A model generated the notes under the pieces. That model had not been told where the DNA came from and did no database searches. It worked only from the letters and a program-made list of their open reading frames with translations. Shown here piece after piece: positions 1-64,000 of a stretch of 64,000 bases of DNA. Source of the stretch: Haliotis cracherodii (lineage: Eukaryota); assembly GCF_022045235.1 (NCBI RefSeq), contig NW_027266308.1:31682001-31746000 (forward strand), written 5' to 3'. How positions within the stretch are numbered: position 1 is the first letter of the stretch; every line of letters begins with the position of its first letter. The translations under genes were made by a program, and so were the position numbers.

Positions 1-1210
1 GTAGCCCACTCGGCCTACAAAAAGCCAACTGCTGCAACGTCTGGGATTGTGGTTGACGTCGGCGTAGTCGTCAGGTGCTCTATCTGGTTCAAATCCGGGA
101 ATCTGGAGGAAAAGGGGAGAACATCAACATTGTTGTTGTGTAAACAGGTTCCTGTGATCCGTGCTGTATGCGGTTGAGCGTTGTCCTGCTGGAATACACT
201 GTTGCTGTTGGCTGCAATTAGGAGGACGCGTGGTAGGAGAATTTCGTTGATGTGTCGTTGAGCCGTAAGATTGCCCTAGATATGGACCAAACCTGTCCTG
301 CCATGATGAGAGATAGCCGCCCACACCATAACTCTACTCCCACCAAACCTGTCCACTACCTATACGCAGTTTCCTGCGTAACGTTCTCCCCGACGTCTGT
401 AGACCCGTGCTCTTCCATCCCCTCGACGGAGGAGAAATCTTGATTCGTCGCTGAACCAGACATGTCTCCATCGCAGTTGAGGCCATACCCTGTGTTGACG
501 ACACCATTGTCCACACCAAAGGACGATGTTGTCAACTCAATATGACGTGTCGAACAGGACGTCTTGCTCGTAGACCTGCTGCTCTTAAAAGGTTTCGTAC
601 GGTTTGGTCGGAGATTCTGAGCAGTTTAGGTATTTGGGATGCGGTTGAGGTGGCTGTGGTCGTCCTTTCACGTAGGTGGCGCAGTCGGGTGTAGCGATCT
701 TGGGCGGGGGTGGTTACTCTTGGTCGTCCCGACCTTGGCCAATCACGTGTTGACCCATGCTGTTGAAACCGATCCCATACCCTTGTGATGGTGCTGGGCG
801 CTGCATTAAAAACCCTGGCTACAGCTGATCGGGATTCCTCTGCCTGCAAGCGGCCTATGCCGTTGTTTCTTTTGCACTTCCGTTAATCTTGGCATGTTCT
901 TGAACTGTCACTATTCGATTTAAGTAGATGCCAGGCAATCCAAAACCCTGCCTTTTAATACCATTCATAGTGCTGCTGCACGTGCAGTACGTGCAGCTCC
1001 ATGGCATTTTTGTTAATGCACTTGGTGCGTTTTTCCGAGTCGTACTTGTTTCCCGAGTAATGATTTGCATGTTCTTGTTGTGATTATTTTGATCCGGGAA
1101 ATTTGTCACTGACACTATAACACATGAAATTATTTTGAACCTCTTGGTCAGCTAATTTTGCTTTTATGGCCAGAAATATCCGTATTGCGCTTCTTTTTTT
1201 TAAAGAGTAT
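1..1210 (-). mobile_element. Decayed Tc1-like DNA transposon, truncated by the window edge
   Basis: ORF 532-849(-) has the Tc1 paired-like HTH (VARVFNAAPSTITRVWDRFQQHGSTRDWPRSGRPRVTT...ISDQTVRNLLRAAGLRARRP). Frameshifted VWFSDESRF lies near 435-460. A Tc1-like terminus TTTTTAAAGAGTATA is at about 1196-1210. Confidence 0.85.
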
Positions 1211-1458
1211 ACTACACTGAACTTAATCATATGCATTGGTGATATCGATATACATATGTGGTAGACATTATCACATTAGCGGTATGATTAGCATACATTT
1301 CATTGAGTATGTCACTGTTGGAATCATCAAAACGTAACCAATTTGTCATTCTGGAGAGTTGGGTCTCACGCTTTTGTTTGTGTATAATCATGACATACGA
1401 GTAAATCATTCTGTTTTATCGAAACATTTATTACGTTTTGTGTACATTGTCTTACATT

Positions 1459-2739
1459 TTTTGGCAACGGTCATTTTGGCATCTACAAGGCGAAAATGCA
1501 AAACATGAATTTGTATGGGGAGGTTAAAGCATTAATTATATAGAAAAGGGTAATCTAATGTTGCACGTGTTCCTTATGATAGATTCAAGTGAATTACATA
1601 TATACAGAAGGCCATGTGTACCTGGTTCTAGTTGTAGTTCTGGGGGTTACAGTTGTCTTCGGTTATGTGACGATTGATTTATTAAATACATTATTGTGAA
1701 ATATGTTCTCAATTGACGAAGATCTCTAAGCGTATTTTAGCATTAAAGGATATCATGAGTGAGTGACCCCGTCTTGAGTGAGTGAGTTGGGGTTAACGCC
1801 GCTTTGAACAGTATTCCAGTTATATCACGGCGTGTCAGCTTAATGTGGGAGGAAAGCCCGAAGTGATGCAGGTCTCAGACGTTTACCACTTTGGTGAAAC
1901 CCACGAGCACGTGTATGGTGCTGACAAACCTAGAAACATCAGGGCGAACCGGGATTCGAACCCACAACCATAGGTTTCTGGCGTGCCCAAAGGACGCAAC
2001 TCTGCACAGCGAATCGCGGCGCCTTAGACAACTGGGCCACCTGTGCCCCCGACCCCGTCTTGAACAGTATTAATGGAATAGGACGAAACTCTGACACAAC
2101 CAACACGTCTCATTATCGCACATTTTGAGGTTTTTTAATTTAACTTTTTAGATGATGCGACATTGCACAATGTCACGGCGTTGCTTTGTAGTTCTTTATT
2201 TAAATATAAATAATAATACCCAAAGTGCCACAATGCGACAACTTGTTAAATTGTAATGCTTTGGTTATTTATGTCAATTTTTGCTGTTTTGTAATTGTAA
2301 CAACATCGATTTTCATGTTTTAGCTATGTGCCTTATATAATTTATGGTCCACTATGTAGTGACAATAGTAAAGGTGTTAAAACATACCTGTTTTTTTTTT
2401 TATCTTAGTTGTAGCTCGCCAGAAATGAGAATGAATGTTGGCATTGGTAATTTTCTCTCTTCTTTACTCTAGTCTGTGGTAAATATTCACATGTTGAAAC
2501 CACGCAGCTGATGCTGTTGAAACTTTGCATCGATGATCTTGGTATTGATGTCTACATAAATATGATCCTAATTTAAGAGAAATAATCTTTAATAATTTAA
2601 TCATTTGCATCATTGGGAACTTGGTGATATGGTATACAAATGGACGTTATTACCCTTTCTTCATTTTTAATGCTTCAACCTTTCCATACAAATTCATGTT
2701 TTGCATTTTCGCCTTGATGCTAAAATGACCGTTGCCAAA
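1459..2739. repeat. Pair of ~90-bp inverted repeats (1459-1553 and 2649-2739), possible non-autonomous TIR element
   Basis: TTTGGCAACGGTCATTTTGGCATC..GGCGAAAATGCAAAACATGAATTTGTATGG is the reverse complement of 2668-2739 with few mismatches. Confidence 0.65.
1776..2050 (-). mobile_element. tRNA-derived SINE, family B (~280 bp, (CTCA)n tail)
   Basis: B-box GGTTCGAATCCC on the minus strand and TSD GACCCCGTCTTGA (1765-1777 / 2051-2063). Near-identical to 16945-17220 and 25582-25862. Confidence 0.85.
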
Positions 2740-2913
2740 TCCCACACAGAATTACAATAATATTAGATTTTCGAAACTAGCACCGCTTTTAATCCACACC
2801 TAACACCTCTCTTATTGAGTTATCGGAATGTACGCGTCCTCAGTGTAGCTACGTGAATTAAATATATTGTAAACCTTGAACAAGTGAAAGCATATGTTGG
2901 TGAACCTTTTCAG

Positions 2914-5900
2914 CCACTGGGACAAAACACCTCTACATAACTGAGAATGAGAACACTTGGTGGGAAGCTAGAAAAAACTGCAAAACGGAGCTTCAGAGTG
3001 ATCTGTACATTGTTGATACAGAACCCCTTCCTTCAGTCCTGGATGAGTTTCTTAACAACAACACATTCTACTGGGTAGGAGCCATGAGGTATTCAACATG
3101 GATATGGACAGGTGACTACTATGACGTGGAATCCATACATATGACAGTGGTGACAATAATAACACTCGTGTATGCATATATGTATATATGTTACAAGAAA
3201 TATGTATCATCAAGGAATATGTGTATTCCCTGAATATATCTAATGTCTGATTCACTCAGGGAAATTACATAATCCCTATTTATTCTGGTATTATACATAT
3301 TCCCTGATTTAACATCATGTTTCTTAGACATATTCCCTGAAATTACTTTTGAGGCTGTCATTTTGTCAAACTTGATATAAAAAAATCGAGAAGGCAAATT
3401 TATTTGACATGATAACAAATACCTTTTACTTAACTTAACAATTAGTCTTAACTGTAATCAAAACATAGGATAGAAATGAGGTTAAAATACTCAATATGAA
3501 TGCAACACCTCCCTCCTCTCAAGCATCACTGGATTTATATCTTTGACGCAGTCGCAAAGAATAAAGACAAGATTTACTGTAGTTGTTGTAACAACTCATG
3601 GTTATCATTGCCTTCAAAGAATCAGTGTTAGCATATGAAGTACAAACATATTTTAAAAACAAACGAGTTTGCAGCTGCAACAACTTGCGAAATTCAGGGT
3701 ATAAAACTGCCGACATTATGTATTACCTCACATTTTCAAGATGGAGTTAAAGGAAAATTTTCGAAAAAAAAAGTACAAGAGCTATTGTTTGTTAAGTCTA
3801 TCCTATGTTTGATGTAGCATTGTTTTGATTACAGTGAAGAGTCTGACTAATTGTTAAGTTGAGTGAAAGGTATTTGTTATCATGTCAAATACATTTGTCT
3901 TCTCATAAATAATTTGTTTTTTTTTAATCAGGTTTGACTATATAAGAGCCTCCAAAGTAATTTCAGGGCATATGTCTAAAAAAACCTTGATGTTAAATCA
4001 GGGAATATGTATAATACCTGAAATTTTTCGGGATTATGTATATTCCCTGAGTAAATCAGACATTATATATATTCCCTGAAAATTTCAGGGATTACACATA
4101 TTCCCTGATTATACATAGTCCCTGTAACATATATATCACCAAGGTGATCGTAAGAGACGACCAAACATATCGGGTGGTCAGGCTCGGTGACTTGGTTGAT
4201 TGCGTGTCATCGTACCCCGACGGCGTGGATCGTTGCTTACAATATCGACTACTGGATTGTCTGGTCAAGACTCCTTTATTTAAAGGCCGCAGTTGTATAT
4301 TTTATATTGCTGAGTTAGGCGTTAAACAACAAACAAACAATGAACATGTACTCGACTCTCTGGTTTTCTCTTTCTAAAGATGTTGTATATTTGTTTGATA
4401 TTACAGCAGATGATACCCCGCTTTACAGTTATGTCGGTTACACTAAACCAGGTTCAAACCCCAAATACTTGCTCGATAACTCTGTGTACGAGTGTCATCT
4501 TGCATGTAGAAACAAGGACAGAACGTTTGGGCTGAGCGTAAGATTCATCTTTTTTGTTTTTGGTTCGTGTGTCACTAATACTGTTTAAAGAAATACATTT
4601 AATGGAACTTTTAGCTGCGTTGTCATCCTTTCATAAGGGAACGAAACTGATAACTGAAGCATGAGAAAAAACCCAATGACTTCATTATTATACAAAGTAT
4701 CGTTCAAGCAAAGCACTATTTTATTAAGAGAATCGCCTTTCGATAAAATTACATCAGGTGTCATAAAGGTTTTCTGACTACAGTTAATAGTTAATGTTTC
4801 TTGTTGTATTTAGGGCAACAAATGCTATTGTCATAACGAGACACATGCAGCTACAGCTCCCACTGCAGTAGGGATGCAGTGTCCGGGCAACCTAGATGAA
4901 ATGTGTGGCGACGAAGATGTGATGTCAGTCTACACACTTGGTGCTGGTATGTGCGTCCCAACACGGTGTACACTGCCTGTATAGTTGTTACAGCGTCATG
5001 GTGCTCGTAAACGCTTGTTAGAGATTTTTTTAACTATAATATCTATTTCGCGCCAGTAGAAGGATTACGTATATGCTATTTTGTTGATATATCGTTTCCT
5101 TAAAGTTATGACAATGATATTTTGTTTCAGGAAACTTTCGATTTACACCGACACAACATGGGGCATGTGCTTATGCGATGGTCAATGACCCAATCTCAGT
5201 ATACCTCAACCATTACCGCAATTGTTTAACACAAAAGAGGATAATCCCATGTTATGAAAACAGTAAGTATGGACTAGGTCATACACTAACTACAAATCAG
5301 TAACCACTATACATCATATCGACAACACAAGTATTTTTTTCAATTTCGCTTGCTTCTTCAAAACGAATATTCTATACAAAGTGAAAAGAATTGCATGTAA
5401 ATTAAAAAAAGACCTAATGGGGAAGACTTCCAAAACTTGTTAAAAATTCAATCAGAATCATAGACCATTACTTTCAAGATCTAGTGTGAGGTAGTGTGAG
5501 GTTTGCATGATGAATATTCAATGAATATTTCAAACATTTTCTCCTTTCCCCTTTCTCCCAAAATATCGTTTTTATGCAGATTTCATAGTATGCCATTTGG
5601 TTAGGGTGATAAAATTAGGGTAAGGGTTACCTTTTCGCATTGTATTATGGATGAAAAAACTAACGCAGTCTGTATTGGTGGCCAAACCATATTAACTCCT
5701 GAACCTGAAAGGTAATAAACATAGACGCATCTAACTAAAATATCTCGAAAACTGGCTCTGATAACATAAAAACCCGACATAATCTCAATCTGGAGTTTTC
5801 TGATTTTTCCGACTTTGATCATGAACTTGGCAAAAAAAATGTCCCAGTCAACCAGACACGCATATGGGGGTTTGGGAATGTAGCTATGTTCTTCAATCAG

Positions 5901-8900
5901 TCAGTCCATGTACCACCCGTGTGTCATCTACTTTGTTTAGTTAATGTCAGCACTCACATTATGCTACATGTTCTCTATATCTGTGTTGTAGTATCGCAAG
6001 AAAGCAACTGTAATGGGGGCGTTTGTGTTTCCATACAAGACATCCAACAGTCATGGGTACAGGCGTATGACAAATGTCCTATAGTCAAACTGGACAATTC
6101 TACCACATGGTATCTCAAGAAACACATTCATTCAGGAGATCGGATTTGGATTGGTCTCGCATTTAAGGTCTCAAGGAAATGGATCAATGGTAGGTTCCCC
6201 CAGTTTTGCTCTTGTCCACCTGTCAATGTTAACAGTAAGATCATGGAACATGCAATTTATAACAGAATTGTATATTTATTTCAAATTATTCTTGGGGGGT
6301 ACATATCTTGACATATATGAACAACAATGCGGAAATTGCAATAAAACTCCTCAAGGTTCTTCTTACATTATTTTGACATAAATATGAGAAAGAAACAGGA
6401 CAAAACATTGCATTTGTTTCTTAAATGACAAATACAGTCTCTGATCTGTATCTTAATAGTGACAGATTTAGAATCTATTGTTATATGACGTCATTTAGTT
6501 TATGACACCATGTCGGTTGGATTGACTTTGATGCACCCACTGACGCCATAAGGCCAAATCTAACCATCAACAAAGAAGGCGTTCTTCTAAGCAGTCAAAC
6601 AACTTTCGGAGGGGTGGGGTGGGGGAGGTTACTGGGTAGAGTGTGAGATGTCCCACTTGCTCGGCAGATCAGAGAATTACATTTATTAACCTTTCTCAGA
6701 GTGTATAAAATGTGATTCTTGGTCTTATTATGTTCAGGACAATATGTTCAGTTCAGAGAACGCTACCGATATTGAAATGTTCCGGGTGAGTGTACATACA
6801 CATTATAGGTGTAAATATTTATGTATGGTAGCAAATAATATATTCCTTAAAGTTTGCAATGATTTGTGAAACCACAGTTATGTGTATCTGTGATATGTGC
6901 CTTAGATACGAATAGAATGCATTTGTAGAATGAGCCGGGGACAGTCTAGATATATACTCACAACAATGCACAATGACGTTTTCATCGCGGTTTAAATCAC
7001 TTTTCTCTTCCTATTCCCGTTGGCTTTCCTGTTATGGTAACTATATAGTTGTAGTTGTACATTACTCCGACCCTGTGAGAAAATAATAAGATGCATATCT
7101 AGTATAAGCCACATGAACAGCCGACAGACGCAGGAACTATAACAAAAATATATTTGTTAAATTGAGGATTTGTTTAACAGACAAAACATATATTTTAAAT
7201 ATTAGTAGATCCCAAGTGGTGTTCAAAGATACGTGGATATCATTGGACTCTTATGAATGGGGATAGCTAGGATTACAGAAACACACAAATAATTGTGTTT
7301 CCATGGATTTAAAGTTTTTTTCTAAAGTTGTTGTTAGTTTTGAAGCCTATTCTCAAAGGTATTAAATGCGTTTTCTATTTGGCCAGTAAGCCGCTAAGAG
7401 TTACTGTGAGTAACGTTTTACCATTTGTTGGGATAGATCGGTTTACATAAATTTATACGTCTCGAGTTTGGTTCTAAAGTTGTTGTTAATTTCAAAACCA
7501 ACTCCCAGAGGCATTAAATGCGTTTTCTATTTGGCCATAAGTCGTCAAGAGTTACTGTCTACTGGAAATGATCGAAAAGTGACGTACTAAGGGCTTGATG
7601 ATGATGATAATGTTGATGTTGGAGATTTAACGAGCACTTTCGGTTGAACCGATTTCGCACTCGGATGTTCGTAAAGTGCTGTGACATTGCGCTTTTATAG
7701 ATAACCCTGACGTCACGTCAATCACGTAACAAAACTGACAGAGACTTATTCGATTGACGAAAAACACATAAAAATGAAATATAATTAGGGTGAAGCGCTT
7801 TAATGCTTAATTTCACTGTGTTTGAATACATTTCATTCACGTTATCAGAAAATACCCTATGGCGACTTCCGACGAACTTCGCAGTCGATATGTTATCGAC
7901 CCAATGAACAGTTCTCTCGTAAGCCTAGGTCGTGAGAATTAAAAAGTTATCTCGTAAGCTTAGGATGTTGGAATTAAACAGTTCTCTCGTAAAGCTGAGA
8001 TGTCAGAATTAAACAGTTCTCTCGTAAGCCTAAGATGTGGGAATTAAAGAGCTCTCCTGTAAGCCTAAGATGTGGGAATTAAACAGTTATCTCGTTACCC
8101 TAAGATGTTGGAATTAAACAGTTCTCTCGTAAACCTAAGATCTGGGAATTAAACAGTTCTCTCATAAACCTAAGATGTGGGAATGAAACAGTTCTCTCGT
8201 AAACCTAAGATCTGGGAATGAAACAGTTCTCTCGTAAACCTAAGATCTGGGAATGAAACAGTTCTCTGGTAAGCCTAGGATGTGGGAATGAAACAGTTCT
8301 CTCGTAAGCCTAAGATGTGGGAATTAAACAGTTCTCTCGTAAACCTAAGATGTGGGAATGAAACAGTTATTTCGCAAACCTAAGGTGTGCGTATTAAACA
8401 GATTTCCCGTAATCATAAGGTGTGGGAATACAACAGCTCTTTCGTAAGCCTTAATTGTGGGAATTAAGTAGCTGTCTCATAAGCATACTGTATGGCAAAT
8501 TCATTTACATCAATTAATGTTCATCAATCCATTAAATTGCCAGGTTTCCGATACATATGTTTATATAGCTACAAAACAACACAAATGGTTTGCTAAATAT
8601 GATATGCTAAAATATTTTTTTAAAATGACAACTTGGAGATCGTCGATTACAATCGTAATTCAGCATGCGTGCATACATAATAACCTGATGAAAAATAGTC
8701 CTCATACGTCGTTACAAACAATAAGGAACAATAACCTGTGACCTCCGGGGCCAGCTCGCATGATACTGCAGCGTGTTACTATTATAGAGTGTGTTACAAA
8801 GCATTCATGCATGGCATTGAAGCAGTATGAATGAGATCATTAGAGGATCAAGTTGATTGTTTATTAGTATATTAACGACTTTTCTTCACTTTAAACTTGA

Positions 8901-11580
8901 TTGGAATATACATGGTCAAAGATGGTACTCATAAATCCTACAATTACTTTTCGTACATGTATGTTTCAAGGAAAAGACGCCAATGGATATGAGGATTACT
9001 ACCCGTTCATAAACTCACCTATACAAATGTGCCTTGCTTTGAAAAACGATGGAGCAAGGAAGCTGTACTGGGTACCGTGCTCTCTACACCTTAGTTCTAT
9101 TTGTGAAGGTAATAATTATGAGAAACTTGTACCATATGTTCAAGTGGTTTTATATTATGTAAACAATTGACTTGCCTTTGCATGTGTTTTGAGAGGTGCA
9201 GGATACGCTAATCTTTTCCCTACCACCTGGCATCATCACTATTTGGTAGTGATTCTTAAACACATGCTCATGATATACTGGGACTCGTACAATGGACTCT
9301 TCTTTTTGCAGACTGAGGAAAGGGCTCTGTCGCTTTTATTACCAAGATAATCAGAATACCATTAAGTAGAGCATGTGTGATCATGATTAAATGATAAAAC
9401 ATCATTTCAATATAAGTAGAAAGGCCACCAAATATTTTCTCACGGTTAAGGATGCGATTATTTTGTGTATGATAACGTCTATTCTGGATCTGTTCTCACT
9501 CAAAGTCACTGTCAGTCTTGCCACAGTTTTGCCACAAATCCAAATGACCTGTCCCTTTAATATATCTTCCTTTATCTAAATTATGCCAGTGAGTAGATGC
9601 TTTTTCCTGACAAAATGGTTGGCTTAAGGCCCTACCAGATGTCAACATTTAGTATGTGAGGGTAGCATTCTTCGTAAGTCTTTGTGGGTCCAATAGATAT
9701 GCCCATCAACAAATACATTCTTAAGAAAGGCTCTATTTCTTTGACAACAATGGAAAGGTATTCCTGCAATGAATGTGACATAGTGTTGTATCATTGGCAT
9801 AACTGTCGCTATGTATCTACTTGCCGCATGTATTTCACACTTCCGCAGTGGTATTACTGAACATTCTGTGACTATAATTGATCTCATGTGTTTATATCCA
9901 GTTTTCTTTTACATCCTCATCTTAGCTCCAACGTCGTCAACAACACTAGGATCGTCAAACGGAGGTATTTCTACTGAGGGTCAAGTCTCAAACCAGGATG
10001 ATGGAGTTGGTCAATCTGATACACAGACTGGTAAGCATCCACAACAGAAACCGATCCCTATCATTGTCCCATAGATATCCTCAAAGCAACAAAATTAAAA
10101 TAATGTTGAGTAAATTTAACACTTTTATTAATTTGTACAGTATATGTTTATTTCTAGGTCTGTACATAGGACTGGCTGCAGGCAGTTGTATCCTTTTGCT
10201 GATTATCATCGCTGTAGTCTGCTTTGTGCGAAGGTGAGATGTCAAACAGGCACTTCTTTCAACATTTTACAACTACTATTGATGCAAAATGTTAAGTGTA
10301 AAGGTGTCTTTCCATCTTTGAAAAAGTGATTTCTGAAATAAGACATGTTCTATATATATCATTTATCTTCCTTACATTTTATCCTAAAAAAGTCATGTGT
10401 CCATCATTTATCCTTCTGTAGCCTGCATCAATGCGTCGGTACTGTACATCAAAATTGATATGTTACACATCACGTGCTAAGTCCAGAAGAAAACATTATA
10501 AATAAACACACAGCACTACCTTAGTGATTCACACAGCAGTTACTCACAAAACGATCAGCAGTGAACAGGTAGGGTGGTGACTTATGCAGTGTTAACAGTC
10601 ACTACTGTGACAGCTGACCAATACAAAAATACTCCCCTTGGCACGCTTCATGGCCCTGTGGGGAATCCCTGTAAGAGGAGCAAACTAAAATGGGGATCAG
10701 ATGTCAGGCTCTATTGTTTTTTATATGTCAAATTATTCAATATGGTTGCTCATGCTATTACTTACTAATTTGCCATGCCCAGACATGTAATTTACAGGCA
10801 GCATTTATATAGCTTTTTGCTGTCTGCGGCTTTCAACAATATGCACTCACTCACAGAGGGTGCAGAAGTGCCAGAAACGTATGAACGTTGGTGGAAATCT
10901 CTAGGTTCTTCGGCACGATAGCTATGTTCGTGGGTTTCACTAAAGTAGTATATGTCAAGCCGTGCATCATGTTGGACTATCCTCCTACATCAAACTGACA
11001 AGCAGTGATATAACTATAACGGTTATAACGCAAACCTACTCCCTAACTATTGGAACGTATTAACTATTTATTTGTTACATATATCATTTTGATAAGCCTA
11101 TTTTACAGGCGACGAAAAATCCGTTTGGAAATAACAGATGAACAGAGGATCTTCAACACGGCCACAGAAAACATGACCTATGATATCGATGTACCAAGAG
11201 ACAATGAAGCAATTTCTGTTTCCCCAGACTTCACTCCTGTCCCAAAGGCGACAGTTAATCCCACCACCCACACTGAGAAAGCCTACATGAACCATCCTGG
11301 GACTAATGTTGAGAGTGAATACAACTATGACCACGTGGATGCGACAGAGGGAAACTACGACACCGTGCAGCAAGGGGGAAACGCGAGAACGGTAGATGAG
11401 TCGTATAGTCGCATAGGCAAGATAAACAAGAAGTTTGAAGAAGGTGCCTATGATACCACAAATACTGGGTTGGTTGTGAACAGGTTTGATGACACCTACA
11501 GCCATACGTCTGAGTCCGATAACAAAACTTCTGATTACTGTAATACAAGATCTGTTGTCAGAGATGATCTGATGTGTTAA
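2914..11580 (+). CDS. Receptor gene 1: CTLD-half/WSC/CTLD-half/CTLD/stalk/TM/Tyr-rich tail, 5' leader exon missing
   Basis: Phase-compatible GT-AG exons 2914-3111, 4407-4537, 4814-4946, 5131-5262, 5992-6189, 8971-9108, 9926-10030, 10158-10233, 11109-11580 form one open frame of about 526 aa. Motifs include TWWEARKNC..YWVG..WIW, SVYECHLAC..GLSGNKCYC..CPGNLDEMCG..SVY, WIGL, WVPC..ICE and TM IGLAAGSCILLLIIIAVVCFV. Exon-by-exon homology to genes 2 and 3. Confidence 0.85.
3184..4134. mobile_element. Foldback/MITE-like element with ~190-bp TIRs in a gene 1 intron
   Basis: 3184-3370 is the reverse complement of about 3935-4134, with internally repetitive TTCCCTGA/TCAGGGAA units and TA-rich flanks. 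The orthologous intron in genes 2 and 3 is only about 120-140 bp. Confidence 0.7.
4147..4340 (+). mobile_element. SINE-like repeat, family C (GTCGTAAGAGGCGAC...GGCGTTAAACAACAAAC)
   Basis: Homologous to 26397-26640, 57693-57888, 21890-22085(-) and 63795-64000(-). Confidence 0.7.
7909..8485. repeat. 35-bp minisatellite, about 16 copies, in a gene 1 intron
   Basis: Unit CAGTTCTCTCGTAAACCTAAGATGTGGGAATTAAA repeated head-to-tail with 35-nt period (e.g. 8119, 8154). Confidence 0.95.
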
Positions 11581-13020
11581 TGATGAACTTTATATCACAG
11601 ACTCTGATCTTGTCTTGTCTTGTGAGCTAAATTCAAATACAATTAAGTATTTGACTGTTAGTAAAGTAGAACTAGGGTCTCCTCACCAGTTTTGCTGGCT
11701 ATGAAGAGCTCGATAGGAGTCGATTAAAGGAGGTGCAATTGTGTTTGTGGCGTTTGCCACCGACGGGTGAAGATACGTTCATCTGTTTGAGAACACCTGG
11801 TATCATCACTATTTGATATGGATTCATAAACATATGCATACGATATAGTCGGAATCGTAAAACTCGTTCCAGCTCATATTTCTTATGATTAGGCAAAGGG
11901 GCTTGTGAGTCAATGTTAGCACGTGTTTCATTAGGCAAATGACTTTGTTCGAAATATGCCTCTGTTCACCAAGGAATGAATGGGTACCTGGTAAGATGTC
12001 TGTAAACCTAGCGCCTTATGAGGCGGCTTGGGTTGTGTAATCCCAGGGCAGCTGAAAATGAAATATGAATGCACACTGATCCAATGCTCGGGATGTCAAT
12101 AAACTGGTGGCATGAGTGGAAGGCGCATTATAAACAATGCATCTTAATATATGTTTACCATTGTTCAATCAGATTGTGTTTGATACAACCAGCACCTCAC
12201 TGAATATACTTCTTCTTCTCTATCACTTTACCTTCACGTAGTTTCAAGTATCATTTTAAACTTATTGAAACTAATATGAATAAAATTAACTACATAAAAC
12301 TGTGTTTTGTTGTGAAACAACCTTATTCATATCTAAACTATCTAGAAAATCTTAAAATCGTGTCAGGAAATTAACCGACTCGTCTATTTCACATAACAAA
12401 ACACGTTCAACATGGAACAACAACACGACAACACTTGTATTATTCTTTTATAGTGAGAAAACATTGTCTCACTAATGAGTATTGAGCTGAGATCAAACTG
12501 TTTGTTGCAAAATAAACGAGGTAAAGGTAAGTATAAGATATAACTGTAACATGAAACCGGCAGTGTTTAATGTGACCAGCATGTGTCCATAATGAATCCA
12601 ACCTTTGCTGTAAGTATAAAGCAACGTCACACATAACTGAATCACTTAAGTGACCAATCCTATAGAAATGAAAATTCAAATTCTCATGAAATATTCAGAG
12701 TTGTCTTGAGTATTTTTGGAGTCCCTTTTACGATATTTCTGTATGGTGTCATCACTGCTCACACGGCAACTATTAAAATAACGTGATGTGAATTGAAGTC
12801 CATCAGTCTCCCGACTGTAAAACGCTCATTCTAAGTTTTCAACTTATAATAACACTTATAACATTTAAATTCTACGTGATCATGATAACCTATCACCTAT
12901 CATATTATCGAAACAGTTCATAATCATTGACTGAATTGAGCTAGTACATTCTTCTGTCTTGAAAATCGTCTCACAGGTATGGTCACTCGCTATCTGGATT
13001 ACCTGCCCTGTCATCCTGAC

Positions 13021-13191
13021 TGAGTATGACTGACTGAGTATGGTTTTACGCCGCTTTTAGCAATATTCCAGTTATATCACGAAGGGGGATACCAGAAATG
13101 GGCTTCATACATTGTACCCTTGTCGGGAATCGAACCCGGGTCTTCGGCGTGACGAGCGAACGCTTTAACCACTAGGGTACCCGACCGTCCC
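13021..13191 (-). mobile_element. tRNA-derived SINE, family A (~170 bp, tRNA-Asp-like head)
   Basis: A/B boxes (TAGTGGTTAAAGCG...GGGTTCGATTCCC), GTC at the anticodon position, and TSD CCCTGTCATCCTGA. Confidence 0.85.
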
Positions 13192-13460
13192 TGTCATCCT
13201 GAACAGTGTCGAGTTGTGCAACATGAAACCTCTTCCAGCGAGATGAATGTCTTCTGATATACTGCTCTTCATTCCTGGCTGTCATGGAGTTACCACTCTT
13301 GTCACTTGTACCACAATTCTACATTCTTTTAGGACGACTCTATCATACACAGACCTCTCTAAAACCTGATACATATATAGTGCAGTGTATGTAGACTTAC
13401 TAGCATTCTCCAAGCTTCTCTTTAACTTCATAAACTCTTCATCTCTCTGTGTTGCTGCAC

Positions 13461-13618
13461 GCGGTGGGGTAGCCTTGTGGTTAAAGCGTTCGCTCGTCAC
13501 GCCGAAGACCCGGGTTCAATTCCGCATATGGGTACATTGTGTTGAGCCAATTTCTTGTGTCCCTAGCCGTGATATTACTGGTATATTGCTAAAGCGGCAT
13601 AAAACCATATTCACTCAC
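13461..13618 (+). mobile_element. tRNA-derived SINE, family A
   Basis: GCGGTGGGGTAGCCTTGTGGTTAAAGCGTTCGCTCGTCACGCCGAAGACCCGGGTTC...CTCAC tail, with TSD-like TGTTGCTGC. Confidence 0.85.
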
Positions 13619-13799
13619 TGTTGCTGCCTTGAGTTCTTTCATTCTGACTGCCTTTTCTTTGTCTTTCTCCAGGTCCAAGGATTAGTCTTTCATGTCAGTT
13701 TTTAAAGTGGCTCTGATATTGTGGCTAAATGTGGAACGAATCTGCCATAGAAATAGACAAATCCGTGGAAGCGTCTTACTTTTGCTGGACTTACATGTC

Positions 13800-14900
13800 T
13801 TTTCGCGTCAACCACAGTCTGTCACTCCAGACACTTTGCCTTTCTGTGAGAAAACATGTCCAATGAAAATCAATCCTGGGTCAAGTCCAATCCCCACATT
13901 AAATCCAGCTTTGAGCCATTCATGTCGTTGGTAATTTAATCTACAGATGGAATGGTGTGTCTTTTTCTAACAACTGCCTGGTTAACCCGTCACATGTCAC
14001 ACATCCTTATCTCATTCTGAGTTTTTCGGACAGCAGATATAGGTGATACCCAGGGGATAGGGCCTGTTACCCAACATCTGTTGCTTTCTCAGGTGCATTG
14101 GCAATCTTCTTAATGATCGGGCTACAATTTTAACATCAATGTCTATATGTAGTTTCAATTTGCCGGAGCCCGCAAAATACTCACCATATTCCTGATTCAG
14201 TTGCTCATATTCTGTCGAAACTGTGTTTACTCCAATCCTCAGAACTCATAATTCAGTGAAACTTCGACCTGGCACATGAACAAAATCAGCTGCCACCGAT
14301 TTAACCACATTTAACTACAGTTCTGATCTTCCCTCGCACATCCATGGTGTGTGGTTCTTAAGTGTAGGGGTGCATGTTATTGCCAGTTGATTCAAGCTTG
14401 CATCCCTTTTGTTGGGGTTTCTCACAAAGTTCAGTATTTATGATGTTAACAGTAGCTCAAGGGTCAACAAGATTTTTTTGTTTCAAGTTGCCGCTTCCTG
14501 CAATTACTGTCCGATAAGCAGAAAAGATATTTATTTAAGATTCAGGATAATACATTACCTCACCAGTGACTGACTGTCCAACGTTGTTTTCATTGTCAAC
14601 AAATCTGACACGTGAGTTCCACTTCCGGCCTCAAGAGTGACGTCCCCTTGACCGTGTCGTTTCGTCACCACGTCCTGTAATTAGGCAGGGAAAGGTTTGA
14701 ATTATTCTTTCCTCTCCAGATGTCCTATTTTCCCAAACACTTTTCTTGTTAATTTTGCAAAGCAATCTTCATCTCAATATTGCCGATCTTCGCTTGTCAA
14801 CCATTTGATTTCGTCACTACGAATCTTTTTCTCCCTGTTTTGCCAGACGAAAAACATGTCTCGAATGCCACATTTAGGAAGAAAGTGTTCATCCTACTTC
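13800..14900 (-). mobile_element. Decayed Ty3/Gypsy-like gag-pol remnant
   Basis: Minus-strand peptides VTGPIPWVSP (about 14041-14070) and RMCDM*RVNQAV...RHTIPSVD resemble the Gypsy RT N-terminus. RNQMVDK.RSAILR.RLLCK (about 14750-14815) resembles gag. Many stops and frameshifts. Confidence 0.6.
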
Positions 14901-15981
14901 ATCAATGCGGTACCGTACGCCGTACGAGTATATCTAACTGTTACGTAAATGTCCTGTAATTTCGATCCAACCAAATGGAACAACATCGCTCGTCATTGTC
15001 AACACCAACAGCTAACGCTTGAATCGGGAGCAACAGCAACACAACACATCTGGTCGTCATGATTTGTTGCCTTGAGGTGCGGCTCGTACGCGTGCACTAT
15101 GACTACATGAGCTTGTGTCATATGATTTAAGGAGTTGATCTGTAAAAAGACGAGTAATAGCTTTTTTTAGCCTGACATTCAACTATTGAGTGTATAATAA
15201 TATGGAATAATAATTGTTTGAGTATCTTTTCCTTCTGCTAAGCATAGCAGATACATTATTCTGACCCTTGGCAGTCGGAGAAACAAGTTGCAGACAGGAC
15301 TAAAAGATGAGATTCCAAATAAAAAACAATAAATACGAACTGCCTGAACATCCCATTCGGGGGTTGGAAGTGCTTTCTACGGAGAAAGAATTGGGCATTA
15401 TAAGTCACCAGGTCCCGTTCCAAAAGCGACTTTATACTAAGAGGATCTAAACTCTTATACTTCAGCAGAGACATACAATTGACTCCCTCCTAGTTCCCAT
15501 TTGAGTTGTTCCACTGGGTATTCAGTGACAGAATTGATCCCTTTAACCTATTATGGTCTTAGGAGGTGACAAAGTATCGGGTAGTTCGACTCGGTGACTT
15601 TGTTGAGAGAGTGTCATTGTCAGGGATGTTGACTATCTTCCAGCTACGATTACTCTACGGAGCCATCGTCAGAAAACCCTGACTTGAACATTGATTTATA
15701 TCATTGTAACCGCTGATGCATGTGCTTCTGTTGAACAGGAACCTTACATATAAAATTACACACATTTGATAATCATTATTAAAGCCAAACGCTTTCCATA
15801 TAAATACAAGGTTCGTCCACGGCGCCGTTGTACAGATTGATTATAGCCGAATATGTCGTTAAACAACAAACAAACATTAGAACTGTGATCATGGCAACCA
15901 AACAAAAGTAGAAGTAGGTGTCAGCCTATTCACACTCAACAGCATAATTCTAAAAAACGCTATAAATGGCAAGTAATAAAT

Positions 15982-16130
15982 AAAATACTAAACTCGCTCC
16001 CGTGTAAAGCAAATTTTATGAAACTCGTGAATAGTTGTGGTATCTGACGAGCGAAAGTGAGTCAGATACCACAACTATTCACTCGTTTCATAAAATTAGT
16101 ATTACACGGGAGCTCGTTTAGTATTCTATA
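15982..16130. repeat. ~150-bp near-perfect palindrome (MITE-like) upstream of the gene 2 leader exon
   Basis: Arms AATACTAAAC..GAATAGTTGTGGTATCTGAC / GTCAGATACCACAACTATTC..GTTTAGTATT with a 12-nt loop. Second copy at 50749-50899. Confidence 0.85.
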
Positions 16131-16311
16131 TTAAGCTCATGGTATATGTTATCGCATAAGGAAAATTCGATACTATGATATTGCAATTCACCGAACAAAG
16201 AAGTCTTTCACAGATTATGCGTTACAATAATCACCTCTTTCAACCTTTGTGAGCGTTCTTCCCTGTTGGGTACACCACAACGAGTAGATGCAAAACACAC
16301 AGACCGGAGAT

Positions 16312-19300
16312 ATGTGGACTGCGAGGCTGCTTGCCTGTTACCTGCACTGTGTGTATGCAACTAGTGTCAACATATGTAAGTAAACGTCTCCACTTACTGT
16401 AGTTGTTATTCCTTTTAATGTCAATTTTTCATTTGAAGAGTTGTTATGTTTACTTTAATATGTCAGAAATATCTCAACTTGGATTTTTTTATCCGAATAT
16501 GTGGAACCACAATGATTACTAGGGGGTGTCTAAGCCTTCAGTTTCGAAACTGTCATCGTGTTAACATGCATGCAAAAGTCAGGGGTCTGTACTTCGAATT
16601 ATGTAACATTTTCCCTTTTCATCTGTGTATGGCATCTCTTTGTTAGGGCCCACGTGTCACGGTATGATATTGAATTTCACATCTGAGAATATAGTATTTT
16701 TTAAATCAAATATTCATTCAATTCATCACGCACTGTCATTCCTGTCCTTTCTCTACGTGTCGCTCCAGTGTGCATTTGGACGTGAGTAGGAATTCGTTGT
16801 CATTGTCGCTGTCTATGATTCAGTCTAAAACAGTTATTCAGTTTATAATATACATTGCCATTGCAAAACTGTATTTTCTGTAAGTGTCTCAGTTATTTCC
16901 ATTTATACCTTTGAGTGTACTTATGAACACTATGCCATCCACGTAAGTGAGTGAGTGAGTGAGTTTGGTTTAACGCCGCTTTTAACAGTATTCCAGTTAT
17001 ATCACGGCGTGTCAGCTTAATGTGGGAGGAAAGCCCGACGTGATGCAGGTCTCAGACGTTTACCACTTCGGTGAAACCCACGAGCACGGGTATGGTGCTG
17101 ACAAACCTAGAAACATAATTGGGGCAAACCGGGATTCGAACCCACAATCCTAGTTTTCTGGCGTGCCCAAGGGACGCAACTCTGCACAGCGAATCGCGGC
17201 GCCTTAGACGACTGGGCCAGCCATCCACGTAAGGAAGTAACACAATTTACTATGATGTGCTTATAAGGTAATAGGCTTTTTATCAAGGAAAATCATAATT
17301 TAGATGGGAACATTTGTTATCAGTAACAGTAAATTCATATCGAGTTTGCTGGCTAGTGAACATGCTTTGATAGGCATCGCGTTCCTAATATTACATTGAA
17401 TGGTTTCAACTGCAGTCACAGATTTTCCTCAATTCACAATCTCGGACAAAAGCTTTACAGCCATATCAAACAGCTATAAGGAAGTTATTTATCCAATCAG
17501 GACGATGATATGGTCATAAAACTGCCAGTCATGTATATCTATTTATATAATATCGAGAGCTGTGTATTCCAAAACGAATGTCTTCCCTTACATGGCAGAA
17601 TGGCATACTGACGTCAAATCAAGTGACATCCGGTGAGATATAAGCTGAGCTCGATAACTATTTATCAGTGAATGTTACCGGAGGAAGAGTACCAAGAACT
17701 GGATAAGTGCTAAAGTATCGGTTCCACGGTATCTTCATTTTGATGAAAACGATTTAACGTTGTTATGCCATTTGTCTTGCAAACTCACTGAGTTACACAG
17801 TAGGGCAGTGCTGCACGGGAATAAGATTCATCAATATGTCCTCATCTGATTCTACTCTGTTTGAAAGAGTTTCAAGGTCATATCTGAATTTGTAACTACA
17901 ATTGGAAAACCACTTAATGCAATGCATTATTTTTATAGAAGACCCATAACAGAACCAATTTAAAGGACCATTGTATAATACTGTGACTCATTTGAAGCTT
18001 AATATTATGTAACGTGTATACATTTTACACACAGTGACGTTATGTTAATTGCCAAGCGAGGGTATTCTTATTTGCGGGGCACGGGTGGTCTGAGCCGACG
18101 CAATTCGCTGTGCAGATCTGCGTCGCTTTGGCCCGCTATAAACCTTTATTGTGGACTCCCGCTTCGCCCTGATCACTTCGGGTGTTCGTCCACTATCAAG
18201 CTGATACGCCGTTACATTAATGGAATACAGTTCAAAGCGGCGTTAGATGAAACCCACTCACTCGCTCTGTATTTGATTAAGATGCGATCCGATCCGATCC
18301 TTTAAACATGAGCTAGATATTGTAAATGTAATTAATTGACTTTAGTGAAATGTTACTTTTGGGTGTATGTTCCGGTACATTGTATAAAATGTCAGTGAGC
18401 CCGTATCATTATTTCACTTCTATATTATTCCTTTTATGACAACTGAGTTCACAATACTGTACTATGCCTCCTTAATTTGGAAGTTTCAAACGACTTCAGT
18501 TTGGTTTTAAATCTACTTTCTAAATCTATAACACAGTGGTCGTGTTGCCTAATTACGCAGAAGAAAACAAAACATGATAAAAGCGTAAAAACTGAGGTGT
18601 GGTAGAAAGAACTCCAACTTGAGTAGTAAGAAATAAAAGTTTTCAGATCAAGGTCAACATAAATCAACAAATGTGATATATGTAAAAACACAATTGCAAT
18701 CAATTTATATGAGACAACACTAATTGACATCGGATAGGAAAGCCTTAAATGGTGTGGACCGATAATGGATACGTTACTAAATTATATGTCATTAATCATT
18801 TGCAGCCACGGAGACAAAACACATCTTTATAAACGAGGAGGAAAACAACTGGTGGGATGCTCGGAAAAACTGTAAGATGGCGCCGGAGAGAGATCTGTAT
18901 ATTTCTGATGCAGAGTTCCTCCCTCCACTCGTGGATGAAAACCTACACAGCAACACTTCCTACTGGGTAGGAGCCATGAGGTATTCAACATGGATATGGA
19001 CAGGTGAGTCTGTAGAAGTAGTTCCCACATCTAAATAGAAAATAGATATGCATAAAAGCTGTGTATGCATTTATCTTAACTTATAGTTAATCTGTTGTTG
19101 ATGCCTCTTATGTATGATGTTACAGAAGATGGTACCCCGCTCTACAACTATAATGGATACAATTATACAACTCCAGGAAGCAGCCCCAAAAGCAACTTGT
19201 CTTACAACTCCGTTTTCGAGTGTCACCTCAAATGTCCATCCAACCGTATAGTAGGCCTGAGCGTAAGGAGAATGCATGTTTTTGGTGACACAATACTATT

Positions 19301-22300
19301 GATCCCAAAGTGGTAAAAAGAATTAAATTACGTATGTACATTTACTTCTGTTTTGAAAACCTACAAACGACACACGAAGGACGCATGAGAGAAGGATACA
19401 GATGTGTTGAAGTAATGTTGTACAAACACATCATATGCTAATAAAAGAACCGCTGTGCAGTAAAAAGATCATAATTTCCTATCGTAAAGTGTTTTTTTAT
19501 GACAGGGATACTCAACTCATCATTGTTTCGTTATTTATAGGGGCAAAGGTGTTATTGTCTCGAAAATGCGCATACAGTAACAAATACCAGTGCAGGTGGG
19601 ATGCAGTGTCCTGGCAACCCAGAAGAAATGTGTGGCAACGACGATGTCATGTCAGTCTACACACTAGGTACTGCTGTGTGCGCATTTACACGTGTATTAC
19701 ATAAAAAAATCGGAGAGTATTGTTATAAGGTTATACTCAAAGGCAACAATCTTCTTGTGTTATGTGTGTTGTCACTTTTATCTATGTTAGAGGGGTTCAC
19801 ATTGATATACTGATGGTCAGGACTCTTAACTTCCGGTTTCTCTTAGTTTGTTTTCTTGTCAACATTATAGCCATATGGTAATATAGTTTACAGTAACGTG
19901 TAATGTACGTAATGCTCAGGATGTAAACGATATATTGAGTCATAAATAACTTGTGTATGTTTGTGTGACTGTATGTTACTTTCGCCTTTTTGTAGGAAAC
20001 TTCAGCTTTAAACCCAGGAGGACTGGAGTATGTGCTTATGCAGAAAAAAATACAACTACAATCTCCATAAAACCAGACTATTACTACAAGTGTGTAACAC
20101 AAAGGCGAAGATTTGCATATTATTCCCACAGTAAGTATGGCCGACGTTGTCGTCTGCTTCACACAAGTTTGATCACATCCCTCTCTTACATAATCAGTAT
20201 TTCCTGCAGCCTGAAATTATTTACCAAAGGGAATTCAACAAATGTAAACTTTAATACCCCAATATAAACCTAAACAAAACTACTCATGTCAACCCAAGCT
20301 CGTAACTGTCACGTGCACATTGCATGGTCCTGCCAAGCACAGAAAAATAATCGCGTTCTGGCATTAAAACAAATAAATACAGTAACTAGAGCAGCAAATA
20401 CTGGTTTCAGAATGTATTTCAATTGTTGACGTTTCCGAATGAACCGAAACTTCCTTCACGCAAACAGTCCACGATAAGTAACACAATACACATCTACTAA
20501 ACATAGAGATCTTGTATTGTCACGGACTGTAGTAAATTATTACTATGATTAATTTAACAATATTCGTATAATCTCATGGATTGTGTTTTTCGATGCCTTC
20601 TGGTTTTACCTACGACGTTATTGGATATCGTAATTCATATGTTTGTAGATACTCACCACTGGAACTGTAATGGGAGCGTTTGTGTGTCGGCGGGAAACAA
20701 CTCGCAGTCATGGATCAACGCTCATAAATCAAATGATCTGATCAAACTAATCTCCTCCACTGCAAGAGATATCCGCAATATTCCAGGATATTATAAATTT
20801 TGGATTGGGCTTGTACTAAAATTCACAAGGAAATGGACTGATGGTACGTTTCTAATACCTGCCAGGTTTGAATGGTATACTACTGAAAAATGAAACGCAT
20901 ATCTGAATTCAACACATTTTATATAAATAACTAATTCATTTGGTGATAAATGTGTCTCACATAATTATTGTCTGTGTATGAAGAATTCATTAATCATTAC
21001 AAAATTAGCAATATCACTGGTCACAAAGCTCAAAGATGTAACACCTCAATATCGTGTATGACCACCATTGGAATCAATAACAACTTGACACCGTAAAACC
21101 ATCCACATGAACAGTTTGGGGATGTTATTCCACTCAAGTCCTGCAATGTTTCAGGATCAGTGTTTGGGTTCAGATCTGGTGATGTATAGGAATGTTGTTC
21201 TAGGCTACTCAGTTTTGAAACAAGAGTTGTCGTCTTTGTCATGTTGACAAGCGACGTAACATTGGTTCATGAATGGAATGACATGTGTCTGAAGTGGAAG
21301 TTGACAATAATGGCGTGTCAGATCAAAGCCACATGTGTGAGCTCTGGTTTCTACTTCCTTCAATGATTTCTGACGATTTGGTCGCAAATACTGCGCAGAC
21401 CTGGAACAACAGAAGTGGTAGAGGGGGCCTTTAAGAAACGGTTGCGGAGGCGAGGTACGCGGACAAAATGATCCTGGGTGGACGTGGTCACCCGTGGTCT
21501 TTCAGAACGAGGCAAGTCACACGCTCTTCCTTGAGCCTGGTAACGGTGCCAAAGTAGTCCTACGGTGATCTGCGAAACGATCTGTAGCGTTCCCCAGCAT
21601 CCAAACAGACAATGGCATTGTTTCGTACATCCTCATCATGTCCTGACGTGACTTCCAACGTTCACCGCTCCTCGGGCCCCGCACGTTTGTTTTGTGAGAT
21701 TCCATCTTTATGATGCTACTTTGGTTCTGACACAAACTATGTGTATTCGGATGGTGAATGAAAACCACTATGTGTGCAAACCACGATATGGACATTGCGA
21801 AACCATTTATTGATAATGATACCCAACTCTAAATAGCTTACTTAGTTTTTTATTTTGGAATATTAGTGTTAAGAGACATGGAACGGATAAAAAAGATTTA
21901 CGCCACACTCAGCAATAGTACAGCTATCTGACAGAGGTCTGTACATAATCCAGACAACCCGGTTACGGATGTCATAACCTTTGAGATTGGGATACGATAA
22001 CATGCATCAACCAGTTCTGACCACTCGATCCTGTTAGTCGCCTCTCACCAGAAGTATGTGGTGCTGAAGACCAATTCTAATCCCGAGTGAGTGAGTGAGT
22101 ATGGTATTACGCCGCTTTTAGCAATATTCCAGAAATATCACTGCGGGGGACACCAGAAATGGGCTTCACAAAAAATCACTAATTTCAGTATAGCACTATT
22201 GAAAATGACACTGGAAAATGGCTAAATCAAATGGCTTAATTGTATAAATGGCATAAATGATTTAGTAATATTATGAATTTCAAGGCTTTTAACATATGCC

Positions 22301-25103
22301 AATGTTCAGCATAAAGTTGTGACAAATGCGGGCTACATATTCTGAGTAAGGGAATATCGTTAGTCCGGAAACTCCACCTTGCAGGGACACTGGGGCACTT
22401 GCTAATCCGGACTATTTCAGTGGGAACGCAGCAGCCAGAAATTACTTGGTTTCACCGTATAGCAAATAATCAGCTATTCCGTTCACAACCATCATACAAA
22501 TCTCATTCAATGGGAGGAACAGTGTGTGCTACTATAACGAATGTTAAAACTTCTCTCTTCCGTGGCATTACAAAAACGCCTACAGCAGGATGTAGCAGGG
22601 TCTCTGATTTTGTTAACTGAATAAAGTACCTTTAGATTATGACAAATAACCAGATACCACAGAACCAGGCTTAATCATCTATTTACTTTAAGTGACCATA
22701 ACTATGAAAATAAAAATGTTATTTTGCAGCTTATTGCAATGTTCACTTAATGGTTAGTAGCTTAAACTTATATGATTCCAGGACAAGAGGTCTATGGCTC
22801 TGGTGAGAACTTTCCGCTAATTAGTTCACCAACAACAACATGCCTAGCTATGAAAAACAACCATGGCATATGGAAGCCGTACTGGATACCATGCAATTTG
22901 CGCCTTGCATTTATTTGTGAAGGTAATAGGCATGTAAGACGAATATGTTGTTTTACACAATGGTAATTATAAGTGGATTCTCTTCAATCTTTACATTCAA
23001 TGCTAAGATAATGTTAAAAGATATGACTATAATACATATCTCTTCAGCTGTTTTTCCAAACAATAAATTAAAGAGATGGGTTTCTTTTATCAGATCTTAT
23101 CAGAGGCCTTCTCTCTTTCATTTACTTACCCCCTCCCTCCGTCTGAACTACACGTGCTGTAATTACGTACATTGTGATTTTACTTCGCTAGTTGAAGGAC
23201 CCACAGATAACCCTACGTCTACTGTTGGAAGTTGTTATCATGTACAAATGTAGGGTTTTTTCTTTAGTGATAAGATATCCCCCAAATGAATCACATCAAA
23301 CTTCGTCACTAATGTGAACATTTGCAATGACATTTACCGATTATTGGACATTTGTTTAAGGATAGAATTTCATTCTTAGCTAAAACAGTAATATCACAAT
23401 CAACATCGACTTTAACGTCTACATCAACGTCAACGCCGTCATCAACACAGTCGCCGTTGTCAGGGGGAGATTCCACGGATGTTCCTTCCCATCCCTCTAC
23501 TGGCAAGCAGTCAGATGTAGTTGAACAAGCTGGTAGTCAGAGAGGTAAGTATCTACTACAGTCGCCGAGGGTAGCCCTGTCACGCAGAAATACAGGTTCG
23601 AATCCTAATATTTGGATATTGTTAAATGTGGTGTAAAACCATTTTCTTGTGTACGTTTAACACGTTTAATAATCCTTTTAACATACACATTTTTCTATAT
23701 TCCCAGGTGTTATCATAGGACTGGCTATCGGCAATGCGGTTTTCTTACTGATAGTCATCGGTTTAGTGTTTCTTCTGCAAAGGTGATCTTCTTAGCAGCA
23801 CTTCTATAAACAGTGAAAAAAAAACCATTCTTGACATGTATATTGTTAACTGCTTAACTGCTTACATTTATGAAGTGGCTTTCCATCTTCGGATCAACTG
23901 TTTGTGAAATAGCATCTCCTAATATGTAGATGTACAATTGATATCGAGCAGCATTTAGATAAGGGTCACGATTGCCGTCAGTAATATGACAGTCACGCGA
24001 ACTCGTTTTTATTCCAATGTGGATTTCTCTCAATTCCGGCCGAGATAACCTGCGGGGTTGAGGCGACCTGAGTGACCCTATTCATTCGTGTGTTTGGCCA
24101 TTTTGCTTTAAAAGTGTTTCGAGGATTATTTCAAGTTGTAAAATATGACATCACATCAAAGAGTACAATTAATCTATTTTGGTTGGAACTTATTAACCAC
24201 TTACTGTGCTAAATAGAAACAATCAAGTAAACATATTTCATTTAAAATTACGATTCGGGGCATTTTATACATCACATTAGAGCATGTGGCTAATTATGTT
24301 TCAGGCAACGCAAATTCCATTTGGCTAGAAAAGATACGAATCAACAGATGGTCTTCAACAGGTCATAAACATAACTAATGTAAAGTTACTATTAAGGGCA
24401 TGTACATCACATTCAATCATGTTGCAAATGCTGTTTCAGACAACGGAAACTCCGTTTGGATAGAAAAGATACGAATCAACAGGTGAACCTCAACCCGCCA
24501 ACAGAAAACACGACCTACGACGGTCTCGATGTTCCGAGAGACAATGGCGCATATTCTGTTATAACCCCAGACACAATTGACGGGAAGCCATTCACTCCCC
24601 CTGTTCCAACAGTGACAGTAAACCCAAACACTCACACTGCGAAAATCTACGTGAACCATCCTGAGACTGATGTTGAGAAGGTGTCCAATTCCCTCTCAAC
24701 GCCCAGTAAACAACACACCGACATGCCAAGAGGAAAGCCCCACATGCATCTCTCTGGACCCGACTACGACACAGCAGAATGTATTCTACAGTCGAGAAGC
24801 GGAGATGGAAGGGACACTGGACTGGATAGATCTGCAGGAGGTACTGATGTAGCCATCTCCGAGGGTGTTCAGTACCACATCCTCGAGAAGCGCAGCTCCA
24901 CGGGAAGGGATGAAAGTGATGCTGGTTTGTATGACCACACGGAAGCGGCAGAGGGAAACTACGACACCACACGGGGGAAGGCCAGAAATGTAGATGACTC
25001 GTACAGTCACATTGGCGCGATAGATAAGGGGTTTATAGAAGGTGACTATGATGTCGCTGGCGCTGGGCCTGTTGTGATCAGGTTGGATGACACCTACAAA
25101 TGA
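16312..25103 (+). CDS. Receptor gene 2: signal peptide/CTLD-half/WSC/CTLD-half/CTLD/stalk/TM/ITAM+ITIM-like tail, about 633 aa
   Basis: Exons 16312-16375 (MWTARLLACYLHCVYATSVNI, donor GTAAGT), 18806-19003, 19126-19262, 19541-19667, 19996-20130, 20649-20843, 22782-22922, 23380-23544, 23707-23782, 24440-25103 total 1902 nt in frame. There is an alternative in-frame ATG at 16288. Confidence 0.85.
16945..17220 (-). mobile_element. tRNA-derived SINE, family B, in gene 2 intron 1
   Basis: TSD GCCATCCACGTAAG on both sides. The paralogous empty site is near 60228. Confidence 0.85.
17490..17733 (+). promoter_or_regulatory. Conserved intron-1 block with a CRE palindrome (candidate enhancer)
   Basis: Alignable with about 32670-32975 in gene 3. 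TGACGTCA is present in both (17609-17616, 32818-32825). Confidence 0.3.
20950..21850 (-). mobile_element. Decayed Tc1-like transposon in a gene 2 intron
   Basis: Minus-strand RPRVTT (about 21485-21500) and SPDLNP (about 21165-21185) motifs, frameshifted. Absent from the matching gene 3 intron. Confidence 0.7.
21890..22170 (-). mobile_element. Family C SINE-like copy followed by a family A SINE 3' fragment
   Basis: Homology to other copies in the window, and a GAGTGAGTGAGT tail at 22085. Confidence 0.65.
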
Positions 25104-25581
25104 GGCCACTAATTAGCATAACACATGATCTGCCGTCAGAGATAACTGAAATCGTGGTAATGATGTATTTGCTAGCAGAGATCACGATGGTACAGGTAGG
25201 AGTGTCTGGTCGTACAAAGGGAAATACTTTTAGGACATGAGAAATATAACTGTACAGTAAGATGGGATTATCTTTCCAGTGTTGCTGGATAAAACTAGTT
25301 TGATTGAAGCAAAAGTCTCTCTTTACAGGTCAAAGAGCCATATCTTGACGGAAGTTACGTAACAATTATGGAATAAATTTAAGTTAGTACTTTTAAGGTA
25401 AAGAGTGGTTAAAGTTAGTTTTTTTTATTAGTGATGCAGTTGAACATTGAACTATTACAAGTAAAAACGAATTTCTCAAAAGGTTGTCTCCTGTAGGAGT
25501 CAGTTAAAACAAAACTTCAAAAAAAGTGAAGTGGTTAATGCTGACGTTAAGTTCTTTCAATCTTTATATATCTTTTCATTG

Positions 25582-25862
25582 CGGGGGCACCGGTGGCCCA
25601 GTCGTATAAGGCGCCGCGATTCGCTGTGCAGAGTTGCGTCCCTTCGGCACTCCAGAAACCTATGATTGTGGGTTCGAATCCCGGTTCGACCCGAATATGT
25701 TTCTAGGTTTGTCAGCACCATACCCGTGCTCGTGGGTTCCCCCTGAAGTGGTAAACGTCTGAGACCTGCTTTCCTCCCACATTAAGCTGACACGCTGTGA
25801 TATAACTGGAATACTGTTAAAAGCGGCGTTAAACCCCACTCACTCACTCACTCACTCACTCT
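25582..25862 (+). mobile_element. tRNA-derived SINE, family B, downstream of the gene 2 stop
   Basis: TSD TCTTTTCATTGC and (CTCA)n tail. The empty site is in the gene 3 paralogous region near 43244. Confidence 0.85.
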
Positions 25863-26396
25863 TTTCATTGCGAAAAGATGCGTAGGTGTATTGAGATGTA
25901 CGACGATGATAAAATCAATCATACATTTGCCGTGTTAGCTACCCCGGAAAAAAGTACAGTGTAGGTTGAATGTCTTGAGTCACAGAATAGACTGACGATT
26001 GTAAAATATCAGACACATATTCCAAACAATTAAGAGTTTTCGAGTTTTGGAATTCGGAAAATGTAGATGAAAATGAAATACACATTAATCTAGATGTCAT
26101 TTTATATAATAATTTAAGAGAAACAGTTTATCTCGATGTTTACACATTAGCCCCCTAGTAAAAGTCTTCTGTATGACTTTTTTGATCGAAGGGCATTTTG
26201 AATATTTAAAACTTTAAGAAAATTTTCACTAATCTTCAATCTTATGAACTATATTTACTTGCTTTTTTATTTGTTGTTTTAACACCACAATCAACAGTAG
26301 TAAAGTCATATTACGACTTGCTTTAAAATGTCGAGCCTAGGCAACATTATTCACATCTGATTACTTTTTTAGTATTTGTTTTGTTGTTGTTTTTTA

Positions 26397-26640
26397 CCCG
26401 TGAAGATCCGGGGTAGAATAACTCTTCGGCAACCCGTGCTGGCAGTAAAAGGCTACTATGCTTGTCGTAAAAGGCGACTAACGGGATCGGGTGGTCAGGC
26501 TCGCTGACTTGGTTGATGCATGTCATCGTATCCCAACTGCGTGGATCGATGCTCATGATGTCAGTCACAGGATTGTCTGGCCGAGACCGCTGTCATATGG
26601 CTGGAATATTGTTGAATGCGGCGTTAAATAACAAACAAAA
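26397..26640 (+). mobile_element. Family C SINE-like repeat, near full length
   Basis: CCCGTGAAGATCCGGGGTAGAATA...GTCGTAAAAGGCGACTAACGGGATCGGGTGGTCAGG...GCGGCGTTAAATAACAAAC. Confidence 0.75.
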
Positions 26641-27999
26641 GATTTAAATAGTTTTACACACCATCGTTTGTTTATCTTTTTATTCATGTTTTTGTTATGA
26701 ATACGGGAAGGGTTGTGTCGCTTTTTATTAACTGGTAGTATAAGTACTATCTAAGTACTATCGAATGCTGCATTTAAATGTCTTGAGAAGTTGAATGTAT
26801 TTTACCTTTCCTTTATATTCAAGCAGCTCCAGCTTTTTTGTCTACATTTCAAAACTTTTGAGGTACAATCGATATCAATCATGCTCTATCTGCGAATATT
26901 TCAAGCTGGGGCCGGATACATGAGTTTATGTTAGCATTAACTGACCTATTTGACAAAATGTTGGATCTCAGCTGTGGGTCCATGTTCGGCACCGAGACAG
27001 TTTCCAGGATTTCGGTCCTGGCGCACACTGATACAAAGGTTACATGCATCTCCTTAGACAAGATATTTTGTTCGACATAGGTACTAGTGAATGGGTACCA
27101 GGTAGGGTGAGATCGTAGTGTGTATGTTAACCTAGTCTTATAAAGCAGAATGTATTGTGTTCTTCCCGGGAGCTGAAATATGAATGCACATTAAATACAC
27201 ACTCGTAATAATTTAGTGCCATCAGCAGGTTGCGTTTGATTTTGAATGATAGTCATCCTCTTGAAACTATATGAATAAAATGTACTTTTATACACAAAAG
27301 TGTTCTGTCTTATATTGTGAAACAATCTAATTTATACGTATTGTTTCCAGACGATCTTAAAATCGTGTTCCGAAATTTAGCCACTCGGTTACTTCATGTA
27401 ACAAATCATGTCATACATGTTTGTGTGGGTAAAGGTAAGTTTGGTTCTGAGTAGAGGATGTTACCAACCGGTGCTCATTGTTTATAACCTGATAAAACAT
27501 TTACAGCAGATATCGAAACATTGTGAATGAAAGTGGTTTATGTACTTATGCATACATCAACAATTTAATGAAAATAAGAGTACAATCTACGTAACAATTA
27601 AATCATAGCGGGCAGGGCCAAAATTGCCTGCATATTTAGTTTGTCTCTATACGTGCAACTGATATAAACTTCCGCCAGCTCTGTCCACAGTATGAAGGAT
27701 GCCACTTCATACGGCCGTCATATCGATCAGAGGTGGTTATCTTGATTTGATACCTCTGATTGACCATTCATGATACAGTTGTGTTTAACGCCGTAGTCCG
27801 CAATATCACAGCTATGATATCACGACGGCCTGAATATAATCTCATATGGGCCCGAAAACTAGCGTTTGATATCATAAGCAACATCCAACGCCGTCAGGTA
27901 GGATGACACTCAATCACCCAAGCCAGCTAGCCTGGCCAACTGATCTTTTAAATAAAAGCGACCCTTTCTATATTCATAACAAATCTCTGCCAAAAATCT

Positions 28000-28280
28000 A
28001 TTCGAGTCGATTGTACAAATCCGACTGTATCTTACATGTGATTTTGAATCACTCTCAAATAGTGATGATACCAGGTTTTCGCGAAAAGGGGAGCGTATCC
28101 TGCTCTATCGGTGGCTCCACTCACAAAAACGTGCAAAGACAGGTCAACTGTTTACCTAAAACAATACCGGAACCTGTGGTAGAAGACAAAATAGGAAAAT
28201 CCTCCCCCCTCTTGTCATACAGTCTTGTGGAGAGTCACTCTGACTCTTTATGCATAGATCTAAATATGTAACAGATGTAA
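28000..28280 (-). mobile_element. Penelope-like retroelement 3' remnant
   Basis: Minus-strand LSTRLYDKR plus the adjacent repeat shared with 46350-46860. Confidence 0.5.
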
Positions 28281-29410
28281 ACTGACTTTGCCAATCCGAG
28301 GAGACATGATTCATATACATAAAGAAACAGATCATCAAGACGCCTCTTACTGAAAGTAGAATCAACTGTATCCAAGAAACCCAATTGGTCTACGCTACAA
28401 CTTACGTTACTCATGATCTGTATTATCCCTGTGTCATGCATCAGTACAAAACATAGAACTGATTGTTCTATTAACCAATGTGAATATCTAGGCATGTCGA
28501 CGAAAGCCTCTTCAATACATTTCAAAGTAAAGTCACCAAACCAACTTTGCAATCCATATGGGTTCGAATTTTTTTATACTTTGGGGCGTACGAAATGACA
28601 AATGCTTGACCAAAATGTTTTTGGAAAAACGAAACTAGCGTAAAACAAACGATAAAAACGACAAGCAAAATTGTCAAAACGAAATATACCACCACTGGGG
28701 GGATTCCCATTACTGGGGTTAAAACGGGTTCCCGGTGTTTGACGCGCTGTGCAATTTCAACGATCATGACGATCGGGGCGACGCCCAGTCTGATTTCTTA
28801 TGCCTCGGAATTTTAAATACAATCTTTCTTTTTTCTGTCTGATCATCCATTTATTTACCATGTCCACAACTTATGTCACATATGTAAAAACACTGAAAGC
28901 ATAGTAATGCCCATCAAACAATTTAAAAACACTGAAGATGCCTTCATTTCTTACTCAGGGGAGTAACAGGGCCGAGAGCAGCTGGTATTTTATTAACCAA
29001 ACAGGTTGTTAGTAACAAAACAGTAGTTAATTGCTATATTATTCATTCGCAATGTCAAGATCAAAAGTCGTTTCACATGTTTAACAATGTATACAATGTT
29101 GTTATTTTTGTAGGATTAACGGAAGTAGCAGAAACAGTAATGTGTATAACGGCTAAGAATCACAAGATATATATATATACGCAACAAACGTATCAGCCAA
29201 TGAAAACGGTTGTCAACTCTGCGACGATAGCTTTAGGTCACGCCCCCAATTAGGTTTGTTGTGGAAGCAGATTACAGAGTGTGTGATTGGAAATTTGATT
29301 TGGACATTTGAAAACATTTTGTACGAATATTATGAAAGTCGATTTTCGAAACATAGTTTCCTTTCACTTTACTTACCCTTTAAGACGACCACGTCTTGTT
29401 TTCTTTCGTA

Positions 29411-29670
29411 AGTGAGTGAGTGAGTTGGGTTAAATACTGTTTTTAACAGTATTCCAGTTATATCACTGCTTGTCAGGAGGAAAGTCCGATGTATTGCAGG
29501 TTACAACTTTGAAACCCAGGAGCACGAGCATGGTGCTGGCAAACCTAGAAACACAATTGGGGAGAAACCAGAATACGAACCCACAATTACAGGTTTCTGG
29601 TGTGCCAAAGGGTCGCAGCTCTGCACACCGAATTGTGGTGCCTAAGACGACGACTGGGACACACGTGACC
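29411..29670 (-). mobile_element. Degenerate family B SINE
   Basis: GTGAGTGAGT tail and internal homology to 1776-2050. Confidence 0.7.
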
Positions 29671-30989
29671 CCTATACATGCTTGTCTAGGCTGGTGATCG
29701 TGACTACTAAATATGCATAATATAATAGTTAATTAAACTTAAGTCACTTCGCAAATCGATAACTTAAATATAACCCGAATGTCCTTCTCAAGGAGGCCCT
29801 CAACACAGCAATGGTTAATGTAGAGTATACATTCAGTCATTTGGAAATAAACAAGACGCATAATTGTTTTTGAACATTGACATGTTTCTCTTGACTGGTG
29901 TAATATGCTACTAAATATTTCTTTAAGTTTGTTCTTTTCCTTCTTCTGTTGGAAATGATTTCTATGGATAAAGATAACTTGATTGTCTGGTCCAGATTAT
30001 TTACAACCCGCCGTTATACAGCTGGGTTATTGCTGAATGCGTCGTTAATCAACAAACAAACGTTAGGACCGTGATAATTGCAAACAAAAGAAAACATCCC
30101 GATGTAATGATTTGTAACTGTATTATCAAACGCTGAAGCTCTTCAGCAGAAAATAGTTATCTTATTTTAAATATGCACATACAGCTGATCATCTCTTTCG
30201 CCGAATGAACGATCGTGTAAGTTCACATGGTTCAGGCTGACCACAGTATGAAGGGCACAGTTGGACGGTTTTCCCTCGGCTGACATAGTTAATAACGAAA
30301 TGTTTTGCGTTCATGTGGATTATGTTTAATGATCATTAAACACAGAAAATAAGGCCGCACGTTACCTTTACGATAAGCTATATGGCTTTTTCGATAGACT
30401 AGATCGCTGACCGTGCAGCGAGAAAGATTTGCAGCGTCAGACATTTTGAGCGTGATTTTAACCGGGATTTCAAATAAGATGAACAAAAACGAACCGTATA
30501 TATCCTTTAGAGCACCCGATTGACTGCCCATGAAACATTGTTGACAGCATGTATGTGTAATGACAAGTTTCACGCTTATAACGTATTTTTTCATCAGCCT
30601 TGACTGTGTTGCCATTTTCAGCAGATGCTCTTTGTGACCTCAAGATGGAACATTACAAGCCAAACTGGAACTCGTTGTCCGTAGAGTATGTACAACGTCG
30701 TTGCAGGCTACGAATTTAGTAATGTACGACTCTGAGCATATCATTTGCTTATGTTAAGCAATGACTATCAAATAGTGATGATATCAGGTGTTCGCGAAAA
30801 GGTGAGCGTATCTTGCCCCACATGTGGCACCCGTCATAAGGACATGCAAAGTGAAGACACAGAAACGAAGTTTAGGTTATGAAGAATCGCTTAACTGTTG
30901 AAGGAAAGGAACTAAGTAATGGGGAGGATAGTCTCTTCCTCTGTCGGAAAGCATGCAATATTGAGCTGAGGTATGTACGAAGGTTGATT

Positions 30990-31270
30990 AAAGGTGAAGT
31001 TCTAAGCTCAAATGGAAGGAATGGTTGTTGTCATAACAGGGATGGATGCTACTTTCTATACAACTGTAAAGAGGTGGGCCGCAAAGTTTAAGTCTGGGCG
31101 TCGTATTGCTCGTTCAGTAATCATTTCCCAGGACAGAAACTCTGGCAATGAAGAAAGTATCAAATCGTTGGGTTCCAAAGCTTCTGACATCTGATCAAAA
31201 ACGCACCAGGCACAACGTGTCTCGTGCTAATCTAGCTCTGTTTGAAGCTGAGCCAGAAAGGCTTTTGTTC
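30990..31270 (+). mobile_element. Mariner-like transposase fragment
   Basis: YTTVKRWAAKFKSGR matches the mariner second HTH. The paralogous copy 49630-49930 retains SMDETW (TxDETW catalytic motif). Confidence 0.6.
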
Positions 31271-31623
31271 AACAGACCCTCCTTATTTTACTGACTTGTC
31301 ACAGGGAAACATATTGCTCAAATGACTCGTGTACTGTGTATATACCTCTATGACATTTAATGTCCTCAAGGAAATATTTCACTCTTACTCAATTCTTTGT
31401 GAGGCTCAAATCATATCAATCAACCCTCGTAACTAAATTTAGCTAATCGTATATGTTATCCTTTAGGGAAAACTAGGTGCTATGATTTTGCAATTCATCG
31501 AACAAAGAAGTCTTTCACGGGTTTTGCTAATATAATAATCACTTCTTTCGAACCGTTGTGAGCGTTCTTCTTCCGTGTTGGGTACACCACAACGAGTAGA
31601 TGCACAACACACAGGCCGGAGAC

Positions 31624-34600
31624 ATGTGGACCGCGAGGCTGCTTGTCTGTTACCTGCACTGTGTATATGCAACTAGTGTCAACATATGTAAGTAAACGTA
31701 TTCACATGGTGTCCTTTTAAGTCATTTTAATGTCTTTACTTTTAATGTGCTTTATATCACAACTTAATACCTATGGTTTAAAGCCAGAGATATCTTGGAC
31801 ATGTCTGGGCCTTTAGTTTGGAAACTATTATCGCGTGGAATTACATGCAGTATTCCCGCAGCTATATATTGCAATATGTGACCGCAATAGTTAAAATTGG
31901 TCAAGAAACAACATCTCGGTGTATGACATCATTCTTTAAGATTTTGTTTATACATTCAATTTTTATAACGATCTATGTGTCACGATATGATATTGTAGTT
32001 CACATATGTGAACGTAGTGTTTTTATGTCAAATTTTGGGCATTGTACGGTTGACTACATTCTTTCAATTTATCCCGCACTGTTTCGCCCCAGTGTGTCTT
32101 TGGATATGTCTGTTGAAATTCAGTGTCTTTAACGTATATCTTTTCCTCATTCACGTAAGTTAACACTAATTTCAATACACGGATGGTATGAAATAAGGAA
32201 TTATCTGTAAATTGACACGGTGTCCTGCATTCATTCAGACGATAACGACATCAGCTATTTACTGACTACATATACTACAGCGATTAAGTTGATAATGATA
32301 TATTGTGATGTGCACATTTTTTGTATTTCATCAGTATATAATTGGTGTAGGCTTATGTAAAGTCTCGTACAGGAACAATGTGTGATTAAGTAAATAACAA
32401 TTATTCCGTTTATGATATACCCTGTCTAGCTAAATGTATTTTCTGCATATGTCTATTAAGATTTTGAGTGTACTTTGGGGATTCTGTGCGATCGACAAAA
32501 GGAAGTAGCACCAACTGTTAATATACTGACATTATGTTTAAGTTTCGAAAAGGTAATACCAGCGTTTTTTTGGTGCATTGATTTGCTATAAGTACGGAAT
32601 ATTGTAATATGTCACAGATTTACCTGGATTTTCAATCCCGGACAAAAATTAAACTGGCATAAGGAATTTATCGAATCAGGACGTTGATGTTCTCATAAAA
32701 CTCCCAATCATGTATCGCTATAGAATTGATACATAGTGCTATATTTTCAGTTCGGTGAAAATGAGAATAAAATGACATATGCAAACGTTAGCATATATAA
32801 AGTGAACATAGACGTACTGACGTCAACACAGAATGGTATATTAATGTCAAATCAGGTGACATCAAGTGAAATATTAGCTGAGCTCCATTTCTAATGTATC
32901 AGAAAATGTTATCAAAATGTATCAAACAATACCAGGAACTGGGTTAGTGCTACAGGATTGTGTTCCACGGTATCACCTTTGTTCAAATACATCCTTATTT
33001 TAAAGAAATCTTTTTTTAAATGACAACAAATACTGAAACAACTGACTTTGATATTTGTGCATAGAGTTAATGGGCTCCTAACATAATTCGATATCCTTTT
33101 TCTAGATATGCGTTTTTGTCTGATTTAGTAATGAAACACCAGTCGATCGAATGTTATATTTGGTCCATGCGTGATAAGTATTGTATTGTGCAAACGTACT
33201 TTGATCACGTTCAATGTACAGCAACATATCATGTACAAAGTATAAACAGTTAAGCGTGTTTTTATAATAATAGACAGTTACAACAAATGTATATATACAC
33301 CAGATCAAATATATAGCGTCGTATATCCGATCAAAAGATATCAATGATTGGCAGTTTTATGAGCATGTCTACATCCTATTTGGACGAAAATACCCCTTAT
33401 GGTTGTTTAATATGATTGTTTGATTTGTGTCCGGTATTGTAAATTGAGGTTAATGTGGAACATATGACAACAGACTGTAATCACCACAAAGCGTTACACC
33501 CAGCGTTATCAAGCTATTTTACACATTTTCTGACTTTGCCTCATCTCAAATAGAAAATTTACACCAATGTCATGCTGTGCCTTCTTTGTGTCTCGTCGAC
33601 CCCCCCATGTTCGGCTTGATGAACGTTCTTCTGTGACAATATCCCCTTTCTGTTTGTTATAAAAGAGACAAAACCATTCCCATAATAATAAGTAATCTGC
33701 GCTTATATTAATCCATGGTTCGACTCCGACTATCTCAAATGCATGTGTTTGTGAATCACAATCAAATAGTGATGATACTATGCTTACAAACAATATTGAA
33801 ACAATGTTTTATACATCGGCAGAATGAAAACAAACAATCAAACGTGGTTTTTCAAGTTTAATGTGAAACAACTCCTCCAATTAGACGATGATTTACCTGA
33901 CCGTGGAATGAGTTTTCCTTTTTCGCACAGGTTAAAGGTTCGTGATTGGCATATCCAAGTGGATAATAATTAGGCCGGGGCATGTCTTACAACAAGCCTG
34001 TAATCTGTGGCAAACTAGAAGCAACAAAACCCTTTCCATATTCAAAAGAATTTTCTGCCCAAAGCAGAGTCGATTGTATGATTCCGACTATAACCATGTA
34101 TATAATTGTGAATCACTTTAAAATAGTGATGATACCAGGTTTTCGCGTAAAAAAGCACGTTAAACGGCCATGAATGGTTGACGATTGTCATTAGGTTTAG
34201 TTTCACTAATATAATATCAGTATGGGTGATTTATGTGTTCATTTAAAATGTCTAGTCAAACAGAATCATACAAACTTCTTTATTTTAATCATTTGCGATT
34301 ACTTTATACAAAGGACAATTCGATCAGCGGTCTCATAAAGAAAATGTAAGTGAATATGTTGTTCGTAAAAGGTGGCATTTTACACGCGAATGGACTCATT
34401 GTAATGACAAAGGGATACGTCTCTCTTACGGCCGACGAAAGTGACACGATTTTGACAGAGGTAATAATCGAAATAACCCTCTTTTCATCAATTGTGTTTT
34501 ACACCTGCCTTCTAAGTAATGAACGCTAAAACTTGCATCTTAGCAGAACCGATGCGCCTGCACATACACACACACGCGCGCATACATATGTACTACTGAT

Positions 34601-37600
34601 AATTTGCTAAAGATCAAATTTTAATGAAATAAAAATATCATCCAACAAATAAAGATTGACATATCCAATGGTCCTACAGGAACTCAATTTCATAGTGAAC
34701 GGATAGAGGCATGCAGTCATGAGCACGATGTGCACGAGGTGTTTGAACACCTGTGATTGGATGTATCGTGACAGAATCGTTGCGCATCATCACCAGAGAG
34801 CACAACCGCATTTGCTAGTGTGGATGTCAACAATGAAATGCACTGATCCCTTCTCAGCATCAAATCGTCGTTTGACGACCGAAGAATAATGTAGATGCAT
34901 AGGCATGCTTGAAACTGGGCCAACACAACGTTACGTTGCAAATGTCTTCGGTGTCAGCCAAATTGTGATCGGTGGGGCATGGAGGTGAAATAGGCTTTAA
35001 CCTCCAGCTCATGATTATTGCACTTATATAGCGACGTGTCAGACCTTTGGATACGCTTAGCCAGCGACATGAAGGTGTTCAACAGCGTTCCTTCACACAG
35101 CGGGAAGACAGGTTTCTTCTGATTGCAGCAAGACGTCATCACGTCGTGACTGCAACCACACTGTTAATGGCGTTAACATTTCTACTAAGACAGTGCGTAA
35201 TCGTCACCCCGAGGTTGATGCACGGTCTCACGGTGACAGGTGGGCGCTACAGGGATGACTTTATGGAAAGGGTTTTGTCGCTTTATTTCTATATGTATAC
35301 GTGAGACGATATGCTGCTGCAATTGGACCGGGTTTTTTATCCCCCGCCGGGCCAGAATGGCCGAAGGGGGATTATGTCATGGCGCAGTCCGTCCGTCCGT
35401 CTGTCCGTCCCAATCAGGGTACTAAGCTTGTGAAATCAACTCCTCCTACAGTTTCCAGAGAATATCCCTGAAACTCTACACACAAGATGTGGACATGTTG
35501 ATGATACGCATATCGCAGTCCCGTTTCATTTCGACTAATTTTGACAGAGTTACTGCCCCTGTTTTACGGAGCTTCATTTGCCTTATTGTGAGAGAGGGTA
35601 CTAAGCTTGTGAAATCAACTCCTCCTACAGTTTCCAGAGAATATCCCTGAAACTCTACACACAAGATGTCGACATGTTGATGATACGCATATCGCAGTCC
35701 CGTTTCATTTCGACTAATTTTGACAGAGTTACTGCCCCTATTTTACGGAGCTTTATTTGCCTTATTGTGAGAGAGGGCACTAAACTTGTGAAATCAGCTC
35801 CTCCTACAGTTTCCATAGAATATCCATGACACTCTACACACAAGATGTCGACATGTTGATCATACGCATATGGCAGTCCTGTTTCCTTGCGACTAATTTT
35901 GACAGAGTTACTGCCCCTGTTTTACGGAGCTTCATTTGCCTTATTATGAGACAGGGTACTAAGCTTGTGAAATCAACTCCTCCTACAGTTTCCAAAGAAT
36001 ATTCCTGACACTCTACACACAAGATGTTGACATGTTGATGATACGCATATCACAGTCCCGTTTCATTTCAAGTAATTTTGACAGTGTTACTGCCCCTGTT
36101 TTACGGAGCTTTATTTGACTCGTTAAAAAAATTCATGCGGAGGATGTTGTGCTCTCAGAGCACTCTTGTCCTTATGGACGATAACGTACGACCTCATCGC
36201 GCCAGGATCGTTGATGCCTACTCAGAGCATCAACGGTCACCAGACCTCAACCCTATCGAACATATATGGAAAGAGCTGCAGATCACCCTCTCACAACGCT
36301 CTTTCCCTCCGGCATCTCTACAGGAACTCGGCAATGGTAATAATGAAGAGTGGAACAATAATCCCTTGGCAACCATCATGGCACTTATTGGGAGCATAAG
36401 ATGACGGCGATAAGCTGTGATCGCACCAGGTAGATCTGATGTGCGCGACTTAGAGTTGTTTTTTTTGGACAATGAATTCAATTTGGTTTTTCATAATTTT
36501 TTGACGTTTCAGTTTTGGTAAGATATTATCATTTTGACAGGTAACCTGACTGATAATTGGTCGCATCTCTTTTGCTGTCATTGTGTGGCAAATGACGACG
36601 GACTTTGATTCATTAAACTTGTCTTCACGCAATATTGCCTTTAGTTATTTCAATAGATGCACGCAATTTGACGTATTACCTTTGAAAGTTGTGATCATTA
36701 GCAAACCTGGAGTAATATATATGCATATATATCTGAAAGCAGATGTCTTGACTACGTCGCATATGTAGATACCAACAGTGGATATAATTTTTAAATATGT
36801 TAATTAATCATTTGCAGCCACGGAGACAAAACACATCTTCATAAACGAGGAGGAAAACAACTGGTGGGATGCTCGGGAAAACTGTAAGATGGAGAGAGAT
36901 CTGTATATTTCTGATACAGAATTCCTCCCTCCAGTCGTGAATAGCTCTCTACAAAGCAACACTTCTTACTGGGTAGGAGCCATGAGGTATTCAACATGGA
37001 TATGGACAGGCGAGTCTACAAAAGTAACAGTACATGTAGTTCCCAAAGCTAAATAGATACTATATATGCATCAATGTGGCGTTGTCTATGGATTAATTGT
37101 ACTTGAAGTTAATCTGTTATTGAAGCATGTAATGTATGATATTACAGAAGATGGTACCCCACTCTACAACTATGAAGGGTACAGTGCATCACCCACAACG
37201 AGCCCAAACAATGTATCCAGTAACTCTGTTTACGAGTGTCAACTTCAGTGTAAAACCAACCGTACAGTGGGCCTGAGCGTAAGAGTTTCTTTTGTCACAA
37301 ATAGTATTGATCCCAAAGTTGTATAAAGAATAGGATCATGTTGGTACATTTTCTTCTGTTTTGAAAACCCACACACGACACATGAAAGAAACATGAGAGC
37401 GAGAGATACTATTTGTTAATGTAATGGATGTTGTACAAGTACACCTGGATAATAAAAGATCCTCTTCATATTGATATCAATGGGTTTTTTTTATGACAGA
37501 AGTAACATGTTATAATATGTTTCAATGGCATTCTTGAGTGAGTGAGTGAATCAGTGAGTGAGTATGTTTTTACGCCACTTTGATCAATATTCAAGCAATA

Positions 37601-40600
37601 TCACAGTAGGGGACACCAGAAATGTGTTTCACATATTGCACCCATTGTGGGGAACCCATGAGCGAACGTTTTAACCACTAGGCTACCCCACCGCCACGGC
37701 ATTCTAAACTTGGGAGAGTAAATAAGAAAATGTACAACTTTATGAATAACAACGTCTGTTTATTCCATTAAGCAACGTTTCGATGCAGGTTCTTACACCG
37801 TCCTCCACTCCAGCTTGATAACGGTGTAAGAATCTAAATCGAAACGTCGCTAAATGCAATAAACCAGAAATTGTTATCCATAAAGTTTTATGTTTTCTTA
37901 CATGTTATATGGCCGATTGTTTGTAGGGGTGGACGTGTTAATGTCTCTGAACTAAGCTTTCCAACTATGATGGGTGCCGTACCCCATCAACAGGAAATAC
38001 AACAGGGTCGCTTTACAGTTCACTTTGCATGGTCACCTTCAATGTACAACCACCCGCACAACAGGCCTGAGCGTAGGACAGTGAAACCTTTTGTGTTGGA
38101 AAGAGTGGTGAAAAGAATTAGATCACATATTTACATTTCCTTCTGTTTTGAAAATTCCAAACGACACATGCAGAAAGCATGAGGGAGGGAGGGATTCTAT
38201 TTCTTTATGTAATTGATGTTGTACAAGAACACCATGATAATGTAAGAACCGCTTCATATTCATATCATTAGTCATGTTATGAAAATACTCTTTTTGTGAC
38301 AGGAATATACAACATATTTTGTGGTTTGTTGTGGTAGGGGGAAGTGTTACTGTCTAGGCAAAAGTATACAAATAGCAGTGCAGCAGGTGGGATGCCGTGC
38401 CCGGGTTGATTAGTGACTATGACACGAGTACACAAAGTCATTATGTGTTTCTGTTTTGTAGGGGGTAAATTGTTATTGTCTCGGAAATTCGTATAACGTT
38501 ACAAATACGAGTGCAAGAGGGATGCAGTGTCCGGGAAACCCAGATGAAATGTGTGGCGACGCCGCTGGGATGTCAGTCTATACGCGTGGTACTGGTATGT
38601 GCTTCCCTACACTTATATTATATCAAATATCGGATAGGCTTGTTAAAAGCTTGTACTCATAGGCAACATATCATCTTGTGTTATCTTCGAAGTTCACGTT
38701 GATATTGTGACAATCTAATAATCAAGATCATGCTGTTATCCTGAAGTTTTACTTCCGGCGACTCTACGTTGTGAACATAATAGTCATATTATAATTGTCA
38801 TAAACTGAACAATTCATTTCATTCAAGGTTTTACAAGAATAGGTAATGTACCTGATAATTGTATGTAAATTATGCTGTGTCACAAATAACTTGTGTATGT
38901 TTGTGGGACTTTATGTCACTTTCACCTCCTTGTAGGAAACGTTGGGTTTAAACCCTCGAAGATTGGCCGATGTGCTTATGGAGTGAAAATGAATAATACA
39001 GTTTCAATAGGACTAGACTTTTACTACGCTTGTATAGATTATAAGCGAAGATTTGCATATTATTCCCACAGTAAGTATGACCTATGTTATCTCACATCAC
39101 TCTGTGACACAATCGGCGTTTCCTGCAGTCTGAAATGATTTACCCAGGACACACATGACCAATCCTAACTCAACAAATGTAAACTTTAATACTTCAGAAT
39201 AAACTAAACTAAAACGCTGATGTCACCCATAGATCGTAACTGTCACGCGCATGTAGACCGCGGAAAACATATAAGTAATTATGTAAAATATGTAATTATG
39301 TAAGAGCCGCATACACTGCTTTCAGAATGCATTTCAAACGTTGACATATCTGAATAGACTGAAATTCTACAGCCCACGACAAGTACGATACAACAGACTA
39401 AGGATAAAGATCTTGCATTTTCGTGGCCTATCCTATAAGCGTATCATCACAACGATTTAAATAAAATCCGAACTTATAAAATCCCATATACTACGTTTTA
39501 CTCTGTCCATTATCATCGGCAACTTTCTAGTTGTACAACTAAAAAGACGTTACCGGACATCGTATTTCATATGTTTGTAGATACTCAGCAGGAAAAATGT
39601 AGTGGGAGCGTGTGCGTGTCCCCATCAGCGAAAAGCCAGAAACAGATATGGACACATGCTCATTACTCAAATGATCTGATCAGACTCAACGATTCAACTG
39701 CAAGAGAGATCCAGAATATTCCAGCATCATCTGTTTACTTTTGGATTGGGCTTGTATTGAAAGTCTCAAGGAAATACGTTGATGGTGCGTTTTATTATTT
39801 TGTGCTAACCTGTCAGTTTAAATTGTAAAAGGGGCGGTCGGGTAGCCTTGTGGTTAAAGCGTTCGCTCATCATGCCGAATACCCGGGTTCGATTCCCGAC
39901 ATGGGTACGAAGTGTGAAGCCCATTTCTGATGTCCCCGCCGTGATATTGCTGGAATATTGCTAAAAACGGCGTAAAACCATACTCTCACTCACTAAATTG
40001 TAAAAAAAACCGTTTATAACAGGAAATTGGTCTTTGATTTGTTTGAATTAATAAGTTAGCAGTTGTTACCACAAATAACTAGACAGCAACACCGTAGAAC
40101 CAAGTACATTCATCTATTTACGTAAGTGTGTACAACTATTAACATAACTTTATCATTTAGAATAATTAATACCGCTGGTTGCATTGTATAGTCAGTGGAT
40201 TATTGTTTCCAGGACAAGAGACCAATGGAAATGAGGATTACATCTTCCTTCGTTCCGAAGATCCACCAACATCGACATGCCAAGCTTTGAAAAAAGATGG
40301 CGTCTGGAAACAATACTGGCTACCCTGCCATTTGCGCCTTGCTTCTGTTTGTGAAGGTACTTAGCATGTGAGACGAATATGTTGTTTTACACAATGGTAA
40401 AGGGGTAGATTCTCTTTAATCTATTCGTATACATCGCTCTGATAATGTTATAAGATATGACTACAATGCAAAATCACATCGTCCTTTTTCTAAACAAAGA
40501 CGGGATGCGTTTCTGTCTTCTTTAGATCTTACTCCCCCCTCCCCTCCCCCCCTCTCTCTCTCTCACTCTCTCAATCGTACGAGCGCACACTATTGTTGCA

Positions 40601-42772
40601 CGCTCCAGAAATCATTCACAAATATAGCCTTTTTTTATAAATTGTCAGATATCCTTATTCATTTTCACCAAACAACTTATCGAATTATTGCAGATCAGGT
40701 TTAACATTTGGTATGTACGGAATGTTGGATGTTTATACGAGACTTTTTCACTTGTAATATCACCTGCTCCATCATTTCTAAAATAGCAACGTCATCTTTG
40801 TCAACAGTTTCCAGGACTCATCCCTCTCATCCCACCACAGACGTTCCGCCAGCTGTTGATAGTCAGATGGGTAAGTGGTCACTGCAGAGGTAACCCTGTC
40901 CTAAAAGAACTCGCTCGCTACGCTAAAGAACAGGGCTCGATTCCTAACGTTTAATATAAGTTCCTTATGTTTAAATAGTGTTAAAAGTGGTGTAAAATCT
41001 ATCATCACAATTACCAATTGTATTATCAACAGTCCACGTGAAAGCGATAAAGAATTCAGTTTCGCGTATCTCTATTCCTTACAATATTGAAAATTGTTTG
41101 TATGTAGTAGAACTCAATATTCCACAAAGCGACTTCGCTCAACGTTAGTGAGTGAGTATGAGTTTGCGCAGATTGTAGCAATATTCCAGTAATATCATGC
41201 GGGGAAACCAGAAATGGGCCCTAAGCTCTACAACTGTTGTTAGTGTATGCTAAAATACCAAAAGCACAATCATCTTAGCTCTGATTGGAACAGTCCCCTT
41301 GTCATGATTGCATGACATATTATTATATATTGTGTACTTTTATAGTGGTAGCAGTTTTCGGTGTGCATTCCATAGTGATCGTTTACTTCAGTATAGTATA
41401 CATACTTACTGGACATGCCTAATATTTCTTGTGTAAACTGGTACGTGCGTTTAACATATTTATCAAGCTTTTGACATCTAACATTTCCTTTTTACCAGGT
41501 GTAATCATAGGGCTGGCTGCAGGCTGTGTGGTTTTCTTCCTTGTAGTCGTCACTCTTGTATTTCTTCTGCAAAGGTGAGGTTCCCAGCAGCATTTCTTTA
41601 AATAGCAAAAAAGAAACCAGAATCTAAAGAATGAATTCATTTATCAGATACCATTCTTGGCATGTAACTTGTTATGTTTTTACATTAATGTGATGCTTAT
41701 TTAAATTTTTGAAGCAACTGTTTTGTGAAATAACTCGTAGCAATGCTGTATATTCATGTGTGAAAATGATATGTTACACGCACATATCGGGCAAACATTG
41801 AAGCAAGCACCTTGAACACATTCAACACTAGTGCATCCATTCACAATTTCGCCAAATTCATATGACCTGTAAATGAGTAGCATGACAATTTTGTCAGTGT
41901 CGAGGACGGGATACAAGCCCCGACACATTTCGGTCTACTAGTCATGATACATCGGGAAGCAATGGAGTAGTAAAAAAGCATAATTCCACAGTATACCATA
42001 CTATACAAGTTGATATCGAGAAGCATTCAATCATCACATTCAATCATGTTGCAAATGCTGTTTCAGACAACGCAAACTCTATTTGGATAGAAAAGATACG
42101 AATCAACAGGTGAACCTCAACCCGCAAACAGAAAACACGACCTACGACGGTCTCGATGTTCCGAGAGACAATGGCGCATACTCTGTTATAACCCCCGACA
42201 CAATTGACGGGAAGCCATTCACTCCCTCTGTTCCAACGGCGACAGTAAACCCCAATACTCACACTGAGAAATTCTACGTGAACCATCCTGGGACTGATGT
42301 TGAGAAGATGTCCAATTCCCTCTCAATGCCCAGTAAACAACACACCGACATGCCAAGAGGAAAGCCCCACATGCATCTCTCCGGACCCGACTACGACACA
42401 GCTGAATGTATTCTACAGTATAGAAGCGGAGATGGAGGGTACACTGGACTGGATATATCTGCAGTAGGTACTGGTGTAGCCAACTCCGACGAGGGTGTTC
42501 AGTACCACACCCTCGAGAAGCGCAGCTCCCCGGGAAGGGATAAAAGTGATGCTGGTTTGTATGACCCCACGGAAGCGGCAGAGGTAAACTACGACACCTC
42601 ACAGCAAGGGGGGAACGCCAGAAAAGTAGATGACTCGTACAGTCACATAGGCGCGATAGGCAAGGGGTTTGAAGAAGGTGCATATGATGTCGCTAGTGCT
42701 GGGCCTGTTGTGATCAGGTTGGATGACACCTACAACCATGCGAATGAGACCAATCATGAGGCCACTGATTAG
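31624..42772 (+). CDS. Receptor gene 3, same architecture as gene 2, about 622 aa
   Basis: Exons 31624-31687, 36818-37009 (GC donor), 37148-37278, 38462-38594, 38936-39070, 39581-39784, 40213-40356, 40787-40870, 41499-41574, 42067-42772 total 1869 nt in frame. TM is VIIGLAAGCVVFFLVVVTLVFLL. Confidence 0.83.
34950..36480 (+). mobile_element. Decayed Tc1-like transposon interrupted by a Helentron-type insert
   Basis: REDRFLLIAARRHHVVTA before the insert. MDDNVRPHRARIV...SPDLNPIEHIWKEL after it (Tc1 DD34E region). Confidence 0.8.
35333..36169 (+). mobile_element. Non-autonomous Helentron/HINE-like element carrying about 4 x 179-bp tandem repeats
   Basis: 5' TTTTTATCCCCCGC subterminal IR, (GTCC)n microsatellite, and 179-bp units starting near 35416, 35595, 35774, 35953. 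3' GCGGAGGATG plus hairpin GTGCTCTCAGAGCAC. Confidence 0.75.
37536..37696 (-). mobile_element. Family A SINE with internal deletion
   Basis: GAGT tail, family A body and TSD GGCATTCT. Confidence 0.75.
37723..37900. repeat. Inverted repeat with ~80-bp arms, resembling a Penelope-like terminal repeat
   Basis: 37723-37801 is the reverse complement of 37821-37900 (ACGGTGTAAGAA..TCGAAACGT.GCT.AATG.AATAAAC). Confidence 0.65.
37921..38410 (+). pseudogene. Decayed duplicate WSC exons inside gene 3
   Basis: Frameshifted copy of the first WSC exon (NYDGC...HLQCTTTRTTGLS|GT, about 37963-38072) and truncated copies of the second WSC exon start (about 37927 and 38338-38409). Confidence 0.75.
39831..39993 (+). 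mobile_element. Family A SINE
   Basis: Full A/B boxes and TSD TAAATTGTAAAA. Confidence 0.85.
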
Positions 42773-43971
42773 TATAACACATGATCTGTCGTCAGAGATA
42801 ATTGAAATCGTGGTAATGATATATTTGTTGCAGAGATCCGGATAGTATAGGTAGTAGTGTCTGGTCGTACAAAGGGAAGTACTTCTAGGACATGAGAAAT
42901 GTAACTGTACATAAGATGGGGTTATCTTTCAAGTGTTGCTGGATGAAAACTAGTTTGAAGCAAAACTCTCTCTTTATAGATCAAAGAGCCACATCTTGAC
43001 GGATATTATGTAACAATTATGAATTAAATTAAAGTAAGTACTTCTAAGTTAAAGAGTGGTTAAAAATGTATTAGTGATGCAGTTTAACATTGAACTTTTA
43101 CAAGTAATAGCGAATCTCACAAAAAGTATATATGTCTCCTGTTGGAGTCAGTTAAACAAAACAGCAAAAGTGAAAAAGTGAAATGATTAATGCTGACTGC
43201 AGTGTTGATGGCGTCAACGTTAAGTTCTTTTAATCTGTCTGTCTCTTTTCATTGCAAGTCGTGAAATATGAAAATATGTGTAGGTGTATTAAGATGTACG
43301 ACGACGATATAATCAAACATACATTTGCTGTGTTAGCTATCCCGGAAAAAGTACAGTGTAGATAGCATGTCTTCAGAATGGTCACAGAATAGACTGACAA
43401 TTGTAAAATATCAGACACACATGGAAAATAACTCTGAAAATGTAGATGAGTTTAGAAAATGAAATACACATCATTCTACATGTCATTTTATATAATAATT
43501 TAAGAGAAACGTTTTATCCTGATGTTTACACATGAGCCCCCTAATTGAAGTCTTTTATTTGGCTTTGTGATCGAAGGACAAACGGATTTCATAAAACTTC
43601 AGAAAAATGTACACCAATCTTCCATGTTATGAAATATATTTACTTGCTTTTTTATTTGTTTTTTTTAACACCACGGCCAACAGTAGTGAAGTCATATTAC
43701 GACTGGCTGTAAAAGGCCGAGTCTAGGCCAGATAAACCAATGGTTGATAGCATGAACAACATACATATTATTGACGGCATGTTGACCCCGTTAGTTTCAT
43801 GACTTGGTTTACAATCTAAACTGCCGGACATTAGAAAGAATTCACCAATGTGTGAGGGTGGTTTAAAACGAAACAAACAAGAAATTCGAAGGTAATGTAA
43901 TGGGCAGAGTGAAACGGGTATTGTCAATGTCAGTTTGAGTTGGTTCACAGATACCCGACATTCAGCCCACT

Positions 43972-44100
43972 ACTGAGTATGGTTGTACGCCGCTTTTAGC
44001 AATATTCGAGCAATGTCACGGCGGGGGACACCGGAAATGGGCTTCACACATTGTACCAATGTCGGGAATCGAACCAGGGTCTTCGGCTTGACGAGCGAAA
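43972..44100 (-). mobile_element. 5'-truncated family A SINE flanked by an 89-bp direct repeat
   Basis: 43869-43957 equals 44104-44192 with one mismatch. Confidence 0.8.
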
Positions 44101-44759
44101 AAGCGAAACAAACAAGAAATTCGAAGGTAATGTAACGGGCAGAGTGAAACGGGTATTGTCAATGTCAGTTTGAGTTGGTTCACAGATACCCGGCTAACGT
44201 TTTGATAACGTTTGTAACTTTTGGGTCAAATCCGATTTTCAAGTGTGTGCTCTCTTTTGTATGGCAGTTTTGAAGACGATTCAGACACTTACTTTCACGT
44301 AAAAAATTCCATATATCTTTTTCTATATTGTAAAATATATTTACATGTTTATGTGTACTTATGTATTTCTTGTTCAAATAATACGCCCACATGCATTGTA
44401 ACACGTTGCCACTTTGAGGCCTCTCTCAACTGACTGAACATATTCAAAACGCGTTTCAAACCTTAATTTCTCTCAACTTTCAAAAATACATTTGCAGTAG
44501 ATTAATATTCCGTTAAACTTAATTAATTCAATGAATAATTTGTTATTAGTAATGTAATCACATATTTTGAAAATGTTTCCGATTTCGCAACCATATTCAC
44601 ACCTGATTTCTTTACACAATATTATACACAAGTATTATTTAATCACCATCGTTTAACTTTTTATGCAGGTTTTTGTTCTGAATACAGGCTTTGTCGCTTT
44701 TTATCAATGGTTATGATAAGTACTATCTAAATACTATCGTATGCGCCCGTGATTTAATT

Positions 44760-45100
44760 GTCTTGAGAAGTTGAATGTAGTTTGCCTTTTCGTTATATTC
44801 CAACAGCTCCACCTTTTTTGTCCACATTTCAAATCTTTTGAGGTACAATCGATATCGAGCATGCTTTTTCTACGAAAATTTCAAAGAACGTCCGACGACT
44901 CAAGCTCAAGAGTTGCCTCATTCGGGTTATAGCACTCGAGGCCCTAGTAAAGCTCTCTAAAAGGATGATGGTGGACACGTGAAAGACATTTACAAATTTA
45001 ACGCATGCGTGTCCAAAATGATGTCCGATACAATTATCAATTTTGAGTCCAACAATTAATGTGATTGTGACGGGTGCCACCGTTGGGGCCGGATACATGA
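44760..45100 (+). mobile_element. Penelope-like RT C-terminal remnant
   Basis: IPTAP..YNRYRACF-like peptide followed by TGTGACGGGTGCCACCGTTGGGGCCGGATAC. Inverse homolog of 46350-46860. Confidence 0.5.
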
Positions 45101-46349
45101 GTTGATGTTAGCATTAATTGAGCTATTTGACAAAATGTTGGATCCCAACTGTGACCTTCATGTCCGCAAGTGTGTACAGCTACAAACGTTTTCCCATGTA
45201 AAAGAAAGGTTTCTGTTTTTTCGCAAAGTTTATCACCAAATGTTAATTACCTACTGTGAACCATAGAAAATGAATAATTGCACATACAGGTATGTGCACA
45301 ATGAGTTTATAATATATATGCATTTTGCATCCTTTATCATTTGCCATACAATTGTGACTTATTGTGGAAGGTATTTGTCATGTATTCATGCTTCACGTGA
45401 TGCACACAGGTCACAAATCAGTCGAATTTCCTCAGAGTTGATCAGGGTGAGATCGTAGTGCGTATGTTAACCTAGTCTCATAGTCGGGAGCGGAAAATAA
45501 AATTTGAATGCACATTGTATACACACTCATAATAATTTATTGCCATCAGCAGGTTACGTCATATATATTAAATGATCAGCTTCTTGAAACTATATGAATA
45601 AAATGTACTTTTATACACAAAAGTGTTTCGTCTTATGTTGTGATACAATATTATTCATACGTATTGTTTCCAGACGATCTTAAAATCGTGTTCCGAAATC
45701 GAGTCACTCGGCTACTTCATGTAACAAATCATGTCATACATGTATGTGTGGATCAAGGTAAGTTTGGTTCTGAGTAGTGGATGTTACCAACCAGTGCTTA
45801 TTGTTTATAACCTGATAAAAATAATAAGGTACATCACAGCGATATCTGAGACTACAAATGTTCCAGAAGAAATTGAAGCATTATGAATGAAAGTGGTTTA
45901 TGTAGTTATGCGCACAAAAACAATTTACTGAAGCTGAGAGTACAACCTGTGTGACAATGTCGCTATTAAATAATTAATTGGCAGGGCCAAAATAGCCCGC
46001 ATATTAAGTTTCTCTCTATACGTGAAACTGATATAAACTTCTACCAGCTCTGTCCACAGTTTGAAGGAAGCAGCTTGATGCGGCCGTCATATCGACTGTT
46101 TCAATCAGAGGTGGTTATTTTGATTGGATATCTCTGATTGACCATTCGGAATCGAGTAACGTCCAGCTATGATATCACGACGGCCTGAATATAATCTCAT
46201 ATTGGCCCGACAAACTAGCGTTTAATATCATAAGCAACGTTCAACGTTCACCTGTACGATGACTCTCAATCACCAAAGCCACCTAACCTAACCACCCGAT
46301 CTTTTAAATAAAAGCGACCCTTTCTATATTCATAAAAAAATCTCTGCCA

Positions 46350-46860
46350 AAATAGAGTCGATTATACAGTCCGACTATAGCTTGAGCATGTGGTTATGAA
46401 TCACTCTCAAATAGCGGTGATTCCAGGTGTTCGCGAAAAGGGGAGCGTATCCTGCTCCATCGGGGACACCAGTCACACAAAAACCATGCAAAAACATCTG
46501 TTCACCTAAAACAATACGGGAACATGTGGTTGAAGTCAAAATAGGAAATCATTTTTGTTACTGTTGCGTCAAATTTGGAAATGTCCCCCACATGTCTACC
46601 ATAAATGTTGTAACCATAATCAAACAACTTCTGAGCATGAGTTGTATGACGCTCTTTAAATCTTTGCTAGAAAGGAATGCTCGATTGTATTTCAAAGTTG
46701 CTAAATGTAGACACTAAGGGCTGGAGCTGTCGGAATATTGCTCGACATAAAGGCAAAGTTGACTATTGAAAGTTGAACTCATCCCTCTTGTCATACAGTC
46801 TTGTGGAGAGTCATTCTAAATCTTTATGCATAGATCTAAATACGTAACAGATGTAAACTT
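46350..46860 (-). mobile_element. Penelope-like RT C-terminal remnant and 3' repeat
   Basis: Minus strand reads LSTRLYDKRDEFNF/IVNFAFMSSNIPTAPALSVYI, the YDKRDDF..SNIP..PAYGVY motif of invertebrate PLE-type RTs. The superfamily assignment is from memory. Confidence 0.6.
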
Positions 46861-49629
46861 CTTGGCCAAGTAACATATTTTGACATTGCCAACCAGAGCA
46901 GAAATTATGATTCACATACATGAGGAAACAGATCAGCCACTTACATAAAGCAGAGGTTGCTTTAAGACCAACTTTATCCAGGAAACCCAAATGGTCTACG
47001 CTACAATTTACGTTAGTCATGATCTGTATTATCCAGGTGCCTCGCGTCAGTATTAAACATAGAACTGATTGTTCTATGAACCAATGGGCGCTGTGAATTT
47101 CTAACCAATATCGATGAAAGCCTCTTCAATACATTGTACGGCGCTTCCATTACCTTAAAGGGCATGTAAAGTCACCATAGCAGCTTTGTAAAATTGTTCG
47201 TACTTTGGGGCATACATAATGATAAATGTTTGACCAAAATCATATTTGAAAAACGGAAATAGCTTAAAACAGACGATAAAACGACATGCAAAGTCGTCAA
47301 AACGAAACAAGCCACCAATGAGGGGATTCCCCTTACTGGGGTTAAAACGGGTTCCCGGTGTCTGACGTGCTGTGCAATTTCAACGATCATGACGGGGGCG
47401 ACGCCCAGTCTGCTTGCTTCTGCCTCGGATTTATTAAATACGTTATGTCTTTTTTCTGTCTGTTCATCTATTTGTTAACCATGTCCACAACTTATGTCAC
47501 CTATGTAACAACACTGAAGATGCCTTCAGTTGTTTACTCAGGGGATTAATCCCTGACAGGCATTTATTGTGTGGAATAGGGCCGATGCAGCTGGTAATTT
47601 ATTACCAAAACAGGTTGTTAGTAATAAAACGCTAGTTATTGATTGTTAATTGCTATTTCAATTATTCACGATGCCAAGATCAAAGGTCGTTTCACATATT
47701 TCACAATGCATACAATGTTGTTATTGGTGGACTGACGCTATGAAAATAGAAAAGAAGATATTTTCTTGGTTAGTAGTGGCAAATATGTGTGGATGGCTAG
47801 ACAAGGGTGAGAAGCCGAAGCAGCGAGAGCATATCATTTAACTTTCACCACTCCTCTGTGAACTAGCAGACGAGGTGAGCACAGCGAGCGAATGAATTCC
47901 ACCTACTGTACAGCAGGCTGGAATTAAGTTATCGGTTTCCGCTGTTTAAGCGGACAGCCCAACAGCTCAGCGATAGCGATATAAACAAACCCATATATGT
48001 CGACGCTAACAATAACACAGTTTAGCGGTTAACGCTAAATGCTATTATGTTTTGTAGGATTACAGGAAATAGCAGAAATCTATGTATTACGGCTAAGAAG
48101 CACAAGATATAGAAAGGCGGCAAACCCATCGGCCAAATTGAATGAAAACATTTTAGCTTTTGATCATCCCCTTTTGGGGTTTGTTGTGGAAGCCGATTAC
48201 AGGGCCTGTGATTTCAGAACTTTCACTTGGACATTTGATACTTTTTGTACGAATATTACGAATATATCTCTCGAAAATTGACTAGATGTATCTAGGAAAA
48301 TCGATATGCGAAATATAATTTTTTTCACATTACTTGTCCTTTAAAACGATCATTTCTTGATTGAATATAACCTAAATGTCCTTGTCAAGGAGGTCCTCAA
48401 CACAGCAATGCAACATATTCATAGTATTGGGTACACATTCGGTCATTTGGAAATAGACAAGACGCATGTTGTTTTTGAACACTGACATGTTTCTCTTGAC
48501 TGGTTGTAATATAAGTTACTAATTATTTATTAACTTGTTCTTTTCCTTCTTCAGTTGGAAATGACTTTTTACGGATAAAGATAACAGCCGTTATATAGCG
48601 TGAATATTGCTGAGTGCGTCGTTAATCAAGCAACAGACGTTAGGACCGTGATGATTGAAAACATCCGGAAGTAATTTGATTTGTGGCAGAAAACAATTAT
48701 CTTCTTTTAAATATGCACATGCAGCTGATTATCTATTTCGCTGAATGGACGTGTGTCAGTTCACATGGCTCAGGATGACCACAGAAGGGAGGACACAGTT
48801 GGACGATTTTCCCTCAGCTGACACTGTTAATAACGAAATGTTTTGCGTTCCTGTGCATGATCTTAAATGAACATTAAACACAGAATGTAAGGCCGCACGT
48901 TACCTTTACGATAAGCTACATGGCTTATTCAATAAACTACATGGCTGACCGTGCAAAGATGGCAAGGTTAGCAGCGTCAGACATTTTGAGCGGGATTTCA
49001 GGGATTTCAAATAAGATGAACAAAAACGAACCATGTATATCCTTTTAAACCCGATTAACTGTCCATTAAACATGTCCGACAGTTTGTATTGTACTGATAA
49101 GTTTCACGCTTTTGACGCATTTTTTCATCAGCCTTGACTGTGTTGCCATTTTCAGCAGATGCTCTCGGTGACCTCAAGATGGAATATTACAAGCCAAACT
49201 GGAACTCGCTGTCTCGTGTGTATTCACTGCGCATTTGCAGGCCATGAATATTTAGCAATGTACGACTCTTACTATATCATTTGCACATGTTTATGAATCA
49301 CTATCAAATAGCGATGACACCAGGTGTTCGCGAAAAGGTGAGCGTATATATGCCCCACCAGAGGCACCCGTCATCAACACATGCACAAACAAGACACAGG
49401 CAGATGTAGAAACGAAGTATAGGTTATGAGGATTCGCGTAACTGATGAAGGAAATGAAATAATGTTGAATGTTACAATTTCTTGCAAATAGATACAACAG
49501 TTCCCTGTGCTATATTATGCATAAATTCCAATCTGTCACCCAGGAAGTAAATGAAGGGGGGATAGTCTCTTCCTCTGTTGGAAAGCATGAAATATTGAGG
49601 TGAGGTATGTACGAAGGTACGAAAGGTGA

Positions 49630-49930
49630 AGTTTTAAGCTGACATGGAAGGAATGGTTTTCATAACAGGGATTGGTGCTCCTCCCTAAACAACTGTTAAA
49701 AGGTGGGCAGCAAAGAATAAGTCTGGTTTAAAACCGGTCAATGACTGAGCGTCGTATTTCTTTCCCGAGGACAGATTACTTCACAGAAACTCTAGCAATG
49801 ACATCTGATCACAAAAACGCACCAGGAACGTCTCCCGTGATAATCTAGCTCTGTGTGAAGCTGACGCAGAACAATTTTTGTTTAACGATTTATGAGTATG
49901 GATGAAACCTGGCTACTGGTCTAAGTCCAA
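49630..49930 (+). mobile_element. Mariner-like transposase fragment (paralog of 30990-31270)
   Basis: TTVKRWAAK and SMDETW motifs. Confidence 0.6.
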
Positions 49931-50464
49931 ACAGAAGATTGCAAGTTCTTGATCACTCCACATTCCTCAAGTTTATCCACTTTCGTAAAGGTCGCAGACC
50001 CCTGCGTATTTTACTGACTTGTCACAGCGAAACAATGTGCTCAAATGACTCAATGACTGACCTCTATATAATGTAATGTCCTCAACGAAAGATTTCCATC
50101 TTAATCAATTCTTCTAGAGGCTCAGATAACTAAATTTATTACTTGCCCGTGAAGAGATCACCCGTTTAATAAACATACAGCTGTATTACACATTGTGTAA
50201 TACCAAAACGCTTGCTTATGTACTCTCGGAACACGTTTCACAAACAAATATTGAAAACTCTCGACATCCTTTGGCTTATTGAGCGATATTGCGGGTGGAG
50301 ATGATAGATCACTGAGAGGAGCTTATCCACACTCGATGACCCCAGCAACCTTGTTGCTAGGCTGACGTCACATGGCATTGTTTCGCCGATGGATCTTGCA
50401 ACAAAATTCCACAAATTATGTCATCGGGTACTGTGACGTGATTGTAAACTTTGCGGTGCAAGTC

Positions 50465-50570
50465 CCCGTTCCACAAGGCGATCGTACTGTAGCGCAACGA
50501 CAGTCGTTGGTCTAAGTTAAAGTACGTGAGTTGCGATAACCTTAGGGCTACGATAGTTTTGTGGAACGGA
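50465..50570. repeat. Small MITE-like element
   Basis: TIR CCGTTCCACAA..CGATCGTA / TACGATAG..TTGTGGAACGG. Confidence 0.5.
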
Positions 50571-50748
50571 AGCCTGAATTCTGAAGGTAGACCGTTGTAT
50601 GGTATTAAATTCATACGTTTCAACTTTTGACGTGTTTGAAGTATTATTATGTTGAACTCAATTGGATTATACCGTGGGTCGTGTAGGTGTCAGCCTATTC
50701 ACATTCAACAGCATAATTCTAAAAAACGCTATAAATGGCAAGTAATAA

Positions 50749-50899
50749 ATAAAATACTAAACTCGCTCTCGTGTAAAACAAATTTTATGAAACTCGTGAA
50801 TAGTTGCGGTATCTGACTCGCTTTCGCTCGTCAGATACCACAACTATTCACTCGTTTCATAAAATTGGTATTACACGGGAGCTCGTTTAGTATTCTATA
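50749..50899. repeat. Second copy of the ~150-bp palindrome, upstream of the copy 4 leader exon
   Basis: Same arms and flanks as 15982-16130, with the loop inverted. Confidence 0.85.
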
Positions 50900-51088
50900 T
50901 TTAGCTCATGGTATATGTTATCGCATAAGGAAAATTCGATATTGCTATGATATTGCAATTCAACGAAAAAAGAAGTCTTTCACAGATTATGCGTTACAAT
51001 AATCACTTCTTTCGAACCGTTGTAAGCGTTCTTCTTCCCTGTTGGGTAAACCACAGCGAGTAGATGTATATGCACACAGGCCGGAGAT

Positions 51089-52530
51089 ATGTGGACGGCG
51101 AGGCTGCTTGTCTGTTACTTGCACTGTGTATATGCAACTAGTGTCAACATATGTAAGTAAACGTTTTCACATGATGTCCTTTAAAGTCATTTTTCCGCTA
51201 AATGAAATATGAGATATTGATGAATAATGAATATTCGCAAAGAACAATGAAGAACGAAGCATATTGTTTTATCAGGACGTCATTTCTGGAGATTCAAACA
51301 TATTTTATGACGTCAGTATATAGGACAACGTTATTTTTTTAGAGGGAAGTGTCTAGTGATGTGTTCCCCATAGATGTAACAGGGCAACCCAGATAAACGC
51401 ATTGACCGAACGATAACATCCAAAAGTTAGATAGATATGTCAATCGGTATTAGGAGCAAAATTACAGTAATCGACGCAAAAATTGTGAGAATATTTTCGA
51501 AAGACCAATATTAACCCGTCATTAAGTCGTCACGCTTGTATTTCTTCTGCAAAGGTGAGGTTCCTAGCAGCACTTCTTTAAATAGCGAAAAGAAACCAGA
51601 ATCTGAAGAATGAATTCGTTTGTCAGATACCATTCCGGACATGTAATTTGTTAATTTTTGTATTAATGTCGGGGCTTGTAATGCTTATTTAAAGCTTTGA
51701 AGCAACAAGTTTGATAAATAAGACAATTTCTACATGTATCACTGTTCTTATATTTTAACAGGAATGTTTACCCATAAGTGTTTTATCTTTAGCCATCTCT
51801 ACTGCTATTGATATAGCAATGCTGTACATTCCTGTGTGAAAATGATATGTTACACGCACGTATCGGGCAAACATTGAAGTAACCACATTCCACACTAGTG
51901 CATCCATTAACAAACATATGTTTTCGCCAAATTCATACCTATAAATGAGTAGCATGACAATTTTGTCAGTGTTGAGGACAGGATACAAGCCCCGACACAT
52001 TTCGGTCCACTGGTCACAATACATCGGGAGGCAATGGAGTAGTGATATAGCATACTTCCATAGTATACCATACTATAAAGTTGATATCAAGAAGCATTTG
52101 AATAACGGTCACGACTGCCGCCAGTGATATGACAGTCACGTGAACTCATTAAATATGGATTCCTCTAAAATCCGACCGAGATGACCAGTGGGGCCATTTT
52201 CCTTCAAAGCTGTTCCGCAAATTCCTTTAAGTTGTAATATATAACACTTAAAAAGAACAATTGGAACTTAGTAACTACTTATTGTGCTAAAAAGAATCAA
52301 TAAAGTAAGCATAACTAATTTGAAGTAATTATTAAGGGCATGTTTGTACATCACATTCAGTCATTTTGCAATGCTGTTTCAGAGAACGGAAACTCCGTAT
52401 GGATAGAAAAGATACGAATCAGCAGGTGAAATTCAACCCGCCAACAGAAAACACGACCTACGACGGTCTCGATGTTACGAGAGACAGTGGAGCATATTCT
52501 GTTTTAACCCCAGAACATTCTAGAACATGA
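51089..52530 (+). pseudogene. Receptor copy 4, ectodomain deleted and tail truncated (pseudogene or possible 79-aa ITAM microprotein)
   Basis: Intact leader exon 51089-51152 and 3' part of the TM exon 51525-51554 with donor GTGAGG. Tail exon 52383-52530 reads ERKLRMDRKDTNQQVKFNPPTENTTYDGLDVTRDSGAYSVLTPEHSRT*. No ectodomain exons lie between. Confidence 0.75.
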
Positions 52531-53759
52531 GAATTTGAATGGTCAGTACAGTAAGATAGGGATATCTCACAACATTTTTGTTTGATATAAATTAGTTCGA
52601 TATGCGTCGATTAAGCAAAATTCCCTATACCTGTATCAAAGAGACATATGGTGATAAAATAAATTGAAGTAAGCACTCCTAAGGTAAATGTTCAGCTATA
52701 TCTCTTATATATATAGATTTAGATTTAGCTTTCACACTAATGCTTATTACAACTTAAAAAAATATGTCTCTTACCTAGGAGTCAGATACACAAAACTACA
52801 ACTGAACTGCAGTGTTGACCACGCCCACGAAAAGTTCTTTTAATTTCCCTGTATCTTTTCATTGTAAGTCATGAAATATGAAATATGTGTAGGTGTATTG
52901 AGATGTAGTAATACTCAAATATATTTGTGCTATCTACCCTCGATAATGTACAGTGCAGGTAGTGCGTCTTGGGTCACAGATGACACTGGCAATTGTAAAA
53001 CGATACACGACACAGAAAACAATTAAAAAATTTGGGAATCTGAATGTACATGTGTGTAGAAAATTAACTTCATTTCATTCTAGATGTCATTTTATGTTAT
53101 AAATTGAAGAGAAATGTATTATGCTGATGTTTACACCTAAGACCTCTTTATGAAGTCATCTGAATGGCGTTGTCATCGAAGGACATACTGATTATTTGAA
53201 TTCAAAAGAGTGTACCCAAATCTTCCATGTGATGAAATTCATTTACTTGTTTGTTTGTTGTGTTAACGTCACTGCGAAAATTATTAAAATTATATTACGA
53301 CTGGTCGTAAATAGTCAAGTTTAGGCCAGGCAAAAACAATTATGGTTGACAGCAAGGACAACGTACAGATTGACGTCATGTTGACGCTGTTAACTTCATG
53401 GAGTGGCTTCCAATAAAACTCCCGGGAAAAAAGATGTATTCATCAATGTATGATGGGCAGAATGAAAGCAGGCATTGTTATGATCAGTTTGACCTGGTTC
53501 ACAGATACCATGGGCAGAAATACCGCCTGGTAACGTTTTGGTAACGTTTTGGTAACGTTTGCAATGTTTAGGTGAAATTAATTTTCAAGTGTAATGTTTT
53601 CTAATTCACGTCAGTTTAGAACACGATATTGCATTATGAAGTGATGGCTTGCAAATACAAAGAATCCTGCCATTCGTTTCGTAAACCAGTGTGATAAAAT
53701 CACGTTATAATCCCCACATCTCTTTTTCTATATTGTAAAAACAGTCTAATATAAATTTA

Positions 53760-54166
53760 TATGTTGTCCCGTGCGTCTGATAACGGGTCCACAGTCTTGT
53801 AATGGTTCTTGGTGCAACATAGAAAAACCTGGCTACAGCCAACGATGATTCGGCCGATGTCGTTGTTTCGTTGGGCTTCTGTCAGTCGTGGCCTGTTTTC
53901 GCTTGCTGTAAGATTGTGATGGCATGCACATGAAAATCCCAACGTTTTTATAGCACAACAAGTGATGTTGCACGTGCTCTCATATGGTTGTGTTTTTGCG
54001 ATTTTTCCATGTTTTCACCAGATTTCTGCAGTAACTCAATTTTCCATAAAAAAAAATCCCAATCAATGCAGAAATGACCAATTAGTTTTGTATGGATGTC
54101 GCCATCACTCTTAGTCAGATATTTACAATTTTACTACTTTTGCGTTTCTTGTTTTTGCAGAGTATA
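53760..54166 (-). mobile_element. Tc1-like 5' end fragment
   Basis: RPRLTEAQRNNDIGRIIVGCSQ transposase N-terminus, and terminus TTGCGTTTCTTGTTTTTGCAGAGTATA similar to the element ending at 1210. Confidence 0.6.
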
Positions 54167-57100
54167 TATGTTTACCTATGCACGTTACTTGTTACGCCTT
54201 CAGGCAGCACAACGTTTTTCTACTGAATGTTCATATTTACCATATTCGCACATGATAATTGGATACGCATTATTTTATCACTATTTTCATTTAGCTCCAA
54301 ATAAGGATCTTGTGATGTACCATACGTTTGTTTAGGCGAAGACTCGATTTGCCTTCGCATGTGATTGTTTCGGATGCCACCGGTGGAGCAGGATACTCTC
54401 ACCTTTGTTCAGAACACCTGGCATCATCACTTTTGATAGTGATTCATAACATAGGAGTATGATATAGTTTGAATGGGAAATTCATAATTTTAATTACCTC
54501 ACCCTAGAAAGTCCTCATGATTATCACCGATTGTTAAATGAATGTTATATTTATATATTTTTTGTTGTATCTCCCAATCTGTAAATTCTCACCCACTGTA
54601 TTTATCTGAACTTGTATATGGGCCGATGGCCTTTGATACAATAAACATCTTTGACTTTGACTTTGACTTTGATATAGTTTGAATGGTACAATGGACTCTG
54701 CTCTTAGCAGATATTTCTTATAATTATGGTAAATAAAATTATGTTTCACGTAACTATCATCTATCGTTTTTTCGTTCCCAAAATGTATTGCCACACATAC
54801 TTTGAATATTGTGCTTACAGTAATCTGCATTTGATTACCTATTATTGTAAATGTTACAATTTAAAAATGCTTACCAACAATCACGACAAAGAAGTACTTT
54901 TTTTTATAAATTTTGGCTTGAGCGGTGATGCGGCCGTCAAACTCGGCTGTTTCAGTCAGAGGTGGTAAAGGTGATTTGATACATCTGATTGATCAATCGG
55001 AATGAAGTATTTTCTATATTCATGTCAGGGCGTAAACCTGTAAATAATCTAATCTGGGCAAGACCAACTAGCGATTGATATCATAAGAAACGTCCAACGC
55101 CGTTGGGTACGATGACACGCAATCACTCATTCACACTCAATCACACACGATCACACCCGATCTTACAGCAAGCACGGGTTGAATGAGGACTAATCGTATC
55201 AAGATTGCCCCATGGGTCTAAGATACGCTTATGTTAGACATGATCAGTATTATCAAGGCAGCCTATTGACGAAGCTGTCTTATCGCTAACATTGGCGTAA
55301 AGGATTCGTAGTGAAAAATATCTTAGTTAAGTCTATTCTCGAGGCTGTTTTAGCTCTAAGCTACAACAAAAAAGGCGGGCCTCTCTCAGGAGCTTACGAC
55401 AAGTAAAATGGGGGCCAAAAGACGAAAACTGTTCGACAGTAAGGGTCTATTGTATCATTTCTGACCACAAAATCGCGTGTTTTCCACTTACACTTTCAAA
55501 ACACGAACAACAGATCACAGTAAACACCGATAATGACTTTTGCCTAACGGCTAGTCGATAGCAGATGGTAGCTTGACGATCATTCCATACAAAATGTTAC
55601 GTGAAACAATATAAAATCATTTAGTCCATGAATGAATATTCCAGTACGAGTGATAAAAACAGTTTTAGTGTAAAAAATATTTTAGATATATAAAGTCGAT
55701 TTTAAACCTAATTAGGTTGAATCACATTGCATAAACCGCGTCGCAGTTGCGGGACATCTTCGACTGTTGAGGATTTCCTTCTCACACTTGGCAAAAGGAT
55801 GTTTGTTGATTGTGTTTCTTGCAAACCTCCATTTCAGGGAATATAATGCACGTATTTCATGACCTGGTAGATTGTTTCATTTCGCTAGATGTTACATCCC
55901 ACATAGCGACAGTTTACAGGAGATAGCCTAAAAATATCAAAAGGAAATCCTGATCATGTGACAATGAAACAAACAGGATATTTACAATAAAATTTATTTA
56001 TCATATAATGCGTAGGTTTCTCGGCTGGATAAAGCAAACGGATAAAAACGAAGGTCATATGCGCCTAGAGATGCAAATATCAAAGGTGTAGCAGGGACTA
56101 CTTTCAGTGTTTACAAACAAACATCGCCCTTGACATTCGGCGATCGAGAATAAGGAGAAACTACAGGCGTAATTGTTATCATTGTCAAAAAAATAGTCTT
56201 ATTTACTATAAGTCGGTGTCTAACTGTGACGTTGCTAAGGCATTTTACAAGTTTTGGCAACTTTGGAGATATAAATTGCGAAACAATTTAGCGAGGGCTA
56301 TTCTAGCGGGATAAGATTCCATATCTGTGCTTATAAACCTCTTTGGCTTGGAACCTTTTCCCCAAATTAGAACAGTTGGATTTGACCGAAATATGTCCGA
56401 ATTTTTACCTTGTTTCATTTTGTCGCTGTGTGTACATTTGACTGCACTTCGCAACGTTATGGCAGGACAGGCACACTCTGGCAGATGCCTCAGTGACTAG
56501 GGTGAGAGTAGCTTCCCTTTGATAAAGGGCAGTTACTCTTGCCAACAGAACGATTGATGGAAAGGCATGTAGACCTAGAAACAATTTGTGTAGGCAACTG
56601 TTAGTTTGCCTATATGTAGTTACGCCACTGTATAAGAAACAGGTTAATGTTGGAACTATATGGACTGTTGTCACCGTCCGACTGACACATCACTTACCTT
56701 CTGACGTAATATATATTAATGTCCACATTCCAGGAAAACATGCAATGTTTAGGTAATGTTTGTGAGAGATGGGTAAGACAACGTTGCGATAAGTTGAAGA
56801 CTTCAAGAACAGCTCTTTTGACAATAGTAAATTGTTGTCGTAAGTTGCTAAACTTTGTCTTAGCTAAGAAAGCTACTTGAATAAGCCGCCAGGTGTCTTG
56901 TATCAGTATGAAAGATAGAAATGTTCATTCCATGAATAAACCTCACTTTGAAACTACAATTCCGTCGACGAAAGACGCTTCATGACATTGTACGATGCTT
57001 CCATCATCATCTGAGTTGCAATATTTATCTCCCTCACACACTCATTTCTTCTTAAGACGGTTGGATATTGTTTACTTTCATAACCCCAAACGCATAAATT

Positions 57101-57692
57101 ACAAACTTGTGTATACTAAACAAGCATAATATAAACTTACTTCACTTCGCAAATCAATATCTTTAATATAACATAAATGGCCCTGTCCAGGAGGTGCTCA
57201 ACATAGCAGTGCAACATATGTATAGGGTAATCATTCAGTCTTTTGGAGAATATCAGTTGGGGGATCAACAAGAAATAGAAAACAGCACACCTGGCCAGAA
57301 TTACAAATAAATCGCCCCCAGGTTCGTGACTACTGTTGTATTATACCCAATACGCCTGTCGGACCTCCGTTCACTGCATGGTATCACAATATATCAACGA
57401 TAAAACTGTCATGGTCGCAACCAGACAAATGAAAAACAAACGGATGTTATTTTAATTTGTAATTTTATTATCAAATGCTGAAGTATATGCATATGCAGGT
57501 AATTGTCTAAATCACTGAATGACCTTGTTCCAGTTCACATAGTTCTGGATGAATTTGGGATAAGTCTACAGAGTAGCACTGTTTTCCCTCAGCTGACATA
57601 ATACACATTACAAATCACAAAACTTCTGAAGAGTACCTAAAAGCAATATGTGCTGTTTCTTTTTTTATACTGCCTTTCCGGGGCGGCCGGAC

Positions 57693-57888
57693 CCCCGAAG
57701 ATCCGGCTTAGAATTGATCTTCAGCAACCCATGCATGTCATAAGAGGCGACTTACGGGATCGGATGCGTAGATCGATGCTTATGATGTCAATCACTGGAT
57801 TGTCTTGGTCCAGACTCGATTGTTTACAGACCGCCGTCATAAAGCTGGAATATTACTGAGTGCGGCGTCGAACAACAAAAAACAAACA
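57693..57888 (+). mobile_element. Family C SINE-like repeat with internal deletion
   Basis: CCGAAGATCCGG..GTCATAAGAGGCGAC..GCGGCGTCGAACAACAAA. Confidence 0.7.
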
Positions 57889-58562
57889 CTGGGCGGTCGC
57901 CGCTAATGCCCCCTAACTACGAGCTCACTATGTTCACTAAAATGTATCCCTTGTCCATGAGCAATATCTGTAATGAACATTAAACACAGAATGTAAGGCT
58001 TCACGTTGCCTTTACGACAAACTACATCACTAGTTGATACATTATTGTCATTGTCGCCATTGGAACGAGAAAGACAACAAGCTTATCAACGTAAGACATT
58101 TTGAGCGTGATTTCAAGTGAGATAAACGAGCCGTGGTCTTTGGAGCATCCGATAAACTGTCCGTGAAACATTCCCGATAGTATATATGTGTACAGACATT
58201 CTTCATACACTGAAACACTGTTTTTCACATTTTCAGCAGATGCTCTGGGTTAGCTCAAAATGGAATGTAAGCAGTAAAACTGGAATTAGCTGTCTGCTGC
58301 GTATGCACAGTTGTCAAATCTACTAAGCATTTGTAAGTTCTGTATTTTAGACCAGAGTGACTATATACATTAATGTACAAAACCATACTCATTAGAAATC
58401 CCCGTTAAAAGCAGAGTCATTTGTATGACTCCGACTATGTCATAAGCATGTGTTTATGAATCATTATCAAATAGTAATGATACCAAGTATCAGGGAAAAG
58501 GTGTGCGTATCCTATCCCACCAGTTGTACCGTCACAAACACATGCAAAGACATGGAGAATCT

Positions 58563-58697
58563 CACCCGAGTGCCTTTTGATATCAAATATATCAACACGA
58601 GTTGATAAAAGTGGAAAGACTCCGAGGCTTGCTGAGGAGGTTTTCCACTTTTATCAACGAGTGTTGCTATATTTGATATCAAAAGACACGAGGGTGA
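58563..58697. repeat. Palindromic MITE-like insertion
   Basis: CACCC..TTTTGATATCAAATAT..GTTGATAAAAGTGGAAA / TTTCCACTTTTATCAAC..ATATTTGATATCAAAA..GGGTG. Absent from paralogous segments near 30850 and 49390. Confidence 0.7.
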
Positions 58698-59193
58698 GCT
58701 TTTATTTATCATCCAACATCATTCTCCCAACCTTTTCATTTTGTAGACAGTAATAAGCAGTGTCTAAGTGTAAAAAAGTACTGCTAACAGCTTTAGTATC
58801 AGAGCCATTAGTGATGTCATTTGATTGTGACCTCACAATGGTCTGCAAAGCATTGAGATGTAATTTCATTGCAGCGGTATCTACATAAATCTGACCCAAG
58901 CGATATCTCCTGTGTGAGCCATTTTTGGATGATAAAAGACACAGGCATATATAGGGGAACGAAGTAAAATTTAGAATCTCCTTAAACGTTGAAGGAAAGG
59001 ATAATGGTTAATGTTACGATTTCCTCCAAATAAATAAAAGAGTTCTCCGCGATAAAGTATACATAGATGCACATGTGTCACATACCAAAAAGGCAAATGA
59101 AGGGGATGTCTTTTCCTCTATTGCAAATCATGAAATATTGGGGTGATAGTGAAAACTCAGTTTCCTCCTGCTTCAGTGACTCTGTTGAACAGT

Positions 59194-59357
59194 TAGTGAG
59201 TGAGTATGGTTTTACGCCGCTTTTAGCAATATTCCAGCCATATCACGGCGGGGGAAACCAGAAATGGGCTTCACATATTGTACCAATGTCAGGAATCGAA
59301 CCCGGTCTCCGGCGTGACGAGCGAACGCTTTAACCACTAGGTTACCCGTCCGCCCCC
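59194..59357 (-). mobile_element. Family A SINE
   Basis: Full body and TSD TTGAACAG. Confidence 0.85.
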
Positions 59358-59498
59358 ATTTGAACAGACCATAGTACAAAAGATACATCAACAGGATCTG
59401 GGATACAGTCAGTTTTCCGCTCTGTTTTCCGAATCTGCGTTCTACTTCCCTGTTGGGTTCACCACAACGAGTAGATGCATGGCACACAGGCCGGAGAT

Positions 59499-59562
59499 AT
59501 GTGGACCGCGAGGCTGCTTGTCTGCTACCTGCACTGTGTATATGCAACTAGTGTCAACATAT
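59499..59562 (+). CDS. Leader (signal-peptide) exon of a fifth receptor copy, downstream exons not seen in the window
   Basis: MWTARLLVCYLHCVYATSVNI plus phase-1 donor GTAAGT. The intron-1 start is homologous to genes 2 and 3 up to about 60250. Confidence 0.65.
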
Positions 59563-60619
59563 GTAAGTAAACCTAATCACTTACTGTACTTTACAGTCCG
59601 TTTAATGTTTCGGTGTTTCATTTCTGTAATGTTGTACATGTGGACTTCAAGATGTTGAATGTGGTCATGTAATCTATATCATATCTTGGCTACATACATA
59701 TGGTTTGTGTCTAAGCCTTCAGTGTAAAAACTATCATCTATCACACGTTATACTTGGCATCTCGGAGAATGAAATCTTTAGTGAACATTTTGTTCTTACA
59801 TTTAATACATTTAACCTTTTTAACGATTCATGTGTCACGATATGATCTTGTAGTTCACATCTGAGAACGTAGCGCAAAAAATTTCGGCATTATTCGGTTG
59901 ACTATATTCATTCCTGTCCCTGCTCTTTGTCACTCTAGTGTGGGGTTCGATGTCATTGAGGTTTCAGTTTTCCTCACCCACCTTATATACGTTGCACAAA
60001 TATCGATATACCAATGGTGAGGAAATAGAGGGTTCGATGTAAACTGACACGGTGATATTTGATGAAGATGCAATGTTTTGGAAACATCAGATGTGTACTG
60101 TACATTTCAAACTATTGTTGACAGGAAGCATCCTGATGTACATATGATATGTACATATTGACATGTGAACTCTTATTTGTATCCGTGTCTGTTATTTGTA
60201 TTTAAACCTTAAGTTTGTGAATTGTATGCCATCCACGCAAGGAAGTAAAACAAACTGGCTTATTTGAAGTTTGATAACCAGCATTAATATTGTCAATATT
60301 GTTATCAACAAAACTATATCTTCTCTTGTGTTCATTCCCATATAGGAATTAAAATTAATACATAAATATACACAGTCAGGTTGGTTTCGTACATCATTAG
60401 CGATCCTTTTTCGAACATTACTGTAACTGAACCTAGCTATGACTCAATTACGAAATGTGACATCATGGCAACTTCAGTCTCCACACAAGCAGTTTGCACT
60501 TGCTGGTGGAAAGGACGTGTTCCTTTTTAGGCCTCTTGGGTGTTCTTTCCCGAGGCTACCTCTCCACCTGTTTTCTATTATTTGTATTATATTATGTATT
60601 GTATTATTTATAATATATT

Positions 60620-61280
60620 AAAAACAGGACATGATCCAACTGATTGGACAATGGGTGTTATTGTCCATTTTCACCTTAAAGGTAGTAAGACTATCGTCGA
60701 TAATTTTAGAGGAATTATTCTTCTCTCGTGAATTATTTAGCAGCTGGGCTTGTAGAGTGGTGTGAGAACTGTTCGGTCCTTGTCGAAGAGCAGTCTGGTT
60801 TTAGAAGAAAAAAACAGTACCACAGATTCTATTTTCGTGTTACACGGTCTTATAAATATAGCATTGTGTAAAGGTTTAAAGTTATAATCTGCTCGTATTG
60901 ATTTTCGTAAACGATTGATTTTGTGAATAGACAAGCATTGTGGCAGGCACAAGTTAAAATTATTGGGTTGTAGTTCCAAATTGCTCTCTCTATTTCGTAA
61001 CATATATAGAGATGTCAAGTCATGTGTCAAATCAGTTGATGGTAACTGCTCAGAATTTTTTCAGTTCGTTTACAGGTGTCCGACAAGGAGACAATTTATC
61101 GCCGATTCTTTTTTCGCTTTTCATATATGATATTGTCAGTGAATTGTCTGTTTCTCAAGAGTTTGGAGTAATTATTCTTCACATCCGTTTAATATTACTG
61201 ATGTTTGCCGATGGCATGGTTCTTATTAGTCATACAATTATAGGATTGCAGTAAAGTCTAGATTATCTACGTCATTCCAA
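60620..61280 (+). mobile_element. Non-LTR (LINE, CR1/L2/RTE-X-like) reverse transcriptase remnant
   Basis: PTDWTMGVIVHFHLKGSKTIVDNFRGIILLS, GVRQGDNLSPILFSLFIYDI and LMFADGMVL (FADD-like), with stops and frameshifts. Confidence 0.85.
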
Positions 61281-63794
61281 TGCATTTGTACAATATATGT
61301 ACAAAATACAAAGGTTCTAGCGTGTGCACTGTTGTATCGTGTCTTTTGTCCTTTGTCCTATACTGAATAAACATCAACAGTTAATAATAGGCATGTATTT
61401 ATAAATAATTATCAAATAGTGATGATACAAGGTATCCTCAAAGTGAAGTTATCCTTCCCCTCATGTGTCACCTGTCACAAACACATGCGAAGGCAAGGCT
61501 AGTGTTAACCTCAACAAACATGGTAACTTGGTCAAAAGTGGAAATGATAGAATCATCGGCGGTATGTAAACAAACAACCCAAGATGGCTTAGTTCGTTAA
61601 AAGAACCCGTCGAATTAGACGATGATTTACCTGACCGTGCAATGGATTTTCTCATTTCACACAGAAAATACATGCTTAGCTTATTAATTAGGCCGGGTCA
61701 TGTAAAACATCAAGCGTGTTACCTGCCGAGTCCGACACTGTGGCAAAGAATCCCACACACGCAACCGATCTACTGTTTTCGTGACTCTTTCGGTGAAACG
61801 TCTGAGAAATATATTTCCAAATGATTAAATAGTAAAAAACGTATTGCAAACACATGATAGATCTTCGAATGATATTTCCATGAAACACACTTACCAAGAC
61901 GCTTTGCAAACACGTGTGTTGTGCCCTTAAACCTACAATGGTCTTAAGTCTACAATATTCATGAGTGGGCGTGGCTTGTGTATGCACACGACACTTATTT
62001 CGTACGCACTGCTTCTCAACTGAACCCGGAAGTGCATCGAACTTCTGCCGTGTTGTGACAACACACAGCGTGCAGTGAGACTGCATTGTTTGCGGTACAG
62101 CAGAACCTGAAGAAACTTTCCTTTTTATCAATCTGTAAACTATCATTATTTTATGCAAAACTAAGAGGAAATAAATCAAAATGTTTGTAAAAAACGTTCG
62201 TGTATTTTGTAAGCAAGTGGGGAATTTTAAGGAATTTTCTTCCCAGTATCACCTTCCACTTTGCCATTGTCTCATGGAAAATAAACACTGGGAAATGGGC
62301 ATTAAAATAGGAAATATTCCTTCTCGTTAGCAGTGTGTCATAACTCCCGTATAGCAACGTATATATCAAGTTCCATACCAACTACTTCTCGTGCACTCCC
62401 TGTTTCCTTCAGCGTTTTCAGATGTGGTGTATTTGGATGGGCTAAATATGGACACGATAACTTTCTAAATATCCAGTATAACATTAAATTCAAAATTCAA
62501 ATTCTAATCCAGGCTGGTAGTGTTCATATTCATTACATATATATGGTTAAATGTCAGTGGTTTTCATTCCCCATCAGATAGTTTGAAGAGGACCAGAAAG
62601 TGATGTGTCACCCCCACACAAGATGATTGATCAATATCAGTATTGTATATTCATAAAAATTATATTGAATTCGTTTTTGTTTTGTTTGCAGGTTTTACCA
62701 GTTGGAACTGGTGTTTATATTGGTGTTCATGTTAGGGTCAGATAAAGCATATTTTTTTTAATCAATAAACTGGAATTTAGTTTTGCATTTTTGGTATGCA
62801 TTAGAAGTATTGTATACAGGCTACTAGTATGGCTCCTTGTAATTCTATACTCATTGTGGGCAAGTCTAGATGAATCCAACGTCAAAATGTTCTTTCTCTT
62901 TACATAATCTAGAAATTATTATTTAAAACTAATACGTTTTGCCTTCGAGACTTGTGCAAATGTAACAGGCTACCCATTGTACAGGTTAGGCAAATTAAAC
63001 AGTACAAATGTCTCAGTTGGTTTATAAGACATCATTAGTTAATGTAAGTGTTTGGGACGTCCCGTGAAAACATAAAGTAAAGTGTGGCAGCAGTGAGGTA
63101 GTTTGTTTTAATGCTGCTATAAGCATAATGCCAGTCACATCACTGTAGAGGGCACCAAGTGTACACATTTGCATGTGGGTGGGGTGAAGTCACATACCAG
63201 TCAGCAGGACCTGTGCCCTACATCTGTGTATATTATTAGTTTTACACTCACATCTATACATAGGATGTGAAGCACGTGTGTTACCATGAATAGAACACCT
63301 TCTTTACATCAACTTATACATGCATTTTGTCTGCTGTTAAATTGTGTGTTCAAATCTGAAGAAAGAAGAGGATACTCCTATGTAGGAACTAAATAATGTT
63401 TGTGTAATTAGAGATGGTGTAAGCTTCACATTGGCTTTTAGTTTGTTACACACGATTGGACATTCATGCAATGATAACTTAATACCAGAAAAAAGTGTAT
63501 GTAGCTGAACATAGATGAGCTGTTCAAGGTACATTTGTCAAGGTTGACATTGTGTGAGAAGTCAGATTGTAGACATCCATCACCTCCTGGGGTTAGTTGT
63601 TGGTGTATTCACTTCACATGACAAAAGAAATGAAGTTCATTGAAGGTGTTTTATTACAAAAATACAAAACACCCTATGTATATTATTGATGACAAATCTG
63701 AGGCACATAAGAAACAAACAAACAAACATATAACAAATTGTTAGCTAACAACAACATATGCAAACTACATGATCATATATTTTTGATATTTTTT

Positions 63795-64000
63795 TCACTC
63801 TTGTTTATTGCTATATTCAGCCATGTTCCAGCCACCTGTATGCAAATTCAGACCAGACAAATCAGTCATTCCTATTATGAGCAACGATCCACACCATCGG
63901 GGTACGATGACACACAATCAATAAAGTCACCAAATCTAACAACCAGATCTATTTAGTCGCCTGTTATGACAAGAATAGATTGCTGGGGTCCTGGTCTAAA
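63795..64000 (-). mobile_element. Degenerate family C SINE-like repeat
   Basis: Reverse-complement homology to 26397-26640 (TTAGTCGCCTGTTATGACAAG). Confidence 0.6.

What the first reader, a model, noticed from the sequence alone, without database searches (positions are those of the whole stretch)
2914..59562. Tandem array of CTLD-WSC-CTLD receptors with diversified signalling tails: a candidate invertebrate paired immune-receptor locus
Seen: five related units, namely three full receptors, one ectodomain-deleted copy and one leader exon. They share exon phases and encode type I membrane proteins. The ectodomains are clearly divergent and the tails differ in ITAM/ITIM content. Established: CTLD and WSC are carbohydrate- or ligand-recognition folds, and clustered receptors with variable ectodomains and Tyr-motif tails are the layout of vertebrate paired receptors and invertebrate allorecognition or polymorphic TM clusters. 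Inference: a birth-and-death pattern-recognition or allorecognition family in a mollusc. I do not recognise it as a named family.
Basis: partly seen in the sequence, partly recalled or inferred. Interest (0 to 1): 0.88.

Follow-up and report, generated by a model that had tools for sequence, protein, structure and literature searches.

The report
Abalone lectin-like membrane receptor gene cluster
The window holds a real tandem cluster of abalone-only genes for single-pass membrane proteins with a lectin-like/WSC head and a tyrosine-rich tail. They look like signalling receptors, but nothing yet shows that they are immune or "paired" receptors.

Summary

**What is there**
- The window is Haliotis cracherodii, C45:31,682,001-31,746,000.
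- It carries three intact 10-exon genes on the + strand (A, B, C), a deletion remnant (D) and a lone leader exon (E).
- Splice sites and exon phases are conserved, and all three spliced frames are open.
- My models match RefSeq "uncharacterized protein" models P0021 (gene A) and P0001 (gene C), apart from in-frame alternative splice sites.
- RNA contigs support two junctions.
- E is probably the first exon of a fourth gene (F), 41 kb further on.

**What the proteins look like**
- Order: signal peptide, lectin-like/WSC head, Ser/Thr stalk, TM helix, then a disordered acidic Tyr-rich tail.
- In AlphaFold models the first and last half-CTLDs form one domain, so the two CTLDs appear segment-swapped, with WSC in the hinge.
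- Cysteine co-loss agrees with this.

**Distribution and evolution**
- Relatives were found only in Haliotis.
- B, C and F arose by about 18 kb segmental duplication, with mosaic dS that suggests gene conversion.

**The paired-receptor reading fails its defining tests**
- Ectodomains differ more than tails.
- No TM helix has a charged residue.
- B and C carry the ITAM-like and ITIM-like motifs together.

Immune function is untested.

The parts
2914..11580 (+). Gene A (RefSeq-type protein P0021, 547 aa). Its leader exon lies outside the window at -3772..-3709.
   Evidence: Exons: 2914-3111, 4407(4410)-4537, 4814-4940(4946), 5131-5262, 5992-6189, 8971-9108, 9926-10030, 10158-10233, 11109-11580. 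Splice sites were read. The frame is open. It is identical to P0021 except for two in-frame alternative sites. The leader was found.
16312..25103 (+). Gene B (633 aa model).
   Evidence: Exons: 16312-16375 (leader), 18806-19003, 19126-19262, 19541-19667, 19996-20130, 20649-20843, 22782-22922, 23380-23544, 23707-23782, 24440-25103. It is 88% identical to the H. rufescens protein P0018. A duplicated copy of the last-exon acceptor lies about 146 nt upstream, around 24294-24365.
31600..42772 (+). Gene C (= RefSeq protein P0001, 623 aa).
   Evidence: Exons: 31624-31687 (leader; RefSeq starts at an ATG 24 nt upstream), 36818-37009 (GC donor), 37148-37278, 38462-38588(38594), 38936-39070, 39581-39784, 40213-40356, 40787(40808)-40870, 41499-41574, 42067-42772. 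An RNA contig with no mismatches covers 38935-39065. Its other 61 nt fit the depth seen in bin 38400-38599, which holds the end of exon e3 (inferred; no joint was listed).
51089..52530 (+). Unit D: a deletion remnant (leader, 3' stub of the TM exon, truncated tail exon).
   Evidence: The leader is 51089-51152. The TM stub is 51527-51554 and encodes only VVTLVFLLQ after a stop. The tail is 52383-52530 and stops after YSVLTPEHSRT. Splicing leader directly to tail gives TAG. A cryptic acceptor at 51527 would give a 79-aa ORF that keeps YDGLDVTRDSGAYSVL (52459-52506). This is untested.
59499..59562 (+). Leader exon E, probably exon 1 of gene F (other exons at window 100,887-114,921, outside the window).
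   Evidence: It encodes MWTARLLVCYLHCVYATSVNI with a GTAAGT donor. No other leader lies between it and F's next exon. F's H. rufescens orthologue P0020 starts with this leader.
36818..40356 (+). Ectodomain exons of gene C: e1 (CTLD N-half), e2-e3 (WSC), e4 (CTLD C-half), e5 (CTLD N-half), e6 (CTLD C-half).
   Evidence: Pfam per exon gives the Lectin_C N-half and the end of WSC. A PDB profile search gives the same parts. The AF2 model has pLDDT 70-90 over residues 35-345. Wsc1 7pz2 matches with TMt 0.65. CTLD templates match with Z 11-13 and span residues 30..345.
24516..24563 (+). ITAM-like motif YDGLDVPRDNGAYSVI in the tail of B (same motif in C at 42143-42190).
   Evidence: Found by regex. 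The chance per shuffled tail is 0.01-0.02. It is kept in the H. rufescens C orthologue P0017. A related form occurs in P0005 and P0025.
24867..24884 (+). ITIM-like motif VQYHIL in the tail of B (VQYHTL in C at 42497-42514).
   Evidence: The chance per shuffled tail is 0.31. The same alignment column reads [VI]QY[HF][IVT]L in four Haliotis species.
18784..31273 (+). One copy of the ~18 kb segmental duplication (partner at 36795-49886; a partial third copy at 51525-59146).
   Evidence: Self-blastn identities: 68% over the mid-ectodomain, 75-79% over the flanks, 86% over the tail, 88% over the leader region.

Best explanation
The window is part of a gene cluster on one Haliotis cracherodii chromosome. 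The cluster encodes a Haliotis-restricted family of type I membrane receptors.

Each protein has, in order:
- a cleavable leader;
- a compact Cys-rich head made of two C-type-lectin-like domains and one WSC domain;
- a Ser/Thr-rich (probably O-glycosylated) stalk;
- one uncharged TM helix;
- a long, acidic, disordered tail with conserved tyrosine motifs.

Proposed mechanism (inferred):
- The head binds a ligand outside the cell, either a glycan or a protein. The canonical Ca2+/sugar triads EPN/QPD and WND are absent.
- Tail tyrosines are then phosphorylated and recruit SH2-type partners.
- In B and C these sites include an ITAM-like and an ITIM-like site.

Predicted fold: the first half-CTLD (exon e1) pairs with the last half-CTLD (e6). 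The two middle halves (e4+e5) form the second, circularly permuted domain, and WSC sits in the hinge.

Evolution of the array: tandem ~18 kb segmental duplication (B, C, F), gene conversion of the 5' and 3' ends, and decay (D).
For: Shown:
- Three open spliced frames with conserved phases and splice sites.
- Identity to RefSeq models.
- RNA contigs: a 92%-identical contig starts at the homologue of the predicted tail acceptor. 39 of the 40 variant positions listed carry gene F's base. A zero-mismatch contig covers C exon e4 and runs 61 nt further. Depth places those 61 nt at the end of e3.
- Fold: AF2 head pLDDT 70-90, tail pLDDT 21-31.
- Wsc1 WSC is the top Foldseek hit, with TMt 0.65.
- CTLD templates match at Z 11-14 with 100-117 residues at rmsd 2.1-3 Å. 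They always span from e1 to e6, in both gene A and gene C models.
- Linear Foldseek CTLD alignments either cover only 51 columns (rmsd 1.8-2.1) or have rmsd 7-14 Å.
- Cys215 (e4) and Cys247 (e5) are lost together in the B/C clade. Cys44 (e1) and Cys329 (e6) are kept in every sequence that covers them.
- P0005 lacks the WSC and joins e1 directly to e4.
- Tail: Y-S-H, Y(D)(V/T) and DDTY are nearly invariant across the whole family. ITAM-like and ITIM-like motifs are conserved in subclades.
- Family limits: only Haliotis hits in 1.84 billion representatives and in three word-based searches.
- About 15 exon-1 matches in the genome, all on contig C45.
- Duplication and mosaic divergence; tree.
Against: - No direct evidence of ligand binding, phosphorylation or tissue of expression.
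- In this window only one junction of gene C has RNA support, and that is inferred from depth, since no joint was listed.
- Exons e5, e6 and TM of C had no contigs.
- Pfam scores for the window's own genes are at or below the gathering cut-offs: Lectin_C 15.7-23.4 bits against 22.6, WSC 15-20.5 bits against 27.8.
- The swapped topology rests on two AlphaFold models with shallow alignments (18-20 sequences, one genus) and on the first and last aligned residues only. By linear sequence e5+e6 looks like an ordinary CTLD.
- Short Tyr motifs arise easily: P(ITIM-like) is 0.31 per shuffled tail. They flip between close species: H. rufescens B has YDGF and C has VQYHTF.
- Pairwise dN/dS is about 0.5, with no clear positive selection.
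Confidence: 0.65

Rival explanations
1. One reading: a paired activating/inhibitory innate immune receptor locus. Related ectodomains would be coupled to opposite ITAM or ITIM tails.
For: - The genes are clustered and duplicating.
- ITAM-like and ITIM-like motifs are present and vary between copies.
- In H. rufescens the B orthologue keeps only the ITIM-like site and the C orthologue only the ITAM-like site.
- D could encode an ITAM-only stub.
- The best structural matches include NK-type and myeloid CTLD receptors: NKp80, Dectin-1, CLEC5A, KLRG1.
Against: - In B and C the tail is among the most conserved parts and ectodomain exons e2-e6 the most diverged, the reverse of paired receptors.
- The TM helices have no charged residue for adaptor pairing.
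- B and C carry both motifs in one tail, and A has none.
- No immune-tissue expression data exist.
Confidence: 0.12
2. A non-immune surface receptor for adhesion, matrix or cell-surface glycan sensing, endocytosis or mechanosensing. Comparable layouts are layilin/chondrolectin (type I CTLD proteins) and yeast Wsc1 (WSC head, Ser/Thr stalk, TM, tail). The YxxΦ sites would act as sorting signals.
For: - The layout (head, Ser/Thr stalk, TM, tail) matches these proteins.
- The top Foldseek hit is the Wsc1 mechanosensor domain.
- There are many YxxΦ sites: YSVI, YDGL, YSHI, YHIL.
- The most conserved tail motifs (YSH, DDTY, YxN) are not ITAM or ITIM.
- Gene A has 1:1 orthologues in four species.
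Against: - The family is genus-restricted and fast-evolving. Orthologues in two close species are only 86-94% identical.
- Copy gain and loss is unusual for housekeeping adhesion receptors.
- There is no sequence similarity to the tails of layilin or Wsc1. The search was Pfam only, with no hit.
Confidence: 0.2
3. A polymorphic self/non-self or gamete/larval recognition locus (allorecognition-like).
For: - Variable ectodomains in a tandem cluster.
- Fast divergence between species.
- Abalone are known for rapidly evolving recognition proteins (from general knowledge, not tested here).
Against: - No polymorphism or haplotype data could be obtained.
- Pairwise dN/dS is about 0.5.
- Abalone are solitary and not known to fuse tissues (general knowledge).
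Confidence: 0.05

Closest known systems
Vertebrate NK-cell and myeloid C-type-lectin-like receptors (Dectin-1, CLEC-2, NKp80, KLRG1, Ly49; NK gene complex)
   Same: - CTLD fold without the Ca2+/sugar triads.
- They are the best structural matches, at Z 11-14.
- The genes are clustered and duplicating.
- The tails carry Tyr motifs of ITAM, hemITAM or ITIM type.
   Different: - Those are type II proteins with one CTLD and short N-terminal tails. These are type I, with two CTLDs plus a WSC, a mucin-like stalk and C-terminal tails of about 155-235 aa (the window's genes).
- Both motif types sit in one tail, and no TM helix has a charged residue.
- No sequence relationship exists beyond the fold.
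Polycystin-1 (N-terminal WSC next to a C-type lectin domain) and bivalve CTL proteins with WSC domains (PMC10140915)
   Same: WSC and CTLD are combined in one extracellular region. The combination has been noted in molluscan CTL repertoires.
   Different: - Here the WSC sits inside the hinge between half-CTLDs rather than beside a complete CTLD.
- The rest of the protein is unrelated.
- No bivalve or other non-Haliotis relative was found.
Yeast Wsc1 cell-wall sensor; Kremen
   Same: The WSC fold matches (7pz2 TMt 0.65; Kremen hits). Wsc1 shares the overall layout of Cys-rich head, Ser/Thr stalk, single TM helix and cytoplasmic tail.
   Different: - The window's genes score below the Pfam WSC cut-off, and they have six rather than the typical eight WSC cysteines.
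- CTLDs are added.
- The tails are unrelated.
Layilin, chondrolectin and the CD93/thrombomodulin group (type I CTLD membrane proteins)
   Same: Type I topology with an N-terminal CTLD and a signalling or adaptor-binding tail. The CD93 CTLD is among the structural matches.
   Different: - Those have a single, contiguous CTLD and no WSC.
- They are single-copy conserved genes.
- Their tail motifs differ.
Loop-swapped CTLD dimers (snake-venom factor IX/X-binding protein, rhodocetin, BDCA-2)
   Same: Part of the CTLD after strand β2 is exchanged between two CTLDs. These proteins appear among the sequence and structure matches.
   Different: - There the swap is between two chains and involves only the long loop.
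- Here it is predicted within one chain and involves the whole C-terminal half, with a WSC in one hinge.
- This is predicted only, not solved.

Membership tests
C-type lectin-like domain (Pfam PF00059 / CTLD fold) | A sequence match to Lectin_C above the gathering score. | tested here: inconclusive
   Exon e1 of A scores 23.4 bits against a cut-off of 22.6. B scores 15.7 and C 17.7, both below it. Whole P0001 gives no Lectin_C hit. Paralogues P0010 (27.0) and P0016 (29.6) pass. The PDB profile search matches CLEC4, CD69 and IX/X-bp at E 6e-6 to 1e-2.
C-type lectin-like domain (Pfam PF00059 / CTLD fold) | The CTLD fold with the C1-C4 and C2-C3 disulfide pattern. | tested here: met
   AF2 models of A and C match about 50 CTLD structures at Z 11-14 over 100-117 residues. 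The cysteines sit at the expected positions. The C1-C4 pair appears to link e1 with e6. This is a prediction, not a solved structure.
Ca2+-dependent carbohydrate-recognition domain (classical C-type lectin) | EPN or QPD plus WND residues of Ca2+ site 2. | tested here: not met
   None of these triads is present. Before the C3 cysteine the sequences read YWVPC, YWIPC, YWLPC and YRNC, YYKC, YYAC (translations).
WSC domain (PF01822) | A sequence match above the gathering score, and the WSC fold. | tested here: inconclusive
   The window's genes score 15-20.5 bits against a cut-off of 27.8. Paralogue P0010 passes at 29.5 bits. At fold level Wsc1 7pz2 is the top Foldseek hit (prob 1.00, TMt 0.65, 90 columns), followed by Kremen. 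The profile hit to 7pz2 has E 6e-5.
Paired (activating/inhibitory) immune receptors | Closely similar ectodomains with opposite tails. | tested here: not met
   Between B and C the tail is 86% identical (dS 0.09), while exons e2-e6 are 56-69% identical (dS 0.29-0.71). Both tails carry the same motifs.
Paired (activating/inhibitory) immune receptors | Activating members have a short tail and a charged TM residue that pairs with an ITAM adaptor. | tested here: not met
   The TM helices are LYIGLAAGSCILLLIIIAVVCFV, VIIGLAIGNAVFLLIVIGLVFLL and VIIGLAAGCVVFFLVVVTLVFLL. None has a charged residue.
ITAM | YxxL/I-x6-8(12)-YxxL/I in a cytoplasmic tail. | tested here: met
   B, C and D match with a spacer of 8. 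The chance per shuffled tail is 0.01-0.02. The motif is absent in A and broken (YDGF) in the H. rufescens B orthologue. This is a pattern match only.
ITAM / ITIM function | Phosphorylation and binding of Syk-type or SHP-type SH2 domains. | not testable with these tools
   This needs biochemistry.
ITIM | [SIVL]xYxx[ILV] in a cytoplasmic tail. | tested here: met
   B has VQYHIL and C has VQYHTL. The same column is kept in four species. The pattern is loose: P = 0.31 per shuffled tail.
Birth-and-death multigene family | Tandem duplicates, lineage-specific copy gain and pseudogenised remnants. | tested here: met
   There is an 18 kb segmental duplication and the D remnant. B, C and F form a clade that the tree leaves unresolved against a single H. 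rubra/H. asinina lineage. Mosaic dS also points to gene conversion.

The most novel reading that the evidence does not exclude
The head would be a previously undescribed fold arrangement: two C-type-lectin-like domains that exchange their C-terminal halves within one chain (equivalently, a circularly permuted CTLD plus a WSC nested inside another CTLD). It would serve as the variable ligand-binding module of an abalone-specific innate receptor family. The family's tails would combine ITAM-like and ITIM-like sites and would be re-tuned by single substitutions between sister species.
Probability: 0.25. Interest if true: 0.75.

Novelty: new variant of a known kind. Interest (0 to 1): 0.5.

Why it matters
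Lectin-like membrane receptors with tyrosine-motif tails are central to vertebrate innate immunity, but few have been defined in molluscs.

This cluster offers three things:
- a compact, well-defined gene family for testing whether ITAM/ITIM-style signalling operates in a gastropod. The species is critically endangered and has been hit by an infectious disease, withering syndrome (general knowledge);
- a structurally unusual predicted head (segment-swapped CTLDs with an embedded WSC), which disulfide mapping or a crystal structure could check;
- a worked example of how segmental duplication, gene conversion of the gene ends and deletion shape such a locus.

If the proteins turn out to be adhesion or sorting receptors, the result is still a clean annotation of genes now labelled 'uncharacterized'.

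Tried and rejected
Searches for relatives outside Haliotis
- Exhaustive phmmer of exon e1 against 1.84 billion representatives found only Haliotis family members, a few unnamed Logan contigs and two spurious bacterial proteins.
- Three word-based searches found only Haliotis. These used P0001, a family profile, and the tail of P0010. The profile search did not even recover some of its own members, so its blank is weak.
- ESM Atlas neighbours scored no higher than 0.82, which is chance level.

RNA evidence
- The only runs offered were three contig sets of uncertain type.
- Their exon-and-repeat-only coverage fits RNA. The main contig turned out to come from gene F, not C.
So D, the B alternative acceptor, and the leader junctions could not be tested.

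Selection
- Pairwise dN/dS gives about 0.5 overall. Only e4 of B against C exceeds 1 (1.18, 45 codons), too few codons to count.
- Protein-level orthologue divergence is spread over head and tail alike.

Literature
- No paper on this family was found.

Sequence handling
- Joined (spliced) models were assembled only inside local scripts from window coordinates. They were used for frame checks, dN/dS, motif counts and a tree row for gene B.
Full-length searches and folds used the database proteins P0001 (gene C) and P0021 (gene A).
- Gene B was searched exon by exon only.

Not used
- Complex prediction: complementing CTLD halves would be expected to dock whichever pairing is true.

Full report

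Yes. Six-frame stop-free segments compared with each other show three co-linear sets of + strand segments: 2.9-11.6 kb, 18.8-25.1 kb and 36.8-42.8 kb. There is also a short tail-like piece at 52.3 kb.

Reading the boundaries codon by codon gave the same nine post-leader exons in all three sets, with canonical splice sites. The one exception is a GC donor after the first CTLD exon of C.

A 64-nt leader exon occurs four times in the window, ending at 16375, 31687, 51152 and 59562. It encodes MWTARLL[AV]CYLHCVYATSVNI, has a GTAAGT donor in phase 1, and is about 95% conserved.

Donor phases from the leader onward are 1,1,0,1,1,1,1,1,2 in every gene. Joining the exons in a local script gives open frames of 525 aa (A, without leader), 633 aa (B) and 620 aa (C).

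**2. Independent support for the gene models**

A phmmer search with exon e1 of B returned P0001 (623 aa). It is gene C, apart from an upstream ATG and two in-frame alternative splice sites. P0021 (547 aa) is gene A. Both are NCBI 'uncharacterized protein [Haliotis cracherodii]' on a 70.6 Mb contig. This agrees with the window's place, C45:31,682,001-31,746,000, in a 1.18 Gb genome.

Three contig sets carrying the same species label cover exons and repeats but not introns, as RNA would.
- One contig (933-2459 nt, depth 66-179) matches C's tail exon from 42068. The predicted exon start is 42067.
- That contig then runs 107 nt further 5' into sequence unlike the genome, so it is spliced there.
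- 39 of the 40 variant positions listed, and both 3-nt gaps, are those of gene F. So this contig shows expression of F and use of the homologous acceptor.
- A zero-mismatch contig covers C exon e4 (38935-39065). Its remaining 61 nt fit the depth in the bin that holds the end of e3. No joint was listed, so the e3/e4 junction is inferred.
- Exons e5, e6 and TM of C had no contigs.

**3. The units beyond the three genes**

- Gene A's leader lies 3.7 kb before the window.
- D keeps a leader, the last 28 nt of the TM exon and 148 nt of the tail exon. It ends in a stop after YSVLTPEHSRT.
- Splicing D's leader straight to its tail gives TAG. A cryptic acceptor at 51527 would give a 79-aa product with YDGLDVTRDSGAYSVL. 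I could not test this.
- E is the only leader between D and gene F, whose exons lie at window 100,887-114,921. F's H. rufescens orthologue P0020 starts with this leader. E is therefore probably F's first exon, with a 41 kb intron.
- A more distant paralogue, Z, lies at -13.6 to -5.5 kb. About ten further exon-1 matches lie on the same chromosome at 39, 47, 48.5 and 49.4-49.5 Mb.

**4. What the proteins are**

Pfam on single exons finds the N-half of Lectin_C in e1 and the end of WSC in e3. Whole paralogues P0010 and P0016 pass the Lectin_C cut-off, and P0010 also passes the WSC cut-off.

A family profile against PDB sequences matches three parts:
- e1 to the N-halves of CLEC4-type CTLDs;
- positions 100-186 to yeast Wsc1;
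- e5+e6 to whole CTLDs (CD69, factor IX/X-binding protein, Ly49).

AlphaFold models of C and A give a confident head (pLDDT mostly 70-90), one TM helix and a disordered tail.

The canonical EPN/QPD and WND sugar/Ca2+ residues are absent. These are therefore lectin-like domains, not classical lectins.

**5. Predicted topology of the head**

By sequence, e4 is a CTLD C-half that follows the WSC. In paralogue P0005 the WSC is missing and e1 runs straight into e4. So the WSC is an insert in the hinge after strand β2.

In both models every CTLD template aligns 100-117 residues at rmsd 2.1-3 Å (Z 11-14) over a range running from the start of e1 to the end of e6.

Foldseek's linear CTLD alignments behave differently. 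They either cover only 51 columns at rmsd 1.8-2.1 Å, or cover 69-82 columns at 7-14 Å. No contiguous stretch forms a whole CTLD in the model.

The simplest reading is that e1 pairs with e6 and e4 pairs with e5.

The cysteines agree:
- Cys215 (e4) and Cys247 (e5) are lost together in the B/C clade.
- Cys44 (e1) and Cys329 (e6) are kept in every sequence that covers them.
- This is the expected pattern if the disulfides are 44-329 and 215-247.

This remains a prediction. It comes from shallow, single-genus alignments, and I saw only the first and last aligned residues, not coordinates.

**6. The tails**

The tails are acidic (D+E 28-36), with 9-13 tyrosines.

Across the whole family the nearly invariant features are Y-S-H, a Y in E/D-x-A-Y-D-V/T, and D-D-T-Y. 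Longer members add DYYNT (a YxN site) and a C-terminal ISxA.

| Motif | Where found | Chance per shuffled tail |
|---|---|---|
| ITAM-like, YDGLDVPRDNGAYSVI | B and C; D keeps a variant, YDGLDVTRDSGAYSVL | 0.01-0.02 |
| ITIM-like, VQYH[IT]L | B and C | 0.31 |

- Gene A has neither motif.
- The ITIM-like column is kept in four species.
- In H. rufescens the B orthologue reads YDGF and the C orthologue reads VQYHTF. Each loses one motif by a Leu-to-Phe change.

Phosphotyrosine signalling is a reasonable inference. ITAM or ITIM function is not shown.

**7. How the array evolved**

B with its flank and C with its flank are about 18 kb direct duplicates. D and the region up to about 59.1 kb are a partial third copy.

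Divergence between B and C is mosaic:

| Region | dS |
|---|---|
| e1 | 0.12 |
| tail | 0.09 |
| e2-e6 | 0.29-0.71 |

At the DNA level:

| Region | Identity |
|---|---|
| leader region | 88% |
| tail | 86% |
| non-coding flanks | 75-79% |
| mid-ectodomain, introns included | 68% |

This pattern fits gene conversion or exchange at the gene ends, or an older or exchanged middle. It does not fit selection on coding sites alone.

Overall dN/dS is about 0.5. Only e4 exceeds 1 (1.18), on 45 codons.

In the tree, A has one-to-one orthologues in four Haliotis species. B, C and F each have an H. rufescens orthologue and form one well-supported clade with a single H. rubra/H. asinina lineage. The order of branching within that clade is unresolved.

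**8. Interpretation**

The family is best described as a Haliotis-restricted set of type I lectin-like/WSC receptors with phosphotyrosine-type tails, evolving by duplication, conversion and decay.

The 'paired receptor' label fails its defining tests:
- ectodomains less alike than tails;
- no charged TM residue;
- both motifs in one tail.

An immune role is possible. The evidence for it is the fold kinship to NK and myeloid CTLD receptors, the motif content, the genus restriction, and fast divergence (86-94% identity between sister-species orthologues). But it is untested. An adhesion, sorting or sensing role fits the layout equally well.

**9. Limits**

- Polymorphism and copy-number variation were not examined.
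- Joined spliced sequences were built only inside local scripts and were not sent to any search or fold tool. Gene B was searched exon by exon.
I reached the first, second, fourth and fifth before seeing those notes, and tested them as described above.

Noticed in passing
outside the window: window coordinates 100,887-114,921 (loci L018, L019, L021): Gene F is a fourth full paralogue. Between its CTLD exons and its tail exon it has about nine tandem stalk-like exon copies, repeating roughly every 1-1.9 kb (104.6-112.6 kb). This is either a much longer mucin-like stalk or a set of alternative exons. F is the copy that the RNA contigs show as expressed.
   Followed up: partly
outside the window: window coordinates -13,640 to -5,528 (loci L013, L014): Z is a more distant paralogue, about 40% identical. 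It has the same exon order and lies directly upstream of gene A's leader.
   Followed up: partly
window 24217-24483: There is a ~160 bp tandem duplication around the acceptor of B's last exon. The upstream copy (TGTTTCAG|A, ORF 24294-24365) would end the protein about 20 aa after the TM helix, giving a possible tail-less isoform.
   Followed up: partly
window 535-882 (-) and 36042-36401 (+): Fragments of Tc1/mariner-type transposases: HTH_29/HTH_Tnp_Tc3_2 at the first site and DDE_3 at the second. The second lies in intron 1 of gene C, next to a 179-bp tandem repeat at 35416-36117 (3.9 copies).
   Followed up: partly
window 13031-13191, 13461-13619, 37553-37695, 39830-39996, 59193-59356: A short interspersed repeat of about 160 bp, in both orientations. 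It has very high depth in the RNA contig sets (up to about 5e5 summed depth at 39800-39999). One copy sits just upstream of leader E and replaces the sequence found upstream of the other leaders.
   Followed up: no
window 7907-8467: A 35-bp minisatellite (16 copies, 84% matches) inside the intron between e5 and e6 of gene A.
   Followed up: no
window 1775-2051, 16943-17219, 25582-25859, 29408-29672: Another repeat family of about 275 bp, 75-94% identical between copies, scattered between the genes.
   Followed up: no
window 37010-37011: The intron after C's first CTLD exon has a GC donor (ACAG|GCGAGT) where A and B have GT. The RefSeq model uses the same junction.
   Followed up: partly

Follow-up and report, generated by a model that had tools for sequence, protein, structure and literature searches.

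Candidate tandem swap of C-type lectin domains with a WSC domain at the long-loop position in a mollusc receptor family

The 64,000-nucleotide stretch of Haliotis cracherodii DNA analyzed in this work (hereafter the window) contains three tandem paralogs, which are best explained as type I membrane receptors of one mollusc family, the ectodomain of which would adopt a tandem domain swap. Exons A and F are predicted to form an outer C-type lectin domain (CTLD), exons D and E a central, circularly permuted CTLD, and the WSC domain encoded by exons B and C would be located at the long-loop position. For this explanation as a whole, we estimate a probability of roughly 0.6. In the proposed fold, the outer CTLD would be locked by a disulfide between C1 of exon A and C4 of exon F (Cys44-Cys330 in the numbering of P0036), while the central CTLD would contain a disulfide between C4 of exon D and C1 of exon E (Cys216-Cys248) wherever both cysteines exist. 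The WSC domain would then constitute one of the two crossover connections, on the face where CTLDs usually bind their ligand.

Gene structure, transcripts and family range

The gene products are expected to consist of a signal peptide, a composite ectodomain, a Ser/Thr-rich stalk, a single transmembrane helix and a tyrosine-rich tail. The ectodomain is arranged in the order CTLD N-half (A), WSC (B and C), CTLD C-half (D), CTLD N-half (E) and CTLD C-half (F). All exons described below lie on the + strand. In gene 1, exon A (2914..3111, 198 nt, phase 1-1) encodes a CTLD N-half comprising β1, α1 with cysteine C1, α2 and a YWVGA (WIGL-like) β2, and it runs to the W-I-W-T motif. According to its translation and the RNA joints, exon B (4407..4537, 131 nt, phase 1-0) encodes the end of the CTLD hairpin (DDTPLYSY) and then directly the N-half of the WSC domain, the C-half of which (CYC...CPG...MCG...SVY) is encoded by exon C (4814..4946, 133 nt, phase 0-1). 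Exons B and C form an in-frame cassette, in frame only as a pair. The CTLD C-half-like exon D (5131..5262, 132 nt) shows the cysteine pattern C-x18-C-x8-C-Y-E (β3, β4 and β5), read directly, and its assignment to a phase-1 exon of its own was confirmed (phase 1-1). It is followed by exon E (5992..6189, 198 nt, phase 1-1), a long-form CTLD N-half with the C0/C0' hairpin, α1 with cysteine C1 and the WIGL segment, extending to KWING, and by exon F (8971..9108, 138 nt, phase 1-1), a canonical CTLD C-half (C..L......W..C......ICE) with the cysteine spacing C-x15-C-x7-C-E. Further downstream, tblastn of P0036 (XP_071080159) on the window located the stalk exon (9925-10032), the transmembrane exon (10157-10234; helix 366-400 in model 1, see below) and the exon of the tyrosine-rich cytoplasmic tail (11068-11577).

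The initial annotation had already placed exons A-D of gene 1 at these positions, and their borders, all AG..GT, were refined here by RNA contigs and splice-site reading. It had also proposed that all three genes share the architecture, which holds: paralogous A-D exon sets are found at 18806-20130 in gene 2 and at 36818-39070 in gene 3. The complete A-F set of gene 2 (18806..22922) comprises A at 18806-19003, B at 19126-19262, C at 19541-about 19667, D at 19996-20130, E at 20649-20843 and F at 22782-22922. In gene 3 (36818..40356), A lies at 36818-37009 (with a GC donor), B at 37148-37278, C at 38462-38594, D at 38936-39070, E at 39581-39784 and F at 40213-40356. Gene 1 was represented in this work by the public proteins P0036 and P0027 and gene 3 by P0003, all of them XP proteins of H. 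cracherodii, and exons were searched singly. The product of gene 3 is P0003, with 100% identity in the protein search and 96-100% when mapped onto the window.

Since the introns are long (up to 2.8 kb) and filled with repeats, an annotation or assembly artefact could have caused exons from separate WSC and CTLD genes to be read together, but nothing else favours this reading, the probability of which is practically negligible. It is refuted by RNA contigs from four runs, in which A-B-C-D-E-F are joined in one transcript across GT..AG introns. These contigs confirm every splice joint of gene 1 (3111>4407, 4537>4814, 4946>5131, 5262>5992 and 6189>8971), and one contig of 2121 nt matches gene 1 with zero mismatches. 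Furthermore, the identical exon order is shared by the three genes of the window and 13 other loci in the genome, and it recurs in a scallop and in three Haliotis species besides H. cracherodii. Isoforms of two kinds were also noted, next to putative forms that would lack exon A or exon E. An alternative NAGNAG acceptor of exon B at 4410 gives isoform X2 of gene 1 (547 aa, compared with 548 aa for X1), and isoform X4 of the paralog P0004 skips the WSC cassette and joins A directly to D, the WSC exons being present in the genome.

About 17 loci of the family were found, all on one abalone chromosome. The scallop protein XP_021372800.1 is collinear with the family over 300 columns (hhalign probability 98.4%, E 4.7e-15). 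Since it displays the identical collinear architecture, the architecture is older than the gastropod-bivalve split. A family restricted to Haliotis is ruled out by this homolog.

Identity of the WSC and lectin segments

Searched alone, exon C matched positions 47-81 of the 82 positions of Pfam WSC (E 4.4e-4), and the family profile covered the entire WSC domain of yeast Wsc1 (7pz2; E 9.8e-6). The abalone WSC copies share the fold and the cysteine-rich pattern of known WSC domains (Wsc1 7pz2, Kremen1 5fws and Pfam PF01822). They retain, however, only six of the eight conserved cysteines, the first Y-x-G-C cysteine reading Y-x-G-Y, and the abalone proteins score 20.5-26.7 bits against Pfam WSC, the best of them just below the cut-off of 27.8 bits. 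In the scallop homolog (P0019), the domain possesses all eight cysteines and exceeds the threshold with 39.7 bits over positions 3-82 of 82. In the AlphaFold2 model of the gene 1 product (model 1), the WSC segment (residues 88-175) has a pLDDT of 75-80. Its top Foldseek match is Wsc1 7pz2 (E 6e-4, TM 0.59-0.61, 91-94 columns of 97-100 residues), and the Kremen WSC domain 5fws is also among the top matches. The segment is therefore modelled as a WSC (PAN/apple-like) fold.

In a canonical CTLD, the segment after W.W.DG..Y is the long loop carrying the EPN/QPD Ca2+/sugar sites. The WSC segment directly follows the W-x-W/DGTPLY hairpin of the CTLD N-half, which places it at the position of this loop. 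The sequence supports such a placement, and the earlier proposal that a WSC domain stands in place of the CTLD long loop is upheld by both the position and the modelled fold. The reported lack of EPN, QPD and WND motifs was likewise confirmed, none being present in the ectodomains of 16 family proteins. As judged from these sequences, the family lacks the EPN/QPD motif of the long loop and the WND motif of β4 and does not qualify as C-type lectin in the strict sense of a Ca2+-dependent carbohydrate recognition domain.

Exon A carries the signature of a CTLD N-half (W-x-x-A-x-x-x-C in α1, a WIGL-type β2 and the W-x-W hairpin). Alone, it matched positions 2-57 of the 107 positions of Pfam Lectin_C (E 1.6e-4, 22.8 bits with a cut-off of 22.6), and the Lectin_C match in P0008 reached an E-value of 1.1e-5. 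Exon A of genes 2 and 3 gave no Pfam match when searched alone. In the PDB, exon A matched NKR-P1B and CD94, and the family profile matches CTLD N-halves with the exon A region. An hhalign comparison of exon A with E+F gave a probability of 84% (E 7e-6). The E+F region of the paralog P0007 matched Lectin_C over positions 3-106 of 107 (E 1e-7), and the family profile matched solved CTLDs with E+F, down to E 2e-6. In sequence terms, E and F in succession look like an ordinary, uninterrupted Lectin_C domain, an observation that runs counter to a swap.

The C-half cysteines C2, C3 and C4 (in β3, in the loop after β4 and in β5) are present both in exon F and in exon D of gene 1. In model 2, an AlphaFold2 model of the paralog P0007, exon D has three predicted strands resembling β3-β5 of a CTLD (pLDDT 79-87). 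In sequence searches, exon D alone gave no Pfam match and no PDB profile match, and its similarity to the F half was non-significant when compared with E+F by hhalign (E 0.27); the best placement in this comparison lies just ahead of the β3 cysteine. The WSC-less isoform of P0004 showed no Lectin_C match at E 0.1 or better. The expectation that HMM scans would under-report the architecture was borne out as well. The precomputed Pfam assignment lists only WSC for P0001 and nothing for P0003, and our own scans recovered only the N-half of Lectin_C.

Pairing of the lectin half-domains

Models 1 and 2 are both based on shallow alignments of 17-18 sequences from one family, with pTM values of 0.42-0.44 and a mean pLDDT of 49 and 59, respectively. 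They are not independent of each other because most of the alignment is shared. A search for a deeper alignment yielded only Haliotis relatives with few new sequences, so that the models rest on these 17-18 rows. In model 1, exon A (pLDDT about 80), the WSC segment and exon F are confident, and D and E have a pLDDT of 27-50. In model 2, A, D, E and F all reach 79-87. Across both models, exon F has a pLDDT of 77-87.

These confidence values also bear on the reading that exon A, exon D or both are decayed remnants outside any CTLD fold, the protein being effectively a WSC domain plus one CTLD and the nesting a sequence fossil. The low confidence of D and E in model 1 would fit such decay, as would the failure of exon A of genes 2 and 3 to match Pfam alone and the absence of a significant sequence match between exon D and CTLD C-halves. 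However, no other part of the ectodomain is as well conserved as exon A (mean pairwise identity 50%), whose W, C, WxG and WxW positions hardly vary, and this exon is found at a pLDDT of about 80 within a full CTLD in the models of two paralogs. Moreover, D and E are confident in model 2, and the arrangement is common to abalone and scallop. We consider decay very unlikely.

In both models, the complete CTLD is predicted to be assembled from exon A and exon F. After trimming of the low-confidence stretches of model 1, CTLDs aligned by VIA-align over residues 22..333 with 86-113 aligned residues (Z 12-13.6) and an rmsd of 2.0-2.6 Å for 86-100 residues. Because these alignments extend over 22..333, exons A and F must share one domain in the model. 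For model 2, all 50 of the 50 CTLD rows in VIA-align span residues 8..320, with 99-115 aligned residues, an rmsd of 2.2-2.9 Å and Z of 12-13.4. The low-rmsd Foldseek matches of model 2 cover half-domains only (52-58 columns), while matches of at least 80 columns have an rmsd of 14-17 Å. This high rmsd of the long matches indicates that contiguous E+F does not form a conventional CTLD in this model. The A+F pairing was deduced from aligned ranges, aligned lengths and rmsd, and the packing of D with E from confidence values and by exclusion. The initial annotation had assumed that exon D closes the CTLD around the WSC domain, which is contradicted by both models, as they close the CTLD of exon A with exon F. 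The structure prediction it had suggested as a check on the CTLD nature of the flanks accordingly agrees for exon A, which lies in a full CTLD, but not for the partner, which is F instead of D. The predicted models thus present a nested domain in which the parent CTLD (A+F) encloses an insert of WSC, D and E. This insert would probably consist of the WSC domain and a permuted CTLD, a nesting deeper than that of the WSC domain alone.

The principal competing topology is a simple insertion, in which A and D would form a first CTLD with the WSC domain in its long loop and E and F an ordinary second CTLD, linked by the disulfides C1(A)-C4(D) (Cys44-Cys216 in P0036 numbering) and C1(E)-C4(F) (Cys248-Cys330). 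It offers the most economical origin, namely duplication of a CTLD in tandem plus acquisition of a WSC cassette. The end-to-end match of P0007 E+F to Lectin_C and the matches of E+F to solved CTLDs agree with it, and so do the cysteine spacing and the three predicted strands of exon D, its non-significant placement just before the β3 cysteine and the direct splicing of A to D in isoform X4 of P0004. In addition, 207 residues of the ESM Atlas single-sequence model of P0036 align to clusters of tandem-CTLD proteins (TM 0.45), which is a weak hint of the conventional arrangement; the ESM Atlas feature matches all scored 0.81 or less and comprised generic CTLD, PAN and WSC clusters only. On the other hand, a complete CTLD is built from A and F in both AlphaFold2 models, and despite the good confidence of both E and F, model 2 has no conventional CTLD made of one contiguous stretch.

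The cysteines were then compared in a census of the 17 H. cracherodii loci and orthologs, about 30 family members in total. None of these sequences has lost C1 of exon A or C4 of exon F. C1 of exon E is lost in eight genes, and C4 of exon D in five, only where C1 of exon E is also gone, while three genes retain C4 of exon D without C1 of exon E. The losses occurred independently at least three times for C1 of exon E and at least twice for C4 of exon D. In genes 2 and 3, exon D lacks C4 and exon E lacks C1, which leaves no orphan cysteine under the swapped pairing and two under the conventional pairing. Simple insertion would leave two orphan cysteines in five genes, and C1(A) and C4(F), to which it would bond the lost cysteines, are kept in all of the about 30 sequences. 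This suggests that the cysteine losses fit A-F plus D-E disulfides better than A-D plus E-F. Taken with the models, we regard simple insertion as a possible but rather doubtful alternative to the tandem swap.

The joint loss of C4(D) and C1(E) reflects few independent events, and two free cysteines could also form a bond across domains. In P0004 and P0021, exon E has additional cysteines, which are compatible with both pairings. Conservation per segment (mean pairwise identity of 50% for A, 48% for WSC and 36% each for D, E and F) does not separate the pairings.

Relation to known systems and possible function

In sequence as well as structure, the lectin-fold parts are best matched by CTLDs of the NK-receptor type (NKR-P1, CD94, KLRG1, NKp80, LOX-1 and Dectin-1). 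Like the abalone proteins, these are membrane receptors with tyrosine-based tails and lack Ca2+/sugar motifs. However, they are type II proteins whose only CTLD is uninterrupted and has a short long loop, whereas the abalone proteins would be type I and carry two CTLD equivalents in four pieces, with a whole WSC domain at the long-loop position. To our knowledge, WSC domains occur alone or in tandem between other domains, and never within another domain. The ectodomains of polycystin-1 and sea-urchin REJ resemble the abalone proteins in combining WSC and CTLD within one extracellular protein. In polycystin-1, the two are separate beads on the chain. In the literature searched, we found no description of a WSC domain inside a CTLD or of a permuted CTLD.

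Snake-venom snaclecs such as IX/X-bp and BDCA-2, chains of which are among the top structural matches of model 1, use the long loop as the hinge where CTLDs exchange parts. The crystal forms of BDCA-2 are swapped dimers. In snaclecs and BDCA-2, two chains exchange the loop only and each chain returns to its own core, whereas in the abalone proteins the exchange would take place within a single chain and involve the entire C-terminal halves of its two tandem CTLDs. The predicted topology fits the definition of a tandem domain swap as a central circular permutant combined with a terminal domain that has native termini (PMC6863430). There, the swap was described as a misfolded state with no experimental structure in the PDB in 2019 (PMC6863430); the abalone swap would differ in being the native state, locked by disulfides and carrying an additional domain in one of its hinges. 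That such a disulfide-locked CTLD tandem swap, with the WSC domain in the crossover hinge, is the native fold and has been kept since before the gastropod-bivalve split is a proposition to which we give even chances.

If the swap is true, a topology that has until now been described as a product of misfolding would occur in nature as a functional fold. The family would then be a natural system for studying how an intertwined native state evolves in tandem homologous domains, how circular permutants arise from exon-sized half-domains and how a scaffold fold recruits a binding module of foreign origin to the site at which it would itself bind. In that case, it would also be shown that ligand binding by a lectin fold can be taken over by a domain inserted into the loop.

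From the domain content, we infer a possible function as a scaffolded, glycan-sensing receptor. The CTLD pair may serve as a Ca2+-independent scaffold, as in NK-receptor CTLDs, and the WSC module may be the glycan- or ligand-binding element, with the tyrosine motifs of the tail passing the signal into the cell as in pattern-recognition receptors. A fast-diverging family of 17 genes on a single chromosome, with tyrosine-motif tails, could reasonably be proposed to sense pathogens or glycans. Both CTLDs and WSC domains are widespread, and the lectin repertoires of molluscs are very large. Because standard domain scans either overlook the abalone proteins or describe them wrongly, the family will probably be misfiled in surveys of immune receptors from molluscs. 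Among bivalve CTLD-containing proteins, WSC has been listed as one of the extra domains (PMC10140915).

Domain composition of the ectodomain

The ectodomain of gene 1, one of three tandem paralogs in the window, is encoded by exons A (2914-3111, phase 1-1), B (4407-4537, phase 1-0), C (4814-4946, phase 0-1), D (5131-5262), E (5992-6189) and F (8971-9108), the last three again being of phase 1-1. With these phases, B and C preserve the reading frame as a cassette only when taken together. Paralogous sets A to F lie at 18806-22922 (gene 2) and 36818-40356 (gene 3). The exons were queried one by one, and later work used public proteins matching the gene models. Exon A alone matched Pfam Lectin_C (positions 2-57 of 107) with an E of 1.6e-4, barely over the cut-off, and exon C alone matched WSC (positions 47-81 of 82). 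In full-length proteins, WSC scored 20.5-26.7 bits, below the cut-off of 27.8, and Lectin_C covered only the N-half of a C-type lectin domain (CTLD), except in the paralog P0007, where E+F gave a complete match (E 1e-7). A family profile matched the entire WSC domain of Wsc1 (7pz2, E 9.8e-6), as well as CTLD N-halves with exon A and CTLDs with E+F (NKR-P1B, E 2e-6); NKR-P1B and CD94 were also matched in a single-sequence search. In an hhalign comparison with E+F, exon A aligned to the N-half (probability 84%, E 7e-6), while exon D gave no significant match, its best placement being directly before the β3 cysteine. The motifs EPN, QPD and WND were absent from the ectodomains of all 16 family proteins scanned. 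Therefore, the sequence description in the initial annotation, in which a CTLD N-half runs straight into a WSC domain and these motifs are missing, is correct. The WSC domain starts immediately after the W-x-W/DGTPLY hairpin, i.e., at the long-loop position, and it is very probable that it occupies this position of a CTLD whichever way the remaining halves pair.

Pairing of the CTLD halves

In the initial annotation, D closes the CTLD that holds the WSC domain, which would leave E+F as a second, conventional CTLD; in the swapped topology, A pairs with F and D with E. Model 1, an AlphaFold2 prediction of the gene 1 protein based on 17 aligned rows, had a mean pLDDT of 48.6, with values of about 75-86 for A, WSC and F and of 27-50 for D and E. 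Its best Foldseek matches were the WSC domains of Wsc1 and Kremen. After trimming of low-confidence stretches, VIA-align placed solved CTLDs over residues 22..333, among them CD72 (97 residues, rmsd 2.6 Å, Z 13.4) and NKR-P1A (90 residues, rmsd 2.2 Å). Since only about 60 untrimmed residues lie outside A and the WSC domain, A and F belong to one domain in this model. Model 2, of P0007 (18 rows, mean pLDDT 59), reached a pLDDT of 79-87 for each of A, D, E and F, and all 50 CTLD rows extended over 8..320 (99-115 residues, rmsd 2.2-2.9 Å, Z 12-13.4). Foldseek, which aligns in sequence order, returned low-rmsd matches to model 2 only for half-domains (52-58 columns), matches of at least 80 columns having an rmsd of 14-17 Å; hence, in this model, E+F as a continuous stretch does not make up a conventional CTLD. 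Thus, both models, which share one shallow alignment, show, judging from aligned ranges, lengths and rmsd, a predicted outer CTLD made of A+F, and they imply that the central D+E unit, with its C-half preceding its N-half, would be a circular permutation. In both models, A takes part in a CTLD fold, and D forms three strands in model 2, but A is completed by F and not by D in these predictions. Conversely, 207 residues of the ESM Atlas model of the gene 1 protein P0036 align to tandem-CTLD clusters (TM 0.45), and this hints weakly at conventional pairing.

In CTLDs, the α1 cysteine (C1) is bonded to the β5 cysteine (C4). Across 17 abalone loci and orthologs, C1 of exon A and C4 of exon F were present throughout. 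C1 of exon E was absent from eight genes and C4 of exon D from five, each of which also lacked C1 of E; three genes retained C4 of D without C1 of E, and loss of C4 of D with C1 of E kept was never seen in this set. According to trees of exons A and E, C1 in E was lost independently three or more times and C4 in D two or more times, which are few events. Both cysteines are absent from genes 2 and 3, where A-F and D-E pairing gives each cysteine a partner, while A-D and E-F pairing orphans two. Combined, the models and the cysteines favor the swapped topology, which we consider to apply with a probability of roughly 60%. Simple insertion into an A+D domain is less likely; the nested position of WSC proposed with it very probably stands, but closure by D disagrees with the models.

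Polycystin-1 contains both a WSC domain and a CTLD, placed side by side. Bivalve CTLD proteins have been listed with WSC as one of their additional domains (PMC10140915). A literature search found no report of WSC inside a CTLD, nor of two CTLDs in a permuted or swapped arrangement. The arrangement is new, its component domains being known, and confirmation of the swap would add to its interest. An outer domain combined with a circularly permuted central domain constitutes a tandem domain swap, of which a 2019 review knew no solved example (PMC6863430).

Family distribution and putative function

Exon-A-like sequences occur at 17 genome sites in five clusters on one contig, with the same exon order in the 13 loci retrieved. 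Database relatives were found in H. rufescens, H. rubra and H. asinina, and an exhaustive search gave one match in the scallop Mizuhopecten yessoensis (P0019, XP_021372800.1), with a WSC domain over threshold (39.7 bits) and 8/8 cysteines. The scallop protein and the abalone profile align collinearly across 300 columns (E 4.7e-15, probability 98.4%), and the architecture is therefore older than the gastropod-bivalve split. The family is clustered and fast-diverging, A (50% identity) and WSC (48%) being better conserved than D, E and F (36%). In P0004, isoform X4 of another H. cracherodii paralog, A is joined straight to D although the WSC exons are still in the gene; the cassette can thus be skipped, at least according to annotation. 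The paralog L015 (46972000-46981999 of contig C45, reverse strand) carries, at positions within this locus, A (104 and 2960), B (581 and 3400) and C (2649 and 5248) twice ahead of D-E-F, which gives a second CTLD N-half and a second WSC cassette in tandem with the first, in either one gene or a partial duplicate. The gene 1 orthologs P0001 (H. rufescens) and P0028 (H. asinina) are annotated without exon E, with D joined to F, which leaves P0001 an odd number of ectodomain cysteines. Exon E is present in 4/4 RNA contig sets of H. cracherodii gene 1, and these annotations are probably gaps or minor isoforms.

The closest CTLDs are of the NK-receptor type, which bind ligands without Ca2+, and the WSC module binds carbohydrate in other proteins. 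The product is a type I protein with a tyrosine-rich tail and no Ca2+/sugar residues, likely a surface receptor that would display WSC on a lectin-fold scaffold and signal via its tail.

Transcripts and repeats in the window

The window is eukaryotic DNA, from the black abalone Haliotis cracherodii, with a G+C content of about 0.38. Stalk, transmembrane and tail exons follow the six ectodomain exons of gene 1, whose isoforms are P0036, P0027 and P0035 (XP_071080159, XP_071080160, XP_071080161). Contigs from four probably-RNA runs covered only exonic parts of the gene 1 stretch and contained the joints 3111>4407, 4537>4814, 4946>5131, 5262>5992 and 6189>8971, all GT..AG; as one contig of 2121 nt also had zero mismatches, the transcript is real. 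A NAGNAG acceptor (cag|cag, 4404-4410) at the start of exon B gives isoforms X1 and X2 (548/547 aa), one alanine apart at the CTLD-WSC junction. The H. cracherodii XP entry P0003, a 100% identity match in the protein search, matched gene 3 exon by exon (96-100% identity); the exon A donor of this gene is GC instead of GT (37010-37011), and the junction is still used in P0003.

Near-identical signal-peptide exons (MWTA.LL.C.LHCVYATSVNI) lie at 16288-16374, 31600-31686, 51074-51151 and 59475-59561, the first two being 2.4-5 kb upstream of exon A in genes 2 and 3. Of the other two, one is part of an ectodomain-less copy ('copy 4'), and the last probably stems from the next paralog past the window end; the signal exon of gene 1 is upstream of the window. 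The cytoplasmic tail exons (11068-11577, 24438-25097 and 42065-42769) contain several Y-x-x-[ILVA] motifs, and the tails of genes 2 and 3 share about 85-89% identity, far above the conservation of their ectodomains.

A repeat of about 200-300 bp in the A-B intron of gene 1 (4060-4460), with a similar copy near 26455-26640, had a summed contig depth of about 9,000-55,000 in 4/4 RNA runs, compared with tens to hundreds for exons. Its many different flanks suggest an interspersed element that is abundant and transcribed. Tc1/mariner-type transposase-like open frames with a ...DDNVRPHRA...DLNPIEHIW... type motif are sited between paralogs (about 36135-36400, plus strand, and 590-790), and tRNA-like SINE repeats were found at 1770-2050, 17000-17220, 25580-25860 and 29410-29650.

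What the first reader, a model, noticed from the sequence alone, without database searches (positions are those of the whole stretch)
5131..9108. Cysteine co-loss implies cross-paired or circularly permuted CTLD halves
Seen: gene 1 has the terminal Cys of the first CTLD (IIPCYEN) and the helix-1 Cys of the second (QAYDKC). Genes 2 and 3 lack exactly these two (RFAYYSH; NAHKSN/HAHYSN) yet keep the helix-1 Cys of domain 1 (NC) and the terminal Cys of domain 2 (ICE/VCE). Established: in a CTLD the helix-1 Cys pairs with the terminal beta-5 Cys, and the N and C termini are adjacent. Inference: the two co-varying Cys pair with each other. The inner C-half plus N-half would then fold as a circularly permuted CTLD, and the outermost halves as a second CTLD. 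Otherwise genes 2 and 3 would have two unpaired extracellular Cys. Caveat: genes 2 and 3 are sisters, so this is a single evolutionary event.
Basis: inference. Interest (0 to 1): 0.75.

Follow-up and report, generated by a model that had tools for sequence, protein, structure and literature searches.

The report
Cross-paired, nested lectin domains in abalone
A family of abalone membrane-receptor genes appears to build its two lectin-like domains by pairing the first half with the last half and the two middle halves with each other, an arrangement not found described for this common protein fold; so far this rests on structure prediction and cysteine patterns only.

Summary
All the quoted motifs are in the window. 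Gene 1 has 16 ectodomain cysteines. Genes 2 and 3 have 14 and lack exactly the last Cys of exon D and the helix-1 Cys of exon E.

[quoted passage not shown] It runs from exon A to exon F in 50 of 50 listed PDB matches in each of three searches.
- Sequence-order Foldseek finds only half-domain matches.
- The same two Cys were lost together in three separate lineages. Their conventional partners are never lost.

Caveats:
- The sign test is not significant.
- Three lineages lost one Cys alone.
- The alignment behind the models is shallow, 22 rows from one genus.
- No coordinates could be read, so no Cys-Cys distances were measured.
- The permuted inner domain is inferred, not shown.

The family was seen only in Haliotis. 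No paper describing such a CTLD was found.

The parts
2916..3110 (+). Gene 1 exon A: N-half of a CTLD (beta1, alpha1 with Cys 'ARKNC' = C44 of P0155, alpha2, beta2 'WVGA...WIWT'). Proposed N-half of the outer CTLD.
   Evidence: P0155 aa 23-87; Pfam Lectin_C 34-98, profile 2-68 of 107; structural matches start at model residue 17-27
4409..4948 (+). Gene 1 exons B (4409-4537) and C (4814-4948): WSC domain with 6 Cys, lying between the first N-half and the first C-half.
   Evidence: Pfam WSC 26.5 bits, below the 27.8 cut-off; Foldseek 7pz2_A Wsc1, 90 columns, rmsd 2.7, TMt 0.66
5133..5261 (+). Gene 1 exon D: C-half of a CTLD (C187, C206 and terminal C215 in IIPCYEN; Cys codon 5250-5252). Proposed first part of the inner, permuted CTLD.
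5994..6191 (+). Gene 1 exon E: N-half of a CTLD (C225, C230, helix-1 C247 in QAYDKC, Cys codon 6075-6077; 'WIGL'). Proposed second part of the inner CTLD.
8973..9107 (+). Gene 1 exon F: C-half of a CTLD (C305, C321, terminal C329 in SSICE). Proposed C-half of the outer CTLD.
   Evidence: structural matches end at model residue 331-340
18808..19002 (+). Gene 2 exon A (helix-1 Cys kept).
19995..20129 (+). Gene 2 exon D: terminal Cys replaced (RFAYYSH; Tyr codon 20118-20120).
20651..20845 (+). Gene 2 exon E: helix-1 Cys replaced (NAHKSN; Asn codon 20732-20734).
22781..22918 (+). Gene 2 exon F: all three Cys kept (…AFIC).
36820..37008 (+). Gene 3 exon A (helix-1 Cys kept; GC donor follows).
   Evidence: P0005 aa 31-93
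38938..39069 (+). Gene 3 exon D: terminal Cys replaced (RFAYYSH; Tyr codon 39058-39060).
39583..39786 (+). Gene 3 exon E: helix-1 Cys replaced (HAHYSN; Asn codon 39670-39672).
40215..40355 (+). Gene 3 exon F: all three Cys kept (…ASVCE).

Best explanation
Each gene encodes a type I membrane protein. Its ectodomain reads: CTLD N-half (exon A), WSC domain (exons B and C), CTLD C-half (D), CTLD N-half (E), CTLD C-half (F). The four halves most likely pair crosswise. Exon A and exon F form an outer CTLD, clasped by the helix-1 Cys of A and the last Cys of F (C44-C329 in the gene 1 protein) plus C305-C321. Exons D and E form an inner CTLD whose strand order is circularly permuted (beta3-beta4-beta5, then beta1-alpha1-alpha2-beta2). 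It would be clasped by C215-C247 and C187-C206, with C225-C230 stapling the new beta5-to-beta1 turn. The WSC domain and the inner CTLD then sit together where the outer domain's long loop would be. Genes 2, 3 and 4 lost the inner clasp (C215 and C247) as a pair, so no Cys is left unpaired. Shown by computation: the models contain a CTLD that spans A to F and no contiguous CTLD, and the Cys pattern across the family fits this. Inferred: the bonds themselves, the permuted inner fold, and an origin from a tandem CTLD duplicate whose identical halves exchanged partners.
For: (2) Sequence-order Foldseek on the same model finds single CTLDs only at E about 1e-2. Good superposition is limited to about 75 columns (3wbr_A, rmsd 2.8, TMt 0.47). 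Longer contiguous alignments fit badly (8rov_A 116 columns rmsd 12.8; 9kpl_A 88 columns rmsd 13.2).
(4) Cys pattern in 15 paralogs of this genome: the exon A Cys is present in 15 of 15 and the last Cys of exon F in 15 of 15. The last Cys of exon D is absent in 4 of 15, and all four also lack the exon E helix-1 Cys, which is absent in 6 of 14.
(5) In 22 database proteins the two are absent together in 7, the exon E Cys is absent alone in 2, and the exon D Cys is never absent alone.
(6) The tree puts the co-losses in three separate places: the gene 2/3/4 clade, sister to the gene 1 clade (support 95/96); P0165, nested among members that keep both Cys (100/100); and P0037, which matches L027 in exon motifs.
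(7) L028/L029, the black-abalone relative of P0165, has lost all three Cys of exon D and the exon E helix-1 Cys, but keeps every Cys of exons A and F.
(8) Partial Mantel correlations of per-exon distances are higher for A-F (0.33) and D-E (0.35) than for A-D (0.24) and E-F (0.06). This is weak evidence.
(9) H. rufescens isoform X4 (P0177) is annotated with exons D and E both skipped, leaving A-WSC-F with 10 Cys.
Against: - No coordinates, error maps or Cys-Cys distances could be read. The search tools give only the first and last aligned residue.
- Both models rest on the same shallow alignment (22 rows, one genus), so they are not independent.
- The inner domain was never matched to a CTLD as a whole. 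A sequence-order aligner cannot do that.
- pLDDT in the D-to-E link is only 67-74.
- The covariation is not significant: there are 2 independent pairs among database proteins, and the sign test gives p 0.5.
- Three lineages lost the exon E Cys alone (L018/P0007, L026/P0023, P0161). L026 then has an odd count with no new Cys.
- Several members have odd Cys counts (P0159 17, P0163 17, P0162 19, P0164 23). Unpaired Cys are therefore tolerated in this family, which weakens the parity argument.
- By sequence, exons E and F read as an ordinary contiguous Lectin_C in P0034 (224-318) and P0128 (259-340).
- There are no protein or expression data. The one reads call was uninformative.
Confidence: 0.65

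Rival explanations
1. Conventional beads on a string. Exons A and D, with WSC in the long loop, form CTLD 1, and exons E and F form CTLD 2. Genes 2 and 3 simply carry two buried, unpaired Cys, one in each domain. The AlphaFold2 topology is an artefact of a shallow alignment.
For: This is the default for tandem CTLDs. Pfam reads E plus F as one contiguous Lectin_C in P0034 and P0128. Odd Cys counts and single-Cys losses show that free Cys are tolerated in this family. The covariation test is not significant. The two models share one alignment of 22 rows.
Against: Neither model contains a contiguous CTLD. All 150 listed structural rows end in exon F, and none is confined to the E-plus-F residues or ends at exon D; all but a few low-quality ones start at exon A's beta1 or just before it. 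Under this pairing there are 3 losses of one partner in domain 1 and 5 in domain 2 (6 if L027 is counted), and no loss at all of the other partner. L028 would have a Cys-free C-half in domain 1 paired with an N-half that keeps its Cys.
Confidence: 0.2
2. Mixed state. Members with all the Cys (gene 1 type) fold conventionally. Only the lineages that lost the two Cys re-paired the remaining exon A and exon F Cys into a new bond between the domains.
For: It would explain an even Cys count in genes 2 and 3 without requiring the unusual fold in every member.
Against: The gene 1 model, with all 16 Cys, shows the same A-to-F domain as the gene 3 model. In a conventional CTLD both Cys face their own domain core (established knowledge of the C1-C4 bond; passage in PMC6272133). 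A bond between them would need the half exchange anyway. Three independent lineages would each have had to refold.
Confidence: 0.05
3. Only the last strands (beta5, carrying the terminal Cys) are exchanged between two otherwise conventional domains.
For: It gives the same disulfide pairs and the same first-to-last aligned range, exon A to exon F.
Against: About 100 contiguous residues (exon E plus most of exon F) would then superpose on a CTLD. Foldseek's well-fitting contiguous matches stop at 57-75 columns.
Confidence: 0.05

Closest known systems
NK-cell and myeloid C-type lectin-like receptors (NKR-P1B 6e7d, NKp80 8qmd, Dectin-1 2bpd, CLEC5A 2yhf)
   Different: Their CTLD is one contiguous stretch in a type II protein. 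Here the matching residues lie about 200 residues apart in a type I protein.
Mannose-receptor family (MR, Endo180, DEC-205, PLA2R): tandem CTLDs in one type I chain
   Same: Several CTLDs sit in one ectodomain.
   Different: Each of their CTLDs is contiguous. Their chains align to the model over one domain only: 112-124 residues of chains 435-1335 long. Sequence-order alignment over about 350 columns gives rmsd near 20.
Loop-swapped CTLDs: snake-venom C-type lectin-like dimers, NKR-P1A crystal, mannose receptor CRD-4
   Same: The exchange happens at the same hinge, the long loop between beta2 and beta3 (passages of PMC6272133).
   Different: There only the loop is exchanged, and between two chains. 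Here the whole C-half is exchanged within one chain, which permutes one of the two domains.
Swaposin (saposin-like insert of plant aspartic proteases); recalled from knowledge, not tested here
   Same: It is a disulfide-rich domain whose C-half comes before its N-half in the chain, which is a natural circular permutation.
   Different: The fold is unrelated, it is a single domain, and it is not nested in a second copy.
WSC domains (yeast Wsc1 7pz2, Kremen 5fwu)
   Same: The insert matches Wsc1 over 90 columns, with rmsd 2.7 and TMt 0.66.
   Different: There are six Cys here, against eight as I recall for typical WSC domains. The domain sits inside a CTLD instead of beside other domains.

Membership tests
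[quoted passage not shown] | Match to Pfam Lectin_C (PF00059) above the curated cut-off | tested here: inconclusive
   P0155 scores 32.2 bits against a 22.6 cut-off, but only over the N-half (profile 2-68 of 107). P0005 has no match at E <= 0.01. P0034 and P0128 match over exons E and F.
[quoted passage not shown] | CTLD fold (two helices, sheets beta0-1-5 and beta2-2'-3-4) | tested here: met
[quoted passage not shown] | WIGL-type motif on beta2 | tested here: met
   There are two W[IVL]G[LAG] motifs per ectodomain in 19 of 21 proteins. The two proteins with one motif are truncated at the N-terminus.
[quoted passage not shown] | C1-C4 and C2-C3 disulfides within one contiguous domain | tested here: not met
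   The four Cys positions exist in each repeat of gene 1. The models and the co-loss pattern, however, pair C1 of one repeat with C4 of the other. The bonds themselves were not observed.
Ca2+-dependent carbohydrate-recognition domains (true C-type lectins) | EPN/QPD and WND motifs in the long loop and beta4 (motifs recalled) | tested here: not met
   None of 21 ectodomains has EPN, QPD, EPD, QPN or WND. EPS occurs twice, away from the expected place.
WSC domain (PF01822) | Pfam match above the cut-off | tested here: inconclusive
   Scores are 26.5, 20.5, 20.6 and 22.5 bits against a 27.8 cut-off. The collection's precomputed Pfam lists PF01822 for P0155, P0153, P0011 and P0166.
WSC domain (PF01822) | WSC fold | tested here: met
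   Foldseek matches 7pz2_A (Wsc1) with probability 1.00 over 90 columns, rmsd 2.7-2.8, TMt 0.65-0.66, in both models.
Loop-swapped CTLD dimers (snake-venom type) | Exchange of the long loop between two chains | tested here: not met
   In the models the exchange is within one chain and involves the whole C-half. Well-fitting contiguous matches stop at 57-75 columns. Oligomers were not modelled.

The most novel reading that the evidence does not exclude
The real proteins are CTLD-in-CTLD: a circularly permuted inner CTLD plus a WSC domain nested in the long loop of an outer CTLD. This would have arisen when the identical halves of a fresh tandem duplicate exchanged partners. The inner domain would also be a splice-removable cassette: exons D and E are both phase 1 and are skipped together in an annotated isoform. 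Abalone could then switch the head of these receptors between a one-lectin-domain and a two-lectin-domain form.
Probability: 0.3. Interest if true: 0.85.

Novelty: new variant of a known kind. Interest (0 to 1): 0.75.

Why it matters
The CTLD is one of the most common extracellular folds in animals. As far as I could find, it is always described as a contiguous unit closed by a C1-C4 bond. A natural chain in which two CTLDs are interlaced, one of them circularly permuted, would be a new topology for the superfamily. It would be a clean natural example of half-domain exchange after tandem duplication. It would also warn that domain annotation by sequence, read as beads on a string, can misstate which residues form a domain and which Cys pair. 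The claim is directly testable with one recombinant ectodomain. It also changes how the ligand-binding surface of this abalone-specific receptor family, which has long Tyr-rich tails, should be read: the place where sugar normally binds is occupied by WSC and the inner domain.

Tried and rejected
- Reading Cys-Cys distances from the models: not possible. The structure tool returns only confidence and secondary structure, and no model file reaches the script machine. I used aligned ranges and sequence-order Foldseek instead.
- Conventional topology and a beta5-only exchange: both were considered and judged unlikely, as set out under the rival explanations.
- A stray N-terminal strand plus a normal second domain as the cause of the range 19..333: rejected. 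Short-form CTLD chains that begin at beta1 start at model residue 26, the exon A strand. Foldseek also finds no contiguous domain.
- Widening the family: the third word-index search, with the 22-row alignment, returned nothing new. Among the 167 proteins then held, only 24 carry the WSC motif. All 24 are among the proteins the collections name as Haliotis.
- Formal covariation test: too few independent pairs, p 0.5.
- RNA evidence for the exon order and for skipped isoforms: only three small runs of uncertain kind were listed. The reads call showed intron repeats and one contig on gene 3 exon D, with no splice joints. Isoform claims therefore rest on NCBI annotation alone.
- Partial Mantel test of per-exon distances: kept only as weak support, because such tests are unreliable.
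- Literature: four full-text searches. I saw listings and abstract starts only, plus passages of PMC6272133. Subscription journals are not covered, and supplements were not consulted.
- Joining the window's exons into a spliced protein: left out. I used the collections' own full-length proteins P0155 and P0005, which map exon by exon onto the window without mismatch.


Full report
WHAT IS THERE. The window is intron-bearing animal DNA. Three paralogous genes lie head to tail on the + strand. They share one exon kit:
- exon A: CTLD N-half
- exons B and C: WSC domain
- exon D: CTLD C-half
- exon E: CTLD N-half
- exon F: CTLD C-half
- then a Ser/Thr-rich stalk, a membrane span and a long Tyr-rich tail.

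The protein collections hold NCBI proteins of Haliotis cracherodii that map onto these exons without a mismatch. P0155 (547 aa) is gene 1 and P0005 (623 aa) is gene 3. Their longest contig has the same length as the window's contig. All whole-protein work used these database proteins.

THE OBSERVATION. All quoted motifs are present at the stated places. Exon-wise alignment puts the Cys of IIPCYEN opposite a Tyr in genes 2 and 3. It puts the Cys of AYDKC opposite an Asn. Ectodomain Cys counts are 16 in gene 1 and 14 in genes 2 and 3. The helix-1 Cys of exon A and the last Cys of exon F are kept.

THE FAMILY. Exon A of gene 2 finds 15 copies on the same contig of this genome. All 12 copies outside the window carry the same exon order. 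A second search found three more loci. A profile of the 15 exon A peptides, searched against 1.84 billion representatives, gave 550 hits at E <= 0.001. Most of the hits I looked at are ordinary multi-CTLD proteins. Among the 167 proteins then held, 24 have the WSC motif. All 24 are among the proteins the collections name as H. cracherodii, H. rufescens, H. rubra or H. asinina. All are called 'uncharacterized protein'.

CYSTEINE PATTERN. In the 15 paralogs of this genome:
- The exon A Cys is invariant, 15 of 15.
- The last Cys of exon F is present in 15 of 15.
- The last Cys of exon D is absent in 4 of 15: genes 2 and 3, L016 and L027.
- The exon E helix-1 Cys is absent in 6 of 14: the same four plus L018 and L026. 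L021 was left out of this count because its exon E has an in-frame stop.

In 22 aligned database proteins:
- Both Cys are absent in 7. Six are from the gene 2/3/4 clade and the seventh is P0165.
- The exon E Cys is absent alone in 2: P0023 and P0161. Each has one new Cys elsewhere.
- The exon D Cys is never absent alone. P0051 reads T in that column, but its Cys sits one position off.
- The exon A Cys is present in 18 of 18 rows that reach it. The exon F Cys is present in 21 of 21.

L028/L029, the black-abalone relative of P0165, has no Cys left in exon D and lacks the exon E helix-1 Cys. Exons A and F keep all of theirs.

INDEPENDENCE OF THE CO-LOSSES. A maximum-likelihood tree of 26 ectodomains shows three separate places for the co-loss:
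- The gene 2/3/4 clade is sister to the gene 1 clade, with support 95/96.
- P0165 is nested among members that keep both Cys, with support 100/100.
- P0037 sits on a branch of its own. It matches L027 in exon motifs.

So the co-loss happened three times. The fewest changes on the tree are 3 for the exon D Cys and 5 for the exon E Cys. The formal test has only 2 independent pairs with both traits known, and p is 0.5. It is not significant.

STRUCTURE PREDICTION, GENE 1 PROTEIN. AlphaFold2 with a 22-row family alignment gave a confident ectodomain for P0155. The 10-residue pLDDT blocks are 79-93 over residues 31-220 and 241-290, except 141-150 at 69.
- A search of 48,161 representative chains that does not use Foldseek gave the same result in 50 of 50 rows.
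- Chains that begin at beta1, such as E-selectin residues 1-123, start at model residue 26. That is the beta1 strand of exon A.
- No listed row is confined to exons E and F (219-333), and none ends at exon D (218).
- Foldseek aligns in sequence order. It found single CTLDs only at E near 1e-2. They fit well over about 75 columns (3wbr_A, rmsd 2.8) and badly over longer stretches (8rov_A, 116 columns, rmsd 12.8).

Taken together, the model holds a full CTLD made of two distant pieces, exon A and exon F. It holds no contiguous CTLD.

STRUCTURE PREDICTION, GENE 3 PROTEIN. The P0005 model behaves the same way. In 46 of 50 VIA rows the range is 32-33..343-353. Four rows start earlier, at 5, 21, 25 and 28, and one of them has rmsd 9.2. 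Foldseek's well-fitting matches span 57-73 columns. The WSC insert matches yeast Wsc1 in both models.

WHAT IS INFERRED, NOT SHOWN.
- The inner domain (exon D, then exon E) is taken to be a circularly permuted CTLD for three reasons. The two leftover halves are complementary. Both are confidently modelled. Their secondary-structure order is beta3, beta4, beta5, then beta1, alpha1, alpha2, beta2. No tool here could align it to a CTLD as a whole.
- The disulfide pairs follow from the fold and from the co-loss pattern, not from measured distances.
- A partial Mantel comparison of per-exon distances favours A-F (0.33) and D-E (0.35) over A-D (0.24) and E-F (0.06). I treat this as weak.

EVIDENCE AGAINST.
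- The alignment behind both models is shallow, comes from one genus and is shared by both.
- Three lineages lost the exon E Cys alone.
- Several members have odd Cys counts. Free Cys are therefore tolerated, and the parity argument is not compelling by itself.
- Pfam reads exons E and F as a normal contiguous Lectin_C in two members.
- There are no protein data.
- The RNA look-up listed three small runs of uncertain kind. The reads call showed only intron repeats and one contig on gene 3 exon D.

COMPARISON WITH WHAT IS KNOWN. The canonical CTLD has sheets beta0-1-5 and beta2-2'-3-4, bonds C1-C4 and C2-C3, and a long loop between beta2 and beta3. That loop can swap between molecules in NKR-P1A, the mannose receptor and snake venoms (passages of PMC6272133). 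Here the same hinge is used, but a whole half is exchanged within one chain. Tandem-CTLD receptors in the PDB match the model over a single domain only. None of the Ca2+/sugar motifs is present in 21 ectodomains (the motifs are recalled). Four full-text searches found no paper on a permuted or nested CTLD, or on this abalone family. I saw listings and abstract starts only, and subscription journals are not covered.

VERDICT. It is a new variant of a known fold and can be tested with one recombinant ectodomain.

Noticed in passing
window 37009-37010: The intron after gene 3 exon A starts with GC, not GT (ACAG|GCGAGT). Genes 1 and 2 have GT there. The NCBI model P0005 uses this GC donor.
   Followed up: partly
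L021 (G000:C45:49466873-49476872, minus strand), exon E: There is an in-frame stop at the conserved helix-1 Trp of exon E. This copy is probably a pseudogene. Its close paralog L020 is open.
   Followed up: partly
Proteins P0178, P0009, P0179, P0177 (H. rufescens LOC124111983 isoforms X1-X4); also P0011, P0156, P0037, P0007, P0160, P0172: NCBI annotates isoforms that skip exon D, exon E, both D and E, the WSC exons, exon F or exon A. The ectodomain exons whose boundaries I read begin and end in phase 1, apart from the phase-0 junction between WSC exons B and C. Skipping therefore keeps the frame. The form that skips both D and E leaves just A-WSC-F. RNA support was not checked here.
   Followed up: partly
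Proteins P0164, P0166; locus L032 (G000:C45:46972100-46982099, minus strand): One subfamily carries two WSC domains in a row inside the CTLD.
   Followed up: no
L018/P0007, P0159, P0164, L032, exon E: An extra Cys directly before the Trp of the WIGL motif recurs in several paralogs. Where I counted (P0159, P0164), it gives an odd Cys count. It may be a free thiol or a bond between chains.
   Followed up: no
L020, L021, P0137, exons D and E: This clade lost the two Cys at the start of exon E. It gained one Cys three residues before the last Cys of exon D and one in the beta1 region of exon E. This looks like a replacement bond across the same junction.
   Followed up: no
window 51074-51151, 52369-52515, 59484-59561: Two further copies of the signal-peptide exon and a fragment of the tail exon lie downstream of gene 3, with no ectodomain exons nearby in the window. 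Gene 4's exon A lies about 41 kb beyond the last one. They may be remnants or far-upstream first exons.
   Followed up: no
window 37589-37969 and 39748-40001 (introns of gene 3): Very high contig depth and many inverted or back joints appear in all three runs laid. These are high-copy interspersed repeats.
   Followed up: no
P0128 tail; locus L031: The cytoplasmic tail of the P0128 subfamily holds about eight tandem copies of a unit of about 30 residues with Tyr motifs (…EDQYNVL…GVYHHVGPG…).
   Followed up: no
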